From: Acutalibacteraceae bacterium
GTDB taxonomy: Bacteria; Bacillota; Clostridia; Oscillospirales; Acutalibacteraceae
Assembly (NCBI GenBank): GCA_045221075.1
Contig: JBGUWL010000147.1
Coordinates: 1-60,302, forward strand
Length of the DNA: 60,302 bases
Direction of reading: 5' to 3'
In this document: piece by piece, positions 1-60,302 of the stretch
How positions within the stretch are numbered: the first letter of the stretch is position 1
Layout: every line of letters starts with the position of its first letter
Made by a program: the position numbers and the translations under genes
The notes under the pieces: generated by a model
The model's database searches: none
Told to the model about the DNA's origin: nothing
The model's input: the letters and a program-made list of their open reading frames with translations, nothing else

Positions 1-83
1 TTTTAATATTACTCGATTTCTAATTATAAGTCGCCAACTTTAGGCGGCTTTTTCCTTTTTATATGGGGTTTTTAGAGGTTCCC
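1..83. repeat. Left copy of an 83-bp perfect terminal inverted repeat of the window (partner 60217..60299)
   Basis: Reverse complement of 60217..60299 is identical base for base to 1..83 (checked by hand). The match stops at 84 and 60216. Confidence 0.95.
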
Positions 84-98
84 ATAATGTATATTATC

Positions 99-134
99 AA
101 AAAACCGCTTGCCTGAGCCTCCAGACAAACGGTT
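99..134 (-). terminator. Candidate rho-independent terminator downstream of pduL
   Basis: AACCGCTTGCCTG / CAGACAAACGGTT inverted repeat with G-U wobbles. An A6 run on the plus strand gives a U-run on the minus strand. Confidence 0.5.
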
Positions 135-281
135 TTGATACGGAACACAGTGACATCAAGGAAACACCGGATCACACCCGGGGCGTTTCGCCGCGGCTTT
201 GCGTATGATCTGCCGGAGAATGATCCCCGCCGGAGCGGGAAATATCCGCCGGCCTATCGCCGCTTCCGGGAGGATAAGGGA

Positions 282-848
282 TCAGACGATGATCTCGCCC
301 TCAACGTTGCCTGCAACTGCGGCAGCGTTAGCCTCATCGGTGTCGATGTGCATTGCGGGAGCAAATCTGTCGCTTACTCTTACAACAACGTCACCGAAGA
401 CCAGCTTTCTGCCCTCGCCGCCCAGAGCGACACTTACGATCTGCTTGTCCTTGAAGCCGTTATCCTCTGCGGTCTTTGTATCAAAATGGATATGTCTCTT
501 GGCTGCGATAACGCCCTGAGGAATATCGATCTCACCCTTGGGTCCGATGAGCTTGCATCCGGGTGTGCCGGCAACGTCGCCGGATTCTCTTACGGGGGGA
601 ACAATACCCAGCTTGCGGGCGTCTGTCATAGAAACCTCTACCTGACAGTCGGGTCTTACGGGGCCGAGGATAGAGCAGGTCAGCTCACCCTTGGGGCCGA
701 CTACGGTAACCTTTTCAAAGCAAAGGAACTGTCCGGGCTGGGAAAGGTCCTTTTTGTTGGTCAGCTCTGCGCCCTTACCGAAGAGAGTTTCAAGAGCCTC
801 CTGAGTAACGTGTACATGACGAGCGGATGTTTCAACAAGAATTTTCAT
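282..848 (-). CDS. pduL: PduL-family phosphotransacylase (phosphate propanoyl/acetyltransferase)
   Basis: 188-aa ORF starting MKILVETSARHVHV. The duplicated half-domain signature (SARHVH ... AKRHIH, GPxG) matches PduL as I remember it. The 300-aa plus-strand ORF 135..1037 is its antisense shadow. Confidence 0.85.
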   Translation of the reverse strand: MKILVETSARHVHVTQEALETLFGKGAELTNKKDLSQPGQFLCFEKVTVVGPKGELTCSILGPVRPDCQVEVSMTDARKLGIVPPVRESGDVAGTPGCKLIGPKGEIDIPQGVIAAKRHIHFDTKTAEDNGFKDKQIVSVALGGEGRKLVFGDVVVRVSDRFAPAMHIDTDEANAAAVAGNVEGEIIV

Positions 849-1024
849 AGTGTGATTCTCCCTTTTTATTTTTTCAGCATTGTATGCATTGCTTTATACC
901 TCTATTTTACAACTATTTTACTCAAATGTAAATATCAAACAGCAATAAAACCGCAAAAAATGCGCCCGCTGCCGGACGCATTTTTCTGTAATTTATCAGT
1001 CGTTCAATTGTCTGCGGTCACACA

Positions 1025-1708
1025 TCAGGGAGTATAGTCTGACCATGCGCCGGCATTGTACTTGTACTTTGTCTTTTCAACGCCGCGTCCGGCCTTTGCG
1101 GCAACGGAGATGTCTACCTTGTAGATCTTTCCGCCGTAGTCATTGCCAAACTCGGTATCGCCGGTCTGATAACCTTCCTTGCCTGCATAGATGTCCTCAT
1201 CCGGCACACCGGAGTTGAAGATGATCTTTGTGGCCTCTACGGGCATTACACAGCGGTAGATATCGGTGTCGCCTACCTTTTCCATCTGAACGCCGGGCCA
1301 TGACTTGTCAAGCACCTGGGTGCCGTTCTCGCCGTTGGCGGGATAGGCCTCGCCGGTGAGCTTGTTGGTAATAAGATGGAAGTCATCATTCCACCAATAG
1401 GCATATACGTTCTGCCACTTGGTCTCACTGTTGTCAAAGTATACATAATCCTTTACGTCCGCTTCGGCGGCGCTGTTGTCTGTCTTGCTCTCGTCAGTTG
1501 TGCTTTCGTCAGTCGTACTCTCGTCGGTCGTGCTTTCGTCAGTCGTACTCTCGTCGGTCGTGCTCTCGGTGGTGTTATCTGCAGAGGCCTCTACGGATGA
1601 ATCCGCTGTTGAGGCGGTGCTTGTGCTGTCGTTCTTTCCGCATCCGGACACTGAAATAGCCAGCATCAGAGCAAAGACAGCCATGCCGTATTTTGTGATT
1701 TTTCTCAT
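1025..1708 (-). CDS. Secreted lipoprotein with an acidic STTDE-repeat linker and a C-terminal CBM25/26-like carbohydrate-binding module
   Basis: ATG at 1708 is preceded by GGAGGAG. Signal peptide with lipobox ISVSGC. The (E)STTD repeat occurs 5 times. The C-terminal part is DYVYFDN..W.NVYAYWW...SWPGVQM....IYRCV.P....KIIFNSG....YQTGD, the aromatic/WPG/IFN/QT pattern of starch-binding CBM25/26 modules. Confidence 0.75.
   Translation of the reverse strand: MRKITKYGMAVFALMLAISVSGCGKNDSTSTASTADSSVEASADNTTESTTDESTTDESTTDESTTDESTTDESKTDNSAAEADVKDYVYFDNSETKWQNVYAYWWNDDFHLITNKLTGEAYPANGENGTQVLDKSWPGVQMEKVGDTDIYRCVMPVEATKIIFNSGVPDEDIYAGKEGYQTGDTEFGNDYGGKIYKVDISVAAKAGRGVEKTKYKYNAGAWSDYTP
1486..1575. 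repeat. Six tandem 15-nt units encoding the STTDE linker, including an exact 30-nt duplication (1501..1530 = 1531..1560)
   Basis: Read directly: TGCTTTCGTCAGTCGTACTCTCGTCGGTCG occurs twice in tandem, flanked by diverged 15-mers. Confidence 0.9.
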
Positions 1709-1855
1709 TGGAATCTCCTCCGTTCTTTGAGCAGGGCGCTCTTTTGGTGATACCATTATACCACAAAGGAGGAGCTTATGGAACCGAAAACAAAAAAGTT
1801 TACGGTTAGTTCATCACTTTTTTAAAATTTCCGGAACAAGAAAACAGCCGAAGGA

Positions 1856-2434
1856 TCAATATGTATGGTCGCATATTTCCCTGATCTTCTGCTGCAGCTT
1901 CAGGAAGTCTTCAAAGGCCGCAGGCTTGTTATTGGGATTTCTGAGCAGGGCTGCGGGGTGCAGTATGGGCATCATGAGGACGCCGTTTTTCTCAAAGAAC
2001 ATTCCGTGTTCCTTCATGATCTTGATGTCGGGCTTGATGATCTTTGCCGCTGCGATACGCCCAAGGCACACGATGATCTTGGGACGCAGTATTGCAAACT
2101 GCCGTCTCAGCCAGGTTATGCACTGCTCCTGTTCCTCGGGAAGGGGATCACGGTTCTTCGGCGGGCGGCACTTGACTATGTTTGCAATGTAGATGTTTTT
2201 GTGACGGTCAAGGTCCACCGCCGCCAGCATTTTGTCAAGAAGCTGACCGCCCCTGCCCACAAAGGGCTCGCCCTTCAGGTCCTCGTTTTCGCCGGGACCC
2301 TCGCCGATGAACATGACCTCGGCATTGTCAACTCCCACACCGAACACCACATTGTTCCGTGTTTCACAAAGTCCGCACTTGCGGCACTCAAGACATTCCT
2401 GTCTCAGCGCCTGAAATTCTTCGTTCTTTATCAT
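1856..2434 (-). CDS. Uracil-DNA glycosylase, family 4
   Basis: 192 aa. Has an N-terminal Cys cluster [10 protein letters not shown] plus the GEGPGENED and [10 protein letters not shown] motifs typical of family-4 UDG. Confidence 0.9.
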
Positions 2435-2777
2435 TGTGTTTTTCCTCCTCTTCTGCCGGAAGATATATAGAGGATATATAGTAGTTTCCCTCCGACATTC
2501 CGCTCCCGCCGGCAGTGCATATTATGCAATTAATAACGCCTGAAATCCGGAATCCGCTCTCTGAAAACAGTGGTTTCATTCCGCTTTTCAGCCCAGGTAA
2601 GACTATCACGCCCTCGGGTTTTCAATATCTTTCAGGCATGCGCCCTCCCCGCAGGTTCCGCCCGCCGGAACGGCGCATGGATCTTGTATTGCTGCACACA
2701 GGACACCTGTGCCCGGAAAAGCTGATATTGACCACTCCGGTTCAAGATCCGGTCCTGCTGTCTGACACAAGCGTTAT

Positions 2778-3437
2778 TCATCCGATTTTTACTATATCCG
2801 TAAACAGGCAATAAGCCTTCGGGGTCTTTTTGTTCCTGTGAAGGCTGCCGAAAAACCACTTCTTGTACTCAACCTGATGAGAAAGCTCGTCAAGGAAGGT
2901 GGACGTGGGGGTTTTTGTGCAGCGCCGCTCCACAAGCGCCATATCCGTCATTGAGGGCTGATGGGTCACGATATAGTCCACCCTGCGTCCCACGGAGTTG
3001 AGATTCTCAACGGCGTAGGCCATTTCCTCAAGTGTGGGCTGTTCCTCTTTCCACCATGTCCCGTTTTCGATCCTGATGTCCTTGTCGGCGCTCTCGCCTC
3101 CGCCAAAAACAAAGAAGGTCTTGTTTTCGATGGTGAATATCTCCCCCCTGAGCAGGCGGTAGACGTTATTCGCCACCTTCTGCACTCTGCCTCCGTACAG
3201 TTCCCCCACGGGGCAGGATTTCAGCATGGAAAAGTTCTCGTGTGTTCCGTCAATAAAAAGAGTCTTGAACCGCTTTTCACTTATCCTTCTCAGAGCGGCT
3301 CTTTCCCCGGCAGAACCGTCCCACAAAAAACCAAAGTCGCCGCACACCAGCAGCACGTCGTCTTCACCCAGCTTTTTCAGCTTTTTGTTTTCATAGCGGC
3401 TGTATTCGCCGTGCATATCTCCGGTAATGTATATCAT
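2778..3437 (-). CDS. Metallophosphoesterase family protein
   Basis: 219 aa. The motifs ITGDMHG ... VCGDFGF ... GTHENF fit the calcineurin-like phosphoesterase metal-binding pattern. Confidence 0.7.
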   Translation of the reverse strand: MIYITGDMHGEYSRYENKKLKKLGEDDVLLVCGDFGFLWDGSAGERAALRRISEKRFKTLFIDGTHENFSMLKSCPVGELYGGRVQKVANNVYRLLRGEIFTIENKTFFVFGGGESADKDIRIENGTWWKEEQPTLEEMAYAVENLNSVGRRVDYIVTHQPSMTDMALVERRCTKTPTSTFLDELSHQVEYKKWFFGSLHRNKKTPKAYCLFTDIVKIG

Positions 3438-3740
3438 TTTTTCACCTATCCTTGGCGGTCATATACCGCAAGAGCTTTTTGCCGTAATATCAGCTTTCCC
3501 CTTTTTTCGCGAAACTTCCAAAGCAGCTGCAAACAGTATCACTACATTTCGGTAATTTAATCGCAATAAATTCTTGCATTATTCCATTTGAGTTTTCACA
3601 TCAAATCAGGTAAAATAATAGTTGGCAAGGGCTGTGCCGCCGATGCAAAATGCCGGCAGCACCGGCCGCCGCGGTACGTCAGACCCTCCTGCGGAGCTTA
3701 TCCGCTTACTCAATTATATCACGGGAGCAGTGGTTTTTCC

Positions 3741-5075
3741 ATGAAAAAAATAGTTACAATTTTTCTCTCTGCTGTGATCCTGCTGTCTGCTTTTATCATA
3801 CCCGCAACAGAGGTCAGGGCAGCGGAATACAACATTGATTTTAAAACAAACTGTACGGCATTGTACCTTGAAAACATAGACACCGAGACCGTTGTCTATA
3901 CAAAAAATCCTGACGAGCGCCGCTATCCGGCCTCTACCACAAAGATAATGACCTACATCATCACCGCCGAAAACGTCAAGGACATAAAAAACACCTATGT
4001 CACCGTCAAAAGCAGCGTGCTTCACATGCTTGACGGCACGGGAAGCTCCATGGCCGGACTCAAGGAGGACGAAAAGCTGACGGTATATCAGCTTCTCCAC
4101 TGTCTGATGATACCCTCCGGCAACGATGCCGCCCTTGTTCTGGCGGATTATATCGGCGGCGGAAACATCAGCAAATTCGTTGATATGATGAACAAAAAGG
4201 CAAAGGAGCTGGGCTGTGAGAACACACACTTTGCAAACCCCCACGGACTCAGCGATCCCGACCATTACACCACCGTCCGTGATATGGCCGTTATCACAAA
4301 GCACGCCCTTTCTCTTCCGGAATTCCTGAATATTTCCAACACCGTTACCTCCGACATCATCGGTGAGGACAGATATCTTGTCACCACCAACTCAATGATA
4401 GACGAGAACAGGGGCGGCGATCTCTACTACAGCCCCGCAAAGGGCATCAAGACCGGCTCTACAGGAAACGATTCGGGCTTCTGCCTTGTTTCTACCGCTT
4501 CAAAGGGCGGATATACCTATCTGTGTGTTGCCTATGGCGCTCCATACGAAAACGACAAGGGCGAGGAATACGAAAACGGCGCAATGCAGGATTCCATCAA
4601 TCTTTACGAATGGGCCTTTGACAACCTGAGCATCAAGACCATCATGGACAAAAACGACCTTGTAAAAGAGATCAGGCTGGAATTTGCCTGGAACAAGGAC
4701 ACACTTCAGCTTGCACCTGCCATCACCTATTCCACCATTCTGCCGGATGATGTTGACATCTCAAGCATCGACCGCACCTATAACCTGCCCGACAGCATCG
4801 AAGCCCCCATCAAAGAGGGGGACATTGTGGGTACCGTGACCCTGAGCTATGCAAATCAGGAGCTTTGCACCATTGACCTTATCGCAACGGAGAACATCGA
4901 CCGCAGCGAGCTGCTCTCCGCCATTGACGCAATCAAAAATGTTGTGACCTCAAAGTGGTTCATCATTTCCGTTATATCCATCGCAGGTCTTATTTTCATT
5001 TACATTATCATATTCATGGTTTACAAGCGCAAGAAAAAATCCCAGCGCCCCGTCAGAAAATACCGCAAATTCTAG
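3741..5075 (+). CDS. D-alanyl-D-alanine carboxypeptidase (peptidase S11) with a C-terminal membrane anchor
   Basis: Start moved to ATG 3741 (MKKIVTIFLSAVILL signal). Active-site motifs are PASTTKIMT (SxxK), PSGND (SxN) and KTGST (KTG). The C-terminal TM is FIISVISIAGLIFIYIIIFMV followed by a basic tail. Confidence 0.85.
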   Translation: MKKIVTIFLSAVILLSAFIIPATEVRAAEYNIDFKTNCTALYLENIDTETVVYTKNPDERRYPASTTKIMTYIITAENVKDIKNTYVTVKSSVLHMLDGTGSSMAGLKEDEKLTVYQLLHCLMIPSGNDAALVLADYIGGGNISKFVDMMNKKAKELGCENTHFANPHGLSDPDHYTTVRDMAVITKHALSLPEFLNISNTVTSDIIGEDRYLVTTNSMIDENRGGDLYYSPAKGIKTGSTGNDSGFCLVSTASKGGYTYLCVAYGAPYENDKGEEYENGAMQDSINLYEWAFDNLSIKTIMDKNDLVKEIRLEFAWNKDTLQLAPAITYSTILPDDVDISSIDRTYNLPDSIEAPIKEGDIVGTVTLSYANQELCTIDLIATENIDRSELLSAIDAIKNVVTSKWFIISVISIAGLIFIYIIIFMVYKRKKKSQRPVRKYRKF

Positions 5076-5194
5076 CCAGCGTGACGCTGGGGTCTCGCCT
5101 GTCGGCTCGGTCGGCGCTGCTGCTGCGCAGCGGTGTCCACCGGACACCCGCGCCCCTCCGGGAGGGAGTTAAATGCCGCATATAGCGGCACTTT

Positions 5195-5225
5195 CCGGCT
5201 GTCTTCTTCAGGCAGCCGGATTTTT
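5195..5225 (+). terminator. Hairpin plus T-run inside repeat unit B1; probable terminator of the upstream carboxypeptidase gene
   Basis: CCGGCTG-N11-CAGCCGG followed by ATTTTT. Confidence 0.6.
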
Positions 5226-5598
5226 GCGCTTTTCATAGTTTAGCGTGCCTGGTGCGTGACCGGCGCAGAGCCTGCGCTCCCGTGTTCGCGGCGGTCGCTT
5301 CGCTGACGCTGCGCTCTGGGCTCGGGCAGGACACTTTTACTCCCGCGGTTCCCTCCCTCAGTCAGCTTCGCTGACAGCAGTCTCGCCTGTCGGCTCGGTC
5401 GGCGCTTCTGCTGCGCAGCGGTGTCCACCGGACACCCGCGCCCCTCCGGGAGGGAGCCTTGAAGCCTCCCTCTTTGAGGGATGAGTGACGCCCCAAGAAG
5501 CGGAGCCGAAGGCGAACGCTGATTGGATTGCGGAACTTATGCAAAGCTGGTGGCGCGCAGCGCCGGAGGGAGTTAAATGCCGCATATAGCGCCACTTT

Positions 5599-5630
5599 CC
5601 GGCTGTCTTCTTCAGGCAGCCGGATTTTTT
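5599..5630 (+). terminator. Second copy of the same hairpin plus T-run (repeat unit B2)
   Basis: CCGGCTG-N11-CAGCCGG followed by ATTTTTT. Confidence 0.5.
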
Positions 5631-5955
5631 GCGCTTTTCATAGTTTAGCGTGCCTGGTGCGTGACCGCGCTGGACGAGTGCCAACGCATTCAGCTCCATC
5701 ACTCCCGCCCGCGTCGTGAACCATAAAGGTTCACTTTGGCTGTTTTATTCCACGTCTTACCTTTCTTCGTATTGAGAATAAAGATGTTCATACAACACTT
5801 CCGTGTCCCGACCCGAGAAAAGCCGTATCCGCGGCACATGACTGCAGGATGCAGCTGAACCGGAGCGCGAAGCAGGGTGCGGCAGCTTGCCGCCGGTGAA
5901 CCTTTTGGCTTGTGCTTCATAGTATGGAATATAAGAAATAAAAGGAGGAATAATA

Positions 5956-6801
5956 ATGACAGATAATGTTCTGTGCAGCGGCTGTGACGAATGTGAGCAG
6001 ACCGGCAGGATAAAAGAGGCTGTCTGCATAAACGCTTCACGCATCTATGATTCATGTTCGGACAAGGACTGCCTTGAGGATCTTCCCGTGCTTCTGACAA
6101 AGCCCGGTCAGTGCATGATCGACAAGGCCGCCGGAGTGCGGCTCAATGACGTCAGTGTAGGCAGCGTCTCCATAGGTCTGCAGCCCATACCCTTCAACAA
6201 GGGCTTCTATGCGGTGGATATGACATTCTATTTTGATGTGTGTCTTGATGTGTTCATGGCGCCCAACGCTCTGCCCATGCCCGTAAAGGGTCTTGCTGTG
6301 TTCTCTAAGAGAGCCGTGCTTTTCGGCAGCGACGGCAGCGTCAAGGTGTTCACTTCGGAATGCGGCGCAGACGCTCCCGACGGTCAGAGCCTTCCCACAA
6401 GGACCTGCCCCAAGGCCGTTGTACAGGTGGCCGAGCCTATCCCGCTTTGCGCAAAGTTAGCCGACAAAAACACCTGCCCCTGTGTGCCTCCCTGCCGCAT
6501 ACCCGAAAGCATAATGAGACGCTACGGCGGCGAGTTCGTCAGCACGGAAGCCGACAAACAGGTGCTTGTCTCTATAGGTCTGTTTTCTATCGTACAGCTT
6601 GAGCGCAATGTCCAGATGCTTATTCCCGCATACGACTTCTGCATCCCCCATAAGGAGTGTGTTTCAAGCTCTGAGGACCCCTGTGAGCTTTTCAGCAGTA
6701 TTGAATTCCCCACAAACGAATTCTTTCCCTCAAAGCTCTCCTGTGACAGCACACCCCCCTGCGGCTGCCGCAGCGCTTCAAACCAGGACGGTATGATCTG
6801 A
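5956..6801 (+). CDS. Cysteine-rich hypothetical protein (20 Cys in 281 aa)
   Basis: Strong SD AAGGAGG lies 8 nt upstream of the ATG. N-terminal CSGCDEC...C...C....C cluster and C-terminal CPCVPPC / PPCGC motifs. I cannot name a family. Confidence 0.7.
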   Translation: MTDNVLCSGCDECEQTGRIKEAVCINASRIYDSCSDKDCLEDLPVLLTKPGQCMIDKAAGVRLNDVSVGSVSIGLQPIPFNKGFYAVDMTFYFDVCLDVFMAPNALPMPVKGLAVFSKRAVLFGSDGSVKVFTSECGADAPDGQSLPTRTCPKAVVQVAEPIPLCAKLADKNTCPCVPPCRIPESIMRRYGGEFVSTEADKQVLVSIGLFSIVQLERNVQMLIPAYDFCIPHKECVSSSEDPCELFSSIEFPTNEFFPSKLSCDSTPPCGCRSASNQDGMI

Positions 6802-6953
6802 CTGGACAGAACTAAAACACAATACTGCAAAGTCAGTCAGATCCCGATGCTTAGCAGACGCCGCTTTCCGGAATCGAACCGAAAGACGCGAATTATTCAG
6901 TGGTACCATGATATTCCGCCCTTGCAAAAGAAATAACAGCGTTCCGTCAGGAC

Positions 6954-7002
6954 GGAAAAACGGCGCATCCCGATCTTATGCGGGATACGCCGTTTGTTTT
7001 TT
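6954..7002. terminator. Bidirectional rho-independent terminator between convergent genes
   Basis: 12-bp GC-rich stem CGGCGCATCCCG / CGGGATACGCCG with one mismatch. It is flanked by an A-run upstream and TTTGTTTTTT downstream. Confidence 0.8.
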
Positions 7003-7023
7003 GTGTTTGATTTTGTGTCATAA

Positions 7024-8799
7024 TTACCGGAGTACCTGTACTTCCGGGGTGTCATAGCTGTCGCTTGCGCCGATCAGTTTTTTGAGATCAGCAGCTGAAG
7101 CGGTAAGGATGTTGTTGTCTGATGTAAGCTCAACGATCTCCGCCTTTGTGGACACATAGTACTCATAGGTGGTATTGGTACCATACCGTGTGTCCTTGTA
7201 GGTAAGGGTCATTGAATCATCGGTTATCTGCAGATTGCCGGTAACGGTAAAGTTGGGAGTAGCAGACTCACCGCCTACAGCAGTAAGCTGCGTTCCGCTT
7301 GAGCCATAACTGCTCATGGGGCTGGACATATTGTTGGAAAGGGTAAAGTCGCCTGTGCCGGTATCTCTTACGAATGTGGTGCTGCCGGTAACAAGCAGGC
7401 CGGAATAGGTGATGACATACTTGTCAACGGAAGAGTCGCTCTCGTCGGTAAGGACTGCGGACTGTACGGTCACATCGTTGCCGTTTGATCCGGTAAGAGC
7501 CTTGACGGTGATCTTCTTTGAGTTTTCGGGATCTGCGCCGTAGGTCATGACGAGCTTCATGGTCTGACCGTTAGCTTCAACAATGAATTCGGCCTGCATA
7601 AGCGCGCCGTTCTTGTTGGTATAGTGCTTAAGTGTGACCTTTACGCCGCCCAGACCGTTTGCAGAGCTGAGAAGCTGCTGGAGATCCACCTTTGAAAGAG
7701 CCTCGTCAATGGCAAGATTGATCTGGCCGTTGATGTTTACGTTGCTTCTTACCCAGTCGGTAAAGTGACCGTAAACGGTAGTGATTATATCGGTATTCTC
7801 AAAGGTGTGGGTGATAACATAAGCGTCGGTCTGTGTGCCGTCGATGTCGGCCTTCTCCTCGCTGACGCTGACGTTGCCGCACTTGTCAAAGTCCTCACAG
7901 AGGGTCTTTCCGAAGGCTTCAAGACCAAAGGGATCCTCAGCCTTGAGGTTTTTGAAGACATACTCATAGACATCCATAAAGGTATCGTACTGAGTGCGGT
8001 TGATGTTGAGGATGTTTTCTCCCTCGGGACCGAAGGCGGAATTGAGTGCGTTCTCTCTCAGTCCTTCATAGTCAAGGTAATAGTCAAAAGACTTTCCGTT
8101 GTAGTCGGCCTTAATAACGCCTCTGTCAAGGGTGGAGTAGAACTCTCCTGTGGCATCAGTATAATCCTCCCCGAAGTCAGGGCTATACTTAATGTTCTGC
8201 TTTACATAGAATTTGTTGTTCACACCGTCAACAGAGAACAAGGTCATGTTGGTGGAGTAATCGTTAGTAACGGTAAGACGGGTGGTCTTCTGTTTGGTGC
8301 TGCTGTCGGCAAAAGTCTTGGTCAGCTTGTTGTTTCCGGCAAGGGAAGCGGCGGTAGTGCGGTAGGAATCCGCAACGTACTTTGTGGGGTCGTCCTTGAT
8401 CTTGCCCAGGGCCATGGAGCTGAGAATAGCCCGTACAACGAAGAAGGTGGCAATGCCCAGAGCGATCACACCGGCAATTACAATAAGCCAGATGATCAGC
8501 TTCTTGTGGCTCTTTTTTGCCACAACGTCTGACATTGTATATTCCTGATATCTGGACTGGTCATTGTTTATTTCGTTCATCTGGTCGGCAGAAAGCACAG
8601 GGGTCTGGTTATAGAAATTATCCTGTCCTGCGCCCTGAGGGTACATAGGCTGAGCCGGATTAGGCTGAGCCGGATTAGGCTGGGCCTGGGTCTGGCCGTT
8701 TGAAAACTCCGGAGAAGAAATGTCCGGAATGAAAGTTCCGCAGCTGCTGCAATAACGGAATGAGGGGTCGTTATCCTTTCCGCATTTTGGACAAAACAT
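7024..8799 (-). CDS. Zinc-ribbon membrane protein with a large extracytoplasmic domain (function unknown)
   Basis: SD AAAGGAG. The N-terminus CPKCGKDNDPSFRYCSSCG is a zinc ribbon. Then an AQPNP repeat low-complexity region and one TM (LIIWLIVIAGVIALGIATFFVV), followed by about 460 aa outside. Confidence 0.7.
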   Translation of the reverse strand: MFCPKCGKDNDPSFRYCSSCGTFIPDISSPEFSNGQTQAQPNPAQPNPAQPMYPQGAGQDNFYNQTPVLSADQMNEINNDQSRYQEYTMSDVVAKKSHKKLIIWLIVIAGVIALGIATFFVVRAILSSMALGKIKDDPTKYVADSYRTTAASLAGNNKLTKTFADSSTKQKTTRLTVTNDYSTNMTLFSVDGVNNKFYVKQNIKYSPDFGEDYTDATGEFYSTLDRGVIKADYNGKSFDYYLDYEGLRENALNSAFGPEGENILNINRTQYDTFMDVYEYVFKNLKAEDPFGLEAFGKTLCEDFDKCGNVSVSEEKADIDGTQTDAYVITHTFENTDIITTVYGHFTDWVRSNVNINGQINLAIDEALSKVDLQQLLSSANGLGGVKVTLKHYTNKNGALMQAEFIVEANGQTMKLVMTYGADPENSKKITVKALTGSNGNDVTVQSAVLTDESDSSVDKYVITYSGLLVTGSTTFVRDTGTGDFTLSNNMSSPMSSYGSSGTQLTAVGGESATPNFTVTGNLQITDDSMTLTYKDTRYGTNTTYEYYVSTKAEIVELTSDNNILTASAADLKKLIGASDSYDTPEVQVLR

Positions 8800-8987
8800 A
8801 AAAACATCTCCTTTTTATGAAATTGAACAGTTGTTCTGTTAATAGTATGTTAACAGAATTTTCTGATAAAAGCAATAGAATCATACAAATTTTTTCTGAA
8901 TAATAGCCGAATTTTTTCGATTTTTCAATTGACAAAGAGGGCTTTTCATCTTACAATTATTATGTTATTTTTATACGAGGTGATCAG

Positions 8988-9758
8988 GTGAACATACTTG
9001 CAATAGGCGATGTTGTGGGCTCTGTTGGCTGCCGGTTTCTCCGCAGCAAGCTGCCTGCACTTAAAAAAAATGAGAATATCGACCTTGTCGTCTGCAACGG
9101 TGAAAACACCGCCGACGGCAACGGCATAACCCCCTCCTCTGCGGACTATCTTTTCAGCAGCGGCGTTGACGTGATAACCGCCGGCAACCACACCTTCCGC
9201 AGACGGGAGAGCTACGAAAAGTTTGACGAATGTCCCTGTCTTATAAGACCCGCCAACTACCCCGAGGCCACCACCCCCGGAAGGGGATATACTGTATATG
9301 ACTTCGGACGGCAGCAGGTGACGGTAATTAACCTGATGGGCTGTTTGTTCATGGAGCCCCTGGATGACCCCTACCTGACCGTGGACAGGATCCTCAGCCA
9401 GACGGAAACAAAGATAATCATACTCGACTTTCACGCAGAGGCCACCGCCGAAAAGCTGGCAATGGCCTTTTACCTTGACGGCAGGATATCGGCAATGTTC
9501 GGGACCCACACCCATGTCCAGACTGCCGACGAGACCATCCTCCCCGGCGGTACAGGCTATATCACAGATGTGGGCATGACCGGACCCCTGCTGTCCGTGC
9601 TGGGGGTAAAGCCCGAGCTTGCCATACGTAGTTTCAAAGAAAAACTGCCGGTGCGCTTTGAGGTTGGCAGCGACCCCTGCTGTATGGATTGTATCAAATT
9701 TTGTATTGATGACCAGACCGGAAAAACGACCATGGTAAAGAGAATAAAAGTTTTATAA
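8988..9758 (+). CDS. ymdB: YmdB-family metallophosphoesterase (2',3'-cyclic-nucleotide phosphodiesterase family)
   Basis: GTG start with GAGGTG SD. N-terminus is MNILAIGDVVG...NGENTADGNGIT...GNHTF. The conserved ymdB-spoVS adjacency is present. Confidence 0.85.
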   Translation: MNILAIGDVVGSVGCRFLRSKLPALKKNENIDLVVCNGENTADGNGITPSSADYLFSSGVDVITAGNHTFRRRESYEKFDECPCLIRPANYPEATTPGRGYTVYDFGRQQVTVINLMGCLFMEPLDDPYLTVDRILSQTETKIIILDFHAEATAEKLAMAFYLDGRISAMFGTHTHVQTADETILPGGTGYITDVGMTGPLLSVLGVKPELAIRSFKEKLPVRFEVGSDPCCMDCIKFCIDDQTGKTTMVKRIKVL

Positions 9759-9891
9759 AAATTCATAAAATTATAACATTTTCTTTATACTATGCACTTG
9801 AATAATATCTGCTTTGTTTATATTATATTAGTGTATGTTTTAATGGCGAAGTATCAATATTTTTACCATACGATTCAGGAGGGCATTAATA

Positions 9892-10152
9892 ATGGAAGTA
9901 TTAAAAGTTTCATCAAAATCCGCACCAAATTCAGTGGCAGGCGCAATTGCAGGTGTTGTAAGAGACTACGGCTGTGTTGAGGTACAGGCCGTAGGCGCCG
10001 GAGCTACCAACCAGGCGCTCAAATCCGTTGCAGTTGCAAGGGGATATCTTGCTCCTATGGGGATCGACCTTGTGTGTATTCCCGCTTTTACCAGCATAGA
10101 GATCGAAGGTATTGAACGCACAGCGATGAAGCTCATCGTTGAGATCAGATAA
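9892..10152 (+). CDS. spoVS: Stage V sporulation protein S
   Basis: 86 aa, MEVLKVSSKSAPNSVAGAIAGV...AVGAGATNQALKSVAVARGYLAPMGIDLVCIPAF. This is near-colinear with SpoVS as I remember it. Confidence 0.9.
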   Translation: MEVLKVSSKSAPNSVAGAIAGVVRDYGCVEVQAVGAGATNQALKSVAVARGYLAPMGIDLVCIPAFTSIEIEGIERTAMKLIVEIR

Positions 10153-10182
10153 TCACATTATTTTAAGGAAGTGCAAGCAACT

Positions 10183-11874
10183 ATGATAAACGGCTCTTAC
10201 TACAAGAATGCGCTGATATCCGGTGCCAACAACATTATCAAGCAAAAAGACGAGATCAACTCTCTCAACATATTCCCGGTCCCTGACGGCGATACCGGTA
10301 CCAATATGTCCATGACCATCGAGGCCGCAGCAAAGGCTCTTGCCGAAAGCAGCGCCCTCAGGATAGACGAAGTGGCAAGTGAGGCCGCATCCGCAATGCT
10401 CAAATCCGCAAGAGGAAACTCCGGCGTTATTCTGTCCCTGCTGTTCAGAGGCATTGCAAACGGACTCAAGGACAAGGGCGAGATCGATGGCAAGGACCTT
10501 GCCGCAGCCCTCAAGATCGGCGTAGATACCGCATACAAGGCCGTAATGAATCCCACCGAGGGCACCATCCTCACAGTTGCCCGCATGGCTTACGAGGCCG
10601 GCAAGGTAGCTTCCGAAGTGGAGTCTGACCCCATCATCGTTTTCAGCTCTGTGGTTTCCGCCGCAAACGACGCCCTCAACCGCACCCCCGATATGCTGCC
10701 GGTACTTAAGAAGGCAGGGGTTGTAGACGCAGGCGGCAAGGGCCTTTGTGTGATATTTGAAGGTATGCTTTCAATGCTGCGTGACGGCATCATGATAAAG
10801 AACGAAGAGCCTGTAGGCATGACCGCCGAGAAGGAGGACAGCGCCGCCGAGTTCTTCCGCAATGCCGCAGCAGAGTTCGATGCAGTTATCAACTTCACCT
10901 ACTGCACCGAGTTCATCATCGGCAAGGACAGAGAGACCGAAAAGGATCCTCAGGAGCTGAGAGCTTTTCTTGAGACCATGGGCGACTGTGTTGTTGTTGC
11001 CGACGACGATGACATCATCAAGGTCCACGTTCATACAGAGCATCCCGGCAAGGCTATTGAGGAAGCCCTTACCTACGGACAGCTTCTGACCGTAAAGATA
11101 GAAAACATGAAGGAGCAGCACAGAAAGGCTGCCGAACAGTATGAAAAGGAAAAGGCAAAGCAGGAAGCCGAAGAGAAAAAGCGCGAGTCCCTCAAGCCCG
11201 TTTCTCCTGTTGAAGAGGTCGGCTTTATTGCCGTTGCCGCAGGAAAGGGTCTGGAGTCCGTATTCAAGGATCTGGGGTGTATCCACGTTGTCAGCGGCGG
11301 TCAGAGCATGAACCCCAGCACTGACGACATCTATCAGGCTGTTATGGCAACTCCCGCTAAGACCGTTTTTGTACTGCCCAACAACAAGAATATTATCCTT
11401 GCCGCAGAGCAGGTAGTTCCCCTTGTAACGGACCGTAAGGTGGTAATCATCCCCACAAAGACTATCCCCCAGGGACTGGTTGCAATGCTGTCCTATTCCC
11501 CCGACGCTACCGTTGAGCTGAACAGCGAGTTCATGCTCTCCGCAGCAAAGAACGTATCCACCGGCAAGGTAACATACGCCGCAAGAAATTCCGAATTCGG
11601 CGGCACCAAGATCAAGGAAGGCGACATCATCGCCCTCAACAACGGCAAGCTCACCCACAAGGACAAGGATCCCGTCAAGGCCGTCATCAAGCTTGCAAAG
11701 GATATGGCGGACCGCGACACCTCATACATCTCCGTAATATACGGCGAGGGCGTCAGCGAAGCCCAGGCCAATGCAGCCTTTGAGGGTATCAAGGCAAAGG
11801 TCGGAGGCGACATCGAGGTAACCCTCATCGACGGCGGACAGCCCATTTACTACTTCATGCTCTCCGTTGAATGA
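10183..11874 (+). CDS. yloV: DAK2/DhaL-domain protein, YloV family
   Basis: Start placed at ATG 10183 (AAGGAAG upstream). The DhaL motif is FPVPDGDTGTNM. The C-terminal DegV-like half and position upstream of recG match Bacillus. Confidence 0.85.
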   Translation: MINGSYYKNALISGANNIIKQKDEINSLNIFPVPDGDTGTNMSMTIEAAAKALAESSALRIDEVASEAASAMLKSARGNSGVILSLLFRGIANGLKDKGEIDGKDLAAALKIGVDTAYKAVMNPTEGTILTVARMAYEAGKVASEVESDPIIVFSSVVSAANDALNRTPDMLPVLKKAGVVDAGGKGLCVIFEGMLSMLRDGIMIKNEEPVGMTAEKEDSAAEFFRNAAAEFDAVINFTYCTEFIIGKDRETEKDPQELRAFLETMGDCVVVADDDDIIKVHVHTEHPGKAIEEALTYGQLLTVKIENMKEQHRKAAEQYEKEKAKQEAEEKKRESLKPVSPVEEVGFIAVAAGKGLESVFKDLGCIHVVSGGQSMNPSTDDIYQAVMATPAKTVFVLPNNKNIILAAEQVVPLVTDRKVVIIPTKTIPQGLVAMLSYSPDATVELNSEFMLSAAKNVSTGKVTYAARNSEFGGTKIKEGDIIALNNGKLTHKDKDPVKAVIKLAKDMADRDTSYISVIYGEGVSEAQANAAFEGIKAKVGGDIEVTLIDGGQPIYYFMLSVE

Positions 11875-11887
11875 TACAGTGTCCTTC

Positions 11888-11925
11888 AAAGCACATTATC
11901 CGAAAGGGTAGTGTGCTTTTCTTTC
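11888..11925 (+). terminator. Terminator after yloV
   Basis: AAAGCACA ... TGTGCTTT stem followed by TTCTTTC. Confidence 0.6.
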
Positions 11926-12354
11926 ATAGACGGATCTACCTGTGATTTGCCCGGGAGAAAAGAGTTATCCCCATACTCATGATAAAACGTAATATAGTCA
12001 GGATATATGGCAGCAGGATGGAACGGGCTGTCCTGCTCATGACAAAACATACCCTCTGCCCTGACCGCCGGAACACGGCAATATGATTTTGCGCCACCCC
12101 GGACACGGCAGGCAGATGAGGTTTTTCCTACGTTGGCCCCGCCGCACCAAGTCATGAGAAAGACCGACGGATAAGTTCATTATTTCCGCCTTTAATCTCC
12201 CGGGCGAGCTCCGTCACCTATCCGCCGGCTGTGTTGAACCCCGCTTGCAGCTTTGTATCAGGGGCATTATTTGCCGATTCGGAAAAAACAAAAGAACACT
12301 CAAATATTTATCCGTCAAACTATAATAATATCCATCCCAAAGGAAGGTGATGCA

Positions 12355-14406
12355 ATGCCGTCACTTTATAATATTCCGGTCAGTGCCCTTAAAAAGATCG
12401 GTCCCAAAAAGGAACAGCAGTTTGAACGTCTTGGGGTCAGAAGCGTAGGTGACCTGCTGCGCTTTTATCCCAGAACCTACGAAGACTGGAGCAATCCCTC
12501 CGGAATTGCGGACGCTCCGGCCGACAGACCCTGCTGTATCAGAGGACGTATCATCGGAGGGAAAAGTCCGGTACGGCTGAAAAACAAAATGACCCTGTTC
12601 AAGCTCCATGTCACAGATGAAAAGGACTATATGAACATTGTGTTTTTTAACAGGGACTATCTTTACGAAAAGATACGGGACGAAGATGAGATGCTGTTCT
12701 ACGGAACAGTAAAGCTCACATCCAACGGATATGAGATGACCTCCCCCCAGGTCTGTCCGGTAGATCGGGCCATCATCAGGCCTGTCTATCCCCAGACCGC
12801 CTCTCTGTCCTCAAAGGATATCGAAAACGCCGTGTCTCAGGCACTGAAGATGCTGCCTGATCATATAAAAGACCCCATCCCTCTTGAGATAAGAAAGGAA
12901 TTTGACCTTTGCGAGCTTGGTATAGCCCTTCACAACATACACTTCCCCAACACCGCCGAATCAGCCGTAAGAGCAAGAAAACGCATGGTATTCGAGGAGC
13001 TTCTGCTGATGCAGCTGGGAATAATGATGAAGGGAAATCAGCAGCTTGTGACAAAGACTCTTCCCATTCATACGGACTATACTGATTCCTTTCTGAAGCT
13101 TCTGCCCTACACCCTGACGAAGGCACAGTCAAGGGTCATCAGCCAGTGCATTGAGGACATGAAGCGCAGCGGGATACCCATGAACCGACTCATACAGGGC
13201 GACGTGGGCAGCGGAAAGACCATGGTGGCCGCAGCCGTCTGCTATACCGCAGTAAAAAACGGTCTGCAGTGCGCCTTTATGGCTCCCACCGAGCTCCTTG
13301 CGGAACAGCATTACAATACCCTCTCCGCTCTGTTTAAGGATACAGGTATTACCCTTGCCCTTCTGACCGGCTCTACAAAGGAGTCCCGGCGAAGGATAAT
13401 ATCCGACGGGCTTGAAACAGGCAGCCTGCAGGCGGTAATAGGCACCCACGCTCTTCTTTCGGACAATGTAAGATTCAAAAGGCTGGGACTGGTCATCACT
13501 GACGAACAGCACCGTTTCGGTGTGGCTCAGAGGGCTTTACTCACCTCCAAAGGAGAATACCCCCACACCATGGTCATGTCAGCAACTCCCATACCAAGGA
13601 CGCTCGCTCTCATGATCTACGGCGACCTCGACGCCTCTGTGATAGACGAGATGCCCCCAGGCAGAAAAAACGTCCGGACCTATCTTGCAGACGGCGAAAA
13701 ACGAGGCCGGATATACGGATTTATAAAAAAGGAAGTGGATAGGGGTAGGCAGTGCTATATTGTATGCCCCCTTGTGGAAGATAATGAAACGGAGCTTTTT
13801 TCCGCAGAGGAATATAAGAGTAAGCTGATGAAAACTCAGCTCAGGGACTGCCGTATCGGTCTGCTCCACGGCCGGATGAAGGCAAAGGACAAGGAAAGCG
13901 TCATGAAGGATTTCTCTGCGGGGAATATCGACATTCTGGTATCCACTACCGTTATTGAAGTTGGTGTGGACGTACCCAACGCTTCCGTAATGGTGATAGA
14001 AAACGCTGAGCGCTTCGGGCTTTCCCAGCTCCACCAGCTCAGGGGCAGAGTTGGCAGAGGCGCCGAGCAGTCCTACTGCATTATGATATCCGACAACGCG
14101 AACCCACAGACTATCGACCGGCTCAAGATCATGTGCATGACAAACGACGGATTTATCATTGCCGACGAAGATCTGAGGATAAGAGGACCCGGAGACTTTT
14201 TCGGCACAAGGCAACACGGACTGCCGGAGCTTAAGGCCGCAAAGCTGACGGACATTCAGTCCGTTGCGGAAGCTCAGGACGCCGCGCGTCAGATAATCCT
14301 CAACGACCCTCATCTAACTGACAAAGCACATTCCGTGCTGCGCTCCGAAGTCAGGCGTGTTTTCGGGTACTCCGGAAACGGTCAGGGACTTTTCGGTACA
14401 GGATAA
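12355..14406 (+). CDS. recG: ATP-dependent DNA helicase RecG
   Basis: Start moved to ATG 12355 (AAGGAAGG SD). Motifs are GDVGSGKT (Walker A), DEQHRFGV and QLRGRVGRG, with an N-terminal wedge/OB region. Confidence 0.92.
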   Translation: MPSLYNIPVSALKKIGPKKEQQFERLGVRSVGDLLRFYPRTYEDWSNPSGIADAPADRPCCIRGRIIGGKSPVRLKNKMTLFKLHVTDEKDYMNIVFFNRDYLYEKIRDEDEMLFYGTVKLTSNGYEMTSPQVCPVDRAIIRPVYPQTASLSSKDIENAVSQALKMLPDHIKDPIPLEIRKEFDLCELGIALHNIHFPNTAESAVRARKRMVFEELLLMQLGIMMKGNQQLVTKTLPIHTDYTDSFLKLLPYTLTKAQSRVISQCIEDMKRSGIPMNRLIQGDVGSGKTMVAAAVCYTAVKNGLQCAFMAPTELLAEQHYNTLSALFKDTGITLALLTGSTKESRRRIISDGLETGSLQAVIGTHALLSDNVRFKRLGLVITDEQHRFGVAQRALLTSKGEYPHTMVMSATPIPRTLALMIYGDLDASVIDEMPPGRKNVRTYLADGEKRGRIYGFIKKEVDRGRQCYIVCPLVEDNETELFSAEEYKSKLMKTQLRDCRIGLLHGRMKAKDKESVMKDFSAGNIDILVSTTVIEVGVDVPNASVMVIENAERFGLSQLHQLRGRVGRGAEQSYCIMISDNANPQTIDRLKIMCMTNDGFIIADEDLRIRGPGDFFGTRQHGLPELKAAKLTDIQSVAEAQDAARQIILNDPHLTDKAHSVLRSEVRRVFGYSGNGQGLFGTG

Positions 14407-14415
14407 TTCTTACTT

Positions 14416-14570
14416 TTTTCCGATTAAAAGCAGACACTTTTAATCGGAAAAGGCGCCGCCACAGGCTGCGCCCATCTGTGCATACGCCCAGATGAAGTCT
14501 CATGCAAACTCCGATGCGCTGACGCGCTATTAAATGCAGACTATGTCTGCTTTTAATAGAAGTTTAGTAT
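14416..14570 (+). repeat. Copy 1 of a ~155-nt five-hairpin MITE-like element (element E)
   Basis: It lies about 10 nt after the recG stop. Hairpins include TTCCGATTAAAAG/CTTTTAATCGGAA, ATCTGTGC/GC(A/C)CAGAT and TTAAA(A/T)GCAGAC/GTCTGCTTTTAA. Other copies are at 36011..36165 and 48841..48995. Confidence 0.85.
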
Positions 14571-14734
14571 CAGATCCTGTCTGAAATATAACTTCCTGTC
14601 AGACGGCATCTCATATCTGCACCTGCTTCACATCCGGTCAATTCATTACTTGAATGCTTCCCTTGAAGACGCATTAACCTGACTGAAGTTGTTTACTGCT
14701 GTTCAGTCAATTACAACCTGATATAATCAATTCA

Positions 14735-14776
14735 GCCCTTCCTGACATCAAGTTTTGTCCGGAAGGGCTTTTTTTG
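14735..14776 (+). terminator. Plus-strand hairpin plus T7 (distal recG terminator)
   Basis: GCCCTTCC ... GGAAGGGC followed by TTTTTTT. Confidence 0.6.
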
Positions 14777-14807
14777 CAAAAAACAGCCGCACCCGAAGGT
14801 GCGGCTG
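14777..14807 (-). terminator. Terminator of the giant pilin-like gene
   Basis: Minor-strand read: CAGCCGCACC-TTCG-GGTGCGGCTG followed by TTTTTT. It lies 22 nt after the stop. Confidence 0.75.
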
Positions 14808-14828
14808 AAGTCAGCACATAAAATATTA

Positions 14829-17800
14829 TCAGTTGCTGTACGTGGGTTTCTTAAGAGATCCGCCTGTGCCTGTACCGCCTTCGTTAGCAGTAGCACGGCC
14901 GATGTACTTAACATGGAGGAAGCTCTTCCAGTAAGTCTCGTCATAGAGATCCGCAATATACTTCGAGTTGTTGTTGCTCTTCTCAATGAGATACTTACCT
15001 TCACGGATACCGAAGTTATGGATCTTACCCATCTCATCACGGTACTTGACCGCGATGTCGGTCCTGAACTCTACAATCATACTGTTGGCAGTATTATCAC
15101 AGCTGTAGAGATAGAAGTGTGCTCTGTTAAGTGACTTTGAAGCACCGTCCAGTGTACCCTCAAATGCAAACTTGAACTCGGTTGCATACATCTTCACGGT
15201 AGGCTTGGTATAGAGAGGATCCGTAGAATCCCATCTGAAGCTAAGACCCTTGTTAGAGAAGAAGTCATAACGAATGGTAGAAGCTGCGAGGTTACCGCTG
15301 TCAGCAGTGATGTTGACATAGGATCCGTTGGGTGCAGTATTTGTACCGGACTGGAAGGTGAATCCGTTGTGCCATGTTGTAGAAGCGTCAAATACTTTTC
15401 CTGCTCCGATAGTCTTTCCATTAAGATCAGCCTCGCCCTCCACATAGTCACCTATGTTCTTGGACTGGGTGAAGTAGTTCTTTGCAGCCTGGCTGAACAG
15501 GTTGATCTTTCCGCTACCATATACAGGTGAGTCTTCATTCTGCTTAACATCGGCATTATCGAAGAAGTAGGAGCCTGCCTTGATAACATAGGAATCACCG
15601 CCAAAAAGTTCAACTGTTGCCGTGGTGTTGAACAGAAGAGTCATAGACTGATAGGTATTGCTGGAGCTCTTCTTCATGTTGTACATCTGGGTTTCAGAAG
15701 CAGTATCCTGAACAAAGATATCCGTTGTGATCTCACGGTAGTCAGAGGTTGTATTCTTTGACCAGTAGGGGTTGCTGGCAGTGTCAACATAAACCCATAC
15801 TTCATCCATATTGATCTCACTCTTGGACTTGCCGCAGGGTTTATAGGAGGAATCTGTACGGCTCTTTTCCAGGAACTCTACGTTGTAGATGGTGTCTACG
15901 CCGGGATGCAGGGTGATACAGGGATATCTTTCGGGGTTGTACTCTGTCAGCTTTTCTTCCTTGAAACCGGTAACAGAAGAAGAAAGGGTATAACGTACCT
16001 TGAAGTTAGAGCCTTCATCGACCTTCTTCTGGGCATCGTAGAATATCAGGATGATACCGCCTTCAGATTCTGTCTCAAGTCCGTCTATTGCTCTCTTAAG
16101 ATTATCAATTGCAGATATGAGCTGAGCGTTGGTGCTGTCGTTGAGGAAGACTTCTTCTGCAGCAGCCATCTTTCTCTTGAGAGACTCCATAGAGTCATTG
16201 GTGTACCTTCTTGACATAAGACCGCTGGCAAGGTATTCGGGATAATTTCCTCCGCCGCCGCCGTGGATCTTATGGTTAGTCATATAGCTATTACTCAGAG
16301 GAGCGGAAATAGCAGATCTGGCGTCTCCAAGCAAACTATACAGTGTGGTATAGTTTGTGAGCCTTGCTTCGATAGTGTTCAGCGCACTATATGCATCGCC
16401 CTCTGACCAGCTATCAACATTTGTGGTAATAAAGAATGTACCGCCTGATGTCTCCTTGATCGTTGAATAATTGCTGTACATATTAAGCAGACCATTGGAA
16501 TAGTAACGCTGTGAGGAAGAAGAAATACCGCCTTCATCGTTGTACTGACCGATAAGGTTGCAGCCATAGTAGCTGGAACGCAGCTTCTGAATGGCCTTTT
16601 TCAGTTTCATCTGGTCAGATTCAAATTCCACCCATGCACCCTTTGCGCCGTATTCGTCATCAGCCTCGGGATCAAAGAGAAGCATAGAACCTCCGCGGAG
16701 TGATGTTTTGAATTCCATCGGTGTGGATGTACCGCCTTCTGCGGGCTTATTAACATTAAAGGTAATGAAGGGAGAATTCTTCGAAATATTATTGAGATAA
16801 TAATAATTCGTATGACCGTATCTTGTAAGATGGTTGGTCATATTAACGGGCTGAGGATCACTGATGAAAGGTCCGTTTACCGTAGCGGTGAGGTTTGACC
16901 ATCCTTCGGGCAGTCTGAAATATACAGTCAGATTATCACCGATCTGATCCTCTTCCGGATCAAAGGTGTAGAGGTTGAGATTCTGATAGTGACCTGAGCC
17001 GCCGTTGTAGTTTGAAAGCATTTCAAGCCATACGTCTCCCACCGCATTCTTCACTATCTTGGTCTGGGTGGTCGGACTGGAGGGGTTCATACCGGTAAGG
17101 GTAAAGGTATAGGTTGCTTTTGAAGATACGGGGATCTTGAAGTCATACCAGTCAAAGTAGGGGCTGAGATCAGCAAGACCGAGACGTCCGTCGGACTCTT
17201 CGTTTCCGTTGGTACCGCCGAAGCGGTTGCCTGAACCGATTATATGTTTGTTGGAGTTCAGCTTGTTACCCTCGCCGTATACATCCATATAAGACTTATT
17301 CTGTACACGGACCTTGAATCCACCTACAAACGCCATCTTATAATCTGTTGCGTTATAGTCGGCTTCGTTAACTCCGGGCTGGCTATAGGTTCCGCCGCCT
17401 GTACCGCCGGTGCTGCCGCCGGTGCCTCCGGGATTGCCGCTGGGCCACGGCTGCATATCATGAGCGCTGCCCGATCCGCCGGTAAAGTAGTAGCCGTTGC
17501 CAACTGTAAAGGATATATCCTTTGTCTGCTTATCGGATGTACCGTTGTTTACGACAAATTTCTTTGCAGCAGCAGGAGGCTTGATCTTATAAACGGTCTG
17601 GTTATACTCATTGGTCTTATAAACTTCGGTAAGTTGATAGCCCGGGAAGGCCGCGCCTACTGTTGTGCCATCAAAGAAATAGATATGAAGGTTCTCAAAG
17701 TTGTAGTTGTTAGTAATGTAGATATAGTCATCTGCATAAGTTACATCCGGTGTAACGACCTGGTTGGCGATTTTTACAGAGCCGACGGTGTGTTTACCGC

Positions 17801-20800
17801 CTGACGTACCGTTTTTATAAAAATCAAACCCGTTCATCTTACCGTTTTCAATGTCAATATTTACTGTCTGCTTGCCGTTATTATTATTATTGAAGATCAC
17901 ATACTTTGCGCCTGAAGGAGGAATAACCTTATAGATTTTCTGTCCTTGATCGTTAGTCTTGAAAAATTCAACACTTCTGCCCGGCCAGTCATATCCGAAC
18001 TTATTTTCACCGTTCCAGAAATATGCTTTTACGGTTCCATACAGACCATAGCCGTCATCATTATCGGTAAAGTAGATATAGTCACCGTCTGCATACATAT
18101 CACCGATAAGAAGGTCATCTTCATTTGCAAGAGTGGGTTCGGGCTCGGGCTCGGGATCCTCCGGAGGAGCCTCTACCACGCCGTACTTGGGATAAACATC
18201 ATCGGTAGGAATAACTGTGGGAGCTTCGGTGCCGATATTTCTGTCAAGGAAGATATACTCACCGGGTTCAAGCTTTCCGACAGTATAGGGTACTATTTCA
18301 GGATCACCGCCTGTAGCAGAGCCTGTTACGGTAGATATCTTGAATTCGCTGTTCTTATACTCCTGAACATAAACATACTTGAATACAGTGTAGGGATCTT
18401 CAAATGTAGACATTACCAGTTCATCGTTGATCTCGCCTCTTAAAGCGTCACCCTGAAGTGTTGAATAAACGGTAACCATTTTTCCGAAGGAGACAACGTT
18501 AATGTCATTGATAACAGCCACAAGATTATCGTCTGCAACGTTGCTGAGTTTTATGGTTGAGCCGGCAGTAACGCCACTTGGAAGAATAACCTTTACGGCA
18601 ACACTGCTGTACAGTTCTTTACTGATATCCACATAACTGCACTTATATTCGGGCTTGCCCCATGATACGAAATCAGTATCATCAGCGGGAGTAGAGGTCA
18701 TTGAACCTTCGGGATAACGTTCAACGGTCATTCCGTTGGTACCAACGGAATTGTCAATGATCCAGAGTCTGACGCTCTTATTTTCAGTTTTGATCTGAGA
18801 GATAGTGCCCGCAGGCTTCTTAATGGTATAAGCCTTGATTGCAGCATCAAGTTTATCTGCAAGTGCATTAAGCTCTGACTGGGTGGTAACACCGCCTGAC
18901 TTGCCGCTTACTGCATCCGAAACAGCTTTGTCAAGTGCTGTAAAGGTATCTTCTGTGCAGTCGACCTTTTCGGGATTCTCCGCAGTAGGCAGAAGGGTTC
19001 TTGCCTGGTCGATGAGAGGATCAATAACAGATGTATCAAGTGACACAACGGCATGCTCAGTCAGTGCAGTATACTTGTCCTGAAGATTATTCTTTGCGTT
19101 ATCGATAGCTGTCTGACTTGTAAACTTCAGATTCTTTGCAGCTCTTGCCTCATCGTAAGCAGTCTTGAATTCTGAAAGATAAGGCTCCTCAAAATCTGAA
19201 GAGGTTTTGTTATAGAACTCGAAAGTAAGGTCAAGGAGAGCCTTCAGATCGTTCCTGTAGATCCTTGAGTTGTTCATCAACTGAAGATCCTGGGACAGAG
19301 CTGTACATACGCTGTTTACTTCCTCGATCGTAGTACTGGAGTAATCAGCCTGAATCGTCTTTGCACGCTGGTATGCGGAGGGCTCAGGAGTACCTTCGCC
19401 TATAAATTTCTTGTAGGTATCATAGTCGAAGGAACCGTTTGCTTCCATTGCGGTCACGGTATTGTCACCGGATACAACAAGGCTGTTGAGCCATGTAAGA
19501 TCATCACCGGTAACACCGCGGGGTACGAGCTTGTGTTCACCTGTACCGTTAATAATGTCAAGGATGACTTTTTCAGCTGCATAATACTTTTCATCAGCCT
19601 GCTGGATCCTCAGGGAATCTGTAGGACCGGGCTGATTGACAATGAAGTTCTTATCATCAAGAAGAGCACGAGCGGCAATAATCGCATCGGTCAGATACTG
19701 GAAAGACTCGGGTGTATACTCGTTGGGGTCATAACGTCCTGCCTCTGAACAGGTTTTGTTCAGAGCGTTACGGCCGCTGGTGGAGTTAAGACCAACATCA
19801 CCATAGCGGACACTGGGTGTTGCCTTTGTGGTGAAGTCGGCGATCTTTGCATGGATGGTTACATATTCATCCTTGCTTCTGTTTTTGCCAAGAGATGTCA
19901 TTGCATCGTTCTCAGAGCTGTATTTCTCAAGGCTGGAGCCGTTAAAAACAAAGAAGAACTCTTTGTGCTCTGAGCTGTTCTCAATACCGTAAGCGGACTT
20001 TGCGGATCCCACGGCGGAAAATGTAATATTGAAGTCTTTGTTTGTTTCTATATTTGCTGCCCACCAACCGCAGCCTTCGTACTCCATGGTAATGGGGCCG
20101 GCAGTTTTGTTGCCGGAATGGAGGAAGCTCTGGCCTGTGATTGCAGATCCGTCTGCATTGGCATAAGAAACAGAGGGAGCCGCAATGGAGGGTGTAACTG
20201 CATTGTCATCGATTCCCTTCATACGGAAGTGTACGGTTGTCTTGGGGTTCTTTACATATACAAGAACGGTGTCTTCAAGACCCTTCTTTCCGTCCCAACC
20301 GGGGCCCTTGAAATACTGGGTGTAATAGGTTCCGTTAGGTCCGCCGGACTTGGGTGTGTCAAAGAACTCAAAGTAGATGTTTCTGTCGCTGGAGTCAAGG
20401 TACCACAGATGGAACATTTCGTTGGTCTGTGAGTCATAGACGTTCCATGCGCCGCCCGTTGTTCCGGGAGGACAGAGAAGTGAGCCCTGACGTGCGAAAA
20501 TGATATTGAACCACGGAACCAGTCCGGGTTTAACGAAATACTCACCTGTGAACCAGCCGTTACCCATATCGGCAAGAATACCGTTAGGACCCTGCTGGAG
20601 CTTTTTGGATTCGTCATCGGTGAGACGCCACTCTGCATTAGGCTTTACTGCCTCGCTGGAGGTATCATCGTTGAGCTTTTGGACCTCATTTCTGCTTTTT
20701 ATAACAGAGTCATAGAAATAGCTGTTGTCGCCGTTGCTTTCATCGTAATCTCTGTAAACACCGTTATCCACATCATCACGGTATGTCCAGATGTAGTAAG

Positions 20801-21380
20801 TAAGCTCATAGTCCATGCCTGTGGGCTTTTTAACGTTAAGGGTAATACTCGGATCATATCCGTCGCTGCCCTTGCCGCGTGATCCCGGGGGGATCGTAAG
20901 TCTGTTGGGGCCTGAGGAACCAACAGTAAAGGAGACGGAGAGACGAGCCATCTTATTCTTGTTGCCATAGGCATCGGAATAGCGGCTGTATGCCGTCATG
21001 TGAAGTGTGGCAGGATTGGAGTTCACGGCCTGAACGAACTCAACATGAACGTATGTTACAGCGTTTTTGGTTTCGTTAACGTTCTTGGTAATATCAGCGC
21101 CCTGTGAAGTGGTACCGCTGGGATCTTTCATTACCATGTACTCAACAGAAATGGTTGAATAATCATCGACATTTGTCGAATAGTAAGACCGGGCATATTC
21201 CAACGCGCTCTTTACATTCATATAAGCCTGTCTTCCGCTGATATCAACCGATGTTGTCGACATACTGTTAAGTGCGATAAACAGAAGCGAACTTGATATC
21301 AGTATCAGAAAGCAGCTTATTGCAATGGCAAGCGGCAAGGAAAAACCCTTTTTACTGTTTTTTACAACAGTATTCTGCAT
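14829..21380 (-). CDS. Giant (2183-aa) modular pilin-like protein; putative pilus-tip adhesin with CBM25/26-like and FIVAR-like modules
   Basis: The N-terminus KKG|FSLPLAIAISCFLILISSSLLFIAL is a prepilin-type leader plus hydrophobic helix, with Leu instead of Glu at +5. It starts 25 nt after the second minor pilin gene. Internal modules are described in the findings. Confidence 0.8.
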   Translation of the reverse strand: MQNTVVKNSKKGFSLPLAIAISCFLILISSSLLFIALNSMSTTSVDISGRQAYMNVKSALEYARSYYSTNVDDYSTISVEYMVMKDPSGTTSQGADITKNVNETKNAVTYVHVEFVQAVNSNPATLHMTAYSRYSDAYGNKNKMARLSVSFTVGSSGPNRLTIPPGSRGKGSDGYDPSITLNVKKPTGMDYELTYYIWTYRDDVDNGVYRDYDESNGDNSYFYDSVIKSRNEVQKLNDDTSSEAVKPNAEWRLTDDESKKLQQGPNGILADMGNGWFTGEYFVKPGLVPWFNIIFARQGSLLCPPGTTGGAWNVYDSQTNEMFHLWYLDSSDRNIYFEFFDTPKSGGPNGTYYTQYFKGPGWDGKKGLEDTVLVYVKNPKTTVHFRMKGIDDNAVTPSIAAPSVSYANADGSAITGQSFLHSGNKTAGPITMEYEGCGWWAANIETNKDFNITFSAVGSAKSAYGIENSSEHKEFFFVFNGSSLEKYSSENDAMTSLGKNRSKDEYVTIHAKIADFTTKATPSVRYGDVGLNSTSGRNALNKTCSEAGRYDPNEYTPESFQYLTDAIIAARALLDDKNFIVNQPGPTDSLRIQQADEKYYAAEKVILDIINGTGEHKLVPRGVTGDDLTWLNSLVVSGDNTVTAMEANGSFDYDTYKKFIGEGTPEPSAYQRAKTIQADYSSTTIEEVNSVCTALSQDLQLMNNSRIYRNDLKALLDLTFEFYNKTSSDFEEPYLSEFKTAYDEARAAKNLKFTSQTAIDNAKNNLQDKYTALTEHAVVSLDTSVIDPLIDQARTLLPTAENPEKVDCTEDTFTALDKAVSDAVSGKSGGVTTQSELNALADKLDAAIKAYTIKKPAGTISQIKTENKSVRLWIIDNSVGTNGMTVERYPEGSMTSTPADDTDFVSWGKPEYKCSYVDISKELYSSVAVKVILPSGVTAGSTIKLSNVADDNLVAVINDINVVSFGKMVTVYSTLQGDALRGEINDELVMSTFEDPYTVFKYVYVQEYKNSEFKISTVTGSATGGDPEIVPYTVGKLEPGEYIFLDRNIGTEAPTVIPTDDVYPKYGVVEAPPEDPEPEPEPTLANEDDLLIGDMYADGDYIYFTDNDDGYGLYGTVKAYFWNGENKFGYDWPGRSVEFFKTNDQGQKIYKVIPPSGAKYVIFNNNNNGKQTVNIDIENGKMNGFDFYKNGTSGGKHTVGSVKIANQVVTPDVTYADDYIYITNNYNFENLHIYFFDGTTVGAAFPGYQLTEVYKTNEYNQTVYKIKPPAAAKKFVVNNGTSDKQTKDISFTVGNGYYFTGGSGSAHDMQPWPSGNPGGTGGSTGGTGGGTYSQPGVNEADYNATDYKMAFVGGFKVRVQNKSYMDVYGEGNKLNSNKHIIGSGNRFGGTNGNEESDGRLGLADLSPYFDWYDFKIPVSSKATYTFTLTGMNPSSPTTQTKIVKNAVGDVWLEMLSNYNGGSGHYQNLNLYTFDPEEDQIGDNLTVYFRLPEGWSNLTATVNGPFISDPQPVNMTNHLTRYGHTNYYYLNNISKNSPFITFNVNKPAEGGTSTPMEFKTSLRGGSMLLFDPEADDEYGAKGAWVEFESDQMKLKKAIQKLRSSYYGCNLIGQYNDEGGISSSSQRYYSNGLLNMYSNYSTIKETSGGTFFITTNVDSWSEGDAYSALNTIEARLTNYTTLYSLLGDARSAISAPLSNSYMTNHKIHGGGGGNYPEYLASGLMSRRYTNDSMESLKRKMAAAEEVFLNDSTNAQLISAIDNLKRAIDGLETESEGGIILIFYDAQKKVDEGSNFKVRYTLSSSVTGFKEEKLTEYNPERYPCITLHPGVDTIYNVEFLEKSRTDSSYKPCGKSKSEINMDEVWVYVDTASNPYWSKNTTSDYREITTDIFVQDTASETQMYNMKKSSSNTYQSMTLLFNTTATVELFGGDSYVIKAGSYFFDNADVKQNEDSPVYGSGKINLFSQAAKNYFTQSKNIGDYVEGEADLNGKTIGAGKVFDASTTWHNGFTFQSGTNTAPNGSYVNITADSGNLAASTIRYDFFSNKGLSFRWDSTDPLYTKPTVKMYATEFKFAFEGTLDGASKSLNRAHFYLYSCDNTANSMIVEFRTDIAVKYRDEMGKIHNFGIREGKYLIEKSNNNSKYIADLYDETYWKSFLHVKYIGRATANEGGTGTGGSLKKPTYSN

Positions 21381-21405
21381 TCATAAAACCCCTTTCTTTA
21401 TGATT

Positions 21406-22014
21406 TTACTGAACAAAAGCTATAGCCTTTGTTGTACTGTCATTCTCGATCTTACATACATCACCGACATCATCAAACGAAGTGTTTATCTGGGTCATAG
21501 GAGTATCGGAATCCGCATTGTTCATAACGATGGTTCCGTCAAGCTTATAACCCTCGTTCATCTCGATCACATAATCGACGTACATGAAGCACTTTTCGGA
21601 CAACGAATCATCCTTCTGAGGCTTATGCTTCTTGACCTGTACCTGAACACTCTTTGCCTTATGATAGGAGATCGTCGTTACAACGGGAGGCTGTCCGATA
21701 GCGGTAACCTCACTTCTCACGGTCTTCAATGTTCCGTCGTTATCAAAATAAATGTAATACGCTGAGACATCGTTCAGCGGAACGGAACTGGAATTGACAA
21801 GGGACACTGAAGCGCCTACCTTTGATGCGCTGAGAAGAAAATCCTCTATTTCAAGGGCGTTATCCTGTTCGGTTGAGGTTGTCTGTGCAGTGGAGTAATT
21901 CTTGATAGCCTGCGCCACCATGCCGACTCCCAGTCCGGCAACAATACTGAGCACGCCTATGGTAACTACAAGCTCTACGAGAGTAAAACCACTCTTAGAT
22001 CTGAATTTGTTCAT
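21406..22014 (-). CDS. Minor pilin (prepilin-type N-terminal cleavage/methylation domain)
   Basis: The N-terminus MNKFRSKSG|FTLVELVVTIGVLSIVAG has the canonical G/F-x-x-x-E motif. Confidence 0.8.
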   Translation of the reverse strand: MNKFRSKSGFTLVELVVTIGVLSIVAGLGVGMVAQAIKNYSTAQTTSTEQDNALEIEDFLLSASKVGASVSLVNSSSVPLNDVSAYYIYFDNDGTLKTVRSEVTAIGQPPVVTTISYHKAKSVQVQVKKHKPQKDDSLSEKCFMYVDYVIEMNEGYKLDGTIVMNNADSDTPMTQINTSFDDVGDVCKIENDSTTKAIAFVQ

Positions 22015-22032
22015 GATTTACTACCCCCTTCA

Positions 22033-22578
22033 TCAGCCCGGATCCTGGTGCTCATAGGGAATGAACGAATGGTTCACCAAGGATCCCCTTGAACTGTAAA
22101 CATAAGACTGAACATAGATTCCCTTTATGGTGTACTGTTTTGCGCCCTTCTGCACCTTGCTGGATGCATCAAGATCGATGGTGTACTGTGTCTCTACTCC
22201 TGCAGCAGGGAATACATTCTTGTCATAGTAAAGAACAGTGCTGTCGAAAGTCTTTGCAGCAGCGTGTACAGCATTGCCCGGATCCGAATTCGGGCTCTTG
22301 TTGCTGGCAGCGCCGAAGAAATACTCCTGAGCCTCTGCCTTATCGTAGAATCCCAGCTCGCTGATGCTCTGAAACAGAAGTTCATTCAGCGAACCGCCTT
22401 CAACAGCGCTTTTGTTCACGTCTGCATTATAGAGAGTTGTCGAGTAGCCGTTTGTCATTGCGCTGAGAGTTGATCCAAAAACAATGACAATGATAGTTAT
22501 GCCGACAACAAGCTCTACCAGAGACATACCTTTTTTGGAACGCAGCTTCGGGATCTTTTGCCGTAATCTTTTTTTCAT
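22033..22578 (-). CDS. Minor pilin (prepilin-type N-terminal cleavage/methylation domain)
   Basis: The N-terminus ...LRSKKG|MSLVELVVGITIIVIVFG has Glu5 present. Confidence 0.8.
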   Translation of the reverse strand: MKKRLRQKIPKLRSKKGMSLVELVVGITIIVIVFGSTLSAMTNGYSTTLYNADVNKSAVEGGSLNELLFQSISELGFYDKAEAQEYFFGAASNKSPNSDPGNAVHAAAKTFDSTVLYYDKNVFPAAGVETQYTIDLDASSKVQKGAKQYTIKGIYVQSYVYSSRGSLVNHSFIPYEHQDPG

Positions 22579-22644
22579 TTACTCGTCCTCCTTTTGATAG
22601 TTTGCGAAGTAACCCACTCTTCGACTTATATTTATTCATATATT

Positions 22645-22672
22645 ATTATACTATAAATAGAAATCAATTCAA
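22645..22672 (-). promoter_or_regulatory. Candidate sigma-A promoter of the minor-pilin/giant-adhesin operon
   Basis: Minus strand reads TTGAAT-N16-TATAAT, about 60 nt upstream of the ATG at 22578. The AT-rich context raises the false-positive risk. Confidence 0.45.
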
Positions 22673-22849
22673 TATTTTTCGAGTATCTTTTTCTACAAAC
22701 ATTAACTCAGATTTTTGTGCATCTTTCCGTATGTTAAGAATGGGGTTGTTATTATCAACACCTATCAACAGCTATTTATGTATGTATTATATATAATTTC
22801 AGGCATTTTCATTATTTGTACAATTTATTACCCATCGTTAACAAAAAGT

Positions 22850-22881
22850 AAAAAAAGAGACCGGACAAACGCCCGGTCTCT
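22850..22881 (-). terminator. Strong terminator after pilC
   Basis: Minus strand reads GAGACCGG-GCGTTTGT-CCGGTCTC followed by TTTTTT. Confidence 0.8.
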
Positions 22882-22894
22882 ATGAAAATCAAAA

Positions 22895-24151
22895 CTATGA
22901 GGCTGCGGAATCGGCTGCGCCGCCAACCAGACTGTACATACCGAACATGGGAAGGATCATGGAGATTACCAGTGTTGCAACAACTACACCAATAACAACA
23001 GTCATGATAGGAGTCATCATGTCAGTAAGCTTCTGGGTAGACTCATCTGTCTGGGATTCAAACAGATCAGCCATCTTGTGAAGTGAATCGCCAAGCATAC
23101 CGGATTCCTCACCGACTCGGATCATCGAAACGAGGATCGCATCAAAAACAGGATGCTTTGCCATAGCGTCGTGAATGGTAACACCGATCTGTACGTCGTC
23201 AAGGACTGCCTGGACCTTTTCACGGACAAACAGGTTAGGAACAACGTCTCTTGCAAGACCCATGGCCTTATGGATCGGGATACCGGCATCTGTCAGAGTT
23301 GACATCAGTCGGCAGAACCTTGCAAGGGAACTCTGACGGATAATGGGACCAACAAGCGGGATCTTAAGCTGAACCTTCGCCCATCCCATGGCAAAATCCG
23401 CATTGGTTTTCTTCAATGTTCTGAGTCCGATAACGATACCGGCTATAACAATGATTATCAGCCACCACCAATTTATAAGCAGGTCTGAGAAGCCCATCAT
23501 GAACTTTGTAAGTCCCGGCAGATCGCCGCCGAAGGCCTCATAAACGCCCGCAAAGGTGGGAAGAACGAATACTGTAAGGATGATAACAACGATAATAACG
23601 AGAGCCATCAGGAAAGCAGGATACATAAGAGCGCCTCTGATCTTACCGGTCAGAGCCATATCCTTCTTACATATCAATGCGCACTGCTCAAAGGCTTCGT
23701 CAAGTCGACCGTTTGCCTCACCGGCTTCAACAATGCTGATATAGATAGGGGGGAAACCGGCAAAGTTTCTCATTGCCTGAGAGAGAGTAAAACCACTGTA
23801 GAGATTCTCGTTGATCTCTCGGAGGATCTTTCTCATGCTGACGTCCTTTTCGGAGTCGATCATGATCTGCATCGAAAGAGACAGGTTGATACCGGCCTTC
23901 ATCATCATACCCAGCTGGTTCATAATCATAAGAAGCTTCTTGGGTTTAATCTTTTTGGTATGGATATCGCCGCCCAGGTCCATCTGCCAGATACTGGTGG
24001 GTTCATCATCTCCGCCGCCGACGCCGACGAGGTCCTGAACAACGAGTCCTTTTTCACGGAGTATATTGGTAGCCTCGGCCTGGGAATCAGCTTCGATGGT
24101 ACCTTCTTTTTTCTGGTTTCTGGCGTTCATCGCCACATATTTATACTTCAA
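22895..24151 (-). CDS. pilC: Type IV pilus platform protein PilC (T2SS F family)
   Basis: 418 aa. It has duplicated GspF-type domains and three TM regions, and sits after pilT/pilB. Confidence 0.9.
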   Translation of the reverse strand: MKYKYVAMNARNQKKEGTIEADSQAEATNILREKGLVVQDLVGVGGGDDEPTSIWQMDLGGDIHTKKIKPKKLLMIMNQLGMMMKAGINLSLSMQIMIDSEKDVSMRKILREINENLYSGFTLSQAMRNFAGFPPIYISIVEAGEANGRLDEAFEQCALICKKDMALTGKIRGALMYPAFLMALVIIVVIILTVFVLPTFAGVYEAFGGDLPGLTKFMMGFSDLLINWWWLIIIVIAGIVIGLRTLKKTNADFAMGWAKVQLKIPLVGPIIRQSSLARFCRLMSTLTDAGIPIHKAMGLARDVVPNLFVREKVQAVLDDVQIGVTIHDAMAKHPVFDAILVSMIRVGEESGMLGDSLHKMADLFESQTDESTQKLTDMMTPIMTVVIGVVVATLVISMILPMFGMYSLVGGAADSAAS

Positions 24152-24165
24152 AGCTTTTCACTCCC

Positions 24166-25212
24166 TTATCTTCTTGCGTCAGTATCGCCGATATCAAAGT
24201 TCCATGCTCTTGCGATCTGTTCGGTGATAAGTCCCTGAGCAAGGAGGTTATCGATACTCTTGCTCATGGTGATCATACCGTACTGCTGACCAAGCTGGAT
24301 AGACTGCTGGATATTTGCTATCTTGTTTTCACGGATAAGGTTACTTATAGCGGTGGTAACGAACATGATCTCAAACGCAGCAACACGTCCGCCGGTTGCA
24401 CGGGGAAGAAGTCTCTGAGAGATAACAGCCTTAAGTGAAGTAGAAAGCTGTACACGGATCTGCTGCTGCTGATCCGGCGGGAAGATATCAACAAGACGGT
24501 CGATGGTCTTTGCAGCACCCTCTGTATGTACGGTTGAGAATACAAGGTGACCTGTCTCGGTTGCGGTAAGGGCGATCTGGATTGACTCACGGTCACGCAT
24601 CTCACCTACGAGGATGATATCGGGGTCCTCACGCATTGCAGCACGAAGAGCCATAGGATACGAACGGCTGTCAAGACCGATCTCTCTCTGGTTAATAATG
24701 CAGCGCTTGGGGGTATGAAGGAACTCAACAGGGTCTTCAATAGTGATAATATGGCGGCTCTTGTACTTGTTGATCTCATTGATAAGAGCAGCCAGAGTTG
24801 TAGATTTACCGGAACCGGTAGGTCCGCACATCAGAACAAGACCAGAGTTAAGGTCAAGGGTCTTTCTGATGGAATTCGGCAGGTTGAGGGTCGAAAGCTC
24901 AGGAACCACGCTGTTGATAACACGAAGTACAAGAGCTGTGCCGTTACGCTGTCTGAAAGCGTTGGCTCTGAAACGGCCGCACTCACCGATCTCTACGGCG
25001 GCGTCGGCCTCACCTGTCTGAAGGAAGGTCTCAAATCTTGACTTGTTGAGCACCGCCTTGATAATAGCGGTTACCTCTGCTTCATTCAGCGCAGGGTCAT
25101 TGGTAAAGAACACATTACCATGAAGACGATAAGCCGGATGGTTACCGGATGCAATATGAATGTCGGAAGCACCCTTTGTTACGGCTTCTTTGACAAGGCT
25201 GTAAAAATCCAC
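24166..25212 (-). CDS. pilT: Twitching-motility retraction ATPase PilT
   Basis: 348 aa with a GTG start. Motifs are ASDIHI, Walker A GPTGSGKSTT and GHLVFSTVHT, with PilT-size architecture and no N-terminal extension. Confidence 0.88.
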   Translation of the reverse strand: MDFYSLVKEAVTKGASDIHIASGNHPAYRLHGNVFFTNDPALNEAEVTAIIKAVLNKSRFETFLQTGEADAAVEIGECGRFRANAFRQRNGTALVLRVINSVVPELSTLNLPNSIRKTLDLNSGLVLMCGPTGSGKSTTLAALINEINKYKSRHIITIEDPVEFLHTPKRCIINQREIGLDSRSYPMALRAAMREDPDIILVGEMRDRESIQIALTATETGHLVFSTVHTEGAAKTIDRLVDIFPPDQQQQIRVQLSTSLKAVISQRLLPRATGGRVAAFEIMFVTTAISNLIRENKIANIQQSIQLGQQYGMITMSKSIDNLLAQGLITEQIARAWNFDIGDTDARR

Positions 25213-25327
25213 TTAAATCTACCCCATTCGTTTTAAAATTTGAATAACTCAGGAACACGCCGCAGAACAGGCACAGCAGCCGGCGATAGCGACAGCCGGA
25301 CTGACCTGACTCAGCCGGACCTGAATA

Positions 25328-27034
25328 TCAGTCTGTGTTATTGATGGTCATATCAACAAACTCTTCATAGGAGGTAAGTCCCTGAAGAACGTTTCGTCTT
25401 ACGTTTTCCTTCATCGGTATCATGCCCTCTTTTAAGGCCAACTCACGGATCTCGTCAGTACTCTTGTTTTCCGTAATGGCACGCTTAAGAGTGGTTGTGA
25501 GCAGCATGATCTCATGAACGGCGATACGTCCCTTATAACCCTTTTTGTTGCATTTCTCGCAGCCTTTTCTGCGATAGAGGGTGATATCCTCATTCTGATC
25601 AAGGTTAAGAGCGATCCGCTCATTCTGATCCGGCGTGTAAGCCTCTTTACATTCAACGCAGAGACGACGCGCCAGTTTCTGAGCGATAATACCGAGAAGA
25701 GCAGAGGAAACCATGTAAGGTTCAATTCCCATATCTACAAGACGCGCCACAGAGCTGGGGGCGTCGTAGGTATGCAGTGTTGAAAGAACCAAGTGACCTG
25801 TGATAGCTGCCTGTACCGCAATACCGGCGGTCTCACCGTCACGGATCTCACCGACCATGATGATATCGGGGTCCTGACGAAGAATGCTTCGCAGGGCTGC
25901 CGCAAAGGTCATGCCGGCTTTTTCGTTGGTTTGAACCTGGGTGATTCCTTCCTGCAGCATTTCGACAGGGTCCTCAACCGTGATGATATTGATATCTTCA
26001 CTTTTGACCTCATTGAGAGCCGTATAAAGGGTCGTCGATTTACCGGAACCGGTAGCACCGGTTACAAGGATGATTCCACGGTTACTTTTGATAAGATGGT
26101 TGAATTTTTCAAGGTTCTCCGGCAGGAAGCCTATGCTTTCCTTTTTAAGCTCCATGCCGAGAGAGGTGGTAATACGCATAACGATCTTCTCACCATATAC
26201 GCTGGGGAGAACCGAAATACGGAAGTCTATTTCTTTTCCTGCAACACGGTAGTTAATACGACCGTCCTGAGGAATACGTTTTTCTGCGATGTTCATGTTA
26301 CCGATGAACTTGATACGGGATGTTACCGAGGGGATGAGCTCAGGGCTTGTCTCCATATAGATCTGCAGCTTACCGTCGATACGGAAGCGGATCCTCAGGC
26401 ATTTTTCCATAGGCTCCACATGAATATCGGAGCATTTTGCAAAGATAGCCTCTTCGATCATGGTATTTACAAAACGGATGATAGGCTGGTCATTACCGTT
26501 GGCATCCTGTTTTGCAGCCTCTTCAGCCTCCTGCTGAGCCTTGGATTTACCGCCCTTTGACTCAAGGAATTCCTTTGCGTCATCGATAGCCTTCTGGGCG
26601 GCATAAAGCTCACGGAGCTTTGCCGAGATCTTTGAAGGTTCGGCGATGACCGGCTGGATCTTCAACTTAGTGGCAATGGATATATCCTTGATTCCTTTAT
26701 AGTTAAGGGGATCGCCGATGGCAACGGTGAGGATACGTCCTTCCTGTTCGATAGGAACGACCATATTCTTCTGAGCCATATCCTCAGGGATAAGGCCTCC
26801 CAGTTCATCGGGAATAGTAACTGAATCAAGATCAATGTAAGGCATAAAGAGCTGTTTTTCCAGCGCTCTGCACACCTGCTGCTCGGTTACTATCTTGTCT
26901 TCAATAAGAATGTCGGCAATACGGCGTTTTTCATCAGAGCTACGCTGTTTTTCCAGCACAGCCTCAAGCTGTTCTTCCGTAATGTCGCCAGAATTGATCA
27001 AAATTTGTCCGATTTTCAAGTTGCCGGCTTTCAT
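25328..27034 (-). CDS. pilB: Type IV pilus assembly ATPase PilB (GspE family) with an MshEN-like N-domain
   Basis: 568 aa with AAGGAG SD. Motifs are Walker A GATGSGKST and the C-terminal tetracysteine CVECK...CEKC. The N-terminal tandem 24-aa motifs are described in the findings. Confidence 0.9.
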   Translation of the reverse strand: MKAGNLKIGQILINSGDITEEQLEAVLEKQRSSDEKRRIADILIEDKIVTEQQVCRALEKQLFMPYIDLDSVTIPDELGGLIPEDMAQKNMVVPIEQEGRILTVAIGDPLNYKGIKDISIATKLKIQPVIAEPSKISAKLRELYAAQKAIDDAKEFLESKGGKSKAQQEAEEAAKQDANGNDQPIIRFVNTMIEEAIFAKCSDIHVEPMEKCLRIRFRIDGKLQIYMETSPELIPSVTSRIKFIGNMNIAEKRIPQDGRINYRVAGKEIDFRISVLPSVYGEKIVMRITTSLGMELKKESIGFLPENLEKFNHLIKSNRGIILVTGATGSGKSTTLYTALNEVKSEDINIITVEDPVEMLQEGITQVQTNEKAGMTFAAALRSILRQDPDIIMVGEIRDGETAGIAVQAAITGHLVLSTLHTYDAPSSVARLVDMGIEPYMVSSALLGIIAQKLARRLCVECKEAYTPDQNERIALNLDQNEDITLYRRKGCEKCNKKGYKGRIAVHEIMLLTTTLKRAITENKSTDEIRELALKEGMIPMKENVRRNVLQGLTSYEEFVDMTINNTD

Positions 27035-27058
27035 GTCTTCAGCTCCTTACCCGTTTGA

Positions 27059-28000
27059 TTAGAATAGTTTCAGATACATTTCAACTAAGCCAAAAATAAA
27101 GTCATAAAAACAAACATAGCATATCAGCGAAAATGTGATATAAGGACCAAAGGCGAGGTACGAACCGCCCGAGGTCTCCTCCTGTGTATCCGCAGAAGTC
27201 TGCTCTCCGGCATCAGTCTCCGCTTCCACGGCAGCGGCAGCATCCTTCACGGAAACGCTTGCTTTTGTGTCACCGTCAGCGGTACCCTCTGGGTCAGCAT
27301 CATCAGCCGCAGACTGATCCTGCTGAGGAGCTTTCCTGCCGATTATGCGGACCACGATCAGTATCACCACAAAACATATCATTGCGCTTATCATAGATAT
27401 GATAAACGACAGTATGGTTCCGGGAAAACCCGTTGCAATACCGACGGCCGCAAAGAGCTTTACGTCTCCGAAGCCCATTCCGCCTCGCTTGTATACTAAC
27501 ATTCCGATAAGGTCAATAAATATCATGACCCCGGCGCCAATAGCGGCACCCGCCAGAGGTGACCACCAGGCGGTATGGAGTATGCCGTAGCCCCTTGCGA
27601 TGTCATAAATGCTTATGGCAAGGGCAAGCAATCCCAGTGCTATGGTGAACTGGTCCGGAATGATGGTATATTTGATATCACAGATAGCTATCATAAGGGA
27701 TACTATTATCATCAGTGAGAAAACCACAAAATAGATATCGTAGCCCTTGTTGAACTGCAGCCTGCAGCAAACCAGGCAGACGGCAGTCACTATGGACATA
27801 ACAATACCCGATCCGGCATATCTGACACGGTTTCCGGAGAGAAGCTCCGGCGAAGGGGTCTCGTTGTAATCGCACAGCCATTTGGCCGGGATACGGTTGA
27901 TGACCCTGTAGTACAGCCATGTCAGGAGCACGCCGGACAGGACACAGACGGCAGTCCATATAACGCCGGCTGTGCTTGTCAGGTATTCAAAAGGCTGCAT
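27059..28000 (-). CDS. pilD: Prepilin peptidase PilD (peptidase A24)
   Basis: Polytopic membrane protein. Aspartate motifs are IIPDQF and GMGFGDVKL, with C-terminal AFGPYI. It contains a 58-aa acidic insertion. Confidence 0.85.
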   Translation of the reverse strand: MQPFEYLTSTAGVIWTAVCVLSGVLLTWLYYRVINRIPAKWLCDYNETPSPELLSGNRVRYAGSGIVMSIVTAVCLVCCRLQFNKGYDIYFVVFSLMIIVSLMIAICDIKYTIIPDQFTIALGLLALAISIYDIARGYGILHTAWWSPLAGAAIGAGVMIFIDLIGMLVYKRGGMGFGDVKLFAAVGIATGFPGTILSFIISMISAMICFVVILIVVRIIGRKAPQQDQSAADDADPEGTADGDTKASVSVKDAAAAVEAETDAGEQTSADTQEETSGGSYLAFGPYITFSLICYVCFYDFIFGLVEMYLKLF

Positions 28001-28021
28001 AAATATCAGTCCTCTGATTCA

Positions 28022-28702
28022 TCAGGTTGAGCTTTGGGAAGAAGATACAGCCGCCTCAAGATCAACCATCTCAAAGTAATACAGACTCATGGAAACCGTA
28101 TAGTCATACTTTGCGGTCTTGCTGGTTGTGGTAGCAACACTGGTCACTGAATTATCTTCTCCGGAAGTGGTGCCGGCAGCGGAATTGCTGGCGATGTAAG
28201 GCTCTGCATCGATTCCGTTGATGTAGTATGCACCGTCGGCCTTCAGCTCAAGATAATCGAGAGACTTCTTAAGGTCTTCCTTTGTTCCCGAGAATCTGAA
28301 GTTGATGCTGGTTGAGAAAAGACGTCCGCCTTCAACGGTAGTTCTTCCAAGAGCGTCCTCGTTACCTGTGCTGATAGACAGCGAGGTGATCTCGAACTTG
28401 AGATTCTTGAGGATGGATCTGATCTCGTTAGGAGTCTTGGTAGCGTTTGAATAGAGGATGGGGTTCTTTTTCTGATATTCTTCCATCATGCTGGCGATAT
28501 TGCTCTCAACAGTGGCAGAATTGTCCAGATAAGAATTGTAGTAATTGATCTTGCTTGTGGCAGAAGCATGGTTGTCCTGATAACCGTCATAATTCTGTAT
28601 AAAGGGTACCTGCACAGCGATCAGAAAGATGATACTCATTACCAGTATGACCGCTATTGCAATAATAAAGCCTGAAATTTTGAGCTGCTTTTTATTATTC
28701 AT
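28022..28702 (-). CDS. PilO-like bitopic pilus assembly protein
   Basis: GGAGGT SD. It has a short cytoplasmic N-terminus, one TM (ISGFIIAIAVILVMSIIFLIAV) and a ~170-aa outside domain. The call rests on position between pilM/N and pilD, with no motif-level support. Confidence 0.5.
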   Translation of the reverse strand: MNNKKQLKISGFIIAIAVILVMSIIFLIAVQVPFIQNYDGYQDNHASATSKINYYNSYLDNSATVESNIASMMEEYQKKNPILYSNATKTPNEIRSILKNLKFEITSLSISTGNEDALGRTTVEGGRLFSTSINFRFSGTKEDLKKSLDYLELKADGAYYINGIDAEPYIASNSAAGTTSGEDNSVTSVATTTSKTAKYDYTVSMSLYYFEMVDLEAAVSSSQSST

Positions 28703-28785
28703 TATTGTTTACCTCCGTCAAGAATTGATCTTTGCTTTAGATCCTTTGGGCTTTCCGATGTGAAACCGTTCCGTCAGTCAGTCCG

Positions 28786-30636
28786 TCAGGATGCAGAACT
28801 CTCAGCGGAAGACGCAGACGAAGCATCCGAGGTCTGTGAAGTCTCGGTGGTGCCAGCAGCAGTACCGTTTGCAGCTGCTCCGCCGCTCTGGAGCTTCTCC
28901 TCCTGAGCCTTCTGCTCTGCATCTGACAGCTTGGCTGTTTCAAAGCCCTTTTCGGTCACGTTGAGCTGCATCTCAAGATCGTATGTGATGTTCTTGGCCT
29001 CGGGGTTGAGGTCGTCGTTCTTTGCGATTGTGAGCTCCTCGCTGACGCTGAAGAATCCGGCGCTTTCGATCTTATCCTTGAGAGCAACAAACGAGTCGTA
29101 GTTTTTGACATTTGTTTCGACATCAACGGAAACGAATTCTTTTTCGGTCTCCGTATTTGTATCCTTGATGAGGGAAATGCTTTTGGTTACCAGTGTCTTT
29201 TCGACCACTTCTTTGTAGATATGGTCAACGATCACGGACATTTTATATTTTGTCGTGGGAAGTGTTTCAAGGTTGGTAGCCATATTGGTAGTCAGCTCTG
29301 TAGCCGTCTTTTCTCTTGCAATAAGATCCTCGGCATACTTGAAACGCTCGTCCTTAAGGGTATTTTCGTCATTGTTCTGCTGGATCTGAAGAGCGATCCA
29401 CCAGGCAGAGATGGCGATCATCCAGACTGCTGCAACGAAGCCCAAGGCTCCGGCCACGAGATTGCCCACCTTGCTGCCGCTGTCCTTAGCCATTGCGGAA
29501 AGGATGTTTGTCTGGCCCTGAAGCAGGTTAGCTTCGCCCAGAGGCATGGTAAGAATGCCGTTAAGAGTGATGAAGGAAACGGCGTCAAATCCACGCTGTG
29601 AAGCGGACTGGGTAACTCTCGGGGGCTGAGACTGACCGGAGAAGAGGTTGGTTACCTTCTCCATAGGAGCGGTCAGACCTACCTGACGGCAGAACGCGCT
29701 GATGCTGGGCAGCTTTGCCAGGGCATCGCAGAGAACAATCTGGTCGATGTCAAGACGCATGGTAGAGATGACCATTCTGAGGTTTCTGAGTATCTCGCCG
29801 GCAGCGCTTTCCAGCATTGACATGGTCTGCTTTCTGGTTGTTGCGTTATTGCACTTGTTACATACGCCAAGACCCTCCTGACGGATAAGGTCGATAGCGC
29901 CCAGCTTGCTGATACCGAACTCAAGCATGAGCATTTCGGCAACATCCTCAAGCACACTGGAGAAGGACTGCTGGAAAACGGGAGCGCCGTTGTGAAGAAC
30001 CACCAGTCTTGTTGCGGCAAAGTCCATGCTGATAAGAGCGATGGCTCTTGTTGCGGAGTTAAGATCGGCCTTTGCGGTAAAGAGCATACCTGCGATAGGC
30101 GGAGTGACCTTGATGATCTTAAGGCCGGCTGCAGAGAAGTTTGCGCGGATATCGGTAAGAAGTCCGGTATTCATTGCAAACAGGGATGCGGAAACATCCT
30201 CGGTCTTGTTGGCCTTGCCGTACTGCTGGCCGTATTCAAAGTTAAGAATAGTGTACTTTTCAACTTCGGCATGAAGAACAGCCTCTGCTTCAACACGGGC
30301 GTATGTAAGCAGCAGTTTGTCTTTTGATTCTACATGATGCTTGTATTCCTTGGTGATAAGGATGTCTTCATCCTCGATACAAAGGAAGATTTCGCCGAGA
30401 TCCATGTTTACGCTTTCGGCACAGCGTTTTACAAAGGCTGCGAGCTCCTCGGACTTTTCAAAGGGACGCTCCTTAAGGGATTCGTTCAATTCAAAGATCT
30501 GAGGAACACTGAAGTTGGTAGGCACTGCGCCTCCCCTTTTTTTGCTGGACATGCCGCCCTCGGGCTTATCGTACTCGGCAGGAGTAAGGATAAGCAGGCT
30601 TCGTGTCAGCTGCATTACAGTTGCTACACTTTTCAT
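28786..30636 (-). CDS. pilM: PilM-like actin-fold assembly protein fused to a PilN-like TM/outside segment with a Ser/Ala/Thr-rich tail
   Basis: The central region (ALISMDFAATRLVVLHNGAPVF...; DALAKLPSISAFCRQVGL) resembles PilM. A TM follows (VGNLVAGALGFVAAVWMIAISAWWIAL), then a coiled/outside region. The start is ambiguous (30642 GTG, 30636 ATG or 30552 ATG). Confidence 0.65.
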   Translation of the reverse strand: MKSVATVMQLTRSLLILTPAEYDKPEGGMSSKKRGGAVPTNFSVPQIFELNESLKERPFEKSEELAAFVKRCAESVNMDLGEIFLCIEDEDILITKEYKHHVESKDKLLLTYARVEAEAVLHAEVEKYTILNFEYGQQYGKANKTEDVSASLFAMNTGLLTDIRANFSAAGLKIIKVTPPIAGMLFTAKADLNSATRAIALISMDFAATRLVVLHNGAPVFQQSFSSVLEDVAEMLMLEFGISKLGAIDLIRQEGLGVCNKCNNATTRKQTMSMLESAAGEILRNLRMVISTMRLDIDQIVLCDALAKLPSISAFCRQVGLTAPMEKVTNLFSGQSQPPRVTQSASQRGFDAVSFITLNGILTMPLGEANLLQGQTNILSAMAKDSGSKVGNLVAGALGFVAAVWMIAISAWWIALQIQQNNDENTLKDERFKYAEDLIAREKTATELTTNMATNLETLPTTKYKMSVIVDHIYKEVVEKTLVTKSISLIKDTNTETEKEFVSVDVETNVKNYDSFVALKDKIESAGFFSVSEELTIAKNDDLNPEAKNITYDLEMQLNVTEKGFETAKLSDAEQKAQEEKLQSGGAAANGTAAGTTETSQTSDASSASSAESSAS

Positions 30637-30913
30637 AAACACACCACACTCTTAAAAATTTTGTACGATTGTTGTTGTTTCATCCGACAAATATCAGAAC
30701 CGCATCATGCTCTGCAAAAGCCGCAGGACATAGGTGCAGTTATAATATCCCTTTTGTTATCTTATCACAAAAAAATATATATTTCAATAATTAATTTTTG
30801 ATTCTTGGTATTTTGTGCATATAGTTAGTTTTTAAAGCTATTATTTATGCAATAAGACACCTGACTATGTTTTTTCCCACAAACAGACACGGACCTTTCT
30901 GTTTTGTCTTGTT

Positions 30914-30952
30914 CAAAAAAACAAAGACCCGGAAATCAATTCCGGGCCTTTG
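30914..30952 (-). terminator. Terminator after pilA1
   Basis: Minus strand reads CAAAGGCCCGGA-ATTGATT-TCCGGGTCTTTG followed by TTTTTTT. Confidence 0.75.
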
Positions 30953-30981
30953 TATGTAGCTGTTAAATAATCCGTCAGGAA

Positions 30982-31464
30982 TTATTTGTAACCAAGATCA
31001 GACATCTTTGTGGTCAGAGCAACTACGTTAGTAGCAGCTGCGGGCTTGCCGCTGTCGTCCTTACCATAGATTGTGCCGGTGTTCTTGTCATAAACGAAGT
31101 CGCCAACCTTGCCCTTAAGGGTATCAAGACCTGCATAGGTGATAGCGTCGGTAACAGTAAGAGCCAGAGCCTTGGTCTTCTTTGCAGAAGCGGAAGCATT
31201 GGCAGGCGGCAGACCGGTGAAGGCCTTGGGTGAGCTGGAGTTCAGAGTGCCTGAAACAACTTCAGCGTACATGTCCTTGCATGCGTTACTGAGTGAAGAA
31301 GCGTCTGACTTCTGCTGTGATTCGTTAGCGCTGTTGATGATACCGATAACTGCGGGGATAGCGATTGCAGCCAGGATACCGAGGATAGCGATAACAACTA
31401 CGAGTTCAACGAGGGTGAAACCTTTTTTGCTCTGCTTAGCGAGCAGTTTCTGCTGGAGAGTCAT
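30982..31464 (-). CDS. pilA: Type IV major pilin (paralog 1)
   Basis: The N-terminus MTLQQKLLAKQSKKG|FTLVELVVVIAILGILAAIAIPAV is a canonical class III signal peptide. 160 aa, monocistronic, with its own promoter and terminator. Confidence 0.88.
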   Translation of the reverse strand: MTLQQKLLAKQSKKGFTLVELVVVIAILGILAAIAIPAVIGIINSANESQQKSDASSLSNACKDMYAEVVSGTLNSSSPKAFTGLPPANASASAKKTKALALTVTDAITYAGLDTLKGKVGDFVYDKNTGTIYGKDDSGKPAAATNVVALTTKMSDLGYK

Positions 31465-31548
31465 GATGAATTACCTCTTTCTTTAATAAATTTTTTTTTC
31501 GAACCCGATCCTCTGAAGGGTGGAGCACCGTGTTCATTTGTTGATTAT

Positions 31549-31577
31549 ATATTAACTCTTTATTAACAAAATGTCAA
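31549..31577 (-). promoter_or_regulatory. Candidate promoter of pilA1
   Basis: Minus strand reads TTGACA-N17-TAATAT, preceded by A-tract-rich DNA. The predicted leader is about 80 nt. Confidence 0.55.
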
Positions 31578-31934
31578 TACTTTTTTTCGAAATTTTTTCA
31601 AATTTTTAGTAAAACATAAGCTTGTATTTTTGTGCACACTGCCAAGTGTTTGGCTGCGAGCAGTTAAACATTACCCCTTTTTAGTTTGTATTGCACCACA
31701 CGTCGATGAATTTTTGTTTTATATGACGAATTCTATTTATGAATCATTTGTTAACTGTTAATATCGTGTTCATATTTAATCGATTTTTCTTTAGAAATTT
31801 TCAATATTTTTTTAAAATTTCCTTCCCGATTTCTGTTCAGAAACCCTTTTGGCAGCATTTCCCTTCAAAAATCAGGTTCACATTTACGCAAAATCACCGG
31901 TCTTTACCATCCCGGAAACCGGACCGGTTCCCGT

Positions 31935-31962
31935 CAAAAAAGGAGAGCCGCCCGGCTCTCCT
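31935..31962 (-). terminator. Terminator after pilA2
   Basis: Minus strand reads GGAGAGCCG-GGC-GGCTCTCC followed by TTTTTT. Confidence 0.75.
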
Positions 31963-31970
31963 CTGCAGAT

Positions 31971-32432
31971 TCACATTATTTCCGAAAGCTTTGTACTCGC
32001 CGTGATAAGCTTGTTTGAAGCGGTCTTCTGCTGAACGGTTCCTGTGCTGTCATAGCCGTAATTGTTCTGTCCCGACTGGATCTGGGTTTTGATCTTGTCC
32101 AGTCCCGCAAACTCGCAGGCATTGATCACCGTCGCATTGTCAGCCGCCGCTTTTCTCTGGGAGGCAGAGGCATTCGGGCCGGGAAGTCCGCTCTGTGATG
32201 AACCCTGGGGGGATGAGGAATTAACCGATCCGGCAACGACTGCGGCATAATAGTCCTTGCAGGCCATATTGAGCGCCGAAGCGTCACTCTTCTCTGCGGT
32301 CTCCGATGAATGGCCCAGTATGTTGTATACTACCGGCACAGCGATTGCCGCAAGTATGCCAAGGATGGCAATAACCACCACAAGCTCAACCAATGTAAAA
32401 CCCTTTTTGCTGCGATACTTACTTTTGTTCAT
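31971..32432 (-). CDS. pilA: Type IV major pilin (paralog 2)
   Basis: Start moved to ATG 32432 (AGGAGGG 7 nt upstream). The N-terminus is MNKSKYRSKKG|FTLVELVVVIAILGILAAIAVPVV. It shares the SDAS.L..ACKD.YA.VV.G..NSSSP and NASAS motifs with paralog 1. Confidence 0.88.
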   Translation of the reverse strand: MNKSKYRSKKGFTLVELVVVIAILGILAAIAVPVVYNILGHSSETAEKSDASALNMACKDYYAAVVAGSVNSSSPQGSSQSGLPGPNASASQRKAAADNATVINACEFAGLDKIKTQIQSGQNNYGYDSTGTVQQKTASNKLITASTKLSEIM

Positions 32433-32491
32433 ATTAAGCCCTCCTGTCATAATCTCACTTCATAACGCCGTCAACTGCCCCTTTTTATATT

Positions 32492-32519
32492 ATTGTATCT
32501 CATATTTCCGTTTTGTCAA
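32492..32519 (-). promoter_or_regulatory. Candidate promoter of pilA2
   Basis: Minus strand reads TTGACA-N16-TACAAT. The predicted leader is about 50 nt. Confidence 0.5.
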
Positions 32520-32644
32520 TAGATTATTCATGAATACGTCATATTGTAGAAATTATTTTATGTTATGGCTCCCTTTATATAATCTTTCCGACTTTATTAT
32601 GAAAAAAGTAGGACCACAGCGTTCCGAAAACCCGGGTCATCCAG

Positions 32645-32690
32645 AAAAAAAGGCGTACAGCCCAAAATAAGCCATACGCCCGTAAATAAA
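32645..32690 (-). terminator. Candidate terminator after glyA
   Basis: Minus strand reads GGCGTA ... TACGCC (6-bp stem, large loop) followed by TTTTTT. Confidence 0.5.
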
Positions 32691-32700
32691 TATCCGTTAA

Positions 32701-33954
32701 TTATTTGTAAAGGGGGAACTTCTCGCAGATCTCGTTTACGCCGCTGCGGATATAGTCTGCCTTTGCGTCGAAGTCGTTGAGAGCAAGAGTGATGAACTCT
32801 GCGATCCTGTCCATCTCCTCAACGCCCAGACCTCTTGTTGTGACTGCAGGAGTACCGATGCGTACGCCGCTGGTAACGAAGGGACTTCTCTGCTCGTTGG
32901 GAACAGTGTTCTTGTTTGCGGTGATCTGGACCTCATCCAGTCTGCGCTCCAGCTCCTTGCCTGTGACCTCGCTCTCGGTCAGGTCAAGCAGCATAACGTG
33001 GTTGTCGGTACCGCCGGAGACCAGCTTGTTTCCTCTCTTGAGAAGTCCGTCGGCAAGAGCTTTTGCGTTCTTTACGATGTTCTCGCCGTAAGTCTTGAAC
33101 TCGGGCTTCAGAGCTTCGCCCAGGCATACGGCCTTTGCGGCGATAACGTGCATCAGGGGGCCTCCCTGTGTTCCGGGGAATACTGCCTTGTTGATATCCT
33201 TTGCATATTCTTCTCCGCAAAGGATCATACCGCCTCTGGGACCTCTCAGGGTCTTGTGGGTGGTGGTGGTAACAAAGTGAGCATAGGGTACGGGATTGGG
33301 ATGTACGCCTGCAGCAACAAGACCTGCAATATGGGCCATGTCTACCATAAGGTAAGCTCCGCAGGCATCGGCGATCTCACGGAAGCGTTTGAAGTCGATG
33401 ATTCTGGGATATGCACTGGCGCCGCATACGATCATCTTCGGCTTGTGCTCCATTGCAAGCTCATATACCTTGTCATAGTCGATAACGTGAGTTACCGGGT
33501 CAACGCCGTAGGATACAAAGTTGAAGTATTTGCCGGAAATATTTACCGGTGAGCCGTGGGTAAGGTGACCGCCCTCGGAAAGGGTCATGCCCATTACGGT
33601 ATCCCCGGGCTGCAGCATAGCAAAATAAACCGCGGTATTTGCCTGAGCGCCGGAATGGGGCTGCACGTTTGCAAACTCTGCTCCGAAAAGCTCACAGGCG
33701 CGCTTGCGGGCAATGTCCTCTACCACGTCAACATACTGGCATCCGCCGTAGTATCTCTTGCCGGGATAACCCTCGGCATACTTATTGGTCAATACCGAAC
33801 CCATTGCAGCCATTACTGCCGGTGAAACGATGTTTTCGGAAGCTATCAGTTCAAGGTTTCTCTGCTGTCTGAGCAGCTCGTCATTCATTGCCGCAGCTAC
33901 GTCGCTGTCATATCCGGCAACAAAGCCTATGGTATCCATCAGATCATTATACAT
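32701..33954 (-). CDS. glyA: Serine hydroxymethyltransferase
   Basis: Start moved to ATG 33954 (AGGAGAGG SD). Motifs are [11 protein letters not shown], the PLP-site [14 protein letters not shown], and a colinear SHMT sequence. Confidence 0.95.
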
Positions 33955-33988
33955 TGGTCTTACCTCTCCTATAAAAAAATTCATTGCT

Positions 33989-34017
33989 ATTATACACTAT
34001 AATCCCGCTTAAATCAA
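33989..34017 (-). promoter_or_regulatory. Candidate glyA promoter
   Basis: Minus strand reads TTGATT-N17-TATAAT, about 30 nt upstream of the SD. Confidence 0.55.
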
Positions 34018-34130
34018 GAAGAACCGTCCCTGATGCGTCAGTTTTTTACTGTTTTTTCTTTTTTTCGCAGGCAGTAACGATAAATCTTTAAAACTTATTT
34101 ACAGCCCATTAACAATTGTACGCATTATTG

Positions 34131-34139
34131 TGCTATAAT
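34131..34139 (+). promoter_or_regulatory. Extended -10 element (TGcTATAAT) of candidate sRNA 1
   Basis: TGCTATAAT read directly on the plus strand. No plus-strand CDS lies downstream. Confidence 0.4.
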
Positions 34140-34145
34140 TTAATT

Positions 34146-34251
34146 ATACAGAGGCAAACAGTTGTGGTTTGTCCTGGACCTCCTCCATCCCCTTACTTTA
34201 TATTTATTCAAAGTTTAGCACCCCGACGAAGACCGGGGCGCTTTTCTTTTT
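34146..34251 (+). ncRNA. Candidate small RNA 1 (~105 nt) with a C-rich anti-SD-like single-stranded stretch
   Basis: An extended -10 lies upstream. There is a 5' hairpin GGCAAAC/GTTTGTCC. The stretch CCTGGACCTCCTCCATCCCC spans 34173..34192. The terminator GCACCCCG-N8-CGGGGCGC is followed by TTTTCTTTTT. It is antisense-oriented relative to both flanking genes. Confidence 0.4.
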
Positions 34252-34326
34252 GATCCGTTTTCTCAGCCTTACAAAAAACAAGCCGAAAATTTGTTGATTA
34301 TTTTGAGCCGGATCTTCGCCTTTCTC

Positions 34327-34355
34327 TTGACCCGGGGAAAGAAATGCAATATAAT
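34327..34355 (+). promoter_or_regulatory. Near-consensus promoter of candidate sRNA 2
   Basis: TTGACC-N17-TATAAT on the plus strand. Confidence 0.5.
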
Positions 34356-34361
34356 GTATAC

Positions 34362-34493
34362 ATGATATCCACAACAAAGTTGTTCCACGCACAACATATT
34401 GTGTCCGCGCAAAAAACGCTGACCCACTCTTTCTTTAATATAGTTGGAGGCATTTCAGGGGCGCCGAAATATCGGCGCCCCTGAAGTTTTTTT
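34362..34493 (+). ncRNA. Candidate small RNA 2 (~130 nt)
   Basis: It starts about 7 nt after TATAAT. It has three small hairpins. It ends in a 13-bp GC-rich stem (TTCAGGGGCGCCG/CGGCGCCCCTGAA) followed by T7 on the plus strand only. The internal 41-codon ORF has no SD. Confidence 0.4.
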
Positions 34494-34500
34494 ATATTAT

Positions 34501-35487
34501 TTACAGCAGGTTCCCTGAGATCTTCATAGGACGGGTCAGCGCCCTTTTGAGGAAATACACCGCTCCTGCCGCCAGTATCACAATAATGCCAATACTGACC
34601 TCGGGCAGCAGGGTCGCCGCAGCCGATGCATCCATAAGACCGGAATTTGTAATGCCTATAGATTCTGAAACGGCGATGCCGCCGCCCTCTCTCTCAATGT
34701 ATATCGCAGTCTCCAGCACCATTGCGGCATACTCCGATACCGCAAATATCAGAACTGAAATGATGCTGCATATCACGCCGCTCTTTTTGGTGGCCCTTCG
34801 TCCCGTCACCACAAATCCGCAGAAGGAAAGTATAACAATAAAAATACTCCACGTCCCTCTTGCCCCGGGAATATTATTATAGATAAACTGAGGCGTGAGC
34901 TGGTACATCAGAATATAGATCATTGCACCCAGCATGGCGCCGAAAACGGCTCCCGCCAGTCCTCCGGCCATGTGCTGCTTTTTCTTTTCAAAAAGATCTC
35001 TTCTCTTTTCATAGAGACGGCGCTTGCGCACGACACATGCGTCGCAAATAGGCATGGCCTCCGTGCCCACGATATACACTCCGGTTTTTCTGCTGCGTCC
35101 GCATACACGGCACAGGGGGATGATCTTTCCGCTTTTGCACAGCTCCGTTATAAAATGCACCAGGGTCTTGAGGGACTCCCGGTCTATTCCGGAGTCGATG
35201 GTCTTTTTCAGCTCGATAACGATATATCTGCGCTTGAGAGCGGTATGCGAAACACTCTCTTTGAATTCGCTGTGGAACTGCCGCAGAAGCTCTTCCACCT
35301 CATCCGGCTGCACTCCCTCGGCAAGACCGCATTCAAGGCGCATCAGATAGCGGCTTTCTGCGCCGCCGAAGTTTATCAGATTATGAAAGCCCTCAAAGGT
35401 ATTGAAGGCCGTTTTTGATTTTTCGTTGTAGCGATATCCCATTGTAATAATACATTCCTGAAACTCGCTTTCTGTCAAACCGATCAC
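34501..35487 (-). CDS. Hypothetical membrane protein: cytoplasmic domain with a zinc-ribbon-like CxxC...CxxC, plus four C-terminal TM helices
   Basis: 328-aa ORF containing CRVCGRSRKTGVYIVGTEAMPICDAC, followed by hydrophobic helices. The start is uncertain (GTG 35487 or ATG 35442). Confidence 0.6.
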   Translation of the reverse strand: MIGLTESEFQECIITMGYRYNEKSKTAFNTFEGFHNLINFGGAESRYLMRLECGLAEGVQPDEVEELLRQFHSEFKESVSHTALKRRYIVIELKKTIDSGIDRESLKTLVHFITELCKSGKIIPLCRVCGRSRKTGVYIVGTEAMPICDACVVRKRRLYEKRRDLFEKKKQHMAGGLAGAVFGAMLGAMIYILMYQLTPQFIYNNIPGARGTWSIFIVILSFCGFVVTGRRATKKSGVICSIISVLIFAVSEYAAMVLETAIYIEREGGGIAVSESIGITNSGLMDASAAATLLPEVSIGIIVILAAGAVYFLKRALTRPMKISGNLL

Positions 35488-35796
35488 CGCCGTTCACAGA
35501 CCGCTCCGCCGCTGCAGCCGCAGGAGCCGCCGACAATTTACAAGTACGCTGATTCCATATTCGTTAATTGTATCACAAACCATACTTTATTTCAACATTA
35601 TTTTACCCGTTACGTGGCGTTTCGTAACATTTTCCCAAAAATCATTCCGTCATGCGATATGACTTTTTTTATAATACTATGAACAATGAGTTTATCTGCG
35701 GCAGTGCGGTCATTCTCTTAAGGACCGGCGGAGAATATTTATACTGATCCTCTACAACAGACTTCGATGTCCCCGGATCTCATCTGTCTGATGCGT

Positions 35797-36000
35797 AGTC
35801 TCACCTGTCGGCTCGGTCGGTGATTCTGTACCCCAAGGGCACTTCCTTCGGGCGCCTACGGCAGAGGTGTCCACCGGACACCCGCACCCGCACCGGACGA
35901 TTATGTTTTGGTAACAAGCTTTGTATCGCTGCCTTATCCGTTTCCAAAGCAAAATTGAAAGTGTAGGCTCTCCGTCCGGCGCTTCTGCCTTTGGCAGCCC
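35797..36000. repeat. GC-rich mosaic repeat block R2
   Basis: Contains GTCTCACCTGTCGGCTCGGTCGG, ACCCCAAGGGCACTT and the GGTGTCC-ACC-GGACACC hairpin, all shared with R1, R3 and R4. Confidence 0.75.
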
Positions 36001-36010
36001 TCTGATGCTG

Positions 36011-36165
36011 TTTTCCGATTAAAAGCTGACACTTTTAATCGGAAAAGGCGCCGCCCGAGGCTGCGCCAATCTGTGCATACGCACAGATGACATCTCATGC
36101 AAACTCCGACGCGCTGACGCGTTATTAAAAGCAGACTATGTCTGCTTTTAATGGGAGTTAAGTAT
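36011..36165 (+). repeat. Copy 2 of element E
   Basis: About 95 percent identical by eye to the reverse complement of 48841..48995, with the same five hairpins. Confidence 0.85.
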
Positions 36166-36245
36166 GACTTCTATGACTATAAAATTTTTCTGAACAGATC
36201 GATCACTTGCTGAATCGACTTGATACCCATATTTTTCAGCAAATA

Positions 36246-36294
36246 TAAAAAACAGGAGCAAGCCCCATTGAGCCTGTTCCTGCTTTTGTTTTTG
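36246..36294. terminator. Bidirectional-looking terminator downstream of malQ-glgP
   Basis: The CAGGAGCAAGC / GCCTGTTCCTG imperfect stem is flanked by A6 on one side and CTTTTGTTTTT on the other. Confidence 0.6.
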
Positions 36295-36336
36295 TCAGAT
36301 CATTGAACCGGCCTGGGCATTACCCACAAGGTTCAA

Positions 36337-39300
36337 TTATTTTACCTTCCACAGCTCAGTAGCATACTGGAGGATGGTACGGTCTGATGAGAACTGACCG
36401 GAATTTGCGGTGTTCATCAGGCACTTTCTTGCAAATGCTCTTCTGTCCTTATAGTCGTTGTTGACACGGACCTTGGTCTCGATATATTCGGGCAGGTCTC
36501 TGAGGATGAAGTAGTGGTCAGCCTGATGCCAGCTTGCGCCTTCAAGCAGAGAATCATGCAGCTCCTTGAAGGAACCCTCGCCGGTTGCGCCGTCGTCGGA
36601 GAAGCGGCCGTCGATAAGGGTATCGATAACTCTCTTGACCTCATCGTTCTCGTCATAGATCTTCTTGGGATCATAGGTATCCTTGATCTCGTTGATCTCT
36701 TCAACTCTTGCGCCGAAGATGTACTCGTTCTCGATGCCTGCGTTCTCGGCGATCTCGATGTTAGCACCGTCCCATGTACCGATAGTAACGGCACCGTTGA
36801 TCATGAACTTCATGTTACTGGTACCGGAAGCCTCTGTACCTGCGGTAGAGATCTGCTCGTGGATATCGGCAGCGGGAATGATCTTCTCGGCATAGGATAC
36901 GTTATAGTTGGAAACGAAGACGACCTTCATTCTGTTGTTTACTTCGGGATCATTGTTTACGAGGTTAGCTATCTCGTTGATGAACTTGATGATAGCCTTT
37001 GCTCTTGCATAGCCGGGAGCGGCCTTTGCGCCGAAGATGAATGCGGTGGGAGTGAAGTTGGGCAGCTTGCCTTCCTTCAGGCGGAAGTAGATAGCCATGA
37101 TGGAGAAGGCGTTCATGAGCTGTCTCTTGTACTCATGCAGACGCTTTACCTGGATGTCGAACATAAAGTCGGGATCGATATAAACGCCGTCATGCTTCTG
37201 GATGAACTCGGAGAGCTCCTTCTTCTTCTGATACTTGATGCCGTTGAACTTGTCAACGTTCTCGTCGGTGATATGAGCTTCAAGTCTCTTGAGGTCGTCA
37301 AGGTTCCTGATCCACTTCTTGCCGATGAGGTCGGTGATGAACTCGGAGAGCTCGGGGTTGCACAGTGCAAGCCAGCGGCGCTGAGTTACGCCGTTTGTCT
37401 TGTTCTGGAAGCGCTCGGGATAGAGCTCGTACCACTCTTTGAGGGTATCGTCCTTAAGGATCTGGGTATGGATAGCGGCAACACCGTTAACATAGCTGGA
37501 GCAATAGGTAGCCATACGAGCCATGTGAACTCTTTCGCCGTCGATGATGACCATGTTGTCCATCTTGGTCTTGGGGGTCTCGCCCTTCTTTACCTTGCCG
37601 ATGGGCTCTGCATAGCCTCTTGCGGTAAGATCGGCAACCAGACGGTCGTTGATCTTTACGATAATATCATAAACATCAGGAATGATGCTCTTCATCAGGT
37701 CAATGCTCCACTTCTCAAGAGCCTCCTGCATTACGGTGTGGTTGGTATATGCAAAGGTCTTCTGAGCAACGCCGAGAGCCCAGTCAAAGTCACAGCCTTC
37801 CTTTGTAAGAAGTCTTACAAGCTCGGGGATGGAGATGGTGGGATGTGTATCGTTAAGCTGGATAACGGTCTCCTCTGCAAAGTGTGAGAGGTCTGTGCCG
37901 TGTCTCTGCTTGTATCTCTTGAGGATATCCTGCAGTGATGCGGATGAGAAGAAATACTGCTGCTTCAGTCTGAGGACCTTGCCCTCGTGGCTGTTGTCGT
38001 TGGGATAGAGTACCTTTGAGATATTCTCGGCGGCGTTCTTGTCCTTAACGGCAGCGTCATACTGACAGTTGTTGAACTCAAGGAAGTTGAAGTCGCTTAC
38101 GGCCTCTGCCTCCCAGAGACGCAGGGTGTTGATGTTGTCTGTGCCGGTACCGATAATGGCCATGTCATAGGGAACAGCCTTTACACTCTGGTCGGCGAAA
38201 TCAACAATAACGGTATCCTCGGCTCTCTTGATGCACCAGGGATCGCCAAAGCGCTGCCAGTCGTCAGCAACCTCTACCTGATAACCGTTGCGGATCTCCT
38301 GCTTGAACAGGCCGTACTTATAGCGGATGCCATAGCCGTCAAGAGGAACGTCATGAGTTGCAGCGGAATCAAGGAAGCAGGCAGCAAGTCTGCCAAGACC
38401 GCCGTTGCCGAGAGCGGCGTCGTCGATCTCTTCAAATACGTTGATGTCGATATCCTTCTCTGCAAGCAGCTTCTTGGTGTGCTCCAGAACGCCCATTGCA
38501 TAAAGGTTGTTGTACATCATACGGCCCATAAGGAACTCAGCGGAGAGATAGTATGCACGGCGGTGTTCGGCGTGATTTCTCTTGCTGTCAGCCCATTTTT
38601 CAGAAATGGCGCCCATCATTGCTTTACCAAGTGCTTCGTGAAGCTCAGCGGGTGAAAGCTCATTGAGCTCTTTACAGTACTCGTTCTTTGCGGTAAGCAC
38701 GAGGTTGTCGATAATGGCATTTTTCTTCATTTTTTTGTCATCCTCCAGCCTTCTGTATATTTTTGACAAATGATATAGTTTTTTAGAGATCTTGGAGTTG
38801 ATGGCTCCTGCCTTCATTCTCCATGTCCAGTTGCCGCCAAGGGTGGAAGGCTCGTTCATTCTTGCCTCGCCCCCAAGACCCAGAACATCCTGCATCTGAA
38901 CTATTGCGTAATCGCTGACGCTTGCATAAGCGGTGCGGATAAAGCCCCAATTGTAACCCTCGGTCTTGTTCAGGTGGCAATACTCCTTTGCAAACTCAAA
39001 GTCCCTTCTCTTGATGGTCTTCAGCCAGCCCATGATGGTATCGTTATCGTGGGTACCGGTATAGCAGACACAGTTCTTTGTGTAGTTGTGGGGCAGATAG
39101 TTGCTGTCGGAGCGTGAATCAAAAGCGAACTCCAGGATCTTCATTCCTGGATAGCCTGATTCCTCAAGCAGCTTGATAACGCCGGGAGTCATGTGGCCAA
39201 GGTCCTCTGCGATGATCGGAACATCGCCCAAGCGCTGCTTCATCCTTCTGAAGAACTTCATGTTGGGGCCGTCAAGCCACTCGCCGTTGATGGCGGTCTC

Positions 39301-40224
39301 TGCGCCGTAGGGGATGGCGTAGAACTGATCGAATGCGCGGAAGTGGTCGATCCTTGTGATGTCGAACATCTTTGATGCGCACTCAACACGTCTGATCCAC
39401 CAGTCAAATCCGGTCTCCTCAAGATAGATCCAGTCATACAGCGGGTTGCCCCAAAGCTGACCTGTCTCTGAGAAATAATCCGGAGGACATCCTGCAACAC
39501 ATACAGGCTTGAGCTCGTTGTCAAGCCAGAAGACTTCGGGGTTTGCCCAGGTGTCTGCGCTGTCCATTGCAACGTAGATGGGCATATCGCCGAAGAGCTT
39601 GATGCCGTTGTCGTTTGCGTACTGCTTCAGCTCTTTCCACTGCTTGTAGAATACAAACTGTACGAATTTCCAGAACATTACGTCCTCAAAGAGGTAGTTC
39701 AGGTAGTGATTTATGGTATCTGGGTTTCTGTACTTGATAAGGTGATCCGGCCACTCTGTCCAGGGCTTGTCGTCAAAAAGCTTCTTGACGGCCATATACA
39801 GAGCATAGTCGGTCAGCCAGCGATCCTCGTCGCGCATGAAGTCCCAGTATTCCTGCTGGTCCCTTGACTTGAAGTTTTCATACGCCTGCCTGAGTACCTT
39901 GAAACGCTCATTGTAGATCTTTTCGTAATCTACATACTGCTCGTTTGATCCCCAGTCGATCTTTCTCAGATCCTCCTTGACGAGAAGCTCTTCATCACAG
40001 AGCTTGTCAAGGTCGATCAGATAGGGATTGCCCGCATAGGTCGAGAATGACTGATAGGGTGAATCGCCGTAGCTGGTAGGACCTACCGGCAGCAGCTGCC
40101 AGTATTGCTGACCCGAAGCCTTAAGAAAGTCTACGAAGTCATACGCCGCCTGTCCCATGGTACCTATGCCATAGGGTGACGGAAGGGCTGTGATGGGCAT
40201 GAGTATACCCGCACTTCTTGCCAT
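36337..40224 (-). CDS. Fused 4-alpha-glucanotransferase (GH77 amylomaltase, aa 1-498) and alpha-glucan/maltodextrin phosphorylase (GT35, aa 499-1295)
   Basis: The N-terminal half (MARSAGILMPITALPSPYGIG...GDSPYQS...) is MalQ-like. The C-terminal half (YLSAEFLMGR...GNGGLGRLAAC...EASGTSNMKF) is GlgP/MalP-like with the PLP-lysine region. It is a single uninterrupted ORF. Confidence 0.88.
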   Translation of the reverse strand: MARSAGILMPITALPSPYGIGTMGQAAYDFVDFLKASGQQYWQLLPVGPTSYGDSPYQSFSTYAGNPYLIDLDKLCDEELLVKEDLRKIDWGSNEQYVDYEKIYNERFKVLRQAYENFKSRDQQEYWDFMRDEDRWLTDYALYMAVKKLFDDKPWTEWPDHLIKYRNPDTINHYLNYLFEDVMFWKFVQFVFYKQWKELKQYANDNGIKLFGDMPIYVAMDSADTWANPEVFWLDNELKPVCVAGCPPDYFSETGQLWGNPLYDWIYLEETGFDWWIRRVECASKMFDITRIDHFRAFDQFYAIPYGAETAINGEWLDGPNMKFFRRMKQRLGDVPIIAEDLGHMTPGVIKLLEESGYPGMKILEFAFDSRSDSNYLPHNYTKNCVCYTGTHDNDTIMGWLKTIKRRDFEFAKEYCHLNKTEGYNWGFIRTAYASVSDYAIVQMQDVLGLGGEARMNEPSTLGGNWTWRMKAGAINSKISKKLYHLSKIYRRLEDDKKMKKNAIIDNLVLTAKNEYCKELNELSPAELHEALGKAMMGAISEKWADSKRNHAEHRRAYYLSAEFLMGRMMYNNLYAMGVLEHTKKLLAEKDIDINVFEEIDDAALGNGGLGRLAACFLDSAATHDVPLDGYGIRYKYGLFKQEIRNGYQVEVADDWQRFGDPWCIKRAEDTVIVDFADQSVKAVPYDMAIIGTGTDNINTLRLWEAEAVSDFNFLEFNNCQYDAAVKDKNAAENISKVLYPNDNSHEGKVLRLKQQYFFSSASLQDILKRYKQRHGTDLSHFAEETVIQLNDTHPTISIPELVRLLTKEGCDFDWALGVAQKTFAYTNHTVMQEALEKWSIDLMKSIIPDVYDIIVKINDRLVADLTARGYAEPIGKVKKGETPKTKMDNMVIIDGERVHMARMATYCSSYVNGVAAIHTQILKDDTLKEWYELYPERFQNKTNGVTQRRWLALCNPELSEFITDLIGKKWIRNLDDLKRLEAHITDENVDKFNGIKYQKKKELSEFIQKHDGVYIDPDFMFDIQVKRLHEYKRQLMNAFSIMAIYFRLKEGKLPNFTPTAFIFGAKAAPGYARAKAIIKFINEIANLVNNDPEVNNRMKVVFVSNYNVSYAEKIIPAADIHEQISTAGTEASGTSNMKFMINGAVTIGTWDGANIEIAENAGIENEYIFGARVEEINEIKDTYDPKKIYDENDEVKRVIDTLIDGRFSDDGATGEGSFKELHDSLLEGASWHQADHYFILRDLPEYIETKVRVNNDYKDRRAFARKCLMNTANSGQFSSDRTILQYATELWKVK

Positions 40225-40305
40225 TTGTCGATCATCTCCATTCCAATAGTATCAATTTTTCATATTTGGTTTTCGAATACATGAAAGCATGATAATTCAA
40301 TTAAC

Positions 40306-40334
40306 ATTTTAACACAATGTCGCTCGTTAATCAA
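40306..40334 (-). promoter_or_regulatory. Candidate promoter of malQ-glgP
   Basis: Minus strand reads TTGATT-N17-TAAAAT with TGt immediately upstream of the -10. Confidence 0.5.
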
Positions 40335-40402
40335 TAGCTTTTCACACATTTTTACAATATTTTTAATAAAAACATTTCATTATTTAGCTTATTTGTTACA
40401 CC

Positions 40403-41070
40403 GCCAGCGTGACGCTGGGGTCTCGCCTGTCGGCTCGGTCGGTGCTTCTGCCTGCGGCAGAGGTCTCCACTGGAGACCCGCACCCCATGTTCGCGGTGCG
40501 TGACCGCACTGGACGATTCGCGGCGGTCGCTCCGTTAACACTCCGCTCTGGGGTCGGGTCGGAAAGTTTACTCCCACGGCAATCATATAAAAAATGCCGA
40601 CACTGATAAAGCCGTAACCGCGGCACATGACTTCCGGATGCTGCTGAACCGGAGCGTGAAGTCACCACCGGCGGCTCGCCGGTCGCGCTGTCGCTCAACT
40701 GCCGTTTCGCTCTGAATTCGGACAGAATACTTTTATTTCCGCACCAATAATAAAATATTCCTATTCTGCTAAAGCCGTAACCGCGGTACATGACTTCCGG
40801 ATGCTGCTGAATCGGAGCGTGAAGTCACCACCGGCGGCACCCCAAGGGCACTTGTTTCACTGCGCTCGCCGGTCATTGAGCGAACGAAGTGAGCGTTTCT
40901 CTTTCCAGCTGCTTTCTACAGGACTTACCTATGTCCTGACACTCTTCACTTACCTATGTCCTGACTTTACACTTTACACGTCTCACTCCTAACTCCTCAC
41001 TCCTAACTCATAACTGATATAATTCCACTTTCCAAATTCCACATTTTATAACTCCTCACTCCTAATTCCT
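40403..41070. repeat. GC-rich mosaic repeat block R3 with a pyrimidine-rich low-complexity tail
   Basis: It has an internal direct repeat (40608..40675 and 40771..40838). About 165 bp is colinear with 59088..59255. The CATTGAGCGAACGAAGTGAGCG motif is followed by CTTACCTATGTCCTGAC x2 and TCACTCCTAACTCC-type tracts. Confidence 0.85.
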
Positions 41071-41073
41071 AAC

Positions 41074-41595
41074 TCAAAATTCAAGGGTTATTGCAAGCTT
41101 CAGCGCCGCCGCAGCGGCGGCCATCCGTATCCCGCTGCGTCCCAGTGAGCCGTCAATGTTCAGAAGATATGTTCTTTTGTCATTTTTTGCGGCTATTCCT
41201 ACATATACTGTACCCACAGGCTTTTCCGGAGTGCCGCCGCCGGGACCGGCGATTCCCGTGGTGGAAATACCGATGTCGGCTCCCGCAAGAGACCGCACTC
41301 CCTGTGCCATCTCAAGGGCGCACTGAGGGCTGTATTCGCTGTACAGTTTCAGCGTGTCCTCATTCACTCCAAGAACCTCATGCTTGATGCGGTTGGAATA
41401 AGAACACACTCCGCACTCAAGCACCTCAGACGCCCCAGGGACCGACGTGATGAGCTGTGATATGAGACCTCCGGTCAGGCTTTCGGCGGTCGAGACAAAA
41501 AGATGTCTTTCTTTCAGCAGAGATACCAGCTCTGCGGCAAGAGCGGCGGCTTCATCCGCCGATGCCGGTTCCGTGATAATTATTCTGTCGATCAT
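41074..41595 (-). CDS. pncC: CinA C-terminal-domain protein / nicotinamide-nucleotide amidohydrolase PncC
   Basis: Start moved to ATG 41595 (GGAGGTG SD). The sequence FVSTAESLTGGLISQLITSVPGASEVLECGVCSYSN matches the CinA_C/PncC signature. Confidence 0.8.
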   Translation of the reverse strand: MIDRIIITEPASADEAAALAAELVSLLKERHLFVSTAESLTGGLISQLITSVPGASEVLECGVCSYSNRIKHEVLGVNEDTLKLYSEYSPQCALEMAQGVRSLAGADIGISTTGIAGPGGGTPEKPVGTVYVGIAAKNDKRTYLLNIDGSLGRSGIRMAAAAAALKLAITLEF

Positions 41596-41718
41596 AGACC
41601 CACCTCCACAGGGTGCAAGCGGTCCGGACCCCAAAGGAGCACCGGATAAATTCACTGTTTCTTAACAATTATGGACATGAAATGGATTATAATGTTTTAT
41701 CAGCCGGGAGGTCATGCC

Positions 41719-42231
41719 ATGCTGAGCGGATGCCCATTCGCTGCGGTAATCATCGTCAACACAGTATCCTGCGGGATATGGCACCTTGTTTCCTTTCTTA
41801 TTTGTATAGGAATGAATGAAGAGGCCCTTTCTCCCCGCAGACGTATGTTCAGACCCCGTACATGGGAACGGGACGGAAGATTCTATTCCTCCGTTCTCAG
41901 AATAAACCGGTGGAAGGACCTCCTGCCCCAGCATGTGGGTAAAAACGGGTTCTCAAAGGAACATCTGGACGATGTATCGGCGGAATACCTTGACGAATTC
42001 ATAGCGGAGACCTGTCGGGGCGAATGGAACCACAGGATGAACAGCCTGTGTGTAATTCCTGTACTGATAATAAACAGGCTTCCCGCCGGACTTATAATAA
42101 GTCTTCTTGTACTTCTGGGCAACCTGCCCTTTGTGTTCATTCAGCGCTACAACCGGCTGCGGCTGCAAAGACTGAAAAAACTCATAAGTAAAAAAGAATC
42201 CCGCCGGTCTGAAAGGCTGGGGGAACAATAA
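41719..42231 (+). CDS. CrtO-like membrane acyltransferase family protein (glycosyl-4,4'-diaponeurosporenoate acyltransferase family)
   Basis: Start placed at ATG 41719 (GGGAGG 7 nt upstream). W.RDG.FY...L.I..WK, ETCRGEWNH and QRYNR.RL resemble S. aureus CrtO as I recall it. Confidence 0.6.
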   Translation: MLSGCPFAAVIIVNTVSCGIWHLVSFLICIGMNEEALSPRRRMFRPRTWERDGRFYSSVLRINRWKDLLPQHVGKNGFSKEHLDDVSAEYLDEFIAETCRGEWNHRMNSLCVIPVLIINRLPAGLIISLLVLLGNLPFVFIQRYNRLRLQRLKKLISKKESRRSERLGEQ

Positions 42232-42333
42232 ACTATACCGAGGAACCGCTGAAATAAACTTCCCTGAACAGTACGGACTCACCGGTCTGCGCCGGACAGG
42301 TACAGCACTTCCGAAAAGAACGGAGAAATTAAA

Positions 42334-43056
42334 ATGGACTGGTTTTTTACTGACACCATGGAAGAGACGCATCTCATCACCGGCGAAGACGCCCGTCATA
42401 TCTCAAAGGCCCTGAGAATGTCCGTGGGCGAGGTCATCACCCTGTGCGACAGCAGCAGGACGGAGCACCTTTGCAAAATCGAGCGCATAAGCCCCGAAGG
42501 CGTACTGGTTCGTGAGGTGTCAAAAGAGGAATGTACCCACGAGCCGAGTGTAGAGGTGACACTGTTTGCCGCTCTTACAAAGGGCGACAAGATGGAAAGC
42601 GTCATCCAGAAGTCGGTTGAGCTGGGAGTATGCCGCATCGTACCGGTGCTTACCGACAGATGCATCTCCCGTCCCGACGGCGCCGCGGCTCACAAGAAAA
42701 TAGAGAGATACCAGAAAATAGCTCACCAGGCCGCCATGCAGTCACAGCGCGCCATCATTCCTGAGGTCGACGAAATGATGACCCTCACCGCCGCCGCAAA
42801 AGAGCTGGGCTCCTTTGACCGCTCCATAATGTTCTATGAAGGCGGCGGAAAGCCCCTTGACCGTGCGCTTCTTCCGGAGGACAAAAGCATCGCCATATTC
42901 ACCGGACCCGAGGGAGGATTTGAAGAATCCGAAGTCGCTCTGCTCACTCAGAGCGGTGCCGAAATAACGACCTTAGGTCCCCGTATCCTGCGGGCAGAGA
43001 CTGCACCCCTTGCGGCTCTTGCGGCAATAATGTTCCATACCGGAAACCTTTCGTAG
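42334..43056 (+). CDS. rsmE: 16S rRNA (uracil1498-N3)-methyltransferase RsmE
   Basis: 240 aa. It has an N-terminal PUA-like region, KGDKMESVIQKSVELGV, and GPEGGF.E.E...LGPRILRAETA. Confidence 0.9.
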   Translation: MDWFFTDTMEETHLITGEDARHISKALRMSVGEVITLCDSSRTEHLCKIERISPEGVLVREVSKEECTHEPSVEVTLFAALTKGDKMESVIQKSVELGVCRIVPVLTDRCISRPDGAAAHKKIERYQKIAHQAAMQSQRAIIPEVDEMMTLTAAAKELGSFDRSIMFYEGGGKPLDRALLPEDKSIAIFTGPEGGFEESEVALLTQSGAEITTLGPRILRAETAPLAALAAIMFHTGNLS

Positions 43057-43306
43057 TACATTCTGATTACCGGACACTCCCCATTGCGTCCCGCTGCCAA
43101 CATTCTGCCGGCTCCGGATGACTGTATCGGAAGATCCCCGGACTGTAATTCGGGCTGTAAGTATGTCACGTTCACTCACCCGCACTTACGGCGTGACACC
43201 GCTCTTACAGCCATTCTATTAATATGGTATATCTGACCTGCATTAATCAGATGGACTTGATATATATACCTGACCTGCTGTCATAGGCGGACACAGTATC
43301 TATTAT

Positions 43307-43945
43307 TTACAGCCACTCGATAGATGTGGTATAAATTACCTCGCAGGCTCCGTTTCCGCTGTCGTACCGGCTGGTGCTGGAATGCCAGGTAAAGATGCCT
43401 CCGCTGGGTGTGTAGCCGTCAATGTCAACAAGGTAGCCCTTAAGACGGATATGGTCGCCGGTGCGCACGGTCATCAGCTTCCATCTTATCTCATCGTTGG
43501 CGGGGACGATATGATTGTTTGACAGCATCGTACCCACATCGCCGTATTCCGAGATCATGGAAAGATCCTTGTTTGTACTGAAATACACGAACCTGTTGTT
43601 CTGCCACCACTTGAAGTCATAATAGGTGTTGTACTGCGCAACGGCCTCCCAGGCAAGGGCAAGATCCCTTGGGGCCATCTTATCACCGTAGCTGCCCGAA
43701 TTGTAGTCATGGGTGCTTACAACAAGGGCCTCGATGTCATATTCATATTTATATTCCACTGCCGCCCTCATATCGTCTATTGCTATGGCGTTATAGTCAT
43801 GAACCGGAGTCTGTACGGGCTCGGGTATATTTGCGATGGAACGCTGTCTTCCCACCTTGTCAATTATATTGAAGCCCAGACCGGTTATCACTCCCAACAG
43901 CGCCGTCAGGATACAGACCTTTTTCAGTTTGTTTTCAAAGCTCAT
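43307..43945 (-). CDS. Hypothetical membrane-anchored protein
   Basis: The ORF has an N-terminal TM (VCILTALLGVITGLGFNII) right after ATG 43945. I cannot name a family. GTG 44005 is an alternative start. Confidence 0.55.
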   Translation of the reverse strand: MSFENKLKKVCILTALLGVITGLGFNIIDKVGRQRSIANIPEPVQTPVHDYNAIAIDDMRAAVEYKYEYDIEALVVSTHDYNSGSYGDKMAPRDLALAWEAVAQYNTYYDFKWWQNNRFVYFSTNKDLSMISEYGDVGTMLSNNHIVPANDEIRWKLMTVRTGDHIRLKGYLVDIDGYTPSGGIFTWHSSTSRYDSGNGACEVIYTTSIEWL

Positions 43946-44180
43946 ACAAACACCGGACCCTTTCTTTATTATTCTGTTATCCAGTGATAACACGGAAACG
44001 CTCACTTTGCTCTCTCAATTAACAGTGAATAATATTTACGTAAATATTGATTTCATCAAAGCAGGAAGAAACCCTCACTGCGGCCGCTCAATGAAATTTT
44101 AACAGTGTGAAGTATCTTATGGATCCGCCCTGCAATTGCCGTCACGTCATTGCCCCGACCCATGGTATATCGGTGCAGTT

Positions 44181-45137
44181 TCAGCATTCGACAGTCCGGC
44201 AAAGCTCTATAAGATCGTTATATGTAACAAGCTCTACCGCTCTTTTCCGCAGAGCGGCGGCTCCCTTCATGCCCTTGAAGTACCATGCGGCGTGTTTGCG
44301 GGCTTCACGCATAGCCACCGGTTCGCCCTTGTATTCGCACATGGTGCGGACATGGCGCAGAAGTACAGTAATACGCTCCGCCGCCGAAACGGGCATCGAA
44401 GGTCTGTCGTGACCGATGAGCATTGAGGTCTCACGGAATATCCACGGGTTGCCAAGCGCTCCCCGTCCTATCATGACCATATCGCACCCGGTCTGCTCCA
44501 TCATAGCGGCGGCATCGGCGGCGCAGGTCACGTCACCATTGCCGATCACCGGAACGCTGACGGCCTTTTTGACCTGTCTGATAATATCCCAGTCGGCGGA
44601 GGGCATATACTGCTGCTCCCGGGTACGGCCGTGAACGGCAACGGCGTCCGCGCCGCTGGCCTCGCAGATCTGCGCCACCTCAACGGCATTCACGGAATTT
44701 TTGTCCCAGCCCTTGCGTATCTTTACCGTCACCGGCACAGGGACGGCGTTCTTTACAGCCTTTACAATTTCCCCGCAAAGAAGCGGGTCCTTCATGAGAG
44801 CCGAGCCGCAGCCGTTTCCGGCGATCTTCGGCGCAGGACAGCCCATGTTGATGTCTATTATATCCGGATGATACTCCATTGCGATAACTGCCGCCTGTGC
44901 CATTGTGTCGGGTTCGTTTCCGAAAAGCTGCACGGCGGCGGGTCTTTCACCGTCAGAAAGCTCCAGCAGTTCACGGGTCTTTTCGCTCTGATACACCAGC
45001 CCCTTTGAGCTGACCATCTCGCCCACAACGTATGCCGCGCCAAAGCTGACACAAAGCTCACGAAATGCCCTGTCTGTCACTCCCGCCATAGGTGCCAGCG
45101 CTGCAAAGCCCTTTATCTCTACGTTTCCTATTTTCAT
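44181..45137 (-). CDS. dusB: tRNA-dihydrouridine synthase (DusB-like)
   Basis: The N-terminus LAPMAGVTDRAFR, the NMGCP catalytic-Cys motif and the VHGRTREQ motif are present. Confidence 0.9.
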   Translation of the reverse strand: MKIGNVEIKGFAALAPMAGVTDRAFRELCVSFGAAYVVGEMVSSKGLVYQSEKTRELLELSDGERPAAVQLFGNEPDTMAQAAVIAMEYHPDIIDINMGCPAPKIAGNGCGSALMKDPLLCGEIVKAVKNAVPVPVTVKIRKGWDKNSVNAVEVAQICEASGADAVAVHGRTREQQYMPSADWDIIRQVKKAVSVPVIGNGDVTCAADAAAMMEQTGCDMVMIGRGALGNPWIFRETSMLIGHDRPSMPVSAAERITVLLRHVRTMCEYKGEPVAMREARKHAAWYFKGMKGAAALRKRAVELVTYNDLIELCRTVEC

Positions 45138-45202
45138 CCGGTCATCACCTGCATTATTATTTTCCGCTCCTATTATACAACACTTTTCCTATTTCTGCAA
45201 CT

Positions 45203-45765
45203 TGCGGCGCAGAGCCTGCGCTCCCAATTCGCGGCGCAGAGCCTGCGCTCCCAATTCGCGGCGGTCGCTCAACTGCCGTTTCGCTCTGGGCTCGGACGGG
45301 AAAGTATTTTTCCCGCGGTTCACGGCACGTCATATACCGTACCCATCCGCCGCCGTGACCCTTAATCGGGTCACTTTCCGGCTGCTGTCATCGGGATTTT
45401 TATATTTCTTACGCTGTCCATGCTCTGGCGTGCCTGTTTATGCGGGAGTCAAATACAGATAAGCATTATTCACTGTTCATTATTCGTTATTCATTATTCA
45501 TTGAGCGAACGAAGTGAGCGTTTCCGGCGCAGAGCACCCCAAGGGCACTTGTTTCACTGCGCCTGCGCTCCCTATTTCGCGGCGCAGAGCCTGCGCTCCC
45601 GATTCGCGGCGGTCGCTCCACTGCGTTTCGCTCTGAACACGGGCAGATTACTTTTACTCCCGCGCCAGACGGCACGGGAATAATATTATCCTGTTCGAGT
45701 TCAGGTGTAACGCAGTGGAGCGACAGCGCGAAATCACCACCGGCGGCTCGCCGGCAGTAACATCT
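45203..45765. repeat. GC-rich mosaic repeat block R4
   Basis: It has a tandem 27-bp duplication GCGGCGCAGAGCCTGCGCTCCCAATTC x2 (45205..45258). The motifs CATTGAGCGAACGAAGTGAGCG and ACCCCAAGGGCACTTGTTTCACTGCG occur in the opposite order to R3. A low-complexity tract TTCATTATTCGTTATTCATTATTCA precedes them. Confidence 0.85.
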
Positions 45766-45772
45766 TTGTAAA

Positions 45773-45801
45773 TTGACATTAAAGTATTGATGTAATATAA
45801 T
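45773..45801 (+). promoter_or_regulatory. Consensus sigma-A promoter of the GT2/TagF-like gene
   Basis: TTGACA-N17-TATAAT (perfect hexamers), 55 nt upstream of ATG 45856. Confidence 0.6.
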
Positions 45802-45855
45802 GGTATAGACGATGTACGGAATTGATCGACCTTTGTTTCTGTTTTGGAGGCTGCC

Positions 45856-48606
45856 ATGCCCAGAGAGTTTTTTTACAGTATCAACCTGCTTATCAAAAGC
45901 GAATCTCACCTTGAAAAGGCAGTCGGCTCTATCACAGCCGATGAAAACTATTTCAAAGAAAACGTTCAGCTCATACTGATAGATTCGCTTTGCAACGAAC
46001 AGACACTAAAGCTCTGTACCGAGTATAACAAAAAATATCCCGAAAACATCTACTTTGTAGACGCCGCCGGACAGTCCGAGGCTCAGGCGTACAATGATGC
46101 CCGCTCACTCTGTACCGGAAGCTATATCGTATATACTGACAACTACGGCGAGTATTCAAAAAAGACTTTCAGCACACTGCAGAACAAGACCCTTAAGACA
46201 GGAAGGATACCCGTTCTTGCAATACAGCCCGTTATATCCCCCTCCGGCGAGGAGCCGCGTCCCTATGTTGAAGGTTTAAAAAACGGTATCGTCAAGCTTA
46301 AGGAAACGCCGGACAGGCTGGTGCTTATGCTTGGATGTTATTTCCTTCACAGAAGGGTCGCAATGCAGCTCAGCTTTGACGAAGGACTGGCTTTTCAGTC
46401 AGACCTGAAATTCATAACCGAGGCCCTGCTTCATACATATTCATACATATTCTCAACATCCCATTATTATACCACTACACTTCCGTCAGACCATGAGCCA
46501 TTCCGCTACGACCCGCAGTACAGCAGACTGTTCTATACCCAGACGATAAACGATCTCGTTATCCCCATGATGATAAATTACCCGGGATCCGTGCTGGCAC
46601 AGAACGTCATGGTATATGCCATAGCCATGAGATTTGCGCTGAACTCCGACGAACGGTTCAAGCACGTTATCATAGGCAGCTTTATAGACGAGTTCTTTGA
46701 CAAGGTATCGGAGGTACTCAAATACATCGACGACGCCGTGATACTCAATAAGGCGATCTACAGACTCTGCGACCTTGACGAAGAGATGTCATTCCGGCTT
46801 CTGCGGCTTAAGTACAAGCAGCCCGAGCTTCGGCCTGACATTGACCTTGTACTGCCGAAGGAGTCAGCAGAAAAAAGCTATCTCAATTCTGCCGGACGGC
46901 TTGAAAAAAGGACTCTCAGCGGCGAGATGGTCGCTCATTACAAGAAAGCCGTTGTGGGCACCTCCAAGGAAATAACCGCCGACATCACGGCCATAAACTA
47001 TGACAGCAGCGGATTGTATATCGACGCGCGGCTCAACGGCTGTTCCTTCCTTGAAAGCAATGAGTTCAGCGTCTTTGTCACGGTTAACGGCGAACGCACC
47101 TCCGTTCTCAAGTCGGATGTCTACACACTGAGAAAATTCTTTGATATACCATTCCTCAAGCGATATTCCTTCCGGTTCTTTGTGCCTGTAAGCAGCGGCA
47201 AAAAGATCGACATGGTATATCTTACCGTAAAGTACCGCAACCTTTCCTTCCGTATCGGAATGACCTTCAACGGCACTTTCTCACGTCTTTCGACCGCCGT
47301 CAAAAGCAGCTACTGGACCTTCCTTGACAGGGTGCTGACCTACGACAGAAAGTCACAGTCGCTGGTAATACGCCGCTCGACCTCCACCCTGCTCAGGATG
47401 TGCGAAAGCAAGTTCATGTCAGATGCGGGGGCTTTTGTAAGTCTTTCCGAATCCCTGTATTACCGCCAGCTGAGAAAAAACGTTCAGAGTATGCTTGCGG
47501 AAAAGGCGGACGCAAAATACCTTATGTTCTATGACGAAACGGGCATAAACGGCAACGGGAGCGTTCTGTTCCGCTATATTGCAAAGCGCAAGCAAAACGA
47601 AAAAGTCAGTGTGTTCTTCTGCGCAAGGCGCTGGACCGAGGAGTACGATCATCTTAACGGAGAAGAATACGGCAGCGTGCTTGAGATCGGTTCAAAGAAG
47701 GCAAAGCAATACGCGCTCTGCGCCGATATCATCTTTGCGTCTGACTGCGACGTCTATGAGTCGCTGCAGTTTTCAAAAAAGGACCTGCTGATGCTGAAGG
47801 ATCTGTTCAGGGCAAACATAGTCTCCGTAAAGAATTTCTTTATCACCTATGCCTCTGCACAGTTCGATAACCGTATCCGGGACAACACTCAGCTTTTCTT
47901 CTGCGCATCACAGAAGGAAAAGGAACATATCCTCAAAAGCGTGTACGACTATGACCCCTCTATGGTCCGGGTCACAGGGTACCCCAGCCTTGACAGACTG
48001 ATCGATGAAAAAGAACGGCTGATACTGCTTTCCCCCGGGGACAGGAGACAGTTCTGTATATATGAGAACTCGGATTATTACAAATTTTCCGAAAGCAGAT
48101 TTTTCCGCGCGTATAACGCTCTGCTGTCTGACCAGAGGCTGCGTGACGCCCTTGAAAAATACGGATATCATCTCGGCGTGCTGATGCCCTATTCTGTTGA
48201 AAAGTTCATCAAGCTGTTCCAGACCGGAGACAGGATAAGCTTTTATTCATACTATGACACAGACCAGAACGAGCTTGTAAAAAAAGCATCCCTGCTTATC
48301 ACCGACTTCTCGGACCTGCAGTACCGCTTTGCATATCTTGACAAGCCTGTTGCATATTATTTTCCGCCGGGACTTCCCGTACCTCAGGAATTCAAGAACG
48401 AGGGTCTTTCAAAGAACAGCTTTGGCAGGATGTTCTTTGACCAGGACAAGCTGACAGAATACCTTGCAAAGGAAATGGCCGATGCGTTTCCCCAGCCCGA
48501 GGCATATTCAAAGATGACCTCAGAGTTCTTTACGTACAAGGACAAGCACAACTGCCAGAGGGTATTCCAGGATATCAAAAACACATTCCTGTCCGACGTA
48601 TACTGA
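45856..48606 (+). CDS. Bifunctional glycosyltransferase family 2 / CDP-glycerol glycerophosphotransferase (TagF-like) protein
   Basis: ATG 45856 with GGAGG 5 nt upstream. The N-terminal GT2-like region is ...LILIDSLCNEQT...YIVYTDN. The C-terminal part ...VTGYPSLDRL...LLITDFSDLQYRFAYLDKPVAYY fits the TagB/TagF family. Confidence 0.78.
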   Translation: MPREFFYSINLLIKSESHLEKAVGSITADENYFKENVQLILIDSLCNEQTLKLCTEYNKKYPENIYFVDAAGQSEAQAYNDARSLCTGSYIVYTDNYGEYSKKTFSTLQNKTLKTGRIPVLAIQPVISPSGEEPRPYVEGLKNGIVKLKETPDRLVLMLGCYFLHRRVAMQLSFDEGLAFQSDLKFITEALLHTYSYIFSTSHYYTTTLPSDHEPFRYDPQYSRLFYTQTINDLVIPMMINYPGSVLAQNVMVYAIAMRFALNSDERFKHVIIGSFIDEFFDKVSEVLKYIDDAVILNKAIYRLCDLDEEMSFRLLRLKYKQPELRPDIDLVLPKESAEKSYLNSAGRLEKRTLSGEMVAHYKKAVVGTSKEITADITAINYDSSGLYIDARLNGCSFLESNEFSVFVTVNGERTSVLKSDVYTLRKFFDIPFLKRYSFRFFVPVSSGKKIDMVYLTVKYRNLSFRIGMTFNGTFSRLSTAVKSSYWTFLDRVLTYDRKSQSLVIRRSTSTLLRMCESKFMSDAGAFVSLSESLYYRQLRKNVQSMLAEKADAKYLMFYDETGINGNGSVLFRYIAKRKQNEKVSVFFCARRWTEEYDHLNGEEYGSVLEIGSKKAKQYALCADIIFASDCDVYESLQFSKKDLLMLKDLFRANIVSVKNFFITYASAQFDNRIRDNTQLFFCASQKEKEHILKSVYDYDPSMVRVTGYPSLDRLIDEKERLILLSPGDRRQFCIYENSDYYKFSESRFFRAYNALLSDQRLRDALEKYGYHLGVLMPYSVEKFIKLFQTGDRISFYSYYDTDQNELVKKASLLITDFSDLQYRFAYLDKPVAYYFPPGLPVPQEFKNEGLSKNSFGRMFFDQDKLTEYLAKEMADAFPQPEAYSKMTSEFFTYKDKHNCQRVFQDIKNTFLSDVY

Positions 48607-48840
48607 TATCGGACACTTGGGCTATAAAGATACGAGCTGCGCTGCATCAGCGCCAAAGACCGTTGTCAAGGCTATATGATATCAGTACTATATCAGGAAT
48701 AATAATACCGCCTTTATTGACAGGGCTTCGGAAGGCTGATCCTCAGTCTTTCAGAACAGAGTCAATAAAGGCGGTCATTTTAATATGTTGATTTTTTAAG
48801 GGTATGAGCATTGACGTTTTTTCAGTTCGTCCTGTTCCTC

Positions 48841-48995
48841 ATACTTAACTCCCATTAAAAGCAGACACAGTCTGCTTTTAATAGCGCGTCAGCGCGTCGG
48901 AGTTTGCATGAAACGTCATCTGTGCATATGCACAGATGGGCACAGCCTGGGGCGGCGCCTTTTCCGATTAAAAGTGTCAGCTTTTAATCGGAAAA
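48841..48995 (-). repeat. Copy 3 of element E (inverted orientation)
   Basis: It is the reverse complement of copies 1 and 2. It begins about 6 nt downstream of the stop of the minus-strand gene 49001..49873. Confidence 0.85.
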
Positions 48996-49000
48996 CAGTA

Positions 49001-49873
49001 TCAGTGCCGGAATACGGATGCAAGCCGCAAAAAGACTGCGCTGTGAGCAGGTTCTGTAAAATAGCTCACTGCAAAAAAACACAGCGCCGCCGAAAGAAAC
49101 ACCGCCGACCAGATCACAAAGCCACGGCTGTAGGCCCTGACCGAGGCATCTCCCGACCTGCCGAAGGACAGTACAAGCGCCGTCACAAGATTAATGACGG
49201 GTATCATAAATACCAGCTGCAGCAAAAACGCCCGGGCTGTGGTGAAAGGTTTCTTTTCAGTTCCCTTCTCCTGCTCATGAGCTTTTGCGGTGTCCGCAGG
49301 AACAGACAGAAGTGTTTCCGCCTCCGCCTTTGCCTGCCTGTCAAGCTCCTTTATCCGGTTTCTGTCAAACACGCGTCTGAAAGGAGGCTGAGCGAGAGCC
49401 TCGATCTCGGTGGCGGTTTTTTCACGCCGGTACAGATCATCAGCGATCTCGTAGATTATACCCGACGCCTCAGGCATAGTACGGCGGTTGTCAGGAAAGG
49501 GAAGCTCCCCGTCGGTCCTGACATATTCGTAACCCATTGGGATAAAAACGTCGTTCCGTTCTTTACTCACAGGCTCCGGTGAACTTTCTGCAGTTTCAGA
49601 AACAGGACTTTCCCGGGATATTGCAGTTTCATCTTTGGCTTCGCCCATGATGACCGACAGAGGTCCCGGTGACAGAACAGGCTGTGCCTGCTGAACGGGA
49701 CTGTCAGTAACGTCGGAAGAATTACGGACACTTTTCAGTTTGTTTCTTTTGCGTTTTTGCTTTGACGGGTGCTTGTCGGTAAGCTCGTCGATATCCTTCG
49801 GTGAAAGAGCCGAGGTCCCGTCGCACACCATTGCGGCAACCGAGGGGTCAATATTGATGGGATCATGTATCAT
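49001..49873 (-). CDS. Hypothetical protein: disordered basic/acidic N-terminal region and two C-terminal TM helices
   Basis: ATG 49873 is preceded by GGAGGA. The TM segments are LLQLVFMIPVINLVTALVL and FVIWSAVFLSAALCFFAVSYF. No family recognised. Confidence 0.55.
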   Translation of the reverse strand: MIHDPINIDPSVAAMVCDGTSALSPKDIDELTDKHPSKQKRKRNKLKSVRNSSDVTDSPVQQAQPVLSPGPLSVIMGEAKDETAISRESPVSETAESSPEPVSKERNDVFIPMGYEYVRTDGELPFPDNRRTMPEASGIIYEIADDLYRREKTATEIEALAQPPFRRVFDRNRIKELDRQAKAEAETLLSVPADTAKAHEQEKGTEKKPFTTARAFLLQLVFMIPVINLVTALVLSFGRSGDASVRAYSRGFVIWSAVFLSAALCFFAVSYFTEPAHSAVFLRLASVFRH

Positions 49874-49923
49874 AGTATATCCTCCGGAAAAGATTCGGCA
49901 GAACGGAGGGATATACTGCATCA

Positions 49924-51195
49924 TCAGAATTTGTTCATAACAAGTCCGGTAATGAGCTTGGGATAGAAATATGTGGATTTCTGGGGCATTTTTTCGCCGG
50001 CCGCAGCAACGTCACGGATCTCTGTGACCTTTGTGGGATTCAGGATAAAGGCGCACTGTGCCTTACCCTGTCTTACGGAATCAATAGCGTCCTCAAACTG
50101 CTTTACATAAGTCAGGTTGATCTGCTTTGCCATGTTTTCGGCGTCTATACCGAGTATCCTTTCAAGCACAAGGGTATGGAGTACGGTAACGTCAAGTCCC
50201 TGTGAAGCGGCGCTTTTTCCGGGAAGAAGCTCCTTCAGTATTCCTTCGTCATTCAGAACAAGAAGACTGTAACCGCTGCCGCCGGTGTAGAAAGCAAAGG
50301 CCTTTTTGCCGTTATCATAGAGCTCCCTGAGCCTTGCTTCGGCTGTGGCAACGTCATCTGCGGATTCAACGTCAAAATACTTTTTGCAGCCCTCGAGTAC
50401 AGCATTGCTGTCGAAGCCCTCGAGATCACGCACAAGACGGTGTGTGGGAAGAACAACAAGTCCGGGATGCTCCATATCCACAAGCATCATCATAACGCAG
50501 TCCTCGCCGCCGGGATTATGACCGGTCTCACGGCAATAGTTGCGGTAGTTGAGAGCGGTCTCGTAGCGGTGGTGACCGTCTGCGATATAGAGCTTTTTAT
50601 CGGCAAAGGCCTGACAGATAAAGCCGATCTGCTCAGGGTCGGTAACGATCCAGAGACGATGTGTAACTCCGTCACGGTCGGTAAGCTCGTTGGCCGGTTC
50701 GCCCTTTGAAAGCTCATCCAGACGTGATGTGATCTCATGCTCCGGATCCATATAGAGAGAATAGATCTGGCTGAAATTGCAGTCGGTGGCCTTCATCAGA
50801 TTGAATCGGTCCTCCTTTGCCTTTGAAAGTGTTTCTTCATGGGGAAGTACAACTCCCTTTGAGAACTCTTCAAGTCGTACCCTTACTATGCAGCCCTTGA
50901 AGCTGGTGTGGAGACCGTTTACGGTAAACTCCTCCTCATAGATGTAGACACCCTCTTTTTCGTCCTGCTGCAGTATGCCTTCACTGAGCCAGCGGTCAAG
51001 AGTGGCGCCTGCCTCGGCGTAGGGATCTTCGCCCTTGGGCAGCTCCAGTCTGATGATGTTGTTGGGGTTCTTTTTGAGGTATTCAAGCCTTTGTTCGTCG
51101 CTGATGATATCGTAGGGCGGACATACAAGATCGGATATCTCCCCTGCTTTCTGAGTGTTGAATCTGAGCGCTCTGAACGGTCTGATCTCTGCCAT
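49924..51195 (-). CDS. DUF1015 family protein
   Basis: ATG 51195 (GGGAGA SD). The N-terminus MAEIRPFRALRFN....DLVCPPYDIIS and the ADGHHRYETAL motif are characteristic of DUF1015/COG4198. Confidence 0.8.
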   Translation of the reverse strand: MAEIRPFRALRFNTQKAGEISDLVCPPYDIISDEQRLEYLKKNPNNIIRLELPKGEDPYAEAGATLDRWLSEGILQQDEKEGVYIYEEEFTVNGLHTSFKGCIVRVRLEEFSKGVVLPHEETLSKAKEDRFNLMKATDCNFSQIYSLYMDPEHEITSRLDELSKGEPANELTDRDGVTHRLWIVTDPEQIGFICQAFADKKLYIADGHHRYETALNYRNYCRETGHNPGGEDCVMMMLVDMEHPGLVVLPTHRLVRDLEGFDSNAVLEGCKKYFDVESADDVATAEARLRELYDNGKKAFAFYTGGSGYSLLVLNDEGILKELLPGKSAASQGLDVTVLHTLVLERILGIDAENMAKQINLTYVKQFEDAIDSVRQGKAQCAFILNPTKVTEIRDVAAAGEKMPQKSTYFYPKLITGLVMNKF

Positions 51196-51212
51196 TGTTT
51201 TTCTCCCTTTCA

Positions 51213-51235
51213 AAAATAGAATACTATTCTATTTT
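51213..51235. promoter_or_regulatory. Perfect 23-bp palindrome (possible operator) just upstream of the DUF1015 gene
   Basis: AAAATAGAATA-C-TATTCTATTTT lies 18 nt upstream of the start codon. Confidence 0.35.
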
Positions 51236-51628
51236 AACCGCTGCAAGGCAGTAATGTCAATGGTTTTGTGGGTATTATATTCAGAATATCCCTCCGTTCT
51301 GCCGTATGTGTACTATAACACAGCAGGCGTAAAAATCTACAGGAAAAATGTATGGCGGCAAACAGTTCAAATTGTCTTTTTCTGAACTATAATACATATC
51401 TTTCAGTAAAGTACAAAATCATTGCAGAAAACGGTATATATTTTTCCTCAGAGAAAAAAAGATAAACGCAGGCACAAAAAACTCCCGGTAAGCTGCATTA
51501 AATTCTGTCGGAATAACGCTTGACAGCATGGCAATTATATTGTAAATTGATATATAAGACATTATGGATACTTTTTTACAAGGTCAGTCACCGTGAATTA
51601 TATGATTGTTTCCGGAAGGAGTTTTATT

Positions 51629-53050
51629 ATGCAGCCAGGCAATCAGAGCCGTCCCCCTCAGAGACCCGCCGGATCTCGTCCCCCAAGACCGGCTCCCCAG
51701 AACTCTCATCAGCCAAACCGCCCTCAGCCCTCACAGAGGCAGAGACCGCCAAAAGATGATATGGAGTATCAGTTTATGAAATACAAACAGAAAAAACAAA
51801 AAAACATGAAGTTCAAAAGAACGGCGCTTCTTGTTGGTCTTGTGGTGCTGATTGCAGTGGTCCTTGTTATCTCCGGTGTCTCATGCTCAAAGTCCTCTTC
51901 CGGGGATACGAAGGAAACGGCCGCAGAAAGTCAGCAGGTCAATTCCACTGCCGCTGAGGGAGAAGAAGCTGCCGAGTCTTCCCGGAAGAACGGAGAAATC
52001 TCCGATACTTCAAAAACGGAAGCTTCGGAAGCATCGGCCCAGACAAAAAATCTCAACTCACACATTTATTCAGTCCAGACCGGACGCTTTACTCCCGAAG
52101 TCATGAATGCGCTTGAGGGCAGTATCAGTTCAAAGTATGTTGTGCTTTATGACGTTACTGCCGACCAGATAATCTTTACGAAGAACGCCGACGATAAGTG
52201 CTACCCCGCAAGCACAACAAAGCTTCTGACCGCTATAACCGCCTGCGGCATCATAACCGACCCGCAGAAGGTCATTACCGTCGGAGATGAGATTTTCATG
52301 ATAGACGAGGAATCCAGCACGGCCTACCTTGAAAAGGATATGCAGCTCACCTTTGAAATGCTCATCGACGCACTTCTTATCCCCTCCGGAAATGACGCGG
52401 CCTATACAATCGCCGTCAACTGCGGAAGGATACTCAAGAATGACACCAAGCTCTCCAACGAAAAGGCCCTTGAAGCCTTTATGGAGCAGGTGAATAAGGT
52501 AGCCGCCGATATAGGCGCTTCACATACCCACTTTGTAACTCCCGACGGTATACATGACGACAACCACTATACATCTGCCCATGATCTTGCAGTCATCGGA
52601 GATTACGCAAAGACCATCCCCCTCATCAGCAAGTCCTGCGCAAAATCCTATTCCGAATGGAAGCTGGTAAAGGGCGGCACCCTCGGATGGCTCAATTCAA
52701 ACAAGATGCTGCAGTCGAATTCGGGACAGTATTCCGAATACTGCGACGGACTGAAGACAGGATTTACCGATGAGGCAGGCTCCTCTGTGGTTTCATCAGC
52801 CACCATCAACGGACACACCTTCATTGCTGTGGCAATGTTCGGAGACTATTACGGAAAGTATGACGACTGCAACCTGCTTTTCCAGAAGGGCTTTGAGCTT
52901 TATAACCTGAAATACACCTTTGACGGGTTCTCATACGGCGGCGGGGACGACACCGGAAATGACACCGGAAACTATACCGATAATGATTACAACAACGATG
53001 AGCCCGCTGAGGAATGGGACGACGATTACTCAGAGGATTATGCGGCCTGA
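51629..53050 (+). CDS. D-alanyl-D-alanine carboxypeptidase (S11) with a Pro/Gln-rich cytoplasmic N-terminus, a TM anchor and an acidic C-tail
   Basis: ATG 51629 (GGAAGGAG SD). Active-site motifs are PASTTKLLT, PSGND and KTGFT. The N-terminus is QPGNQSRPPQRPAGSRPPRP.... Confidence 0.8.
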   Translation: MQPGNQSRPPQRPAGSRPPRPAPQNSHQPNRPQPSQRQRPPKDDMEYQFMKYKQKKQKNMKFKRTALLVGLVVLIAVVLVISGVSCSKSSSGDTKETAAESQQVNSTAAEGEEAAESSRKNGEISDTSKTEASEASAQTKNLNSHIYSVQTGRFTPEVMNALEGSISSKYVVLYDVTADQIIFTKNADDKCYPASTTKLLTAITACGIITDPQKVITVGDEIFMIDEESSTAYLEKDMQLTFEMLIDALLIPSGNDAAYTIAVNCGRILKNDTKLSNEKALEAFMEQVNKVAADIGASHTHFVTPDGIHDDNHYTSAHDLAVIGDYAKTIPLISKSCAKSYSEWKLVKGGTLGWLNSNKMLQSNSGQYSEYCDGLKTGFTDEAGSSVVSSATINGHTFIAVAMFGDYYGKYDDCNLLFQKGFELYNLKYTFDGFSYGGGDDTGNDTGNYTDNDYNNDEPAEEWDDDYSEDYAA

Positions 53051-53055
53051 GTCTC

Positions 53056-54216
53056 CTATCCCGCCAGGCTGCGGAACATGAGTCCCGCCACATCACCAAA
53101 ATTCACTTCTTTTATATCTTCTGCGGCAGTGACCGGATATTCAGCTATCCTGTCACTGCCGTTTTTGTATATCAGCTTGCCTATGACCTCCCCCTTTTTA
53201 ACGGGAGCATCAAGCTGTGACGGCAGGTAAATGTCACACACAATGCTGCTGACGCTGCTTTTGCTCACAAGGAGCTGTTTGCTTACATCTGCCGAGAGAC
53301 TTACGCTGTCATCCATTCCGTTCTTTACCGGAAGCTCCGGGGGCATCTCATCCGGAAGAGTGGGAGTATACATTCTGTAGCCGTCAAAACCGTAGTCAAG
53401 AAGCGCCGAGGCATCTGAAAATCTGGCCTTTCCTGTACTGCACCCGAGTACGACCGCGATCAGACTGACCCCGTCACGCTCTGCGGTGGCGCTTATGCAG
53501 CTTCCCGCCTTTGAGGTGGTCCCCGTCTTAAGACCGGTAATGCCCTTGTAGCTTTTCAGCAGCTTGTTGGTATTCACAAGCTGGGTTTTTCCGCCCCTCA
53601 GCTCATCCATCCATATACCGCTGTATTCAAGTATCTTCGGGTGTTTCAACAGCTCTCGTGACATCAGGGCAACATCATATGCGCTGGTGACATGACCCTC
53701 CTCATCCAGTCCGTTGCAGTTTTTGAATACCGTTTCCTTCATTCCTATCTTTTTTGCCTTTTCGTTCATCATACCCACAAATTCATCCTCAGAACCTGCG
53801 ACTGTCTCTGCAAGAGCGACTGCGGCGTCGTTTGCGCTGGCAACAACCGTCGCCTTTATCATCTCGTCTACGGTCATCGTTTCACCCTGCTCCAGCCAGA
53901 TATCCGACCCTCCCATGGAAGCAGCGTGGGCGGATGTGACCACCTTATCATTCAGGTGAAGCCTGCCCTGGTCGATAGCCTCCATCACAAGAGTAAGGGT
54001 CATCACCTTTGTGATGGAAGCGCAGGGTCTCACCTGGTGCATGGCCTTATCAAAAAGCACACGCCCTGTAGAAGCATCTATCAGAACCGCTGACGGCGCT
54101 TCAAGCTCCTTTTCCGTCAGAGCCTTTGCACTGAATGACGGCAGGGATAAAAGAAACACGCTGACCGCCGTAAAAACCGAAAACATCCTCATCACTCTGT
54201 TTTTTCGCTTAATCAT
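53056..54216 (-). CDS. D-alanyl-D-alanine carboxypeptidase (S11, DacA/DacF-like, with a PBP5 C-terminal domain)
   Basis: It has a signal peptide. Active-site motifs are CASITKVMT (SxxK), ASAND (SxN) and KTGTT (KTG). A C-terminal beta domain is present. Confidence 0.85.
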   Translation of the reverse strand: MIKRKNRVMRMFSVFTAVSVFLLSLPSFSAKALTEKELEAPSAVLIDASTGRVLFDKAMHQVRPCASITKVMTLTLVMEAIDQGRLHLNDKVVTSAHAASMGGSDIWLEQGETMTVDEMIKATVVASANDAAVALAETVAGSEDEFVGMMNEKAKKIGMKETVFKNCNGLDEEGHVTSAYDVALMSRELLKHPKILEYSGIWMDELRGGKTQLVNTNKLLKSYKGITGLKTGTTSKAGSCISATAERDGVSLIAVVLGCSTGKARFSDASALLDYGFDGYRMYTPTLPDEMPPELPVKNGMDDSVSLSADVSKQLLVSKSSVSSIVCDIYLPSQLDAPVKKGEVIGKLIYKNGSDRIAEYPVTAAEDIKEVNFGDVAGLMFRSLAG

Positions 54217-54278
54217 CAGACAATTCCCCCCAAAAGGTTTCTGTTGATATATATGCGCGCAGCCGGTTTTGATACTGC

Positions 54279-54320
54279 TTTCTGATTAAAATCAGAAATT
54301 TTTAATCAGAAAGTCGCCGC
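54279..54320. repeat. Partial, diverged copy of element E (first hairpin plus GTCGCCGC)
   Basis: TTTCTGATTAAAA-N8-TTTTAATCAGAAA is a perfect 13-bp stem. C-to-T and G-to-A changes relative to the full copies keep the pairing. Confidence 0.6.
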
Positions 54321-54381
54321 TTGACACATCCCGAAAAAAAGCAGCCATTCCCTGAGGAATGACCGCATAATGTCTATAATA

Positions 54382-54990
54382 TTATCTTCTGGGTTTCTTA
54401 TCCTTTTCGGCAGGGGCGTCAACGCTGAAATCCTGGGAAAGAAATTCGTCTATCTCACGCTTGAGCCGTGCCACAGGCAGACCCACTACATTGTAATAAT
54501 CTCCCTTGATCCCCTTGATGAACAATGCACCCTTGTTCTGAATTCCATAGCCTCCCGCCTTGTCATAGGGCTCGGTGGTGTTGACATACTCTTCGATCTC
54601 CTGCTCCGAAAGAGGAAAAAACTCCACCTCAGTGACCTCCGAGAAGCTTGTATGCTTTCCCATATAATAAAGGCTGCAGCCGGTTATTACCTTGTGTGTC
54701 TTGCCGGAAAGGAGCTGCATCATGGTTCTTGCGTCATTTGTGCTGCGGGGCTTATTGAGTATCTTTCCTTCGATTATAACGGATGTGTCGCAGCCGATGA
54801 CAAGGTATTTGTCGTAGCCCCTTGAAATATTCTCGGCCTTCATGTTTGCAAGGTATTCGGGACATTTTTCAACAGGCAGGTCACGAGGCACAAGCTCTCT
54901 TATGTCTGATGAGATAACTCTGTAGTTGTCATATATAAGTGACAGCAGTTTTTTTCTTCTTGGTGATGCCGATGCAAGTATGATCTCCAT
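54382..54990 (-). CDS. maf: Maf-like nucleoside triphosphate pyrophosphatase (septum formation protein)
   Basis: The N-terminus MEIILASASPRRKKLL and the later GAYGIQ-like GGYGIQ motif are present. Confidence 0.9.
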   Translation of the reverse strand: MEIILASASPRRKKLLSLIYDNYRVISSDIRELVPRDLPVEKCPEYLANMKAENISRGYDKYLVIGCDTSVIIEGKILNKPRSTNDARTMMQLLSGKTHKVITGCSLYYMGKHTSFSEVTEVEFFPLSEQEIEEYVNTTEPYDKAGGYGIQNKGALFIKGIKGDYYNVVGLPVARLKREIDEFLSQDFSVDAPAEKDKKPRR

Positions 54991-54992
54991 AA

Positions 54993-55835
54993 TTATTCCT
55001 CCGTTTTCTGCTCGCTGAGGAGCCTTTTATATATCTCGCCCTTTTTGAATCCGGTAATGCCGGCTATCTCTTTTGAGGCGTCCGAAAGGGATCTGCCGCT
55101 TCTGACAAGTGAAAGGGCCATTTTTACAGCGTCGTCAATCGTCTGACTGCCGCTGTCCTCCTGGGGGGCGCCCTCGATTATAAGAACTATCTCACCCTTG
55201 ATCTCATTATCCGAATACTGTTCCGCAGCCTGTGAAAGTGTGGTGCGGATGACTTCTTCATGTATCTTTGTAATCTCCCTGACGATGGATATTCTCCTGT
55301 CTCCGAAGACCCGGTACATATCCCTGAGGGTCGCCGAAAGCTTGTGAGGAGCTTCATAGAATATCATTGTACGCTTTTCCCGTACAAGAGACAGCAGATG
55401 TTCGTTCCTGCCCGGCTTGTTCACACTAAGAAAGCCTTCAAATGCAAACCGTCCTGTGGACAGACCGGATATCGCAAGGGCGGAGGCCATTGCGGTCGGT
55501 CCCGGAACAACACATACCCCTATCCCCTTTTCGTAACAGAGCCGCACCAGCTCTTCTCCCGGATCGGAAATACAGGGCATTCCTGCATCAGTTACAATGG
55601 CGCAGTTTTCACCGGCAAGTATCCGGGAGCAGATCTCCTGGGCCCGTTCATCGGTGCTGAATTTGTGATAGCTGACCATAGGGGTGTTTATATTGAATTT
55701 ATTCAGCAGTTTAATGGTCACACGGGTATCCTCGGCTGCGATAAAATCAACCTGTTCAAGGGTCTGTATCGCTCTGGGTGAAAAGTCCGAAAGGTTCCCG
55801 ATGGGTGTTCCCACCACAAACAGTTTTCCTGACAT
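54993..55835 (-). CDS. rsmI: 16S rRNA (cytidine1402-2'-O)-methyltransferase RsmI
   Basis: LFVVGTPIGNLSDFSPRAI..L..VD.IAAEDTR is the RsmI N-terminal signature. Confidence 0.92.
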   Translation of the reverse strand: MSGKLFVVGTPIGNLSDFSPRAIQTLEQVDFIAAEDTRVTIKLLNKFNINTPMVSYHKFSTDERAQEICSRILAGENCAIVTDAGMPCISDPGEELVRLCYEKGIGVCVVPGPTAMASALAISGLSTGRFAFEGFLSVNKPGRNEHLLSLVREKRTMIFYEAPHKLSATLRDMYRVFGDRRISIVREITKIHEEVIRTTLSQAAEQYSDNEIKGEIVLIIEGAPQEDSGSQTIDDAVKMALSLVRSGRSLSDASKEIAGITGFKKGEIYKRLLSEQKTEE

Positions 55836-55836
55836 A

Positions 55837-56580
55837 TTATAGATAGGCCTCCTTGTACGCTCCGTAAATATTTATCATTTCTTCAGACAGAGAACCGTTG
55901 TCGTTTTCTATCAGCAGAACGGGTTCCGTTACAAGTCCGTTAGGTCTGCCTCCCCTTCTGCCCTCGATCAGAAACAGCTTCGGGGGCTTTGATGAGCGCT
56001 GCTGAACGAACCTGAGACGCTTTGGTTCAATGCCGTGAGCCCTCATGGAGCAGATCATATCACTCAGTCTTTCGGGACGCTGACACATACAGAACCTTCC
56101 GGAAAAGGTGAGCAGTCCTGCAGCCACTCTGATGATATCATCCATTGTACAACCACCCTCATGGCGGGCAATACGATGGGCATCGGCAGGATTAACTATT
56201 CCGGTACCCGCCGCCTTATAGGGAGGGTTGCACACAACAAGATCAAAGGACGACAATGGCACCTTTCCTCTCAGGTCCATAAGGTCGGAATTAATGACGT
56301 TTATCCTTTCCTCCAGCCCATTGAGAACTATGCTTTTCCGGAGCAGGCGACAGGCTTCCTCTTGTATATCCACCGCAGTAACGGCTTTGGGAACATTGTC
56401 ACGGCTCCAGATAAGTGGTATTGCTCCGCAGCCGGTGCCCAGCTCACAGGCGTTGTCACCGGCTTTCGGTTTTGAAAAATTTGCCAGAAGCACGGTATCG
56501 GTGCCGAATCCATGGTCATCGGACACTATCACTCTTATGCCGTTTCCAAGAGGTTCCTCATGCTCTCCTTTTGTCCTCAT
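55837..56580 (-). CDS. SAM-dependent methyltransferase, tRNA1(Val) adenine37-N6 MTase-like (YfiC/YabB family)
   Basis: It has ELGTGCGAIPL (SAM motif I) and the NPPY motif (VVCNPPYK). It sits next to rsmI, as Bacillus yabB does next to yabC. Confidence 0.72.
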   Translation of the reverse strand: MRTKGEHEEPLGNGIRVIVSDDHGFGTDTVLLANFSKPKAGDNACELGTGCGAIPLIWSRDNVPKAVTAVDIQEEACRLLRKSIVLNGLEERINVINSDLMDLRGKVPLSSFDLVVCNPPYKAAGTGIVNPADAHRIARHEGGCTMDDIIRVAAGLLTFSGRFCMCQRPERLSDMICSMRAHGIEPKRLRFVQQRSSKPPKLFLIEGRRGGRPNGLVTEPVLLIENDNGSLSEEMINIYGAYKEAYL

Positions 56581-56767
56581 TATTCCACCGCCTAAAGAAT
56601 CAGATCATTTCATTTAACAATTATACTTGATTATAACATATTTCTTCCTTTTCGTAAAGACCAGTATAAGCGCCGGCGGCAAGTCAGTGCCGCCATGCAA
56701 TGATAGACGTTTAAGCTCAGGGTCCTTCATTATACGGGGATCGTGATTATCTTTCCGATACTTTGAC

Positions 56768-56823
56768 AAAAAAATCAGCCTGTTCATTTGTGACCGGCAT
56801 AATACCCACAAGCAAACAGGCTG
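56768..56823 (-). terminator. Long imperfect hairpin plus U-run after the beta-lactamase-like gene
   Basis: Minus strand reads CAGCCTGTTTGCTTGTG ... CACAAATGAACAGGCTG followed by ATTTTTTT. Confidence 0.5.
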
Positions 56824-56910
56824 CTGCACTTATTATTTTTGTTTTACGGAGAAAACATTATCTTATCTATAGGATGGTATCAGCTTCCGGCCGTCAGTTT
56901 GTATGACAGA

Positions 56911-58035
56911 TCACAGGCCTTCGCCGCAACCCAGTTCTGTAAGGATCTTTACTATCATCTCATTATATGAGCCCATGCCTACCGTATCAGTTGAGAAGAA
57001 AAGTGTGACTTTTTTGTCCGTATTAAAGTAGTCGGCGGCAATATAGTTATTTATAGCTCCGGGATGGCCGATACCGTTAAAATACGGAACAAACAGTCCG
57101 TAACCGTATTTCTGATCTCCGGAATAATTTGTTGTCATGGCCTTATAGCTTTCTTCAGAAACCACCTTACCGCCGGTAAGAGAATTCATCCATGTTGTCA
57201 TATCCTTTGCCGTGGTGATAATATCACCCGCGCCCTTTGTAATTCCGGGCTGAAGGTCTACGTTTTTATAGGATACTCCGCCGGCCCAGTCGGCTGCTGC
57301 GGCCATCTCAGCAATATCACCGGTATGGTCCATTCCAAGTGGAGCAAAGAAGGATTCTCTGAGATAATCTATGTACTTCTTTCCTGACAGCTGTTCTACA
57401 ATAAGACTGAGAAGGAAATAGTTGGAGTTTGAATATGTATATGCAGAGTCCGGTTCAAATATCAGCGGTGTCTCGAATAACCAGTCCTTGATGATCTTAA
57501 TGTTTTCTTCCTCGGTTTTGTCAACCGACACATCCCTTGCGGCGCTGCCCTCAGTATAGTTCGGAATACCTGAGCGCATTGAAAGAAGGTTTTTTATGGT
57601 TATATTCTTTCCGATCTCATATTCTGGAAAGTATTTGTCCAGAGTGTCATCAAGGCTGAGCTTGTTCTGTTCATTAAGGCGAAGTATTGCGCAGGCACAA
57701 AACTGCTTTGACACGGAACCTACGGGCATGGGAGTATCTATCTTGTAATCATCGCCGTCCTCACGGGTACCGGCTGCAAAGGAAACGATGGGGCCGCCGT
57801 CCTTTTCTACATAAAAAACTCCTTCAAATCCGTAGGACTCAAGGATATCGTGGACAGAGGATTCTTCCGGGGTAAACGAGACAGCATCAGAAGCCACAGA
57901 GGTATCGTCTGCCGACGGAACAGAAGACTGAATTTCTGACTCATCCCGGGAAGTGCTTTCGGTTTTCTGAGCAGAACACGCAGCCAACGAACAGACCATC
58001 AGTGCGCAAAGAATAACGGAAATCATTTTTTTCAT
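56911..58035 (-). CDS. Serine hydrolase / class C beta-lactamase-family lipoprotein
   Basis: ATG 58035 (AAGGAG 8 nt upstream). The lipobox is CSLAAC and the SxxK motif is GSVSKQF. Confidence 0.8.
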   Translation of the reverse strand: MKKMISVILCALMVCSLAACSAQKTESTSRDESEIQSSVPSADDTSVASDAVSFTPEESSVHDILESYGFEGVFYVEKDGGPIVSFAAGTREDGDDYKIDTPMPVGSVSKQFCACAILRLNEQNKLSLDDTLDKYFPEYEIGKNITIKNLLSMRSGIPNYTEGSAARDVSVDKTEEENIKIIKDWLFETPLIFEPDSAYTYSNSNYFLLSLIVEQLSGKKYIDYLRESFFAPLGMDHTGDIAEMAAAADWAGGVSYKNVDLQPGITKGAGDIITTAKDMTTWMNSLTGGKVVSEESYKAMTTNYSGDQKYGYGLFVPYFNGIGHPGAINNYIAADYFNTDKKVTLFFSTDTVGMGSYNEMIVKILTELGCGEGL

Positions 58036-58137
58036 AACGTTCACTCCTTTGATTTGATTATAGCGCCGTCAGAACAAAATAACAATAAACCGGTAATGGT
58101 ATGGGTAAACTATTCTGACATCAGGTAAATCATCCGT

Positions 58138-58968
58138 TTAAAAAAGGGGCTTATTTCTGTCAAACTGTAACATAAAGTCCTGTGAATCTGTCCTGACGAT
58201 CTCGTCCGCAAAACAAAGCAGCGGGATGACCGAGCTTTCCTGATGGAACTTGTAGGAATATATCATCCCGTTTTCTGTTGCCACAAAGCTTTTTGTGGCA
58301 AGCTTTACATCACAAAGCATCTGCATACAGCGGTCTACCTCATCCGGTTCGATCCCGGTATTTTTGCTTATGAGGGATGTTGCGATAGGGGTGTTGAGTC
58401 GGGAATACAAATAGAAGATTATCCTGAGCAGTTTTTTGTTTGAAAAGATCTGAAATACTTTACGAAGCTCCTCAGGATCGGAAAGCTGCTCCTTTATACC
58501 GCTTTTTGGCTCCTTCATCAGAAAGAAATAGCGGAAATCCCTGAAGAGCCTTGTGGTAACCATACCGGAATCGGTCATCAGCTTTGACATATAATCGGAT
58601 CTGACGGATATGTCATCGGGATCAAGCATCTTGCTGAGAATATCGTTGAGAAAATCAATGTCCTGCAGAAGACCTATCTCGGATGCCCAGCAGATCCGGA
58701 ACGCGAAATTATACGCTTCCTCCTGGGACATATAGCACAGCTTCCGGGCAATTGTAAGAAAGGTGCTCTGCTCATCCCTTCCGTATAGGGTGTCTATGCT
58801 GACTTCCAGAGCATCGGCCAGGGAGGGGATAAGCTCGGCATCAGGTGTTCCTCCCCTTTCCCATTTTGATACGGCCTGGGTAGTAACTCCGATGATCTGA
58901 CCAAGCTGTTCCTGAGTGATACCCTTCAGGGTGCGGTATTTTTTTATCTGAAGACCTATTATGCTCAT
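58138..58968 (-). CDS. XRE-family helix-turn-helix transcriptional regulator with a ~200-aa C-terminal domain
   Basis: ATG 58968. The sequence IKKYRTLKGITQEQLGQIIGVTTQAVSKWERG is a classic HTH_3. Confidence 0.8.
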   Translation of the reverse strand: MSIIGLQIKKYRTLKGITQEQLGQIIGVTTQAVSKWERGGTPDAELIPSLADALEVSIDTLYGRDEQSTFLTIARKLCYMSQEEAYNFAFRICWASEIGLLQDIDFLNDILSKMLDPDDISVRSDYMSKLMTDSGMVTTRLFRDFRYFFLMKEPKSGIKEQLSDPEELRKVFQIFSNKKLLRIIFYLYSRLNTPIATSLISKNTGIEPDEVDRCMQMLCDVKLATKSFVATENGMIYSYKFHQESSVIPLLCFADEIVRTDSQDFMLQFDRNKPLF

Positions 58969-59037
58969 AATAATCCCCCGATCAATATTCATTAATTATA
59001 TCCTATCAGAAAACAATGAAATTATCAAGTGTTGTGA

Positions 59038-59300
59038 AACCGGCGACCCGCCGGTGGTGATTTCGTGCTGTCGCTCAACTACGTTTCGATGCGTGACCGC
59101 ACTGGACGATTCGCGACGGTTGCTCCACTAACGTCTCGCTCTGGGCTCGGACAGGAGGCTTTTATTCCCGCGGCAATCATATAAAATATGCGACACTGAT
59201 AAAGCCATAATCGCGGAACAAAACTATCGGATGCCATTGAACCGGAGCGCGAAGTAGGGAGCGCAGGCGCAGTGAAACAAGTGCCCTTGGGGTGCTCTGC
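59038..59300. repeat. GC-rich mosaic repeat block R5
   Basis: About 165 bp (59088..59255) is colinear with 40494..40660 at roughly 80 percent identity. It ends with the inverted motif CGCAGTGAAACAAGTGCCCTTGGGGT. Confidence 0.8.
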
Positions 59301-59394
59301 GCGGCAAATAAAATGTTTGCCTTTCCTAATAAAACATGATATAATAGTTCGGTATGGTAATAACATTACCAAATAATATATTCGGAGGTACAAT

Positions 59395-60156
59395 ATGTCT
59401 GAAGAAAAAATTTTTGAAGAAGAAACAAGAGTTTCGGAAACCGATGATGAATCCGAAGCCGGAAAGAAGAAAAAATTCTTTACATCCAACAGGATCGAGA
59501 TCATTGTTGCCATATTTCTTGGCATTACCGCTCTGCTCACAGCATGGGCGACATGGATAGGCTCTCTCCACGGAGCAAACCAGGCGACAAACTACACAAA
59601 GAGCAACAATATTGCCAGCGAGGGAAATGCCGCATACAACTCAGCCCTGCAGCTGTATCTGTCAGACCTTATGGCATGGAATACTGCAATGGACTATGAG
59701 TTTGAAAAGGAGATCGCACAGCTGAACGGAAAAGATAAAGAGGTTGAGCTGATAGATCAGAAACTGACGGCCTATATCAAGCAGAATTGCAGCGCCATAT
59801 TGCTTGAAGGTCTGACATACATAAATGAAAATCCAGGAAAATATGAATCACCCTTCGAAATAGAAGGACTGACAGACAAGTACTTTACAGAAGCCAACAA
59901 GCTTATTGAAGAGTCACAGGATCTTCTCAAAGAAGGTCAGCAGGACAACGCCAACGGCGATGCATACAATCTGGTCAATGTAATCTACTCCCTTGTTCTT
60001 TTCCTTCTTGGTATTGTAGGTATCTTCAAGAGTCTGCCGAACCGTGCAGTGGTCATGATGATCGCAATTGTCGGAGTGATTCTGGCAGCCATCTATATGT
60101 TCACAATACCCCTTCCCACAGGATTCAACTTCCTGAGCTATTTTGGTCTCGGCTGA
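59395..60156 (+). CDS. Hypothetical membrane protein (acidic N-terminus, TM, helical middle, two C-terminal TM helices)
   Basis: The ATG is preceded by GGAGGT. The TM segments are IEIIVAIFLGITALLTAWATWIG and VIYSLVLFLLGIVGIF / VVMMIAIVGVILAAIYMF. No family assigned with confidence. Confidence 0.6.
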   Translation: MSEEKIFEEETRVSETDDESEAGKKKKFFTSNRIEIIVAIFLGITALLTAWATWIGSLHGANQATNYTKSNNIASEGNAAYNSALQLYLSDLMAWNTAMDYEFEKEIAQLNGKDKEVELIDQKLTAYIKQNCSAILLEGLTYINENPGKYESPFEIEGLTDKYFTEANKLIEESQDLLKEGQQDNANGDAYNLVNVIYSLVLFLLGIVGIFKSLPNRAVVMMIAIVGVILAAIYMFTIPLPTGFNFLSYFGLG

Positions 60157-60170
60157 TAAAACCGGATAAA

Positions 60171-60210
60171 CAAGAACCGTCATCCTTCGGGTGGCGGTTC
60201 TTGTTGTATC
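60171..60210 (+). terminator. Terminator-like hairpin after the last gene
   Basis: CAAGAACCGTCA / TGGCGGTTCTTG is a 12-bp stem with one G-U pair. It is followed by a weak TTGT run. Confidence 0.5.
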
Positions 60211-60216
60211 ATTAAA

Positions 60217-60299
60217 GGGAACCTCTAAAAACCCCATATAAAAAGGAAAAAGCCGCCTAAAGTTGGCGACTTATAATTAGAAATCGAGTAATATTAAAA
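60217..60299. repeat. Right copy of the 83-bp terminal inverted repeat
   Basis: See feature 1..83. Confidence 0.95.
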
Positions 60300-60302
60300 A
60301 AA

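What the first reader, a model, noticed from the sequence alone, without database searches (positions are those of the whole stretch)
5076..5905. GC-rich mosaic (BIME/REP-like) repeat family occupying five intergenic regions; block R1 has an A-B-C-A-X-B structure
The blocks are 5076..5905, 35797..36000, 40403..41070, 45203..45765 and 59038..59300. They are built from shuffled 20-100-bp GC-rich motifs, each able to form a hairpin:
- GTCTCGCCTGTCGGCTCGGTCGG
- GGTGTCC-ACC-GGACACC
- GCGCAG-AGC-CTGCGC within CGCAGAGCCTGCGCTCCCNATTCGCGGCGGTCGCTC
- GCGTGACCGCACTGGACGATTCGCG
- ACCCCAAGGGCACTTGTTTCACTGCG
- CATTGAGCGAACGAAGTGAGCG
- AAGCCGTAACCGCGGCACATGACTTCCGGATGCTGCTGAACCGGAGCG

Motif order and orientation differ between blocks.

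In R1, unit A (77 bp) and unit B (~102 bp, containing a hairpin+T-run) each occur twice. Together the blocks account for roughly 2.5 kb, about 4 percent of the window, and make intergenic regions of 0.3-0.9 kb.

The motifs translate into recurrent pseudo-peptides (for example PTEPTGET) that would seed false hypothetical proteins. From memory I recognise a stylistic resemblance to uncharacterised GC-rich intergenic repeats seen in other gut Clostridia. I know of no assigned function.
Basis: seen in the sequence. Interest (0 to 1): 0.7.

Follow-up and report, generated by a model that had tools for sequence, protein, structure and literature searches.

The report
Nested mini mobile repeats in gut Clostridia
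The five GC-rich intergenic blocks are real pile-ups of very small non-coding mobile DNA modules. The best defined is a 63-67-base folded element that occurs in at least 73 gut and rumen Clostridia species and always lands just in front of a run of Cs without duplicating its target, a behaviour I could not find described for this group of bacteria.

Summary
Five intergenic regions share 20-170-nt GC-rich modules in different orders and orientations, and R1 has the A-B-C-A-X-B layout. There are two corrections: R2 ends at 35890, and two of the seven motifs do not form hairpins on their own.

The window comes from an Acutalibacteraceae genome. Its nearest relatives have short AT-rich spacers at the same loci, so the blocks are lineage-specific insertions.

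'Unit A' is an invariant 23-mer (GTCTCRCCTGTCGGCTCGGTCGG) followed by a three-way junction.
- It occurs in at least 117 stretches from 73 species-level genomes of Oscillospirales.
- Its stems covary strongly: 97% of cells are paired and 17 of 22 pairs show compensatory changes.
- It has no orientation bias relative to neighbouring genes.
- About 19 filled/empty site pairs show a discrete insertion immediately 5' of CCC(C), often in a hairpin loop, with no target duplication. Some insertions lie inside TnpV genes and are read through in frame.

A second module of 26-27 nt sits in the loops of other modules.

No match was found in Rfam, plasmids, annotated phages or the paper library.

Best reading: these are BIME-like mosaics built by nested insertion of non-autonomous micro-elements, probably moved as single-stranded DNA by an unidentified HUH-type enzyme. 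No transposase was found. I class it as a new variant of a known kind, with interest about 0.6.

The parts
5076..5905 (.). Block R1, between the dacC-like PBP5 gene (3588-5075 +) and the 281-aa gene (5956-6801 +). Layout: hairpin, A, B, C, hairpin, A, X, B, D piece, unique stretch, diverged G.
   Evidence: 61% G+C
5092..5156 (+). Unit A copy 1: 23-mer followed by a three-way junction. The 77-nt repeat extends to 5168.
   Evidence: covariance-model (CM) hit of 89.8 bits; 23-mer exact
5380..5444 (+). Unit A copy 2. Its flanks (CAGTCAGCTTCGCTGACAGCA | CCCCTCCGGGAGGG) occur without the unit in L108:155-202.
   Evidence: CM hit of 85.5 bits; empty-site alignment
5161..5262 (+). Unit B copy 1, with a terminator-like hairpin and T-run at 5194-5220.
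   Evidence: fold z = -4.0
5565..5667 (+). Unit B copy 2, with a terminator-like hairpin and T-run at 5598-5624.
5261..5351 (+). Module C: hairpin GCGCAG-AGC-CTGCGC followed by the TTCGCGGCGGTCGCT... tail. Other copies are at 40517-40583, 40681-40747 (partial), 45232-45321, 45580-45667 and 59110-59176.
   Evidence: D2, D4, D8, D15; fold z = -2.0
5798..5891 (+). Diverged copy of module G (AAGCCGTAWCCGCGGCACATGAC...CCGGAGCG).
   Evidence: D1, 71% to the reference copy
35798..35890 (+). Unit A copy 3 (this is block R2). Its P2 loop carries the 26-nt module-E variant TACCCCAAGGGCACTTCCTTCGGGCG at 35829-35854.
   Evidence: CM hit of 61.9 bits
40403..40900 (.). Block R3: hairpin, A, D, C, G, partial C, G, E, F. 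With its low-complexity tail (to 41073) it fills the spacer that is only 184 nt long in the closest relative, L220.
40420..40486 (+). Unit A copy 4.
   Evidence: CM hit of 96.7 bits
40587..40683 (+). Module G copy, ending in the hairpin CCGGCGGC-TCGCCGG. This hairpin is the 'empty' state for the module-E insertion.
   Evidence: D1, D11; fold z = -3.0
40750..40872 (+). Second module G copy. The same hairpin here carries the 27-nt module E in its loop.
40839..40865 (+). Module E (ACCCCAAGGGCACTTGTTTCACTGCGC) inserted in a hairpin loop.
40901..41073 (.). Low-complexity tail of R3 (CTCACTCCTAACTC-type short repeats, 40% G+C). It is absent from relatives.
43993..44032 (-). Isolated fragment of module F (…CATTGAGCGAACGAAGTGAGCGTTTC…).
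   Evidence: I6, I12
45196..45760 (.). Block R4, in the divergent spacer between the Dus gene (-) and the TagF-like glycosyltransferase gene (+). It contains two module-C hairpins plus a C tail, a B-like hairpin, F, a C hairpin with E in its loop, C, and an inverted copy of the G-terminal hairpin segment. The block lies at a break in gene order relative to relatives.
45536..45562 (+). Module E inserted in the loop of GCGCAGAGC^CTGCGC. Empty copies of this hairpin are at 45205-45225, 45232-45252, 45580-45600 and 5261-5281.
59038..59308 (.). Block R5, in the divergent spacer between the HTH gene (-) and the 253-aa gene (+). It contains an inverted copy of the G-terminal hairpin segment, D, C, G, and an inverted C hairpin with E (E at 59267-59295, - strand).

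Best explanation
The blocks are mosaics built by repeated, partly nested insertion of several families of very small non-coding mobile DNA modules into intergenic 'safe' sites.

**Shown**
1. Unit A is a discrete element that begins at GTCTCRCC... and ends at ...CGCR or ...CTCA. It is 63-67 nt long, or 55-59 nt in the form that lacks hairpin P2.
2. It is present or absent at otherwise homologous sites. It always sits immediately 5' of CCC(C), with a variable 5' flank and no target-site duplication. The site is often the loop of a G/C hairpin.
3. Its hairpins are maintained by compensatory change while the 23-mer stays invariant across families of Oscillospirales.
4. It has no orientation preference relative to genes, and it can land inside genes.
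5. A 26-27-nt module (E) sits in the loops of other modules.
6. The blocks are absent from the orthologous spacers of the nearest relatives.

**Inferred**
- The modules are non-autonomous and are moved in trans as single-stranded DNA by an HUH-type enzyme, in the style of IS200/IS605 TnpA or RAYT.
- Read on the opposite strand, unit A inserts 3' of GGGG without duplication and has a hairpin near each end. That is the IS200/IS605 rule.
- The target's CCCC pairs with G18-G19 and G22-G23 of the invariant 23-mer. This could be guide-target pairing of the IS608 kind.

**Consequences**
Spacers swell from about 0.2 kb to 0.3-0.9 kb. Terminator-like hairpins are duplicated. Two blocks lie at gene-order breakpoints. 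Assemblies break at the repeats, and spurious ORFs are called through them.
For: **Distribution.** The exact 23-mer is found in at least 117 stretches from 73 assemblies (Acutalibacter, Neglectibacter, and Ruminococcus/Oscillospiraceae metagenome-assembled genomes). Only 7 stretches were found in viral contigs.

**Structure.** About 109 distinct copies fold to the same three-way junction. Covariance model R1 finds 130 + 29 copies. On the alignment of the first 130 hits:
- 97.4% of cells are paired, against 33-51% when partners are slid;
- 17 of 22 pairs show changes on both sides;
- 226 double-change cells are seen, against 41.5 ± 5 in shuffles.

**Insertion and target.**
- In TnpV genes the empty site is TGGGG-YA-AGCGG. 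Filled alleles carry +63 nt at that site, and a second site is also used.
- In the integrative mobilizable element (IME), the simple hairpin GCCGGGGC-TAA-GCCCCGGC (L221, L223) carries unit A in its loop in L095.
- A systematic search gave about 19 filled/empty pairs. The cleanest are L213/L107, L044/L094, L029/L061, L033/L114 and window 5380/L108.
- The 3' flank is C at positions 1-3 in 96-99 of 99 copies and at position 4 in 80 of 99.

**Orientation.** Left-gene same/opposite is 50/45 and right-gene is 40/46.

**Nested module E.**

**Lineage specificity.** Relatives at 75-94% protein identity have spacers of 184-410 nt without unit A. Only the L215 group has a few other modules at the R3 site.

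**Not anything catalogued.**

**Published rules used for comparison.**
- IS608: subterminal imperfect palindromes, with cleavage and target tetranucleotides read by base pairing (PMC3201880, PMC5934647).
- Group 1 RAYTs occur in Clostridia (PMC5581495).
Against: - No Y1/RAYT-type gene was found in 1.83 Mb of held DNA. The test is weak: the query sequences were written from memory and only 8-kb pieces of each genome were held.
- No transposase family recurs next to copies.
- There is no orientation bias relative to gene direction. IS200/IS605 elements show a bias towards the lagging-strand template.
- G·T versus A·C mismatches in the stems (32 versus 26) do not show which strand folds.
- Junctions in some filled/empty pairs differ by ±1-2 nt.
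- For modules B, C, D, F and G, mobility is inferred only from copy number, shuffled order and absence in relatives. Part of R1 (A-B ... A-X-B) may be a local segmental duplication.
- Genome-wide copy number could not be measured.
Confidence: 0.6

Rival explanations
1. Unit A, and perhaps other modules, is a structured RNA: a small RNA gene or a cis-acting UTR element such as an mRNA stabiliser, processing site or terminator. The stems are kept for RNA function.
For: Strong covariation in a three-way junction next to an invariant single-stranded 23-mer. Many copies lie within about 100 nt of gene ends. Unit B carries terminator-like hairpins co-oriented with the upstream gene.
Against: There is no orientation bias relative to flanking genes. 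Copies lie antisense inside TnpV coding sequence at two sites. The flanks carry no conserved promoter or terminator. There is no Rfam match even at E ≤ 10. G·U does not exceed A·C in the stems. Presence/absence with a precise target rule is transposon behaviour.
Confidence: 0.1
2. Unit A is an origin-of-transfer-like site. It would be nicked at ...GCR^CCCC by MobA/VirD2-type relaxases, and the chromosomal copies would be orphan oriT mimics spread by relaxase-catalysed strand transfer.
For: In L055 and L095 the unit lies directly upstream of, and co-oriented with, a nikA/mobC-like gene plus relaxase operon. Its 3' end, CCGCGCCCC, shares GCGCCC with the MOBQ oriT consensus NWACCNNTAAGTGCGCCCTYNN (PMC3832669). 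Relaxases are HUH enzymes that act on a hairpin plus single-stranded DNA.
Against: An unconditioned test failed. Eighteen loci fetched through three homologous relaxases (65-70% identical) have no unit A at E ≤ 1. Those elements carry their own conserved inverted repeat, GCGTCCGGC-TATAC-GCCGGACGC, and in L095 unit A is simply an insertion in the loop of the next hairpin. Most copies are nowhere near transfer genes.
Confidence: 0.08
3. The repeats are not mobile elements. They are spread and shuffled only by local duplication, recombination or gene conversion between palindromes.
For: R1 has an A-B...A-X-B layout whose copies are 98-99% identical. R1 and R4 coincide with rearrangement breakpoints. 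Some junctions differ by 1-2 nt.
Against: Identical element boundaries and the same CCCC target were found at about 19 unrelated sites in many genomes, including inside genes. The 23-mer is invariant across at least 73 species. There are no shared flanks between copies.
Confidence: 0.1
4. The blocks are decayed fragments of a known IS, intron or gene, or they are assembly artefacts.
For: The contig has an 83-nt perfect inverted repeat at its ends, and assemblies of relatives break at the repeats.
Against: There are no Pfam, Rfam, plasmid or annotated-phage matches. The same units are recovered from independent assemblies, including cultured isolates. An independent assembly that is 99.4% identical reproduces window 5458-9798.
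Confidence: 0.03

Closest known systems
REP / BIME of enterobacteria and REPIN-RAYT systems (PMC3184786, PMC3116915, PMC5581495)
   Same: GC-rich repeated units, many of them palindromic, clustered as mosaics in intergenic regions and often near gene 3' ends. They are non-autonomous and are presumed to depend on a single-strand HUH enzyme. Inverted doublets of unit A occur in some genomes (L052, L016, L058). Group 1 RAYTs are reported in Clostridia.
   Different: Unit A is a 63-67-nt three-way junction plus an invariant 23-mer, not a 20-40-nt palindrome with a GTAG-type head. The same sequence is shared across families, whereas REPs are species-specific. There is no alternating orientation in the window. 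The element has a defined CCCC target. No RAYT was found.
IS200/IS605-family single-strand transposition and its miniature derivatives (IS608: PMC3201880, PMC5934647, PMC5027513)
   Same: Read on the opposite strand, unit A inserts 3' of a fixed tetranucleotide (GGGG) with no target duplication. There are no terminal inverted repeats but there is a hairpin near each end. The target bases can pair with an internal conserved segment (G18-G19 and G22-G23).
   Different: No cognate TnpA is known. The element is far smaller than described derivatives. No strand bias relative to gene direction was seen. The guide pairing is inferred, not tested.
Rickettsia palindromic elements (reviewed in PMC10969869)
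   Same: A small structured repeat found both between genes and inside genes, where it is read through in frame. TnpV is 146 aa with the insertion and 125 aa without it.
   Different: Rickettsia palindromic elements are about 100-150 bp and occur in many unrelated genes. Here in-gene copies were documented only in TnpV, and some of them are frameshifted.
Pneumococcal BOX / RUP / SPRITE repeats (PMC3049150)
   Same: Modular small interspersed repeats in a Firmicute, some with terminator-like hairpins. They seed spurious ORFs.
   Different: BOX has a fixed boxA-boxB(n)-boxC order. Here the order is shuffled and the modules are nested. There is no sequence similarity.
IS1397 / ISKpn1 / IS621 targeting of REP units (PMC3184786)
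   Same: Repeat hairpins serve as preferred landing sites for other mobile DNA.
   Different: Those are full-length insertion sequences. Here the incoming pieces are 26-67 nt long and have no coding capacity.

Membership tests
REP/BIME (RAYT-associated) | Unit is a 20-40-nt imperfect palindrome with a conserved 5' tetranucleotide head | tested here: not met
   Unit A is 63-67 nt: a 23-nt invariant head plus a three-way junction. Modules E and F do not fold.
REP/BIME (RAYT-associated) | Many extragenic copies, clustered as mosaics with other short motifs | tested here: met
   Five intergenic mosaics lie in 60 kb. The genome-wide count could not be obtained.
REP/BIME (RAYT-associated) | Units in alternating orientation (REP doublets / REPINs) | tested here: inconclusive
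   All four window copies are on the + strand. Inverted doublets are seen in L052, L016 and L058.
REP/BIME (RAYT-associated) | A cognate RAYT gene flanked by the repeats | tested here: inconclusive
   No IS200 or RAYT homologue was found in 1.83 Mb of held DNA. Only 8-kb pieces of each genome were available and the query sequences were written from memory.
Classical MITE | Terminal inverted repeats and a target-site duplication | tested here: not met
   The ends GTCTCGCC... and ...CCGCR are not inverted repeats. There is no duplication in about 19 filled/empty pairs.
IS200/IS605-type single-strand element (miniature derivative) | Insertion next to a fixed tetranucleotide, with no duplication | tested here: met
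   The element lies immediately 5' of CCC(C), which is 3' of GGGG on the other strand.
IS200/IS605-type single-strand element (miniature derivative) | Subterminal hairpins at both ends instead of terminal inverted repeats | tested here: met
   P2/P3 lie near one end. The small GCC-TGTC-GGC hairpin lies 5 nt from the other end, but it is invariant, so covariation does not support it.
IS200/IS605-type single-strand element (miniature derivative) | Y1 HUH transposase that recognises these ends; bias towards the lagging-strand template | not testable with these tools
   No whole genomes of carriers were available. The proxy test (orientation relative to genes) shows no bias.
Rfam-type structured RNA family | Covarying structure plus consistent transcriptional context or orientation | tested here: not met
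   Covariation is met. Orientation and context are not. No Rfam family matches.
oriT of a MobA/VirD2-type mobilizable element | Present upstream of the relaxase operon throughout the relaxase family | tested here: not met
   Present in L055 and L095. Absent in 18 loci of three homologous relaxases.
Pneumococcal BOX | Fixed boxA-boxB(n)-boxC architecture | tested here: not met
   Module order and orientation differ between blocks.

The most novel reading that the evidence does not exclude
Unit A would be the substrate of an undescribed single-strand insertion system that is conserved across Oscillospirales. It would be a 63-nt cargo-less micro-transposon, among the smallest site-specific mobile DNAs. 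Its invariant 23-mer would carry both the enzyme-binding site and a guide (GG..GG) that pairs with the CCCC target, which directs it into hairpin loops and even into genes. The 26-27-nt module E would be a second, still smaller member of the same kind of system.
Probability: 0.3. Interest if true: 0.8.

Novelty: new variant of a known kind. Interest (0 to 1): 0.62.

Why it matters
**For annotation and assembly of gut and rumen Clostridia.** These modules break contigs. They inflate spacers and generate false 'hypothetical proteins'. They can be read through inside real genes. The covariance model built here finds them reliably.

**For mobile-DNA biology.** A 63-nt element has an exact boundary, a four-base target, no duplication and a 23-mer that is invariant across bacterial families. 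This points to a conserved enzyme that has not been identified. If target choice is by base pairing, as in IS608, it could be reprogrammed.

**For experiments.** Cultured carriers exist (Acutalibacter caecimuris M00118, Neglectibacter caecimuris M00184, Acutalibacter sp. 1XD8-33), so the question can be tested directly.

**For genome evolution.** Two blocks lie at gene-order breakpoints, and terminator-like and promoter-like sequences travel with the modules.

Tried and rejected
- **Rfam.** Nothing at gathering thresholds on the whole window. Only chance-level hits at E ≤ 10 on R1.
- **tRNA/tmRNA scan.** None found.
- **Literature search for the motif sequence.** No paper contains it. General searches for Clostridia repeats found no description of it.
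- **Plasmid and phage collections.**
  - There was no plasmid match.
  - Only two short unit-A-sized hits were found, both in unannotated faecal 'Bacteriophage sp.' records.
- **Transposase next to copies.**
  - Clustering 609 ORFs from 117 loci gave only tyrosine integrases, large serine recombinases and relaxases of unrelated integrative elements.
  - No IS200 or RAYT homologue was found.
- **oriT hypothesis.** It was raised by the position upstream of nikA-relaxase genes. It was rejected as a general explanation by the unconditioned test on 18 homologous loci.
- **Which strand folds.** G·T versus A·C counts are inconclusive.
- **Outer stem.**
  - Pairing of the flanks is only slightly better than in permuted flanks (p = 0.008).
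  - The apparent GGGG...CCCC stem is mostly the pre-existing target hairpin.
- **Same-strain comparison at R1.**
  - Only two short contigs carry the identical neighbouring protein.
  - One diverges at 5458, which indicates a rearrangement or an assembly join.
- **Pseudo-ORF search with the 131-aa R3 ORF.** Only 9 hits were returned, all through the unit A peptide. This is what led to the TnpV insertions.
Full report

Yes. Repeat finding and a self-BLAST of the five blocks show that 20-170-nt segments are shared among 5076-5905, 35797-35890, 40403-40900, 45196-45760 and 59038-59308. A small inverted piece lies at 43993-44032. Nothing comparable occurs in the rest of the 60 kb.

The 23-mer GTCTCGCCTGTCGGCTCGGTCGG has four copies within 3 mismatches (three exact, one with a single mismatch), and ACCCCAAGGGCACTT occurs four times. 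Neither appears in any of 100 shuffles.

R1 has the stated A-B-C-A-X-B layout.
- Unit A lies at 5092-5168 and 5380-5456 (99% identical).
- Unit B lies at 5161-5262 and 5565-5667 (98% identical).
- Each B carries an 11-bp hairpin followed by a T-run.

The blocks are 56-66% G+C in a 48.6% window. They lie between ordinary chromosomal genes: a PBP5-type carboxypeptidase, a fused MalQ-GlgP, CinA, Dus, a TagF-like transferase and an HTH regulator.

Spurious ORFs of 114-153 aa run through the blocks and repeat the peptide APTEPTGET.

Three corrections apply.
- R2 belongs to this family only up to 35890. The sequence at 36002-36167 is a separate AT-rich repeat.
- 40901-41073 is low-complexity sequence.
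- Two motifs, the 27-nt ACCCCAAGGGCACTT... module and CATTGAGCGAACGAAGTGAGCG, do not fold better than shuffles.

**2. Source and lineage specificity**

The MalQ-GlgP protein falls in a 90%-identity cluster that includes an Acutalibacteraceae metagenome-assembled genome.

Syntenic loci from the closest relatives were fetched.
- The closest relative (94% protein identity, L220) has 184 nt between CinA and MalQ-GlgP. The window has 849 nt there. The alignment shows that all of R3 lies between the CinA stop codon and the conserved promoter region.
- The L215 group (92% identity) has 410 nt at this site. It carries a few different modules of the same style and no unit A.
- More distant relatives (75-88% identity, 37-42% G+C) have plain AT-rich spacers.

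Gene order breaks at R4: relatives have an ABC transporter next to Dus. An independent assembly that is 99.4% identical diverges from the window exactly at 5458, inside R1.

**3. Unit A**

I count 73 assemblies, all Oscillospirales-type Clostridia and including cultured Acutalibacter and Neglectibacter. It is rare in viral contigs, with 7 stretches.

Downstream of the 23-mer the sequence varies but always folds the same way.
- P1 is GGYGC/GCRCC.
- P2 is a hairpin of variable length, sometimes absent.
- P3 is a hairpin with the conserved apex CCACYGG.
- A run of CCCC follows.

A covariance model built from 19 copies finds 130 hits in the window plus 99 loci. It finds 29 more elsewhere, including diverged copies that lack the exact 23-mer.

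On the alignment of the first 130 hits:
- 97.4% of cells pair, against 33-51% when partners are slid;
- 17 of 22 pairs show changes on both sides;
- 226 double-change cells are seen, against 41.5 ± 5 in shuffles.

The alignment was fitted to the model, but the compensatory changes are plain in the raw sequences.

No Rfam family matches, and no paper in the library contains the sequence.

**4. Not a transcript-oriented element**

In 130 copies, the left-hand gene is on the same or the opposite strand 50 and 45 times. The right-hand gene is 40 and 46. The flanks share no promoter or terminator. G·T and A·C mismatches in the stems are about equal, 32 and 26.

**5. It is an insertion with a rule**

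Searching a pseudo-ORF from R3 returned proteins in which the unit A peptide interrupts TnpV. Intact TnpV is 125 aa. Some alleles are 146 aa with a 21-aa in-frame insert, and others are frameshifted.

DNA alignment gives the empty site TGGGG-YA-AGCGG, against TGGGG-[G TGCGGG...GGCGAGAC C]-AGCGG for the filled site, a net gain of 63 nt. A second site in the same gene (after QMLW) is also used. Both insertions are antisense to the gene.

In an integrative mobilizable element, a simple hairpin is seen as GCCGGGGC-TAA-GCCCCGGC in L221 and GCCGGGC-GCA-GCCCGGC in L223. In L095 the same hairpin carries unit A in its loop.

A systematic search joined the two flanks of every copy and looked for uninterrupted matches. 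It gave about 19 filled/empty pairs. Examples:
- CCACCGTAAG[A]CCCCACG against CCACCGTAAG|CCCCACG;
- GATGATATCCG[A]CCCCTACG against the same sequence without A;
- TAAGGGGGACGCTGT[A]CCCCCTTA against ...ACGCTGC|CCCCCTTA;
- the window's own copy at 5380 against L108.

The rule is as follows. The element runs from GTCTCRCC to ...CGCR or ...CTCA. It sits immediately 5' of CCC(C). The 5' flank is variable. There is no target duplication, and a few junctions wobble by ±1-2 nt.

Across 99 distinct copies, the first three 3'-flank bases are C in 96-99 and the fourth in 80. The apparent outer stem GGGG...CCCC is therefore mostly a pre-existing hairpin whose loop was hit.

One consequence follows. The C64-C67 bases that pair with G18-G19 and G22-G23 of the 23-mer come from the target.

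**6. Nested modules**

The 27-nt module E sits in the loop of CCGGCGGC^TCGCCGG at 40839-40865; the empty copy is at 40653-40683. It also sits in the loop of GCGCAGAGC^CTGCGC at 45536-45562 and, inverted, at 59267-59295. Four empty copies of that hairpin exist.

A 26-nt variant sits in the P2 loop of unit A at 35829-35854, and inside P3 of a unit A in L078.

The other modules (B, C, D, G, X) occur in only a few other genomes.

**7. Mechanism**

Shown: discrete, site-specific, duplication-free insertion of a structured element with no coding capacity. It has conserved sequence at one end and freely covarying hairpins. It occurs in either orientation, in spacers, in hairpin loops and in genes.

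Inferred: mobilisation in trans as single-stranded DNA by an HUH-type enzyme. Read on the other strand, the element inserts 3' of GGGG without duplication and has a hairpin near each end. This is the IS200/IS605 pattern, in which the target tetranucleotide is read by base pairing with a short guide inside the element (PMC3201880, PMC5934647). Group 1 RAYTs are reported in Clostridia (PMC5581495).

Against this: no Y1-type gene was found in 1.83 Mb of held DNA. That test is weak, because the queries were written from memory and only fragments of each genome were held. No replication-related strand bias was seen by proxy.

**8. The oriT alternative**

In L055 and L095, unit A lies just upstream of a nikA/mobC-like gene and a MobA/VirD2 relaxase. 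Its 3' end shares GCGCCC with the MOBQ oriT consensus (PMC3832669).

I tested this without conditioning on unit A. Three relaxase homologues (65-70% identical) were used to fetch 18 loci, and none contains unit A at E ≤ 1. Those elements have their own conserved inverted repeat, and unit A in L095 is an insertion beside it. The oriT reading is therefore unlikely as a general explanation.

**9. Comparison with known systems**

The blocks behave like BIMEs: intergenic mosaics of repeated units, many of them palindromic. Unit A fails the defining REP features and the MITE features, since it has no terminal inverted repeats and no target duplication.

It meets the insertion-rule and end-structure features of IS200/IS605-type single-strand elements. 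The enzyme could not be tested.

In-frame copies inside TnpV recall Rickettsia palindromic elements (PMC10969869). Insertion into the hairpins of other repeats recalls IS1397 and IS621 targeting of REPs (PMC3184786).

I found no description of this family, so I class it as a new variant of a known kind.

**10. Verdict**

- About 0.8: these are non-autonomous mobile micro-elements with a defined CCCC target.
- About 0.4: the HUH single-strand mechanism specifically.
- About 0.6: the combined statement as given under the best explanation.

Interest is about 0.6.

Noticed in passing
window 1-83 and 60217-60299: The two ends of the contig are a perfect 83-nt inverted repeat. It is AT-rich and contains a terminator-like hairpin (AAGTCGCCAACTTTAGGCGGCTTTTT). 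It is either an inverted repeat that flanks this 60-kb segment in the genome or an assembly artefact.
   Followed up: partly
window 14411-14573 (+), 36002-36167 (+), 48838-49004 (-); partial copy at 54278-54313: A second, AT-rich repeat family of about 165 nt (91-95% identical). It is made of four or five hairpins, for example TTTTCCGATTAAAAG...CTTTTAATCGGAAAA. It folds far better than shuffles (z = -8.6) and has no Rfam match. One copy abuts block R2, and the motif TTTTCCGATTAAA also follows a unit A in L085.
   Followed up: partly
window 1472-1561: Five in-register copies of a 30-nt segment at 15-nt spacing (GCTYTCGTCRGTYGT-type unit), overlapping the ORF 1025-1756 (-). It is probably a repetitive peptide region.
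   Followed up: no
window 5458 (R1) and 45138-45843 (R4); L118, L215-L220: Two blocks coincide with rearrangement points. A 99.4%-identical assembly has different sequence to the left of 5458. Relatives have an ABC transporter rather than the TagF-like transferase next to Dus.
   Followed up: partly
L200:2937-3023 (- strand): A second TnpV copy in this contig lacks about 17 nt exactly at the unit A insertion site (…CCAAAGGTAGAA|TAGGCATTTGCGG…). This could be the scar of an imprecise loss of the element.
   Followed up: no
L204:134-574 (P0121): This TnpV allele reads unit A in a different frame (VRVSGGDLCRRQKHRPSRQAR). It has one extra G before the unit and one fewer C after it, which restores the downstream frame. 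This suggests selection to keep TnpV translatable despite the insert.
   Followed up: partly
L221-L238, L095, L032, L089, L006, L026, L099: A widespread integrative mobilizable element with the gene order AAA_25 protein, NikA-like protein, MobA/VirD2 relaxase, then one or two tyrosine integrases. A conserved inverted repeat (GGCAAGCATAGCGTCCGGCTATACGCCGGACGC) lies upstream of nikA and is likely its real oriT.
   Followed up: partly
window 40582-40609 (- strand), with the equivalent site in the module G copy of R5 (59180-59273): The AT-rich head of module G carries a promoter-like site at 40582-40609 (TTATCA, 16-nt spacer, TATGAT; 9 of 12 matches). It points towards malQ-glgP. By eye the R5 copy has a similar sequence facing the HTH gene.
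   Followed up: no
L052:6028-6250; L016:4375-4536: Unit A copies that lack P2 occur as head-to-head inverted pairs. The partner has a diverged head (TTCTACGCTGTCGCTTCGGTCGG / GTTCTCAGCTGTCGCTTCGGTCG). This resembles REP doublets built from two unit types.
   Followed up: partly
window 36337-40224 (-): A single 1295-aa gene fuses 4-alpha-glucanotransferase (MalQ, GH77) to glycogen/starch phosphorylase. The fusion is conserved in relatives down to about 42% identity.
   Followed up: no

Follow-up and report, generated by a model that had tools for sequence, protein, structure and literature searches.

Element E, a 159-bp MITE-like repeat with a conserved multi-hairpin fold in uncultured Oscillospirales-type Clostridia

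Introduction

The closest described counterparts of the element analysed here are small, structured intergenic repeats of other bacteria. The bcr1 repeat of Bacillus cereus is a transcribed repeat of ~155 bp that carries compensatory changes (PMC3184786); it is flanked by 5-bp TTTAT sequences, a site-specific mechanism has been proposed for it, and no cognate transposase is known (PMC3184786, PMC6542083). The Correia elements of Neisseria are listed as a MITE (PMC3184786), and ERIC/IRU, RUP, BOX, and SPRITE are small structured intergenic repeats that are co-transcribed and clustered with other families (PMC3184786, PMC10969869). REP and REPIN sequences consist of palindromes of 20–40 bp tagged with GTAG or CGTC and show no duplication (PMC3733652). 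With respect to target choice, the IS1031 group of the IS5 family prefers a TNA target (PMC1676026), and the related PIF/Harbinger transposons produce TWA duplications (PMC4482050).

We analysed a 60,302-nt stretch of DNA (contig JBGUWL010000147.1, hereafter the window), which is the whole contig of a sparsely sampled Acutalibacteraceae organism. A first-pass annotation, made from the sequence alone, had described a ~155-nt repeat of five hairpins in it as MITE-like; the repeat is here called element E. In size, host phylum, and conserved fold, element E is closest to bcr1: both are non-coding intergenic repeats of ~155 bp from Firmicutes, with short direct-repeat flanks and a multi-helix fold with compensatory changes. 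The flanks of bcr1 are, however, 5-bp TTTAT, whereas those of element E are 3-bp TNA adjoining clear inverted ends, and the hosts are the Bacillus cereus group and Oscillospirales, respectively; membership in the bcr1 type was rejected on the basis of these flanks and hosts.

Correia elements duplicate TA, and their 26-bp inverted ends form one long hairpin, in contrast to the TNA target, five local hairpins, and junction of element E. The two are alike in having long and short forms (~155/~105 bp and 159/108 nt, respectively), inverted ends, and locations near genes, and we take the Correia end sequence to be unlike the ends of element E. ERIC and RUP are associated with TA duplication of the IS630 type, and BOX is modular and without duplication. 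Like ERIC/IRU, RUP, BOX, and SPRITE, element E is a small structured repeat adjoining other repeat families, but there is no apparent sequence relation to them. Membership in the IS630-type MITEs (Correia, ERIC, and RUP) was rejected, because a TA duplication, which defines them, is a much less likely reading of the flanks than a 3-bp one. The duplicated 3-bp T-N-A or T-W-A triplet is shared with the IS1031 group and with PIF/Harbinger transposons and Tourist MITEs; IS1031 and PIF/Harbinger elements are autonomous and encode a DDE transposase, whereas element E is non-coding.

Results and Discussion

Copies in the window and their limits

Sequence comparison within the 60-kb window recovered three full copies and one partial copy at the places already annotated. 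The 43-nt 5' block occurred three times in the window (0 expected), and the 13-mer ATTAAAAGCAGAC, with up to two mismatches, occurred 13 times (1.7 expected). When a covariance model of the element family was run over the whole window with filters off, no copy was detected beyond the three full copies and the fragment. The limits first assigned to the copies had to be corrected: alignment with copies from other sources placed the true ends at 5'-TACT...AGTA-3' (159 nt), which moves the 5' boundary outward by 5 nt and the 3' boundary inward by 1 nt, and similarity between copies ends exactly at TACT and AGTA. The corrected copies, with their covariance model scores, are as follows.

14411..14569, + strand: full copy 1, 159 nt (180.3 bits)
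36006..36164, + strand: full copy 2, 159 nt (180.4 bits)
48842..49000, − strand: full copy 3, 159 nt (185.9 bits)
54273..54321, + strand: diverged 5' fragment (28.5 bits)

In the fragment, the TACT tip is followed by hairpin 1, which has two compensated pairs, and by the first part of hairpin 2; TGA (54270–54272) lies directly before it, and its 3' end is not recognisable. The pairwise identity of the window copies was 91–94%, and that between the window copies and those of a rumen MAG (see below) was 91–98%.

Terminal inverted repeats

The ends of element E are inverted repeats, as had been annotated, with TACT-N8-ATTAAAAGCAGAC at either end. The sequence is TACT-GTTTTCCG-ATTAAAAGCWGAC at the 5' end and TACT-TAACTCCC-ATTAAAAGCAGAC at the reverse-complemented 3' end, so that each repeat is made up of a 4-nt tip, a poorly matched 8-nt spacer, and the 13-mer; the end pattern was written as TACT-N8-ATTAAAAGYAGAC. 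In copy 2, approximately 20 of 25 positions match between the left end and the reverse complement of the right end.

36006..36030, + strand: left terminal inverted repeat of copy 2, TGCT (TACT in the other copies) + 8 nt + 13-mer ATTAAAAGCTGAC
36140..36164, + strand: right terminal inverted repeat of copy 2, GTCTGCTTTTAAT + 8 nt + AGTA

The 13-mer had been counted four times per copy. Three of these occurrences are full, whereas the fourth, in the right arm of hairpin 1, consists of the common part ATTAAAAG only. The ends of a copy from a Faecousia MAG (contig L003) read TACT-N8-ATTAAAAGTAGAC on the left and, reverse-complemented, TACT-N8-ATAGGAAGCAGAG on the right. Since this copy keeps its ends and a TAA duplication despite a different interior, the tip and the 13-mer constitute the core common to the family.

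Target-site duplication

Target-site duplications, proposed in the first-pass annotation as a check, are present as 3-bp T-N-A direct repeats. Such a repeat flanked every complete copy in the window and in eight other contigs and was perfect in eight of nine cases (TGA in three, TAA in four, and TTA in one); the ninth copy, with TCT/TCA, is one base off.

14408..14410: left duplication of copy 1, TCT (one base different from the right side)
14570..14572: right duplication of copy 1, TCA
36003..36005: left duplication of copy 2, TGA
36165..36167: right duplication of copy 2, TGA
49001..49003, − strand: left duplication of copy 3, TGA (the stop codon of ORF 49001–49924)
48839..48841, − strand: right duplication of copy 3, TGA
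Contig L005: TAA left, TAA right
Contig L006: TTA left, TTA right
Contig L007: TAA left, TAA right
Contig L008: TGA left, TGA right
Contig L003: TAA left, TAA right
Contig L013: TAA left, TAA right

When truncated copies were included, the left flanks had T at position −3 in 13 of 13 cases and A at position −1 in 12 of 13, and the right flanks were TNA in 10 of 10. The middle base of the triplet differs among copies and was the same on the left and right in all nine complete copies. Because these repeats are direct rather than inverted and vary between copies, the flanking triplets are derived from the target rather than from the element. The two bases before the TNA target are biased toward W and then C/T. 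A TA duplication was considered and rejected, as it would demand TNA-TA-TNA with a matching N at every target, and a 3-bp TNA duplication is simpler.

One flank resembles the element itself. At positions 3966–3978 of L005, the 10 nt ending in the left TAA duplication read TTCCGATTAA, identical to the start of hairpin 1, and the match does not go on in the right flank. An older copy may have received a nested insertion here, or the element may prefer its own end sequence.

A conserved fold of five hairpins and a long-range helix

The five hairpins fold as originally described, with minimum free energies of −65 to −75 kcal/mol (z ~ −9 versus dinucleotide shuffles), and the opposite strand folds equally well. 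The consensus fold contains two further pairings that the first-pass annotation had missed, namely a long-range helix (AACTCC/GGAGTT) enclosing hairpins 4 and 5 and a pairing of the tips (TACT/AGTA). The helices of copy 2 are listed below.

36011..36046, + strand: hairpin 1, TTTTCCGATTAAAAG / 6-nt loop / CTTTTAATCGGAAAA
36047..36067, + strand: hairpin 2, GGCGCCGCC-CGA-GGCTGCGCC; two pairs with compensatory change
36068..36089, + strand: hairpin 3, ATCTGTGC-ATAC-GCACAGAT; three pairs with compensatory change
36102..36107, + strand: 5' arm of the long-range helix, AACTCC, with partner GGAGTT at 36154–36159; A-U to G-C in L006 and L007
36111..36122, + strand: hairpin 4, GCGC-TGAC-GCGT core
36123..36153, + strand: hairpin 5, ATTAAAAGCAGAC-TAT-GTCTGCTTTTAAT; two pairs with compensatory change

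The outer arm of hairpin 5 in copy 2 is the 13-mer of the right inverted repeat. Hairpin 1 was invariant in all copies, partly because the search pattern demanded it. In the partial copy, the stem is perfect by virtue of paired changes, as had been noted, and is 14 bp long with two changed pairs (T-A to C-G and C-G to T-A) rather than 13 bp with one.

Covariation was measured on a structure-blind alignment of seven copies, in which 96.7% of cells were paired. Eight pairs had changed on both sides, compared with 4.0 ± 1.3 in shuffled alignments (3 of 500 reached the observed value) and with 0–2 when the partners were slid by 1–3 columns; these changes are located in hairpins 2, 3, and 5 and in the long-range helix, and they represent approximately three independent diverged lineages. 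Variable columns were rarer in stems than outside them (28/96 versus 22/40, p = 0.006, with columns fixed by the search pattern excluded). The fold of five local hairpins and one long-range helix is kept in copies from hosts with 43–55% GC. The earlier suggestion that the structure is under selection is supported.

Compensatory change has preserved the hairpins and the long-range helix from one subfamily to another, and the fold is therefore important to the element. Mismatches of the G-T and A-C types are balanced (10 versus 8), and this balance is uninformative as to RNA strand and as to RNA versus DNA; likewise, no strand bias of wobble pairs was found across the copies. Most likely the fold would serve recognition by the transposase or a DNA state that is single-stranded or cruciform, and an effect on transcripts that carry the element is possible. 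A CUGAUGA resembling a hammerhead motif at the 5' end of copy 2 was dismissed, being formed by the variable duplication.

Distribution, variants, and decay

Copies were also found outside the window, at no fewer than 10 further sites in eight other contigs from genomes and metagenomes. The exact hairpin 1 pattern was scanned against one genome per species (185,579 species) and matched only two MAGs, with four contigs from a rumen Acutalibacteraceae MAG (in three of which the match lay at the contig end) and a fifth from a Faecousia MAG. The rumen MAG carries at least five copies, three of which lie at contig ends. Its contig L002 holds a second copy (L002b), found by the covariance model, that is 5'-truncated and decayed (7 of 45 pairs not Watson-Crick). 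The Faecousia copy (L003, 431–575) represents a subfamily with a different interior and without hairpin 5.

A metagenome scan on hairpin 1 yielded three diverged copies (L006, L007, and L008) that were 79–85% identical to the window copies and lay on contigs with 43%, 55%, and 60% GC; an earlier metagenome scan anchored on the element centre and 3' arm gave no match. The copy in L008 (86–193, − strand) is a 108-nt short form with intact ends and a TGA duplication, from which ~50 nt comprising the right arm of hairpin 2, hairpin 3, and the centre are missing. The copy in L013 came to light when the translated reverse strand was used in an exhaustive protein search (one real match), and a word-indexed peptide search with the open reverse frame of the element found nothing. 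The known hosts are accordingly Acutalibacteraceae, Faecousia, and relatives, all uncultured Clostridia of the rumen or gut.

Among viral contigs, the hairpin 1 and hairpin 5 patterns had no matches. The 19-mer end pattern TTTCCGATTAAAAGYNGAC had 10 (L014–L023), which correspond to three unrelated phage loci that had each been sampled repeatedly; the covariance model found nothing of the rest of the element in them, and they were rejected as chance matches. Blastn searches of plasmids and phages with the element gave no match. No Rfam family matches element E: the Rfam covariance models gave nothing at gathering score in the window and, on the copies, no more than chance-level hits with E values of up to 10. 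With no match in the libraries searched (Rfam, phages, plasmids, and viral contigs), and belonging to none of the repeat families compared above, element E is regarded as a new MITE family.

Coding capacity and the search for an autonomous partner

No open frame is maintained across the diverged copies, and a coding function was ruled out by the closure of the frame in L006, L007, and L008. One frame of the reverse strand is stop-free in some copies, and false ORFs run through it; these include the 159-aa P0127 (L013, 45–524) and a 224-aa ORF in the window (48908–49582, + strand).

Neither the window nor the sequences next to the other copies contained a transposase gene, and no recombinase gene was found near the copies. 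Scans with the end patterns revealed no autonomous element with the same ends in the window, the other copy-bearing loci, the species genomes, the metagenomes, or the viral contigs.

Genomic context and stop codons

The copies occur in either orientation at unrelated intergenic sites among ordinary chromosomal genes. Two of them lie at stop codons, in line with the first-pass annotation: copy 1 starts 4 nt after the recG stop codon (TAA, 14404–14406), and copy 3 lies in sense directly after the TGA of ORF 49001–49924, both between convergent genes. Copy 2 occupies a spacer of 850 nt, where it is flanked by two minus-strand genes and runs antisense to both, and the fragment lies in a promoter region. 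Of the copies in other contigs, that in L007 lies beside a gene start, and that in L008 follows the stop codon of a gene in sense and precedes a strong terminator hairpin.

At 2 of 13 insertion sites, those of copy 3 (ORF 49001–49924) and L008 (ORF of ≥324 codons), the triplet that was duplicated serves as the stop codon of a long sense ORF. Because each of the four TNA triplets is a stop codon on one strand and the duplication restores the triplet, insertion on a stop codon is harmless. The TNA target thus explains why copies abut stop codons, and these contacts are better explained by it than by a 3'-UTR function. Enrichment at stop codons was rejected, since 2 of 13 sites is near expectation if about one-tenth of spacer TNA triplets are stop codons (a rough estimate rather than a computed value).

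The window genes include fakA, recG, a gene for a 2183-aa CBM26 protein, type IV pilus genes, and glyA, as well as a malQ-glgP fusion, D-Ala-D-Ala carboxypeptidase genes, maf, and rsmI, and the genes beside the copies in other contigs are equally ordinary. Exact-protein look-ups of the window genes found none on record. The nearest relatives are distant (the best match to RecG is 64% and that to a 307-aa protein 47% identical), and precise empty sites were not obtained for this reason; no paralogous empty sites were found either. The order of fakA, recG, and the giant gene is kept in the nearest relative (RecG 62% identical). At its syntenic recG locus (65 kb searched with the covariance model), the element is absent and the spacer sequence is unrelated and not alignable, which indicates that the recG 3' region does not include the element as a conserved component.

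Nature of element E and alternative explanations

Element E is very probably a 159-bp non-coding, non-autonomous DNA transposon (MITE) of uncultured Oscillospirales-type Clostridia, to judge from sequence comparison. It is non-coding and well below ~500 bp, has terminal inverted repeats, is flanked by a target-site duplication of fixed length, and occurs at multiple dispersed and unrelated sites. The core of the first-pass reading, a MITE-like repeat with inverted ends, is therefore upheld by the duplications, the dispersal, and the ends. Some observations speak against it: the window copies are only 91–94% identical, the duplication of copy 1 is mutated, and the hairpin 1 pattern matched nothing but MITE copies in 185,579 species genomes. 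Many accepted MITE families are likewise without a known autonomous partner. We also know of no obvious need for five conserved internal hairpins in an ordinary MITE.

On a rival view, element E is chiefly a structured RNA, with mobility serving only its spread: it might stabilise or terminate transcripts as part of the 3'-UTR, act as a small RNA, or be guide-like for its own mobilising enzyme. Such an RNA would suit the compensatory changes seen in four helices, one of which is the long-range helix and no simple palindrome, as would the depletion of substitutions in stems and the position of copy 1, copy 3, and L008 in sense just after a gene and upstream of any terminator; bcr1 of Bacillus cereus provides a precedent (PMC3184786). 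Hairpin 5 (AAAAGCAGAC-TAT-GTCTGCTTTT) resembles a two-way terminator and was flagged as such in copy 1, but copy 1 was the only one of the three window copies in which it was flagged; in copies 2 and 3 its T run pairs with the A run. The copies have mixed orientations relative to their neighbours: copy 2 and the fragment are antisense or lie in promoter regions, and L007 is found next to a gene start. Moreover, neither strand is favoured by the G-T and A-C mismatches (10 versus 8), both strands fold equally well, and no Rfam family matches even at E = 10. We consider a primary RNA function unlikely. A more specific proposal, in which the element would be a horizontally spreading mobile RNA module whose fold, once inserted at a stop codon or just behind one, sets mRNA 3'-end stability or termination in the transcript, or else acts as an RNA cofactor of its own transposase, appears decidedly unlikely; if it were true, TNA targeting would be an adaptation that permits harmless docking onto stop codons.

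Other modes of movement were weighed against the same flanks and ends. Site-specific recombination, either bcr1-like at TTTAT or by a tyrosine/Xer-type recombinase acting on hairpin 1, would account for the two inverted arms around a 6-nt spacer in that hairpin, which is the layout of a recombinase core and the most conserved part of the element, and for a short, semi-specific target. Such a core should, however, be one fixed shared sequence, whereas the triplets differ freely in their middle base, which is duplicated in the way that a staggered cut would leave it. The ends also form inverted repeats and no recombinase gene was found nearby, and we regard this mode as very improbable. Mobilisation by a Y1/HUH single-strand transposase, which would make element E an IS200/IS605-derived palindrome or a RAYT-served REP/REPIN with its end hairpins as recognition structures, is suggested by conserved hairpins just inside both ends, a hallmark of IS200/IS605 ends and REPINs. 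Yet IS200/IS605 elements and REPINs have neither target-site duplications nor inverted ends and lie next to one fixed motif, whereas the triplets of element E (TGA, TAA, TTA, and TCA) vary by copy while matching left to right, and its tips (TACT/AGTA) are inverted. Membership in the IS200/IS605-derived palindromes was rejected on account of these variable matched triplets and inverted tips, and membership in REP/REPIN because no GTAG or CGTC tag lies beside the palindromes and a duplication is present; we give the Y1/HUH mode scarcely any credence. Finally, the 13-mer, present three to four times per copy in alternating orientation, is reminiscent of operators, and the element might have been a host-encoded regulatory or protein-binding array multiplied by local duplication rather than transposition. 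The sharp common limits with unrelated flanks, the target duplications, the occurrence in different organisms beside unrelated genes, and the absence from the syntenic locus of the relative render the probability of such an array close to negligible.

Under the MITE interpretation, a DDE transposase supplied in trans would bind the 13-mer sites, whose palindromic arrangement at each end suggests binding as a dimer. The enzyme would then make 3-nt staggered cuts at TNA and the element would be pasted in, by either a cut-and-paste or a copy-and-paste route. On the basis of the TNA preference, the mobilising enzyme is probably an IS5/IS1031-type DDE transposase. The TNA target is the only clue to this enzyme, and the IS1031-type assignment is weak because IS1031-group elements end in GAG, whereas element E ends in TAC.

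Element E constitutes a bounded, named repeat family for the poorly sampled Clostridia of the rumen and gut, with practical consequences: it breaks MAG assemblies, as seen from the three of five copies at contig ends in one MAG, and yields false gene calls (P0127 and ORF 48908–49582). It also offers a clean bacterial example of TNA targeting and shows how stop-codon insertion can be harmless, and its conserved multi-hairpin fold makes it possible to test why internal structure is retained in some MITEs. The covariance model can be used to count copies and to seek the transposase in complete genomes.

Other repeats and genes in the window

Other G+C-rich intergenic repeat families form "repeat islands" of 30–220-nt blocks, with 2–5 copies each, at 5075–5900, 35797–35889, 40403–40920, 45190–45760, and 59087–59306. 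Members of these families adjoin copies of element E in the rumen MAG (the right flank in L005, and L002), and one 36-nt block is also present in the nearest relative (L010 and L011). The repeat region at 40350–41100 had no Rfam match. Just downstream of a cinA-like gene (41074–41655, − strand) lies a run of short TAACTCCTCACTCC-like repeats (40976–41074). Five to six tandem 15-nt units (GCTNTCGTCAGTNGT) at 1472–1561 fall within the minus-strand ORF 1025–1756, which has a weak match to CBM26 starch-binding modules, and the units look like a repetitive linker.

Regarding the genes, the 2183-aa CBM26-module protein (14829–21380, − strand) adjoins genes for pilin-like proteins and type IV pilus assembly (21406–28000), which include T2SSE, T2SSF, and a prepilin peptidase; the gene order of this whole region is also found in the nearest relative (L010 and L011). 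A single 1295-aa ORF (36337–40224, − strand) encodes a 4-alpha-glucanotransferase (MalQ) fused to a glycogen/maltodextrin phosphorylase.

Follow-up and report, generated by a model that had tools for sequence, protein, structure and literature searches.

A type IV pilus locus of an Acutalibacteraceae bacterium ends in a giant pilin-like gene with CBM26 modules

Within a 60,302-nucleotide stretch of DNA from an Acutalibacteraceae bacterium (the window), we analysed a type IV pilus (T4P) locus whose last gene encodes a protein of 2183 residues. Our best reading is that these genes equip a monoderm bacterium with a retractile, type IVa-like pilus. The giant protein is likely to be a cap pilin of the PilK/GspK-like type that has expanded enormously and presents starch-binding modules on this pilus; its probable place is the tip, where it would work like a grappling hook on starch. 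If true, this would extend the modular-pilin idea to a 240-kDa starch-binding tip protein, a design not yet described.

Gene content and transcription signals of the pilus locus

The locus comprises 11 ORFs, all on the minus strand within 14784..32519 (Table 1; GC content 46.5%), and their start and stop coordinates match those of the initial annotation. It holds two major pilins, PilD, PilB, PilT, PilC and two minor pilins with Glu5, followed by the 2183-aa ORF in last position. The annotation had proposed a retractile T4P locus here, and profile searches bear this out, as 8 of the 11 ORFs (PilD, PilB, PilT, PilC and the four small pilins) were placed in the expected pilus families. The two major pilins, previously described as paralogues, both match N_methyl and are 50% identical. 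Inspection of the sequences also agrees with the earlier reading of Glu5, which each of the four small pilins has, both minor pilins included, and which the giant protein (KKG/FSLPL) lacks.

With respect to the motor proteins, the N-terminal MshEN domain of PilB is of the c-di-GMP-binding type (c-di-GMP motif NF053729, 51 bits; cutoff 38). The PilT assignment, from which a retractable fibre had been deduced, scores above its curated cutoff, and PilT is 93-100% identical among related loci; its presence and conservation thus fit a retractile pilus. This is relevant to a different reading, in which the machinery is type II secretion-like and a short pseudopilus exports or releases the giant or other amylolytic proteins, such that the giant would be a substrate or released 'scout' adhesin (CofJ- or tapirin-like) and not a tip subunit. 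Tapirins, polysaccharide binders whose genes directly follow a T4P locus (bioRxiv 10.1101/614800), speak for this reading, as does a clade of stand-alone giant genes (see below), which shows that the giant can be encoded independently. Nonetheless, the conserved PilT, the two major-pilin genes with strong transcription signals and a giant N-terminus that is prepilin-like and not Sec-type argue against it, and we regard it as very unlikely.

For the genes that had been named pilM/N and pilO-like, the ORFs and their positions stand, whereas the family identities do not: no profile, including one built from 18 orthologues, detected PilM, PilN or PilO homology. The protein in the PilM/N position gave no Pfam, NCBIfam or PDB match even with this 18-sequence profile. 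It has 205 homologues, all unannotated, and its gene keeps its place in all full loci and in two distant ones (L062, L063). Read from an upstream GTG its ORF would encode 618 aa (28786..30642), and the ATG at 30636 is conserved. The predicted topology consists of ~390 cytoplasmic residues, one transmembrane segment (~residues 395-420, numbered from the GTG at 30642) and ~200 external residues. The 226-aa protein in the PilO position likewise gave no match in profile searches, Pfam and NCBIfam included, and its gene has a conserved place across related loci.

Promoters were scored as consensus matches out of 12, and the four transcription units of the locus are consensus predictions. Putative promoters and terminators were found where the initial annotation had set them; the terminator of the first major pilin gene (pilA1) was read by eye from the sequence and was not listed by the automatic scan. 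The best candidate promoter of unit 3, near 30787..30742, reached only 9/12. In related loci L001, L003 and L006, the place equivalent to the AT-rich pilC-minor pilin spacer is likewise taken up by a spacer, of 300-1200 bp. The gaps between the two minor-pilin genes (18 nt) and between the second of these and the giant gene (25 nt) each contain a ribosome-binding site, and the scan found neither promoter nor terminator in them. The giant gene is translationally close-packed behind the minor pilins, and no promoter of its own was found.

Table 1. Features of the pilus locus and its neighbourhood (a slash marks the prepilin-type cleavage site)
Feature	Coordinates	Strand	Details
Promoter-like site upstream of pilin 1	32492..32519	-	TTGACA-16-TACAAT, 11/12 in consensus scan
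Major pilin paralogue 1	31971..32450	-	159 aa; class III signal peptide ...RSKKG/FTLVE, Glu5; N_methyl E 5e-10, TIGR02532
Pilin 1 (pilA1) terminator	~31935..31965	-	Just past stop codon; GGAGAGCC-GGGC-GGCTCTCC TTTTTT, hairpin and T-run
Promoter-like site of pilin 2	31577..31549	-	10/12 in consensus scan
Major pilin paralogue 2	30982..31464	-	160 aa; ...QSKKG/FTLVE, Glu5; N_methyl E 9e-10
Pilin 2 terminator	30953..30921	-	Strong hairpin and T-run, 14-bp stem
Protein in PilM/N position	28786..30636	-	616 aa; placed by position and membrane topology only
Bitopic protein in PilO position	28022..28702	-	226 aa; N-terminal transmembrane segment; placed by position and topology only
Prepilin peptidase PilD	27059..28000	-	Peptidase_A24 E 3.8e-15, residues 96-210
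Extension ATPase PilB	25328..27034	-	T2SSE E 1.2e-133; MshEN 3.3e-20; TIGR02538 591 bits
Retraction ATPase PilT	24166..25212	-	TIGR01420 PilT/PilU family 442 bits, curated cutoff 319
Platform protein PilC	22895..24151	-	T2SSF twice, E 5.5e-54
AT-rich spacer, pilC-minor pilin	22579..22894	-	316 bp, 29% GC; contains pilC terminator and TTGAAT-16-TATAAT
pilC terminator	22881..22856	-	Strong hairpin and T-run directly 3' of pilC
Promoter-like site upstream of minor pilins	22672..22645	-	TTGAAT-16-TATAAT, 10/12
Minor pilin, first	22033..22578	-	181 aa; ...RSKKG/MSLVE, Glu5; N_methyl E 1.8e-4
Minor pilin, second	21406..22014	-	202 aa; ...RSKSG/FTLVE, Glu5; N_methyl E 2.7e-6
Giant pilin-like adhesin gene	14829..21380	-	2183 aa, uninterrupted 6.5-kb frame
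Pilin-like module	20910..21380	-	Residues 1-157; leader MQNTVVKNSKKG, then FSLPLAIAIS..., without Glu5
Conserved beta-rich region	19881..20849	-	Residues ~178-500; invariant HLWY and YEGCGWW motifs
Helical FIVAR-like stalk	18801..19781	-	Residues ~534-860; helix-favouring composition
Variable central cassette	17325..18812	-	Residues 857-1352; flanked by Pro/Glu-rich and Gly-rich linkers
CBM26 module 1	17856..18041	-	Residues 1114-1175; PF16738 34.2 bits (gathering score 28.1), E 2.9e-8
CBM26-like module 2	17511..17723	-	Residues 1220-1290; PF16738 23.7 bits, E 5.2e-5
Conserved C-terminal region	14832..17324	-	Residues 1353-2183; covered by 83/85 homologues
Giant-gene terminator	14807..14784	-	Strong hairpin and T-run
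Small protein with CBM26 match	1025..1756		Neighbourhood of pilus locus
GH77 and glycogen-phosphorylase fusion ORF	36337..40224		Neighbourhood of pilus locus

Modular build of the giant protein family

The mature giant protein would have a mass of ~240 kDa and a pI of 4.9, and its sole hydrophobic segment is N-terminal, with no C-terminal or other anchor. It belongs to a family of 86 full-length homologues (2000-2900 aa, 27-48% identity), none of them annotated, with dozens of invariant residues across both conserved halves; an exhaustive HMM search yielded ~60 representative clusters of giants. Every relative with an organism label is an uncultured MAG, labelled Acutalibacteraceae or 'Ruminococcus sp.', and these MAGs come from the rumen and from rabbit gut. 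About 90% of the protein length is without any Pfam domain, a point in favour of dismissing the long ORF as an assembly or annotation artefact or as a decaying pseudogene without function. That reading is contradicted by the conservation data, namely the full-length homologues, their invariant residues and the many clusters, and the frame is open throughout its 6.5 kb; we accord it next to no probability.

Throughout the family, the N- and C-terminal parts are constant and flank a variable cassette; in the present protein this cassette carries two CBM26 modules. At the cassette, homologue coverage falls from ~85 to ~22 of 85, and cassette length ranges from 393 to 792 aa across homologues. Such variation between constant parts points to a tuning of binding specificity. 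The carbohydrate-binding modules originally ascribed to the giant protein were recovered: module 1 exceeds the Pfam gathering score by itself, and module 2 falls below it alone. When 10 homologues were tested, 5 likewise gave CBM26-like matches in their cassettes, and a precomputed CBM26 match is on record for 17 of the other 85 members of the family. The alpha-glucan functions reported for the neighbourhood were likewise confirmed by a CBM26 match in the small protein at 1025..1756 and by the GH77-glycogen-phosphorylase fusion (Table 1).

In terms of the remaining regions, the beta-rich part is modelled by AF2 as strands at pLDDT 70-90 and resembles starch-binding beta-sandwiches in fold only locally and weakly (E ~0.2). 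The FIVAR match in the stalk (22 bits) is below the gathering score, and 11 homologues have a precomputed PF07554 match whose place within the protein is not given. The C-terminal region gave no Pfam or PDB match.

Evidence for a pilin identity of the giant protein

A prepilin-like N-terminus, consisting of [KR]xG/[FLIV][ST]LPxA, a ~21-residue hydrophobic stretch and RQAYLN.[KR]SAL, is found in 86/86 homologues. The leader of the giant ends in SKKG (SKKG/FSLP), without Glu5, and we liken this ending to that of the canonical pilins of the locus; the Pro at position +4 and Leu at +5 are unusual. The earlier description of the ORF as pilin-like holds for this N-terminus but not for pilin profiles, as N_methyl, TIGR02532, PilX_N and T2SSK matched neither the giant protein nor any of 21 N-terminal modules. 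A PDB sequence search with the giant protein gave no match, and Foldseek searches with both models retrieved no solved pilin (best E 0.0027 and 0.042, both unrelated folds).

Profile-profile comparison of residues 1-157 with the adjacent minor-pilin family (hhalign) gave a Prob of 72% and E of 3.3e-5 and aligned the two cleavage sites in register, which is moderate support; for the other minor pilin the Prob was 27%. The AF2 model of these residues (pLDDT 82.2, pTM 0.68) predicts a 57-residue helix (14-70) followed by a five-stranded beta-sheet (79-152). The exhaustive HMM search also returned relatives of 500-950 aa that share the N-terminal module only, all without Glu5. Two that were looked up (536 and 826 aa) are encoded in T4P loci of the same architecture, each adjacent to a pair of N_methyl minor-pilin genes, and one of the two relatives comes immediately after pilC.

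Genomic context extends this picture. The giant gene is linked to minor pilins and pilus machinery in about 30 of the 46 related loci that were informative: 25 have the full arrangement, and another 5, on truncated contigs, agree with it. Orthologues of the 181-aa minor pilin precede the giant gene in 30+ loci. In 4 loci the minor pilin-minor pilin-giant trio is intact away from the machinery, and in 12-16 no pilus gene lies within 7-10 kb of the giant gene. These stand-alone genes form a single derived clade, so pilus linkage is not obligatory; there is also a pilus locus in which the two minor pilins occur without a giant gene. A giant gene following two minor pilins is therefore the arrangement in most informative loci, with the exceptions confined to that clade.

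The giant could, on the other hand, be an ordinary surface starch adhesin held by an uncleaved signal-anchor helix, co-regulated with the pilus genes and never part of the pilus. The missing pilin profile or fold match, the missing Glu5 and the clade encoding the giant far from any pilus gene are in keeping with this, and a single N-terminal hydrophobic segment without other anchor is equally expected of a signal-anchor protein. Such an adhesin would not account for the invariant Gly placed just before the hydrophobic stretch after a canonical-pilin-like SKKG leader, the register with the prepilin cleavage site, the predicted pilin-like passage of a long helix into a small beta-sheet head, the short relatives inside pilus loci, or the way in which the minor-pilin pair and the giant gene travel as one unit, and we judge it unlikely. 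Taken together, the N-terminus, hhalign, AlphaFold model, short relatives and synteny provide convergent, if indirect, evidence from which we infer that the giant protein is a pilin.

Proposed assembly and relation to known systems

As an expanded cap pilin, the giant would have its leader cut by PilD after Gly12, and its hydrophobic N-terminal helix would keep it in the membrane beside the two Glu5 minor pilins. By analogy with GspI-J-K and C. difficile PilU/V/K, the three may form a tip-initiation complex on the PilC platform. Since the giant is without Glu5, in this mechanism it could only be the first, topmost subunit (cap-pilin rule, PMC10191384). Polymerisation of the major pilins below the complex by PilB would then move the 240-kDa protein outward on the pilus tip; the passage of a multidomain protein of this size through the cell wall on a tip was counted against the cap reading. 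On the helical stalk, the CBM26 modules are predicted to bind alpha-glucan in vivo, in the form of starch granules, and PilT-driven retraction would draw cell and substrate together.

Cap subunits have no Glu5 (PMC10191384). Among pseudopilins the largest is GspK, which forms the tip cap (PMC7248040), and PilU/V/K of C. difficile are a proposed tip complex (PMC9556784). GspK, PilK/PilX and C. difficile PilK are, like the giant, without Glu5 and the largest of their minor-pilin set, and cap pilins of the GspK/PilK type are also encoded beside two small Glu5 minor pilins in a pilus operon; for C. difficile PilK the likeness is one of description. Cap pilins are assembled first and cap the filament, as expected for the giant by analogy (PMC10191384, PMC7248040, PMC9556784). 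The two 500-950-aa relatives that were looked up have a comparable operon position in other Oscillospirales-type loci. In contrast to known cap pilins, the giant is 4-6 times larger and shares no similarity with T2SSK/PilX_N that sequence or profile comparison could detect. It also has a helical stalk, CBM26 modules and a conserved C-terminal region of 830 aa.

Modular pilins carry grafted adhesion modules, and PilC of S. sanguinis is glycan-binding (PMC8179133, PMC9934059). S. sanguinis PilB (vWA module) and PilC (lectin module) resemble the giant in that a pilin carrier at the N-terminus is joined to modules for adhesion, and in belonging to a retractile T4P of a monoderm. They are ~50 kDa, with canonical class III signal peptides (IPR012902), one grafted module and host ligands, whereas the giant is ~240 kDa, lacks Glu5, is multi-modular with a variable cassette and has the dietary polymer starch as its proposed target. 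It is not matched by IPR012902, and the published modular-pilin survey would therefore have overlooked it. The literature searched contained modular pilins but none of this size and none with CBM26, in agreement with the initial annotation, which knew of no described tip subunit of >2000 aa with carbohydrate-binding modules.

PilY1 is a non-pilin with a Sec signal and a C-terminal beta-propeller that docks on minor pilins. The giant is like the PilY1/PilC tip adhesins of diderm T4aP in being large and modular, with variable modules on a conserved carrier and a putative tip location (PMC8179133, PMC13533445). It differs in that a profile search detected no PilY1-type domain, and the carrier is the pilin-like N-terminus itself.

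R. albus (GP25/CbpC) and Caldicellulosiruptor (T4P/tapirins) are likewise fibre-degrading Firmicutes with T4P loci for attachment to insoluble polysaccharide. In R. albus the implicated cellulose binder is reportedly the major pilin itself. The relation of tapirins to the pilus is unknown, and in the Caldicellulosiruptor locus the prepilin-type genes are listed apart from the tapirin genes (bioRxiv 10.1101/614800). In contrast to both systems, the binder here combines a pilin-like N-terminus with recognisable CBM26 modules, and its substrate would be starch.

Pilus machinery and transcription signals

Overall, ORF calling places 11 ORFs, all on the minus strand, in 14829..32450, and Pfam and NCBIfam profiles bear out both the pilus genes listed in the initial annotation and their coordinates, except for the names pilM/N and pilO. 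The PilB product also matched TIGR02538 (NCBIfam) at 591 bits, which does not reach the equivalog cutoff of 675. The two major pilins, which are 50% identical, both read KKG/FTLVE (the slash marks the predicted cleavage site), corresponding to a class III signal peptide with Gly-1, Phe+1 and Glu+5. A retractable fiber had been proposed from the presence of pilT, and the TIGR01420 score of its product, well above the model cutoff, supports a retractile machine. Identity as a competence (Com) pilus was rejected, since the locus encodes PilT and a full-length PilB.

Features of the window, of its giant protein and of related loci
Feature	Coordinates	Strand	Evidence
Pilin 1 (major, 159 aa)	31971..32450	-	N_methyl 39 bits, E 5e-10
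Pilin 2 (major, 160 aa)	30982..31464	-	N_methyl 38 bits, E 9e-10
618-aa and 226-aa slot pair	28786..30636, 28022..28702	-	Position, topology
Slot pair, related locus L062	6305..7927, 5757..6308		Position
Slot pair, related locus L063	1658..3373, 3386..3991		Position
PilD	27059..28000	-	Peptidase_A24 E 3.8e-15, 56.6 bits (cutoff 26.5)
PilB	25328..27034	-	T2SSE 445.8 bits; MshEN N-domain 72.3 bits
PilT	24166..25212	-	TIGR01420 442.3 bits (cutoff 319.1)
PilC	22895..24151	-	T2SSF x2, 181.9 bits
Two small minor pilins with Glu5	22033..22578, 21406..22014	-	N_methyl
Giant protein	14829..21380	-	
CBM26 module 1 of giant protein	residues 1114-1175		PF16738 34.2 bits (gathering score 28.1)
CBM26-like module 2 of giant protein	residues 1220-1290		23.7 bits, sub-threshold alone
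Promoter-like, pilin 1	32519..32492	-	11/12 consensus, AT-rich spacer
Promoter-like, pilin 2	31577..31549	-	10/12 consensus, AT-rich spacer
Promoter-like, first minor pilin	22672..22645	-	10/12 consensus, AT-rich spacer
Promoter-like, end of 618-aa gene	28694..28721	-	10/12 consensus
Promoter-like, within giant gene	16051..16078	-	10/12 consensus
Small CBM26 protein (243-aa ORF)	1025..1756	-	CBM26 33 bits, above gathering score
MalQ-phosphorylase fusion (1295 aa)	36337..40224	-	GH77 and phosphorylase, both complete
Zinc-ribbon protein (591 aa)	7024..8799	-	N-terminal zinc ribbon
328-aa ORF	34501..35487	-	No Pfam match

With respect to control of the machine, c-di-GMP acts on pilA1 of C. difficile via a riboswitch. 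Rfam and tRNA scans of the whole window were empty and revealed no c-di-GMP riboswitch ahead of the pilin genes, and the MshEN N-domain of PilB matched the c-di-GMP-binding motif model NF053729 (51 bits, cutoff 38). Control by c-di-GMP, if present, would target the PilB ATPase rather than a riboswitch. The PilD match is confined to the A24 peptidase domain (residues 96-210), and the profile scan did not report an N-terminal methyltransferase-type domain, which makes N-methylation of the pilins uncertain in this system.

The names pilM/N and pilO, given to the genes of the 618-aa and 226-aa proteins, could not be upheld. Neither ORF, nor any of 18 orthologs scanned one by one, matched PilM_2, PilN or PilO in Pfam or NCBIfam, and the PDB yielded no match to the single sequences or to 18-ortholog profiles; the 205 database relatives found by profile search were all unannotated close homologs. 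Topology prediction places a large domain of the 618-aa protein in the cytoplasm, ahead of a transmembrane segment and an external domain, and makes the 226-aa protein bitopic. Genes of these types, a lineage-specific pair of about 540-640 aa and about 180-250 aa across loci, always lie between the pilins and pilD in the examined pilus loci of the group. Because the family profiles are negative and only slot and topology fit, we regard the two proteins, on circumstantial grounds, as PilM/N/O analogs by position and not as family members. The membrane sub-complex of the group's monoderm pili may be built from unrecognized proteins, and the occurrence of lineage-specific proteins at these positions suggests that this part of these machines is also unexplored.

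In terms of transcription, the best-matching promoter-like sequences of the minus strand precede pilin 1, pilin 2 and the first minor pilin, and the strongest hairpin plus T-run terminators of a minus-strand scan sit directly after pilin 2, pilC and the giant gene, while that of pilin 1 is recognizable by eye. For unit 3, which carries the machinery genes, the consensus scan gave promoter matches of just 9/12. The spacer between pilC and the first minor pilin is 316 bp long with 29% GC (300-1200 bp for its equivalents in related loci). Gaps of 18 nt between the minor pilins and 25 nt before the giant gene each hold a ribosome-binding site and neither a promoter nor a terminator, leaving the giant gene with no unrelated promoter of its own in the 25-nt gap. 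As a prediction from consensus signals, the proposed four-unit model is plausible. Further promoter-like sites lie in coding sequence, one within the giant gene and the other in the last stretch of the 618-aa gene, just ahead of the 226-aa gene; they could be internal promoters or have arisen by chance.

The N terminus of the giant protein

The last gene of the locus encodes a protein of 2183 aa (240 kDa and pI 4.9 after a 12-residue leader) with a single, N-terminal hydrophobic segment and no C-terminal anchor. An artefactual ORF was ruled out by its conservation in at least 86 homologs. The N terminus, MQNTVVKNSKKG/FSLPLAIAISCFLILISSSLLFIAL, comprises a short charged leader ending in Gly and then about 21 hydrophobic residues, and the leader ends in SKKG, as do those of the four canonical pilins encoded here. 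All 86 of 86 homologs keep [KR]xG/[FLIV][ST]LPxA, about 21 hydrophobic residues and then RQAYLN.[KR]SAL. Mature position +5 is Leu and +4 is Pro, so the ORF does lack Glu5, as had been noted.

The description of this ORF as pilin-like is supported by the conserved prepilin-like N terminus but not by profile or fold searches. In Pfam, N_methyl (PF07963) matched neither the whole protein nor 21 N-terminal modules from the family at E up to 1, and T2SSK (PF03934) and PilX_N (PF14341) were absent from every scan of these sequences. No sequence in the PDB matched the giant protein or the N-terminal-module profile, and Foldseek searches of the PDB with AF2 models of residues 1-556 and 1-157 returned no pilin and nothing significant; weak local matches to PulA and CBM20 (E about 0.2) do not count as evidence. 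The failed pilin profile tests leave some weight to the main rival explanation, that the giant protein is a signal-anchored surface adhesin merely co-located with pilus genes, which we consider improbable.

That the N-terminal module is a pilus component is suggested by the convergence of the motif with three further observations. First, hhalign aligned the module with the neighboring minor-pilin family at a Prob of 72% and E 3.3e-5 with the cleavage sites in register (a control alignment of one minor-pilin family with the other gave 98%). Second, the AF2 model of residues 1-157 (pLDDT 82, pTM 0.68) shows a 57-residue helix (14-70) followed by a five-stranded sheet, a topology that recurs in the longer AF2 model. 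Third, an HMM search run exhaustively over 1.84 billion representatives returned, in addition to about 60 giant clusters, a tail of 500-950-aa proteins that match the N-terminal module only and likewise lack Glu5. The two shorter relatives looked up lie in pilus loci of window-like architecture, each adjoining two N_methyl minor pilins, one directly after pilC and the other divergently transcribed beside the machinery. Annotation of the shorter relatives says nothing beyond 'hypothetical protein', and a word-indexed search with a broadened N-terminal alignment found just 10 short unannotated fragments. On this evidence, the module probably belongs to a pilus component that is conserved in the window's bacterial order and as yet unannotated, with the giants as an expanded branch of it.

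Tip complexes are capped by a subunit without Glu5, the absence of this residue being the hallmark of cap pilins (PMC10191384); GspK is the largest pseudopilin and a tip cap (PMC7248040), and C. difficile PilU, PilV and PilK probably form a tip complex (PMC9556784). The window matches the pattern of the cap pilins GspK and PilK, with two small Glu5 pilins and one large Glu5-less protein, and the likeness to the GspK/PilX cap families would be functional and positional only. Identity with the PilY1/PilC tip adhesins was rejected, as Pfam scans of the giant protein gave no β-propeller match (Neisseria_PilC / IPR008707).

Family, variable cassette and synteny

Homology searching recovered 86 full-length relatives of 2000-2900 aa with 27-48% identity to the giant protein, the closest species-representative one reaching only 45%. 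The two source-named relatives are MAGs (Acutalibacteraceae, Clostridia), and 55 of 55 loci from species-representative genomes belong to uncultured MAGs, which carry the labels Ruminococcus sp., Clostridia or Acutalibacteraceae and derive from the rumen (RUG), the rabbit gut (Lapin) and the like. Going by source labels, the family appears to be confined to uncultured gut and rumen MAGs.

Conservation mapping divides the protein into three, with conserved N- and C-terminal parts (residues 1-880 and 1340-2183) and, between them, a variable cassette (about 880-1340; 393 to 792 aa long across the family). Self-BLAST detected no internal repeats. In the window's protein the cassette is flanked by a Pro/Glu-rich and a Gly-rich linker with two CBM26 modules between, one of them above the gathering score, consistent with the giant ORF having been described as a carrier of carbohydrate-binding modules. 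CBM26 (PF16738; whole-protein score 43.8 bits) is the sole Pfam family recognized, and a weak FIVAR-like signal falls in a helical stretch. Precomputed matches in other family members include CBM26 in 17/85 and FIVAR in 11/85, and five of ten separately scanned cassettes gave CBM26-like scores of 13-28 bits, one of them from the clade of stand-alone giant genes described below. An iterated CBM26-like HMM grew from 24 to 35, 48 and then 76 proteins and began matching the conserved C-terminal region; given the risk of drift, this expansion is suggestive only.

Turning to synteny, when 61 related loci were searched by tblastn with the pilus proteins of the window, 25 showed the full order 618-aa, 226-aa, pilD, pilB, pilT, pilC, minor pilin, minor pilin, giant, so homologs of the giant gene are indeed linked to pilus genes; five truncated contigs are compatible with that order. 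In four loci the minor-pilin pair and the giant gene occur together, with no machinery genes within 8-10 kb. The giant gene stands alone, with no prepilin-motif ORF nearby, in 16 loci (12 with at least 7 kb of upstream sequence, 4 with 2-5 kb). It thus follows two minor pilins in the full and three-gene loci but not in these 16, and the existence of stand-alone genes is the second point in favor of a signal-anchored adhesin. In a neighbor-joining tree of the N-terminal 556 residues, the stand-alone genes form one clade nested among the linked ones, and pilus linkage of the giant gene is therefore ancestral.

Individual loci showed further arrangements. Locus L064 (8444..19042), like L065, carries two major pilins, machinery and two minor pilins in the window's order with the giant gene absent and Rrf2 and MurT/GatD genes in its place; such loci may derive from a lineage where the giant gene moved elsewhere. 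Within the stand-alone clade, L004 (803..9063) encodes, immediately upstream of the giant gene and on the opposite strand, an FtsX-type permease paired with an unknown protein of about 420 aa, a pair that occurs three times in tandem, plus an ABC ATPase. In L005 (16566..19008), of the same clade, a protein of >1000 aa with CBM48, alpha-amylase and MucBP domains is encoded a few kb downstream of the giant gene.

Proposed function and starch-related neighbors

The best-supported reading is that the giant protein is a cap pilin, seated at the tip of a pilus that PilB would extend and PilT retract, and presents its starch-binding modules there on a stalk. The components, CBM26, the conserved prepilin-like N terminus and the synteny are seen directly in the sequences, while for this protein we infer cleavage by PilD, location at the tip, binding of starch and use of retraction. 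A broader proposal is that uncultured Acutalibacteraceae of rumen and gut possess a hitherto unrecognized family of Glu5-less cap pilins of giant size (about 1650-3300 aa), with exchangeable carbohydrate-binding cassettes on a retractile pilus tip; we regard it as evenly poised between right and wrong. If true, these would be the largest pilins known, and the pilus a motor-driven 'grappling hook' catching starch granules, a means of attachment by pilus in addition to the amylosome of their relative R. bromii.

Type IV pili are usually viewed as thin fibers of 15-kDa subunits, and the route by which simple fibers gain specific functions is an open question in the field. Modular pilins are known, as in S. 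sanguinis PilB (vWA) and PilC (lectin), and more than 1200 architectures carry the IPR012902 signature (PMC8179133, PMC9934059). Adhesion to polysaccharide by type IV pili is described for R. albus, and tapirin genes follow the type IV pilus locus in Caldicellulosiruptor (bioRxiv 10.1101/614800). Compared with described modular pilins, the giant protein is about five times larger, and its cap-type, Glu5-less carrier escapes the standard signature. A whole class of tip subunits would be missed by N_methyl signatures, and surveys of pilin diversity would therefore be incomplete. Besides size and carrier, new features, as judged from the sequences, would be the combination of conserved scaffold and variable CBM cassette, starch as the target, and the confinement to uncultured gut and rumen MAGs that source labels indicate. 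A 240-kDa starch-binding protein riding the tip would stretch the 'modular pilin' principle about fivefold in size, extend it from host adhesion to dietary-polymer capture and provide a concrete granule-attachment mechanism for abundant uncultured starch-associated rumen and gut Clostridia. In agreement with the initial annotation, which knew of no such tip subunit, literature searches found no description of a giant CBM26 pilin-like protein; a recent study of the R. bromii amylosome does not mention pili.

The alpha-glucan neighborhood noted earlier was confirmed. The small protein with a single CBM26 match appears to be a second, independent starch-binding protein of the window, and one ORF joins a complete GH77 4-alpha-glucanotransferase (MalQ) to a complete glycogen/maltodextrin phosphorylase, apparently an unusual one-polypeptide pair for maltodextrin processing. 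Both would fit a starch lifestyle. The window also encodes a 328-aa ORF with no Pfam match and a 591-aa protein whose match is limited to an N-terminal zinc ribbon, and the related locus L001 has a comparable zinc-ribbon gene (575 aa) in the vicinity of its giant gene.

Follow-up and report, generated by a model that had tools for sequence, protein, structure and literature searches.

The window analysed here, a 60,302-nt stretch of DNA from an uncultured rumen bacterium, holds a complete set of Gram-positive type IV pilus (T4P) genes in one operon, the last of which encodes a protein of 2183 amino acids, and the question raised by this locus is what role such a giant could play in a pilus system. 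An earlier note had described the protein as having a prepilin N-terminus without Glu5, of the cap or tip minor pilin kind, joined to an adhesin-type extension. Operon position, leader register, the AlphaFold2 layout and the relatives of the protein all agree with this description in silico. We consider it reasonably probable that the giant belongs to a retractile Gram-positive T4P as a modular minor pilin of the cap type ('K-like') that has become hyper-expanded, and that it acts as a starch adhesin, probably located at the tip. An adhesive tip protein of such a size, as the giant probably is, has not been described before.

The giant gene and its operon

The giant is encoded by a single open reading frame on the minus strand (14829..21380), the strand having been left unstated in the earlier note. 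The mature protein has a predicted mass of about 240 kDa and a pI of 4.9, and it is an acidic protein with many Ser, Thr, Asn and Gly residues. A ribosome-binding site, AAAGGGG (21389..21395, minus), lies 8 nt 5' of the ATG, and 25 nt separate the giant gene from the stop codon of the preceding minor pilin gene. A strong terminator-like hairpin (14784..14807, minus), with a 10-bp stem containing 8 GC pairs and a T-run, follows 22 nt 3' of the giant's stop codon. The reading frame is not an artefact, because 86 protein clusters of comparable length were found, one full-length identical and from another contig, and 85 homologous.

The genes of the operon, all on the minus strand, are arranged in the order pilA-pilA-(pilMN-like)-(pilO-like)-pilD-pilB-pilT-pilC-minor pilin-minor pilin-giant. 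Two major-type pilin genes (160 and 159 aa; 30982..32450) encode a G↓FTLVELVVVIAILGILAAIA signal. The two genes that follow (226 and 618 aa; 28022..30642) have no Pfam match and occupy the pilO and fused pilMN positions; from this position, which is kept in related loci, they are putatively pilO-like and pilMN-like. Next are the genes for the prepilin peptidase PilD (Peptidase_A24; 27059..28000), the extension ATPase PilB (MshEN and T2SSE; 25328..27034), a PilT-type retraction ATPase (24166..25212) and the platform protein PilC (T2SSF; 22895..24151). Both minor pilins preceding the giant carry N_methyl and a canonical signal, G↓MSLVE in the first (181 aa; 22033..22578) and G↓FTLVE in the second (202 aa; 21406..22014).

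The operon order is kept across most related genomes, and PilT is 94-99% identical across nearly all related loci. Two minor pilin genes lie immediately 5' of the giant gene in 34 of the 51 related loci that include upstream sequence, and the whole T4P operon is visible in about 22 of these 34. In 17 loci, which belong to a clade with the signal G↓I/V-S/T-L-P and proteins of 2300-2700 aa, no pilin gene was found within the 0.7-10 kb of flanking sequence. Also encoded in the window are a fused GH77-phosphorylase protein and a small CBM26 lipoprotein, which fits a bacterium that uses starch.

A prepilin-type N-terminus without Glu5

The leader peptide, MQNTVVKNSKKG (aa 1-12; 21345..21380, minus), ends in Gly-1, and PilD cleavage is predicted before Phe13. 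The N-terminus is therefore written MQNTVVKNSKKG↓FSLPLAIAISCFLILISSSLLFIALNS, with Pro at mature position 4 and Leu at position 5, and its cleavage context (…SKKG↓FSLPL…) matches that of all four upstream pilins. A family alignment of 33 sequences shows an invariant Gly-1, which is replaced by Ala in 4 of the 83 giants matched by a motif search. Leu3 and Pro4 are invariant across the family leaders examined. Position 5 is occupied by V, L, M, A, I, F or T; Glu was found there in none of the 83 giants, nor in the 33-sequence alignment. When aligned with the families of the two co-encoded minor pilins, the giant's leader and hydrophobic helix fall in register (89% and 76% probability), such that Gly-1 faces Gly-1 and Leu5 of the giant faces Glu5 of the minor pilins.

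The pilin-like module (aa 13-154; 20919..21344, minus) starts with a hydrophobic alpha1N containing Pro4 and Leu5 and continues with helix and strands. In the AlphaFold2 model a 57-residue helix (aa 14-70) is followed by five beta-strands (aa 79-152), which in this model is a pilin-like layout. As Foldseek listed no pilin match, 'pilin fold' here denotes the order of secondary-structure elements. No type IV pilin or GspK was among the Foldseek matches listed for the N-terminal model, and none of the matches reached E<=1e-3; a PDB profile search likewise returned nothing. PF07963 and TIGR02532 were absent from the giant, which matched no pilin, GspK or PilX model. PilX_N matched one of the 33 family members (E 0.08) and T2SSK matched none. 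Of the assignment to the GspK/PilX type, the reading as a cap without Glu5 is supported, and membership in the named GspK/PilX families finds no support in the sequence models.

Domain architecture and predicted starch-binding modules

The pilin-like module is followed by a beta-rich conserved region (aa 176-500; 19881..20855, minus) with invariant aromatics, including YEGCGWW at aa 434-440. A recurring G.GW(W/F)...FNI(I/T)F motif had been credited to several modules; it is present, but only twice (aa 273 and 436), and the two modules that carry it are unrelated to each other by profile comparison. Foldseek gave weak beta-sandwich matches for the beta-rich N-terminal region, the top one being a PulA pullulanase chain (probability 0.95), and the conserved beta-sandwiches show weak likeness to CBM41 and this PulA chain. 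A conserved helical block (aa 535-880; 18741..19778, minus) contains the FIVAR-like units described previously. The helical units quoted in the earlier note lie at aa 555-576 and 833-851 and, further along the protein, at aa 1726-1745 and 1754-1768, but FIVAR stayed under the Pfam threshold (E 2.3e-4; 22.2 bits, cutoff 29.2). Through the conserved helical block a family profile matches the PDB hyalurononglucosaminidase chain 2jnk (E 4.7e-4), which we take to be a FIVAR module.

The family-variable middle of the protein begins with a beta-rich, unassigned region (aa 881-1072; 18165..18740, minus), which is followed by a PEDPEPEPEP linker (aa 1073-1082; 18135..18164, minus). The two tandem carbohydrate-binding modules recognized earlier were confirmed as CBM26 above the Pfam threshold (PF16738 in two stretches, 43.8 bits against a cutoff of 28.1), with boundaries set by a custom HMM. 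Module a (aa 1096-1195; 17796..18095, minus) keeps the YFW and WPG aromatics, and module b (aa 1213-1303; 17472..17744, minus) has Phe for both Trp residues (YFF, FPG). A Gly/Thr/Ser-rich linker (aa 1316-1331; 17388..17435, minus) contains GGTGGSTGGTGGG at aa 1318-1330 (17391-17429); it and the PEDPEPEPEP linker lie where they had been noted. The closest solved relatives of the CBM26 modules are those of Ruminococcus bromii Amy16 (E 2.6e-11) and Amy10 (E 1.1e-7) and Eubacterium rectale Amy13K (E 9e-4), and judged by its sequence the pair would bind starch. CBM26 was detected in 16 of 44 species-level family members with Pfam and in about 40% with the custom HMM. About 60% of the family have no detectable CBM26, which rules out starch binding as the role of the scaffold that all of them share.

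The conserved C-terminal region (aa 1340-2183; 14832..17363, minus) consists of several beta-sandwich domains and one helical domain. It had been put at about 870 unassigned residues and is in fact 844 aa long. It is not featureless: AlphaFold2 folds it confidently (pLDDT 83, pTM 0.70), it is conserved in the family, and its last 260 or so residues are homologous to the C-terminal end of short T4P-linked relatives. Within it, an internally duplicated core module (aa 1873-2134; 14979..15764, minus) is homologous to the C-terminus of both short (500-aa) and mid-size (800-900-aa) relatives. Foldseek found no solved structural relative of the giant, C-terminal region included. Domain-model searches of the giant found no dockerin, cohesin, LPXTG, catalytic or PilY1 domain, and the NCBIfam tapirin model did not match.

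Distribution and origin of the family

Proteins of 2000-2900 aa related to the giant are encoded in 54 genomes of uncultured Acutalibacteraceae/"Ruminococcus" from herbivore guts. All 85 homologous clusters conserve residues 1-880 and 1340-2170, and the intervening stretch is variable. Small open reading frames flank each of five more distant relatives (536, 620, 808, 2163 and 3313 aa); in four cases these carry an N_methyl pilin signature, and T4P machinery adjoins four of the five. In profile comparisons the N-terminus of the giant matched that of short T4P-linked proteins with 98.8% probability, and the C-terminus matched theirs with 97.2% probability (E 4e-11). These homologues of both ends are unannotated proteins of 500-900 aa whose genes, too, neighbour T4P genes and two small pilins. 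A few of the short ones are labelled by their sources as PulK, 'Type 4 fimbrial biogenesis protein Pil…' or TadG-like. At about 500 aa, PilK of Clostridioides difficile is similar in size to the short relatives. Relatives of 500 aa without a CBM also have the conserved C-terminal core. Since both of its ends are homologous to short T4P-linked proteins, the giant looks like an expanded cap-type minor pilin. It probably arose from a 500-aa T4P-linked type of ancestor by insertion of about 1700 aa between the pilin module and the C-terminal module, the middle part being a lineage-variable payload.

Proposed role and alternative explanations

The giant would be made as the final product of the pilus operon. 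Its hydrophobic N-terminal helix would enter the membrane, about 2150 aa would be exported, and the co-encoded PilD would cleave after Gly12; this processing and the tip location are predictions made in silico. We propose that, because it has no Glu5 and carries a huge extension, the giant is only able to be the topmost subunit, and it would be the first in a priming complex with the two small canonical minor pilins. Major pilins would then be polymerised by PilB below it, so that the extension of roughly 13 domains would end at the pilus tip. There the two CBM26 modules would bind starch, cryptic beta-sandwich modules of the conserved scaffold may bind too, and retraction by PilT would draw the cell onto the granule.

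An alternative that is unlikely, yet carries real weight, is a membrane-anchored surface starch-binding protein that is never polymerised. The helix would serve as a signal anchor that escapes cleavage or that stays in the membrane after PilD has cut it, and the extension of about 2000 aa would span the wall and display the CBMs. Archaeal 'bindosome' sugar-binding proteins, which carry class III signal peptides, offer an analogue. The failure of pilin and GspK models to match and the 17 loci without a pilin gene in their flanks fit such an anchor, as does the small CBM26 lipoprotein, which indicates that the organism does display CBM26 on membrane-tethered proteins; extrusion of so large a pilus tip through a Gram-positive wall also seems physically awkward. 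However, the gene strictly keeps its place after two minor pilins (directly before two in the distant relatives), whatever the size class or gene order. Conservation of Gly-1 (Ala in a few), Leu3 and Pro4, and a leader in register with the co-encoded pilins, are not needed by an ordinary signal anchor, and the predicted alpha1 helix and beta-strand module also argue against one.

It is rather improbable that the giant is a pilus-priming cap whose scaffold serves assembly or a non-starch target, such as plant cell wall, microbes or host mucus, with CBM26 as an interchangeable payload and starch not the main target. The scaffold conserved in 85 of 85 clusters around a variable CBM26 region, the minority of members with CBM26 and the C-terminal core shared with CBM-free 500-aa relatives all suit that explanation. 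Against it, both CBM26 modules of this giant pass the threshold and resemble R. bromii amylase modules, the GH77-phosphorylase fusion and CBM26 lipoprotein are encoded in the same window, and the weak Foldseek likeness to CBM41 and PulA again indicates alpha-glucans. Least probable is that the giant has an ordinary Sec signal peptide and is secreted or released as a multidomain starch-binding protein, its place next to the pilus genes being a coincidence. The composition of the giant is like that of many secreted adhesins, and the model searches gave no dockerin, cohesin, LPXTG or pilin match. Yet the hydrophobic stretch of about 27 aa, predicted to run on as the 57-residue helix, exceeds the length of a type I signal peptide and is followed by no A-x-A site, and the T4P linkage is seen again in dozens of genomes and also among remote relatives.

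Comparison with known systems

As a cap-type minor pilin, the giant resembles the 'K' minor pilins GspK, PilK and PilX of the HIJK tip complex in type II secretion and type IVa pili. Both are bulky, have a prepilin-type leader without Glu5, are encoded with other minor pilins, and are predicted to cap and prime the filament; the K subunit caps the tip complex (PMC9934059). The giant differs in matching no GspK/PilX sequence model, in being 4-7 times larger, in the invariant Pro4 of its family and in having two partner minor pilins encoded rather than three. In GspK an alpha-domain is inserted in the pilin sheet, whereas the extra mass of the giant is a chain of domains after the pilin module.

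The Streptococcus sanguinis PilA/PilB/PilC set (Raynaud 2021; Shahin 2023) is likewise encoded in a T4P operon of a Gram-positive bacterium. [quoted passage not shown] Modular pilins carry adhesive modules at the tip (PMC8179133), and in S. sanguinis a vWA module is grafted in PilB and a lectin module in PilC, the tip location being argued from bulk (PMC8179133; PMC9934059). In contrast, the subunit without Glu5 is itself modular in the giant's system, with at least 10 extra domains and a CBM26 pair as payload. Set against the literature consulted, the description of the giant as an extreme modular pilin holds, its 2183 aa comparing with 860 aa for the largest noted in a 2021 survey (PMC8179133). 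The IPR012902-type motif by which modular pilins were identified does not match the giant family, which therefore escaped that survey.

The pilV-pilU-pilK loci of C. difficile and Clostridium perfringens have a similar Clostridia operon, with pilA, pilB, pilC, pilMN and pilO followed by three minor pilins, and a PilU/V/K tip complex has been proposed for C. difficile (PMC9556784). PilY1/PilC of Gram-negative type IVa pili is, like the giant, a large (>1000 aa) modular adhesin at the tip with a conserved carrier and a variable effector (PMC8179133). It is, however, a non-pilin with a C-terminal beta-propeller that is presented by minor pilins, whereas the giant has its own pilin-like N-terminus. 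The R. bromii amylosome and E. rectale Amy13K have CBM26 attached to dockerin- or wall-anchored GH13 amylases; the giant has CBM26 without any catalytic, dockerin or cohesin domain. Polysaccharide adhesion is tied, genetically or physically, to Gram-positive T4P in fibre degraders by the tapirins of Caldicellulosiruptor and the GP25/CbpC pili of Ruminococcus albus (bioRxiv 10.1101/359786; PMC6916266). Tapirins are cellulose binders of about 600 aa whose genes lie near the minor pilin genes but not among them, and GP25 belongs to the major pilins, whereas the giant would target starch via CBM26.

The gene and its operon

The open reading frame at 14829..21380 lies on the minus strand, where it runs uninterrupted from an ATG start and encodes 2183 aa; the plus strand of the same interval reads only into stops. 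An earlier note had reported an ORF of this size at this position, leaving the strand unspecified. A ribosome-binding site (AAAGGGG) lies 8 nt 5' of the ATG, which follows the stop of the preceding gene by only 25 nt, and a terminator-like hairpin (10 bp, GC-rich, with a T-run) lies 22 nt 3' of the stop codon. Since the genes past this hairpin, encoding RecG and a FakA/DAK2 kinase, are on the opposite strand, the gene closes its operon. The protein, referred to here as the giant, would be acidic in its mature form, with a mass of ~240 kDa. An identical protein is encoded on a second public contig, and 85 further clusters of 1300–2900 aa are homologous to the giant over their length; therefore, the ORF is not an assembly artefact.

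In 5' to 3' order, and on the same strand as the giant, the operon encodes two pilins, proteins of 618 and 226 aa, PilD, PilB, PilT, PilC, two minor pilins and the giant, which is the layout of a clostridial type IVa pilus (T4P) cluster. The two pilins at the start are of the major type (signal G|FTLVELVV…, where the bar marks the cleavage site). The minor pilins directly upstream of the giant (202 aa, 21406..22014, and 181 aa, 22033..22578, both minus strand) have the canonical signals G|FTLVE and G|MSLVE, respectively. Clostridial clusters carry three minor pilins after the machinery (PilV, PilU and PilK in C. difficile), which are proposed to make up the tip complex (PMC9556784; PMC6916266).

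The 618-aa and 226-aa proteins (28022-30642, minus strand) occupy the positions of the fused PilMN and of PilO in clostridial clusters. They are conserved in related operons with 34–77% identity and had no sequence match in Pfam, NCBIfam or PDB. Searched against PDB, the 618-aa PilMN-like protein and the pair of small minor pilins matched at the level of alpha1N only, or not at all. Prepilin peptidases usually carry an additional N-terminal domain. PilD of this operon (27059-28000, minus strand) matched Peptidase_A24 only, with no match to the family of that N-terminal domain, and its C-terminal part is interrupted by an acidic low-complexity stretch of ~60 aa (…QQDQSAADDADPEGTADGD…EETSGG). 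The major-type pilins (30982-32450, minus strand) are tandem paralogues of 160 and 159 aa with nearly identical alpha1N, and recall the heteropolymeric PilE1/PilE2 pili of S. sanguinis.

The leader and the pilin-like N-terminus

The N-terminus of the giant, MQNTVVKNSKKG|FSLPLAIAISCFLILISSSLLFIALNS, is composed of a short basic leader up to Gly-1 (Gly12) and a hydrophobic stretch, as in class III leaders. The signal reads MQNTVVKNSKKG|FSLPL…, so that the prepilin context and the Leu at mature position 5 were found as quoted previously. The context (S/R)K(K/S)G|(F/M)(T/S)L is common to all five proteins compared, the giant and the four operon pilins; Pro4 and Leu5 of the giant stand against Val4 and Glu5 in the four pilins. 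Among 83 giants, 79 have Gly and four have Ala at position -1, and position 5 is V/L/M/A/I/F/T and never Glu (0/83). Across 33 aligned relatives, Gly-1, Leu3, Pro4 and Ala6 do not vary, and an RQAY(L)N(V)(K/R)SAL motif comes after the hydrophobic stretch. Profile-profile comparison placed the leader and alpha1N of the giant in register with both co-encoded minor-pilin families (89% and 76% probability), pairing Gly-1 with Gly-1 and Leu5 with Glu5. We read the N-terminus of the giant as a class III signal peptide that is degenerate in the manner of cap subunits.

Structure prediction used family alignments that were subsets of 35 out of 86 full-length proteins. The AlphaFold2 model of aa 1–560 (35 aligned homologues, mean pLDDT 74.6) contains a continuous helix at aa 14–70 and strands at 79–84, 95–98, 109–116, 125–134 and 143–152, where pLDDT is ~80–88. 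This predicted helix followed by five strands reproduces the classical pilin order of elements. A linker modelled as disordered (aa 155–175) and beta-rich modules to ~aa 500 follow.

The N-terminal methylation motif models PF07963 and TIGR02532, which the four neighbouring pilins match, gave no match to the giant at E<=1 or to 33 N-terminal fragments of the family at E<=10. T2SSK matched neither the giant, nor the 33 family N-termini, nor the short relatives; PilX_N reached one of the 33 members at E 0.08 and one of 19 short relatives at E 0.12. With the whole giant and the 33 fragments as queries, Pfam and NCBIfam returned no pilin, GspK, PilX, tapirin, dockerin or lectin model; the tapirin model NF051896 did not match, nor did any NCBIfam family match the giant at E<=0.1. 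A PDB search with the whole giant and with the N-terminal family profile returned nothing, and no type IV pilin or GspK was among the matches listed by Foldseek against PDB for the 560-aa model.

Lack of Glu5 is the recognized mark of K, the subunit at the top of the tip complex of minor pilins, and PilA of S. sanguinis, which lacks Glu5 and has an 'uncommon Pro4', has been modelled as entering a tip-located complex first (PMC9934059). The giant shares with GspK/PilX caps the lack of Glu5 and the co-encoded minor pilins, and to this extent the GspK/PilX-type cap proposed in the earlier note holds; kinship to these families is not supported by their sequence models (T2SSK, PilX_N). Because neither these models nor those of the canonical pilin motif matched, the giant is filed with neither group and is placed in a new family, alike in its kind of function. 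Its mode of action would be that of a K-type cap joined to a modular pilin.

Modular pilins in the sense of Raynaud et al. 2021 join a pilin module to at least one module whose signature is not particular to pilus biology, and the giant combines a pilin-like module (aa 13–154) with two CBM26 modules. The 2021 census of modular pilins rested on IPR012902, and its most extreme case was of 860 aa (PMC8179133). No IPR012902-type motif was matched in the giant by Pfam or NCBIfam, and its family would have escaped that census. The literature searched, on CBM26 with pilin, on type IV pili and R. bromii, and on pilins that are giant or large, yielded no earlier account.

Modules of the giant

The suggestion of two tandem CBM25/26-like modules was borne out, both being CBM26 (PF16738) above the Pfam cutoff (43.8 versus 28.1 bits). 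A custom HMM placed them at aa 1096–1195 (module a) and 1213–1303 (module b), and profile comparison related the two to each other (96.9%). Among solved structures, the CBM26 modules of R. bromii Amy16 (E 2.6e-11) and Amy10 (1.1e-7) and that of E. rectale Amy13K come closest to them. Aligned with Amy16, module a retains the YFW and WPG aromatics, which we take to be the conserved aromatic platform of CBM26; module b has Phe at both Trp positions (YFF, FPG). The PEDPEPEPEP and Gly-rich linkers are present essentially where they had been placed.

The helical units lie where they had been described, but in the helical block (aa 535–880) the likeness to FIVAR stays below the gathering threshold of PF07554 (22.2 versus 29.2 bits, E 2.3e-4). 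A precomputed FIVAR match exists in ten homologues, and the family profile matched within this block a hyalurononglucosaminidase chain, 2jnk, presumably a FIVAR module (E 4.7e-4). The whole-family profile matched only helical-repeat or helical-bundle proteins in PDB, all in the helical block. One helical unit of the block reappears in the C-terminal region (88%, profile comparison). The 'GxGW…FNIxF' modules were ruled out as repeats by profile comparison, in which they were unrelated; the G.GW(W/F)…FNI(I/T)F ending, said to recur in several modules, occurs only twice.

The C-terminal region, previously left unassigned, comprises 844 aa that AlphaFold2 folds confidently (pLDDT 83, pTM 0.70); the model has one helical domain and several of the beta-sandwich type. 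Foldseek against PDB gave no solved structural relative at E<=1e-3 for either AlphaFold2 model. The best local likenesses of the C-terminal model were CBM41 (probability 0.97) and CBM26, and over both models nothing beyond local beta-sandwich resemblances was seen, namely to a PulA pullulanase chain, CBM41, CBM26 and the extracellular domain of PepT2.

The giant differs from amylosome and cellulosome components in lacking dockerin and cohesin (Pfam, E<=1), and from PilY1/PilC adhesins in lacking the C-terminal PilY1 beta-propeller, which was found neither by Pfam nor among the Foldseek matches of the C-terminal model. Pfam also found no catalytic domain or LPXTG. The C-terminal tail (14832-14915, minus strand) is Gly-rich and has an aromatic residue 3–5 positions from its end (…GGTGTGGSLKKPTYSN before the stop). 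Nearly all the relatives sampled, which span 500 to 4205 aa, have a Gly/Ser-rich tail with Tyr 3–5 residues from the C-terminus. The tail has no structure in the AlphaFold2 model and could serve a partner pilin as a docking strand.

Distribution and origin of the family

Scanning a single genome for each GTDB species gave 54 loci encoding members of the giant family, all from uncultured Acutalibacteraceae, 'Ruminococcus' or Clostridia MAGs, of which the named sources point to the rumen. Upstream sequence was available for 51 loci, and in 34 of these two minor pilins lie directly 5' of the giant. The whole operon is syntenic in ~22 loci, and in three the conserved linkage is confined to the minor pilins and the giant. 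In a clade of 17 loci (leader G|I/V-S/T-L-P, 2300–2700 aa) no pilin gene was found in the 0.7–10 kb of flank available. The gene of this clade stands alone among housekeeping genes (L036-L052, L054; e.g. L050, 9980-17392).

Rates of evolution differ strongly inside the operon, and the giant evolves fast. At the locus of its closest homologue (L001), the giant is 45% identical, whereas PilT, PilB and PilC are 99%, 94% and 92% identical respectively; the minor pilins are likewise divergent (44–53%). Residues 1–880 and 1340–2170 can be aligned in essentially all of the 85 homologous clusters, and residues ~880–1340 in only about a quarter. CBM26 was detected in 16 of 44 species-level members by Pfam and in only ~40% by the custom HMM, with one to four copies, and Pfam placed no further family in the variable region. 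The middle region is therefore not always CBM26, although its majority consensus looks CBM-like.

An exhaustive HMM search with the N-terminal module against 1.84 billion representatives returned 203 proteins at E<=1e-3, including remoter giants (1900–4205 aa) and proteins of 500–950 aa. The short relatives were reached by this search; a word-indexed search with the N-terminal profile gave fragments of the same family only. Three relatives that share the N-terminal module, P0121 (4205 aa), P0125 (3313 aa) and P0137 (3285 aa), are bigger than the giant of the window. Almost all relatives are named 'hypothetical protein', with occasional PulK, 'Type 4 fimbrial biogenesis protein Pil…' and TadG-like names in the short family, which is also present in cultured Caproiciproducens (500-aa relatives).

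All five relatives that were looked up have T4P surroundings. P0170 (536 aa) adjoins pilA, pilMN, pilO, pilD, pilB, pilT and pilC, and is followed by two small ORFs, one of them a weak N_methyl pilin. The arrangement is the same for P0125 (L059, 10001-19942), with a divergent T4P cluster on one side and two small pilins on the other. P0165 (620 aa) adjoins pilMN, pilO, pilD, pilB, pilT and pilC, followed by one small ORF and the contig end. P0144 (808 aa) comes straight after pilC; two small ORFs, one an N_methyl pilin, follow it and also follow P0259 (2163 aa).

The short and mid-size families matched the N-terminus of the giant (aa ~6–157) with 98.8% and 98.4% probability in profile-profile comparison, and its C-terminus (aa 1873–2134) with 97.2% and 97.5% (E 4e-11 and 5e-12). 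Since both ends are matched, the giant is best read as an expanded form of a ~500-aa T4P-linked protein, in which ~1700 aa would have been inserted between the pilin and C-terminal modules.

Possible role in adhesion to starch

We infer that PilD, encoded in the same operon, cuts the giant after Gly12. The alpha1 helix of the giant would then join the two canonical minor pilins in a priming complex, in which, being without Glu5 and so bulky, it could only be the top subunit. Polymerization by PilB would leave the multi-domain extension at the pilus tip, where the CBM26 modules, and possibly cryptic beta-sandwiches too, would bind starch, and retraction by PilT would pull the cell toward the granule. 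A cap-type tip subunit that mediates starch adhesion via the pilus is, as a whole, a reasonably probable explanation of the giant.

The chief competing explanation is a membrane-tethered surface protein in which the pilin-like helix serves as an anchor only. The 17 loci without a pilin gene nearby would suit such a protein, as would the physical obstacle that peptidoglycan poses to the extrusion of 240 kDa; against it, the minor-pilin linkage recurs and the cleavage-site context is conserved, and we consider it rather unlikely. A pilus cap with a main target other than starch would agree with the conserved scaffold that most relatives possess without CBM26, yet it is given only a small chance. 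Least credible is a plain secreted protein, a very unlikely option given how long the helix is and that the gene is linked to T4P genes.

The family of the giant may represent an unrecognized 'mega-pilin' class in Acutalibacteraceae and relatives, a reading that is put forward tentatively. The core of such a protein, a conserved cap-type minor pilin, may consist of an N-terminal pilin module (Pro4, no Glu5) and a C-terminal double beta-module ending in a Gly-rich tail with a near-terminal Tyr. Insertions of 300 to >3500 aa may split this core, giving proteins of 500–4205 aa. The 240-kDa subunit of the rumen clade would come first in assembly and would form a flexible tip, tens of nanometres long, on a retractile pilus, acting as a grappling hook for starch granules.

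T4P biology assumes that minor pilins are small and that the large tip adhesins of Gram-negative bacteria (PilY1) are separate proteins. Proteins of 2000–4200 aa with their own cap-type pilin module would stretch the modular pilin idea several-fold and raise the question of how such a subunit is primed, extruded through peptidoglycan and retracted. If the proposal is true, a Gram-positive T4P machine can export and display a subunit >10 times the normal pilin size. Motif censuses (IPR012902, PilFind-type rules) miss every pilin without Glu5, so that the giant family is invisible to them. R. bromii is a keystone starch degrader, and the family suggests that its rumen relatives reach starch by pili and not by amylosomes only, which would be an amylosome-independent route of adhesion. 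The conserved ~1700-aa scaffold, with no solved structural relative, may hold new carbohydrate-binding folds. To a specialist, the size, the split-core architecture and the implied pilus-mediated starch adhesion would probably be the surprise.

Other genes of the window

A single 1295-aa ORF (36337-40224, minus strand) encodes a GH77 4-alpha-glucanotransferase (aa 9–474) and a full carbohydrate/glycogen phosphorylase (aa 588–1294); this MalQ-GlgP fusion fits a maltodextrin or starch specialist. What is probably a small starch-binding protein tethered to the membrane is encoded at 1025-1756 (minus strand): a predicted lipoprotein of 243 aa with a lipobox (…SVSGC), an acidic (TDEST)n linker and one CBM26 (33 bits). 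Together, the two fit an alpha-glucan specialist. A 591-aa protein (7024-8799, minus strand) has an N-terminal zinc-ribbon match and no other recognizable domain. Four genes, at 3588-5075 and 51593-53050 on the plus strand and at 53056-54216 and 56911-58044 on the minus strand, encode three paralogous D-alanyl-D-alanine carboxypeptidases (Peptidase_S11) and one protein of the serine beta-lactamase family.
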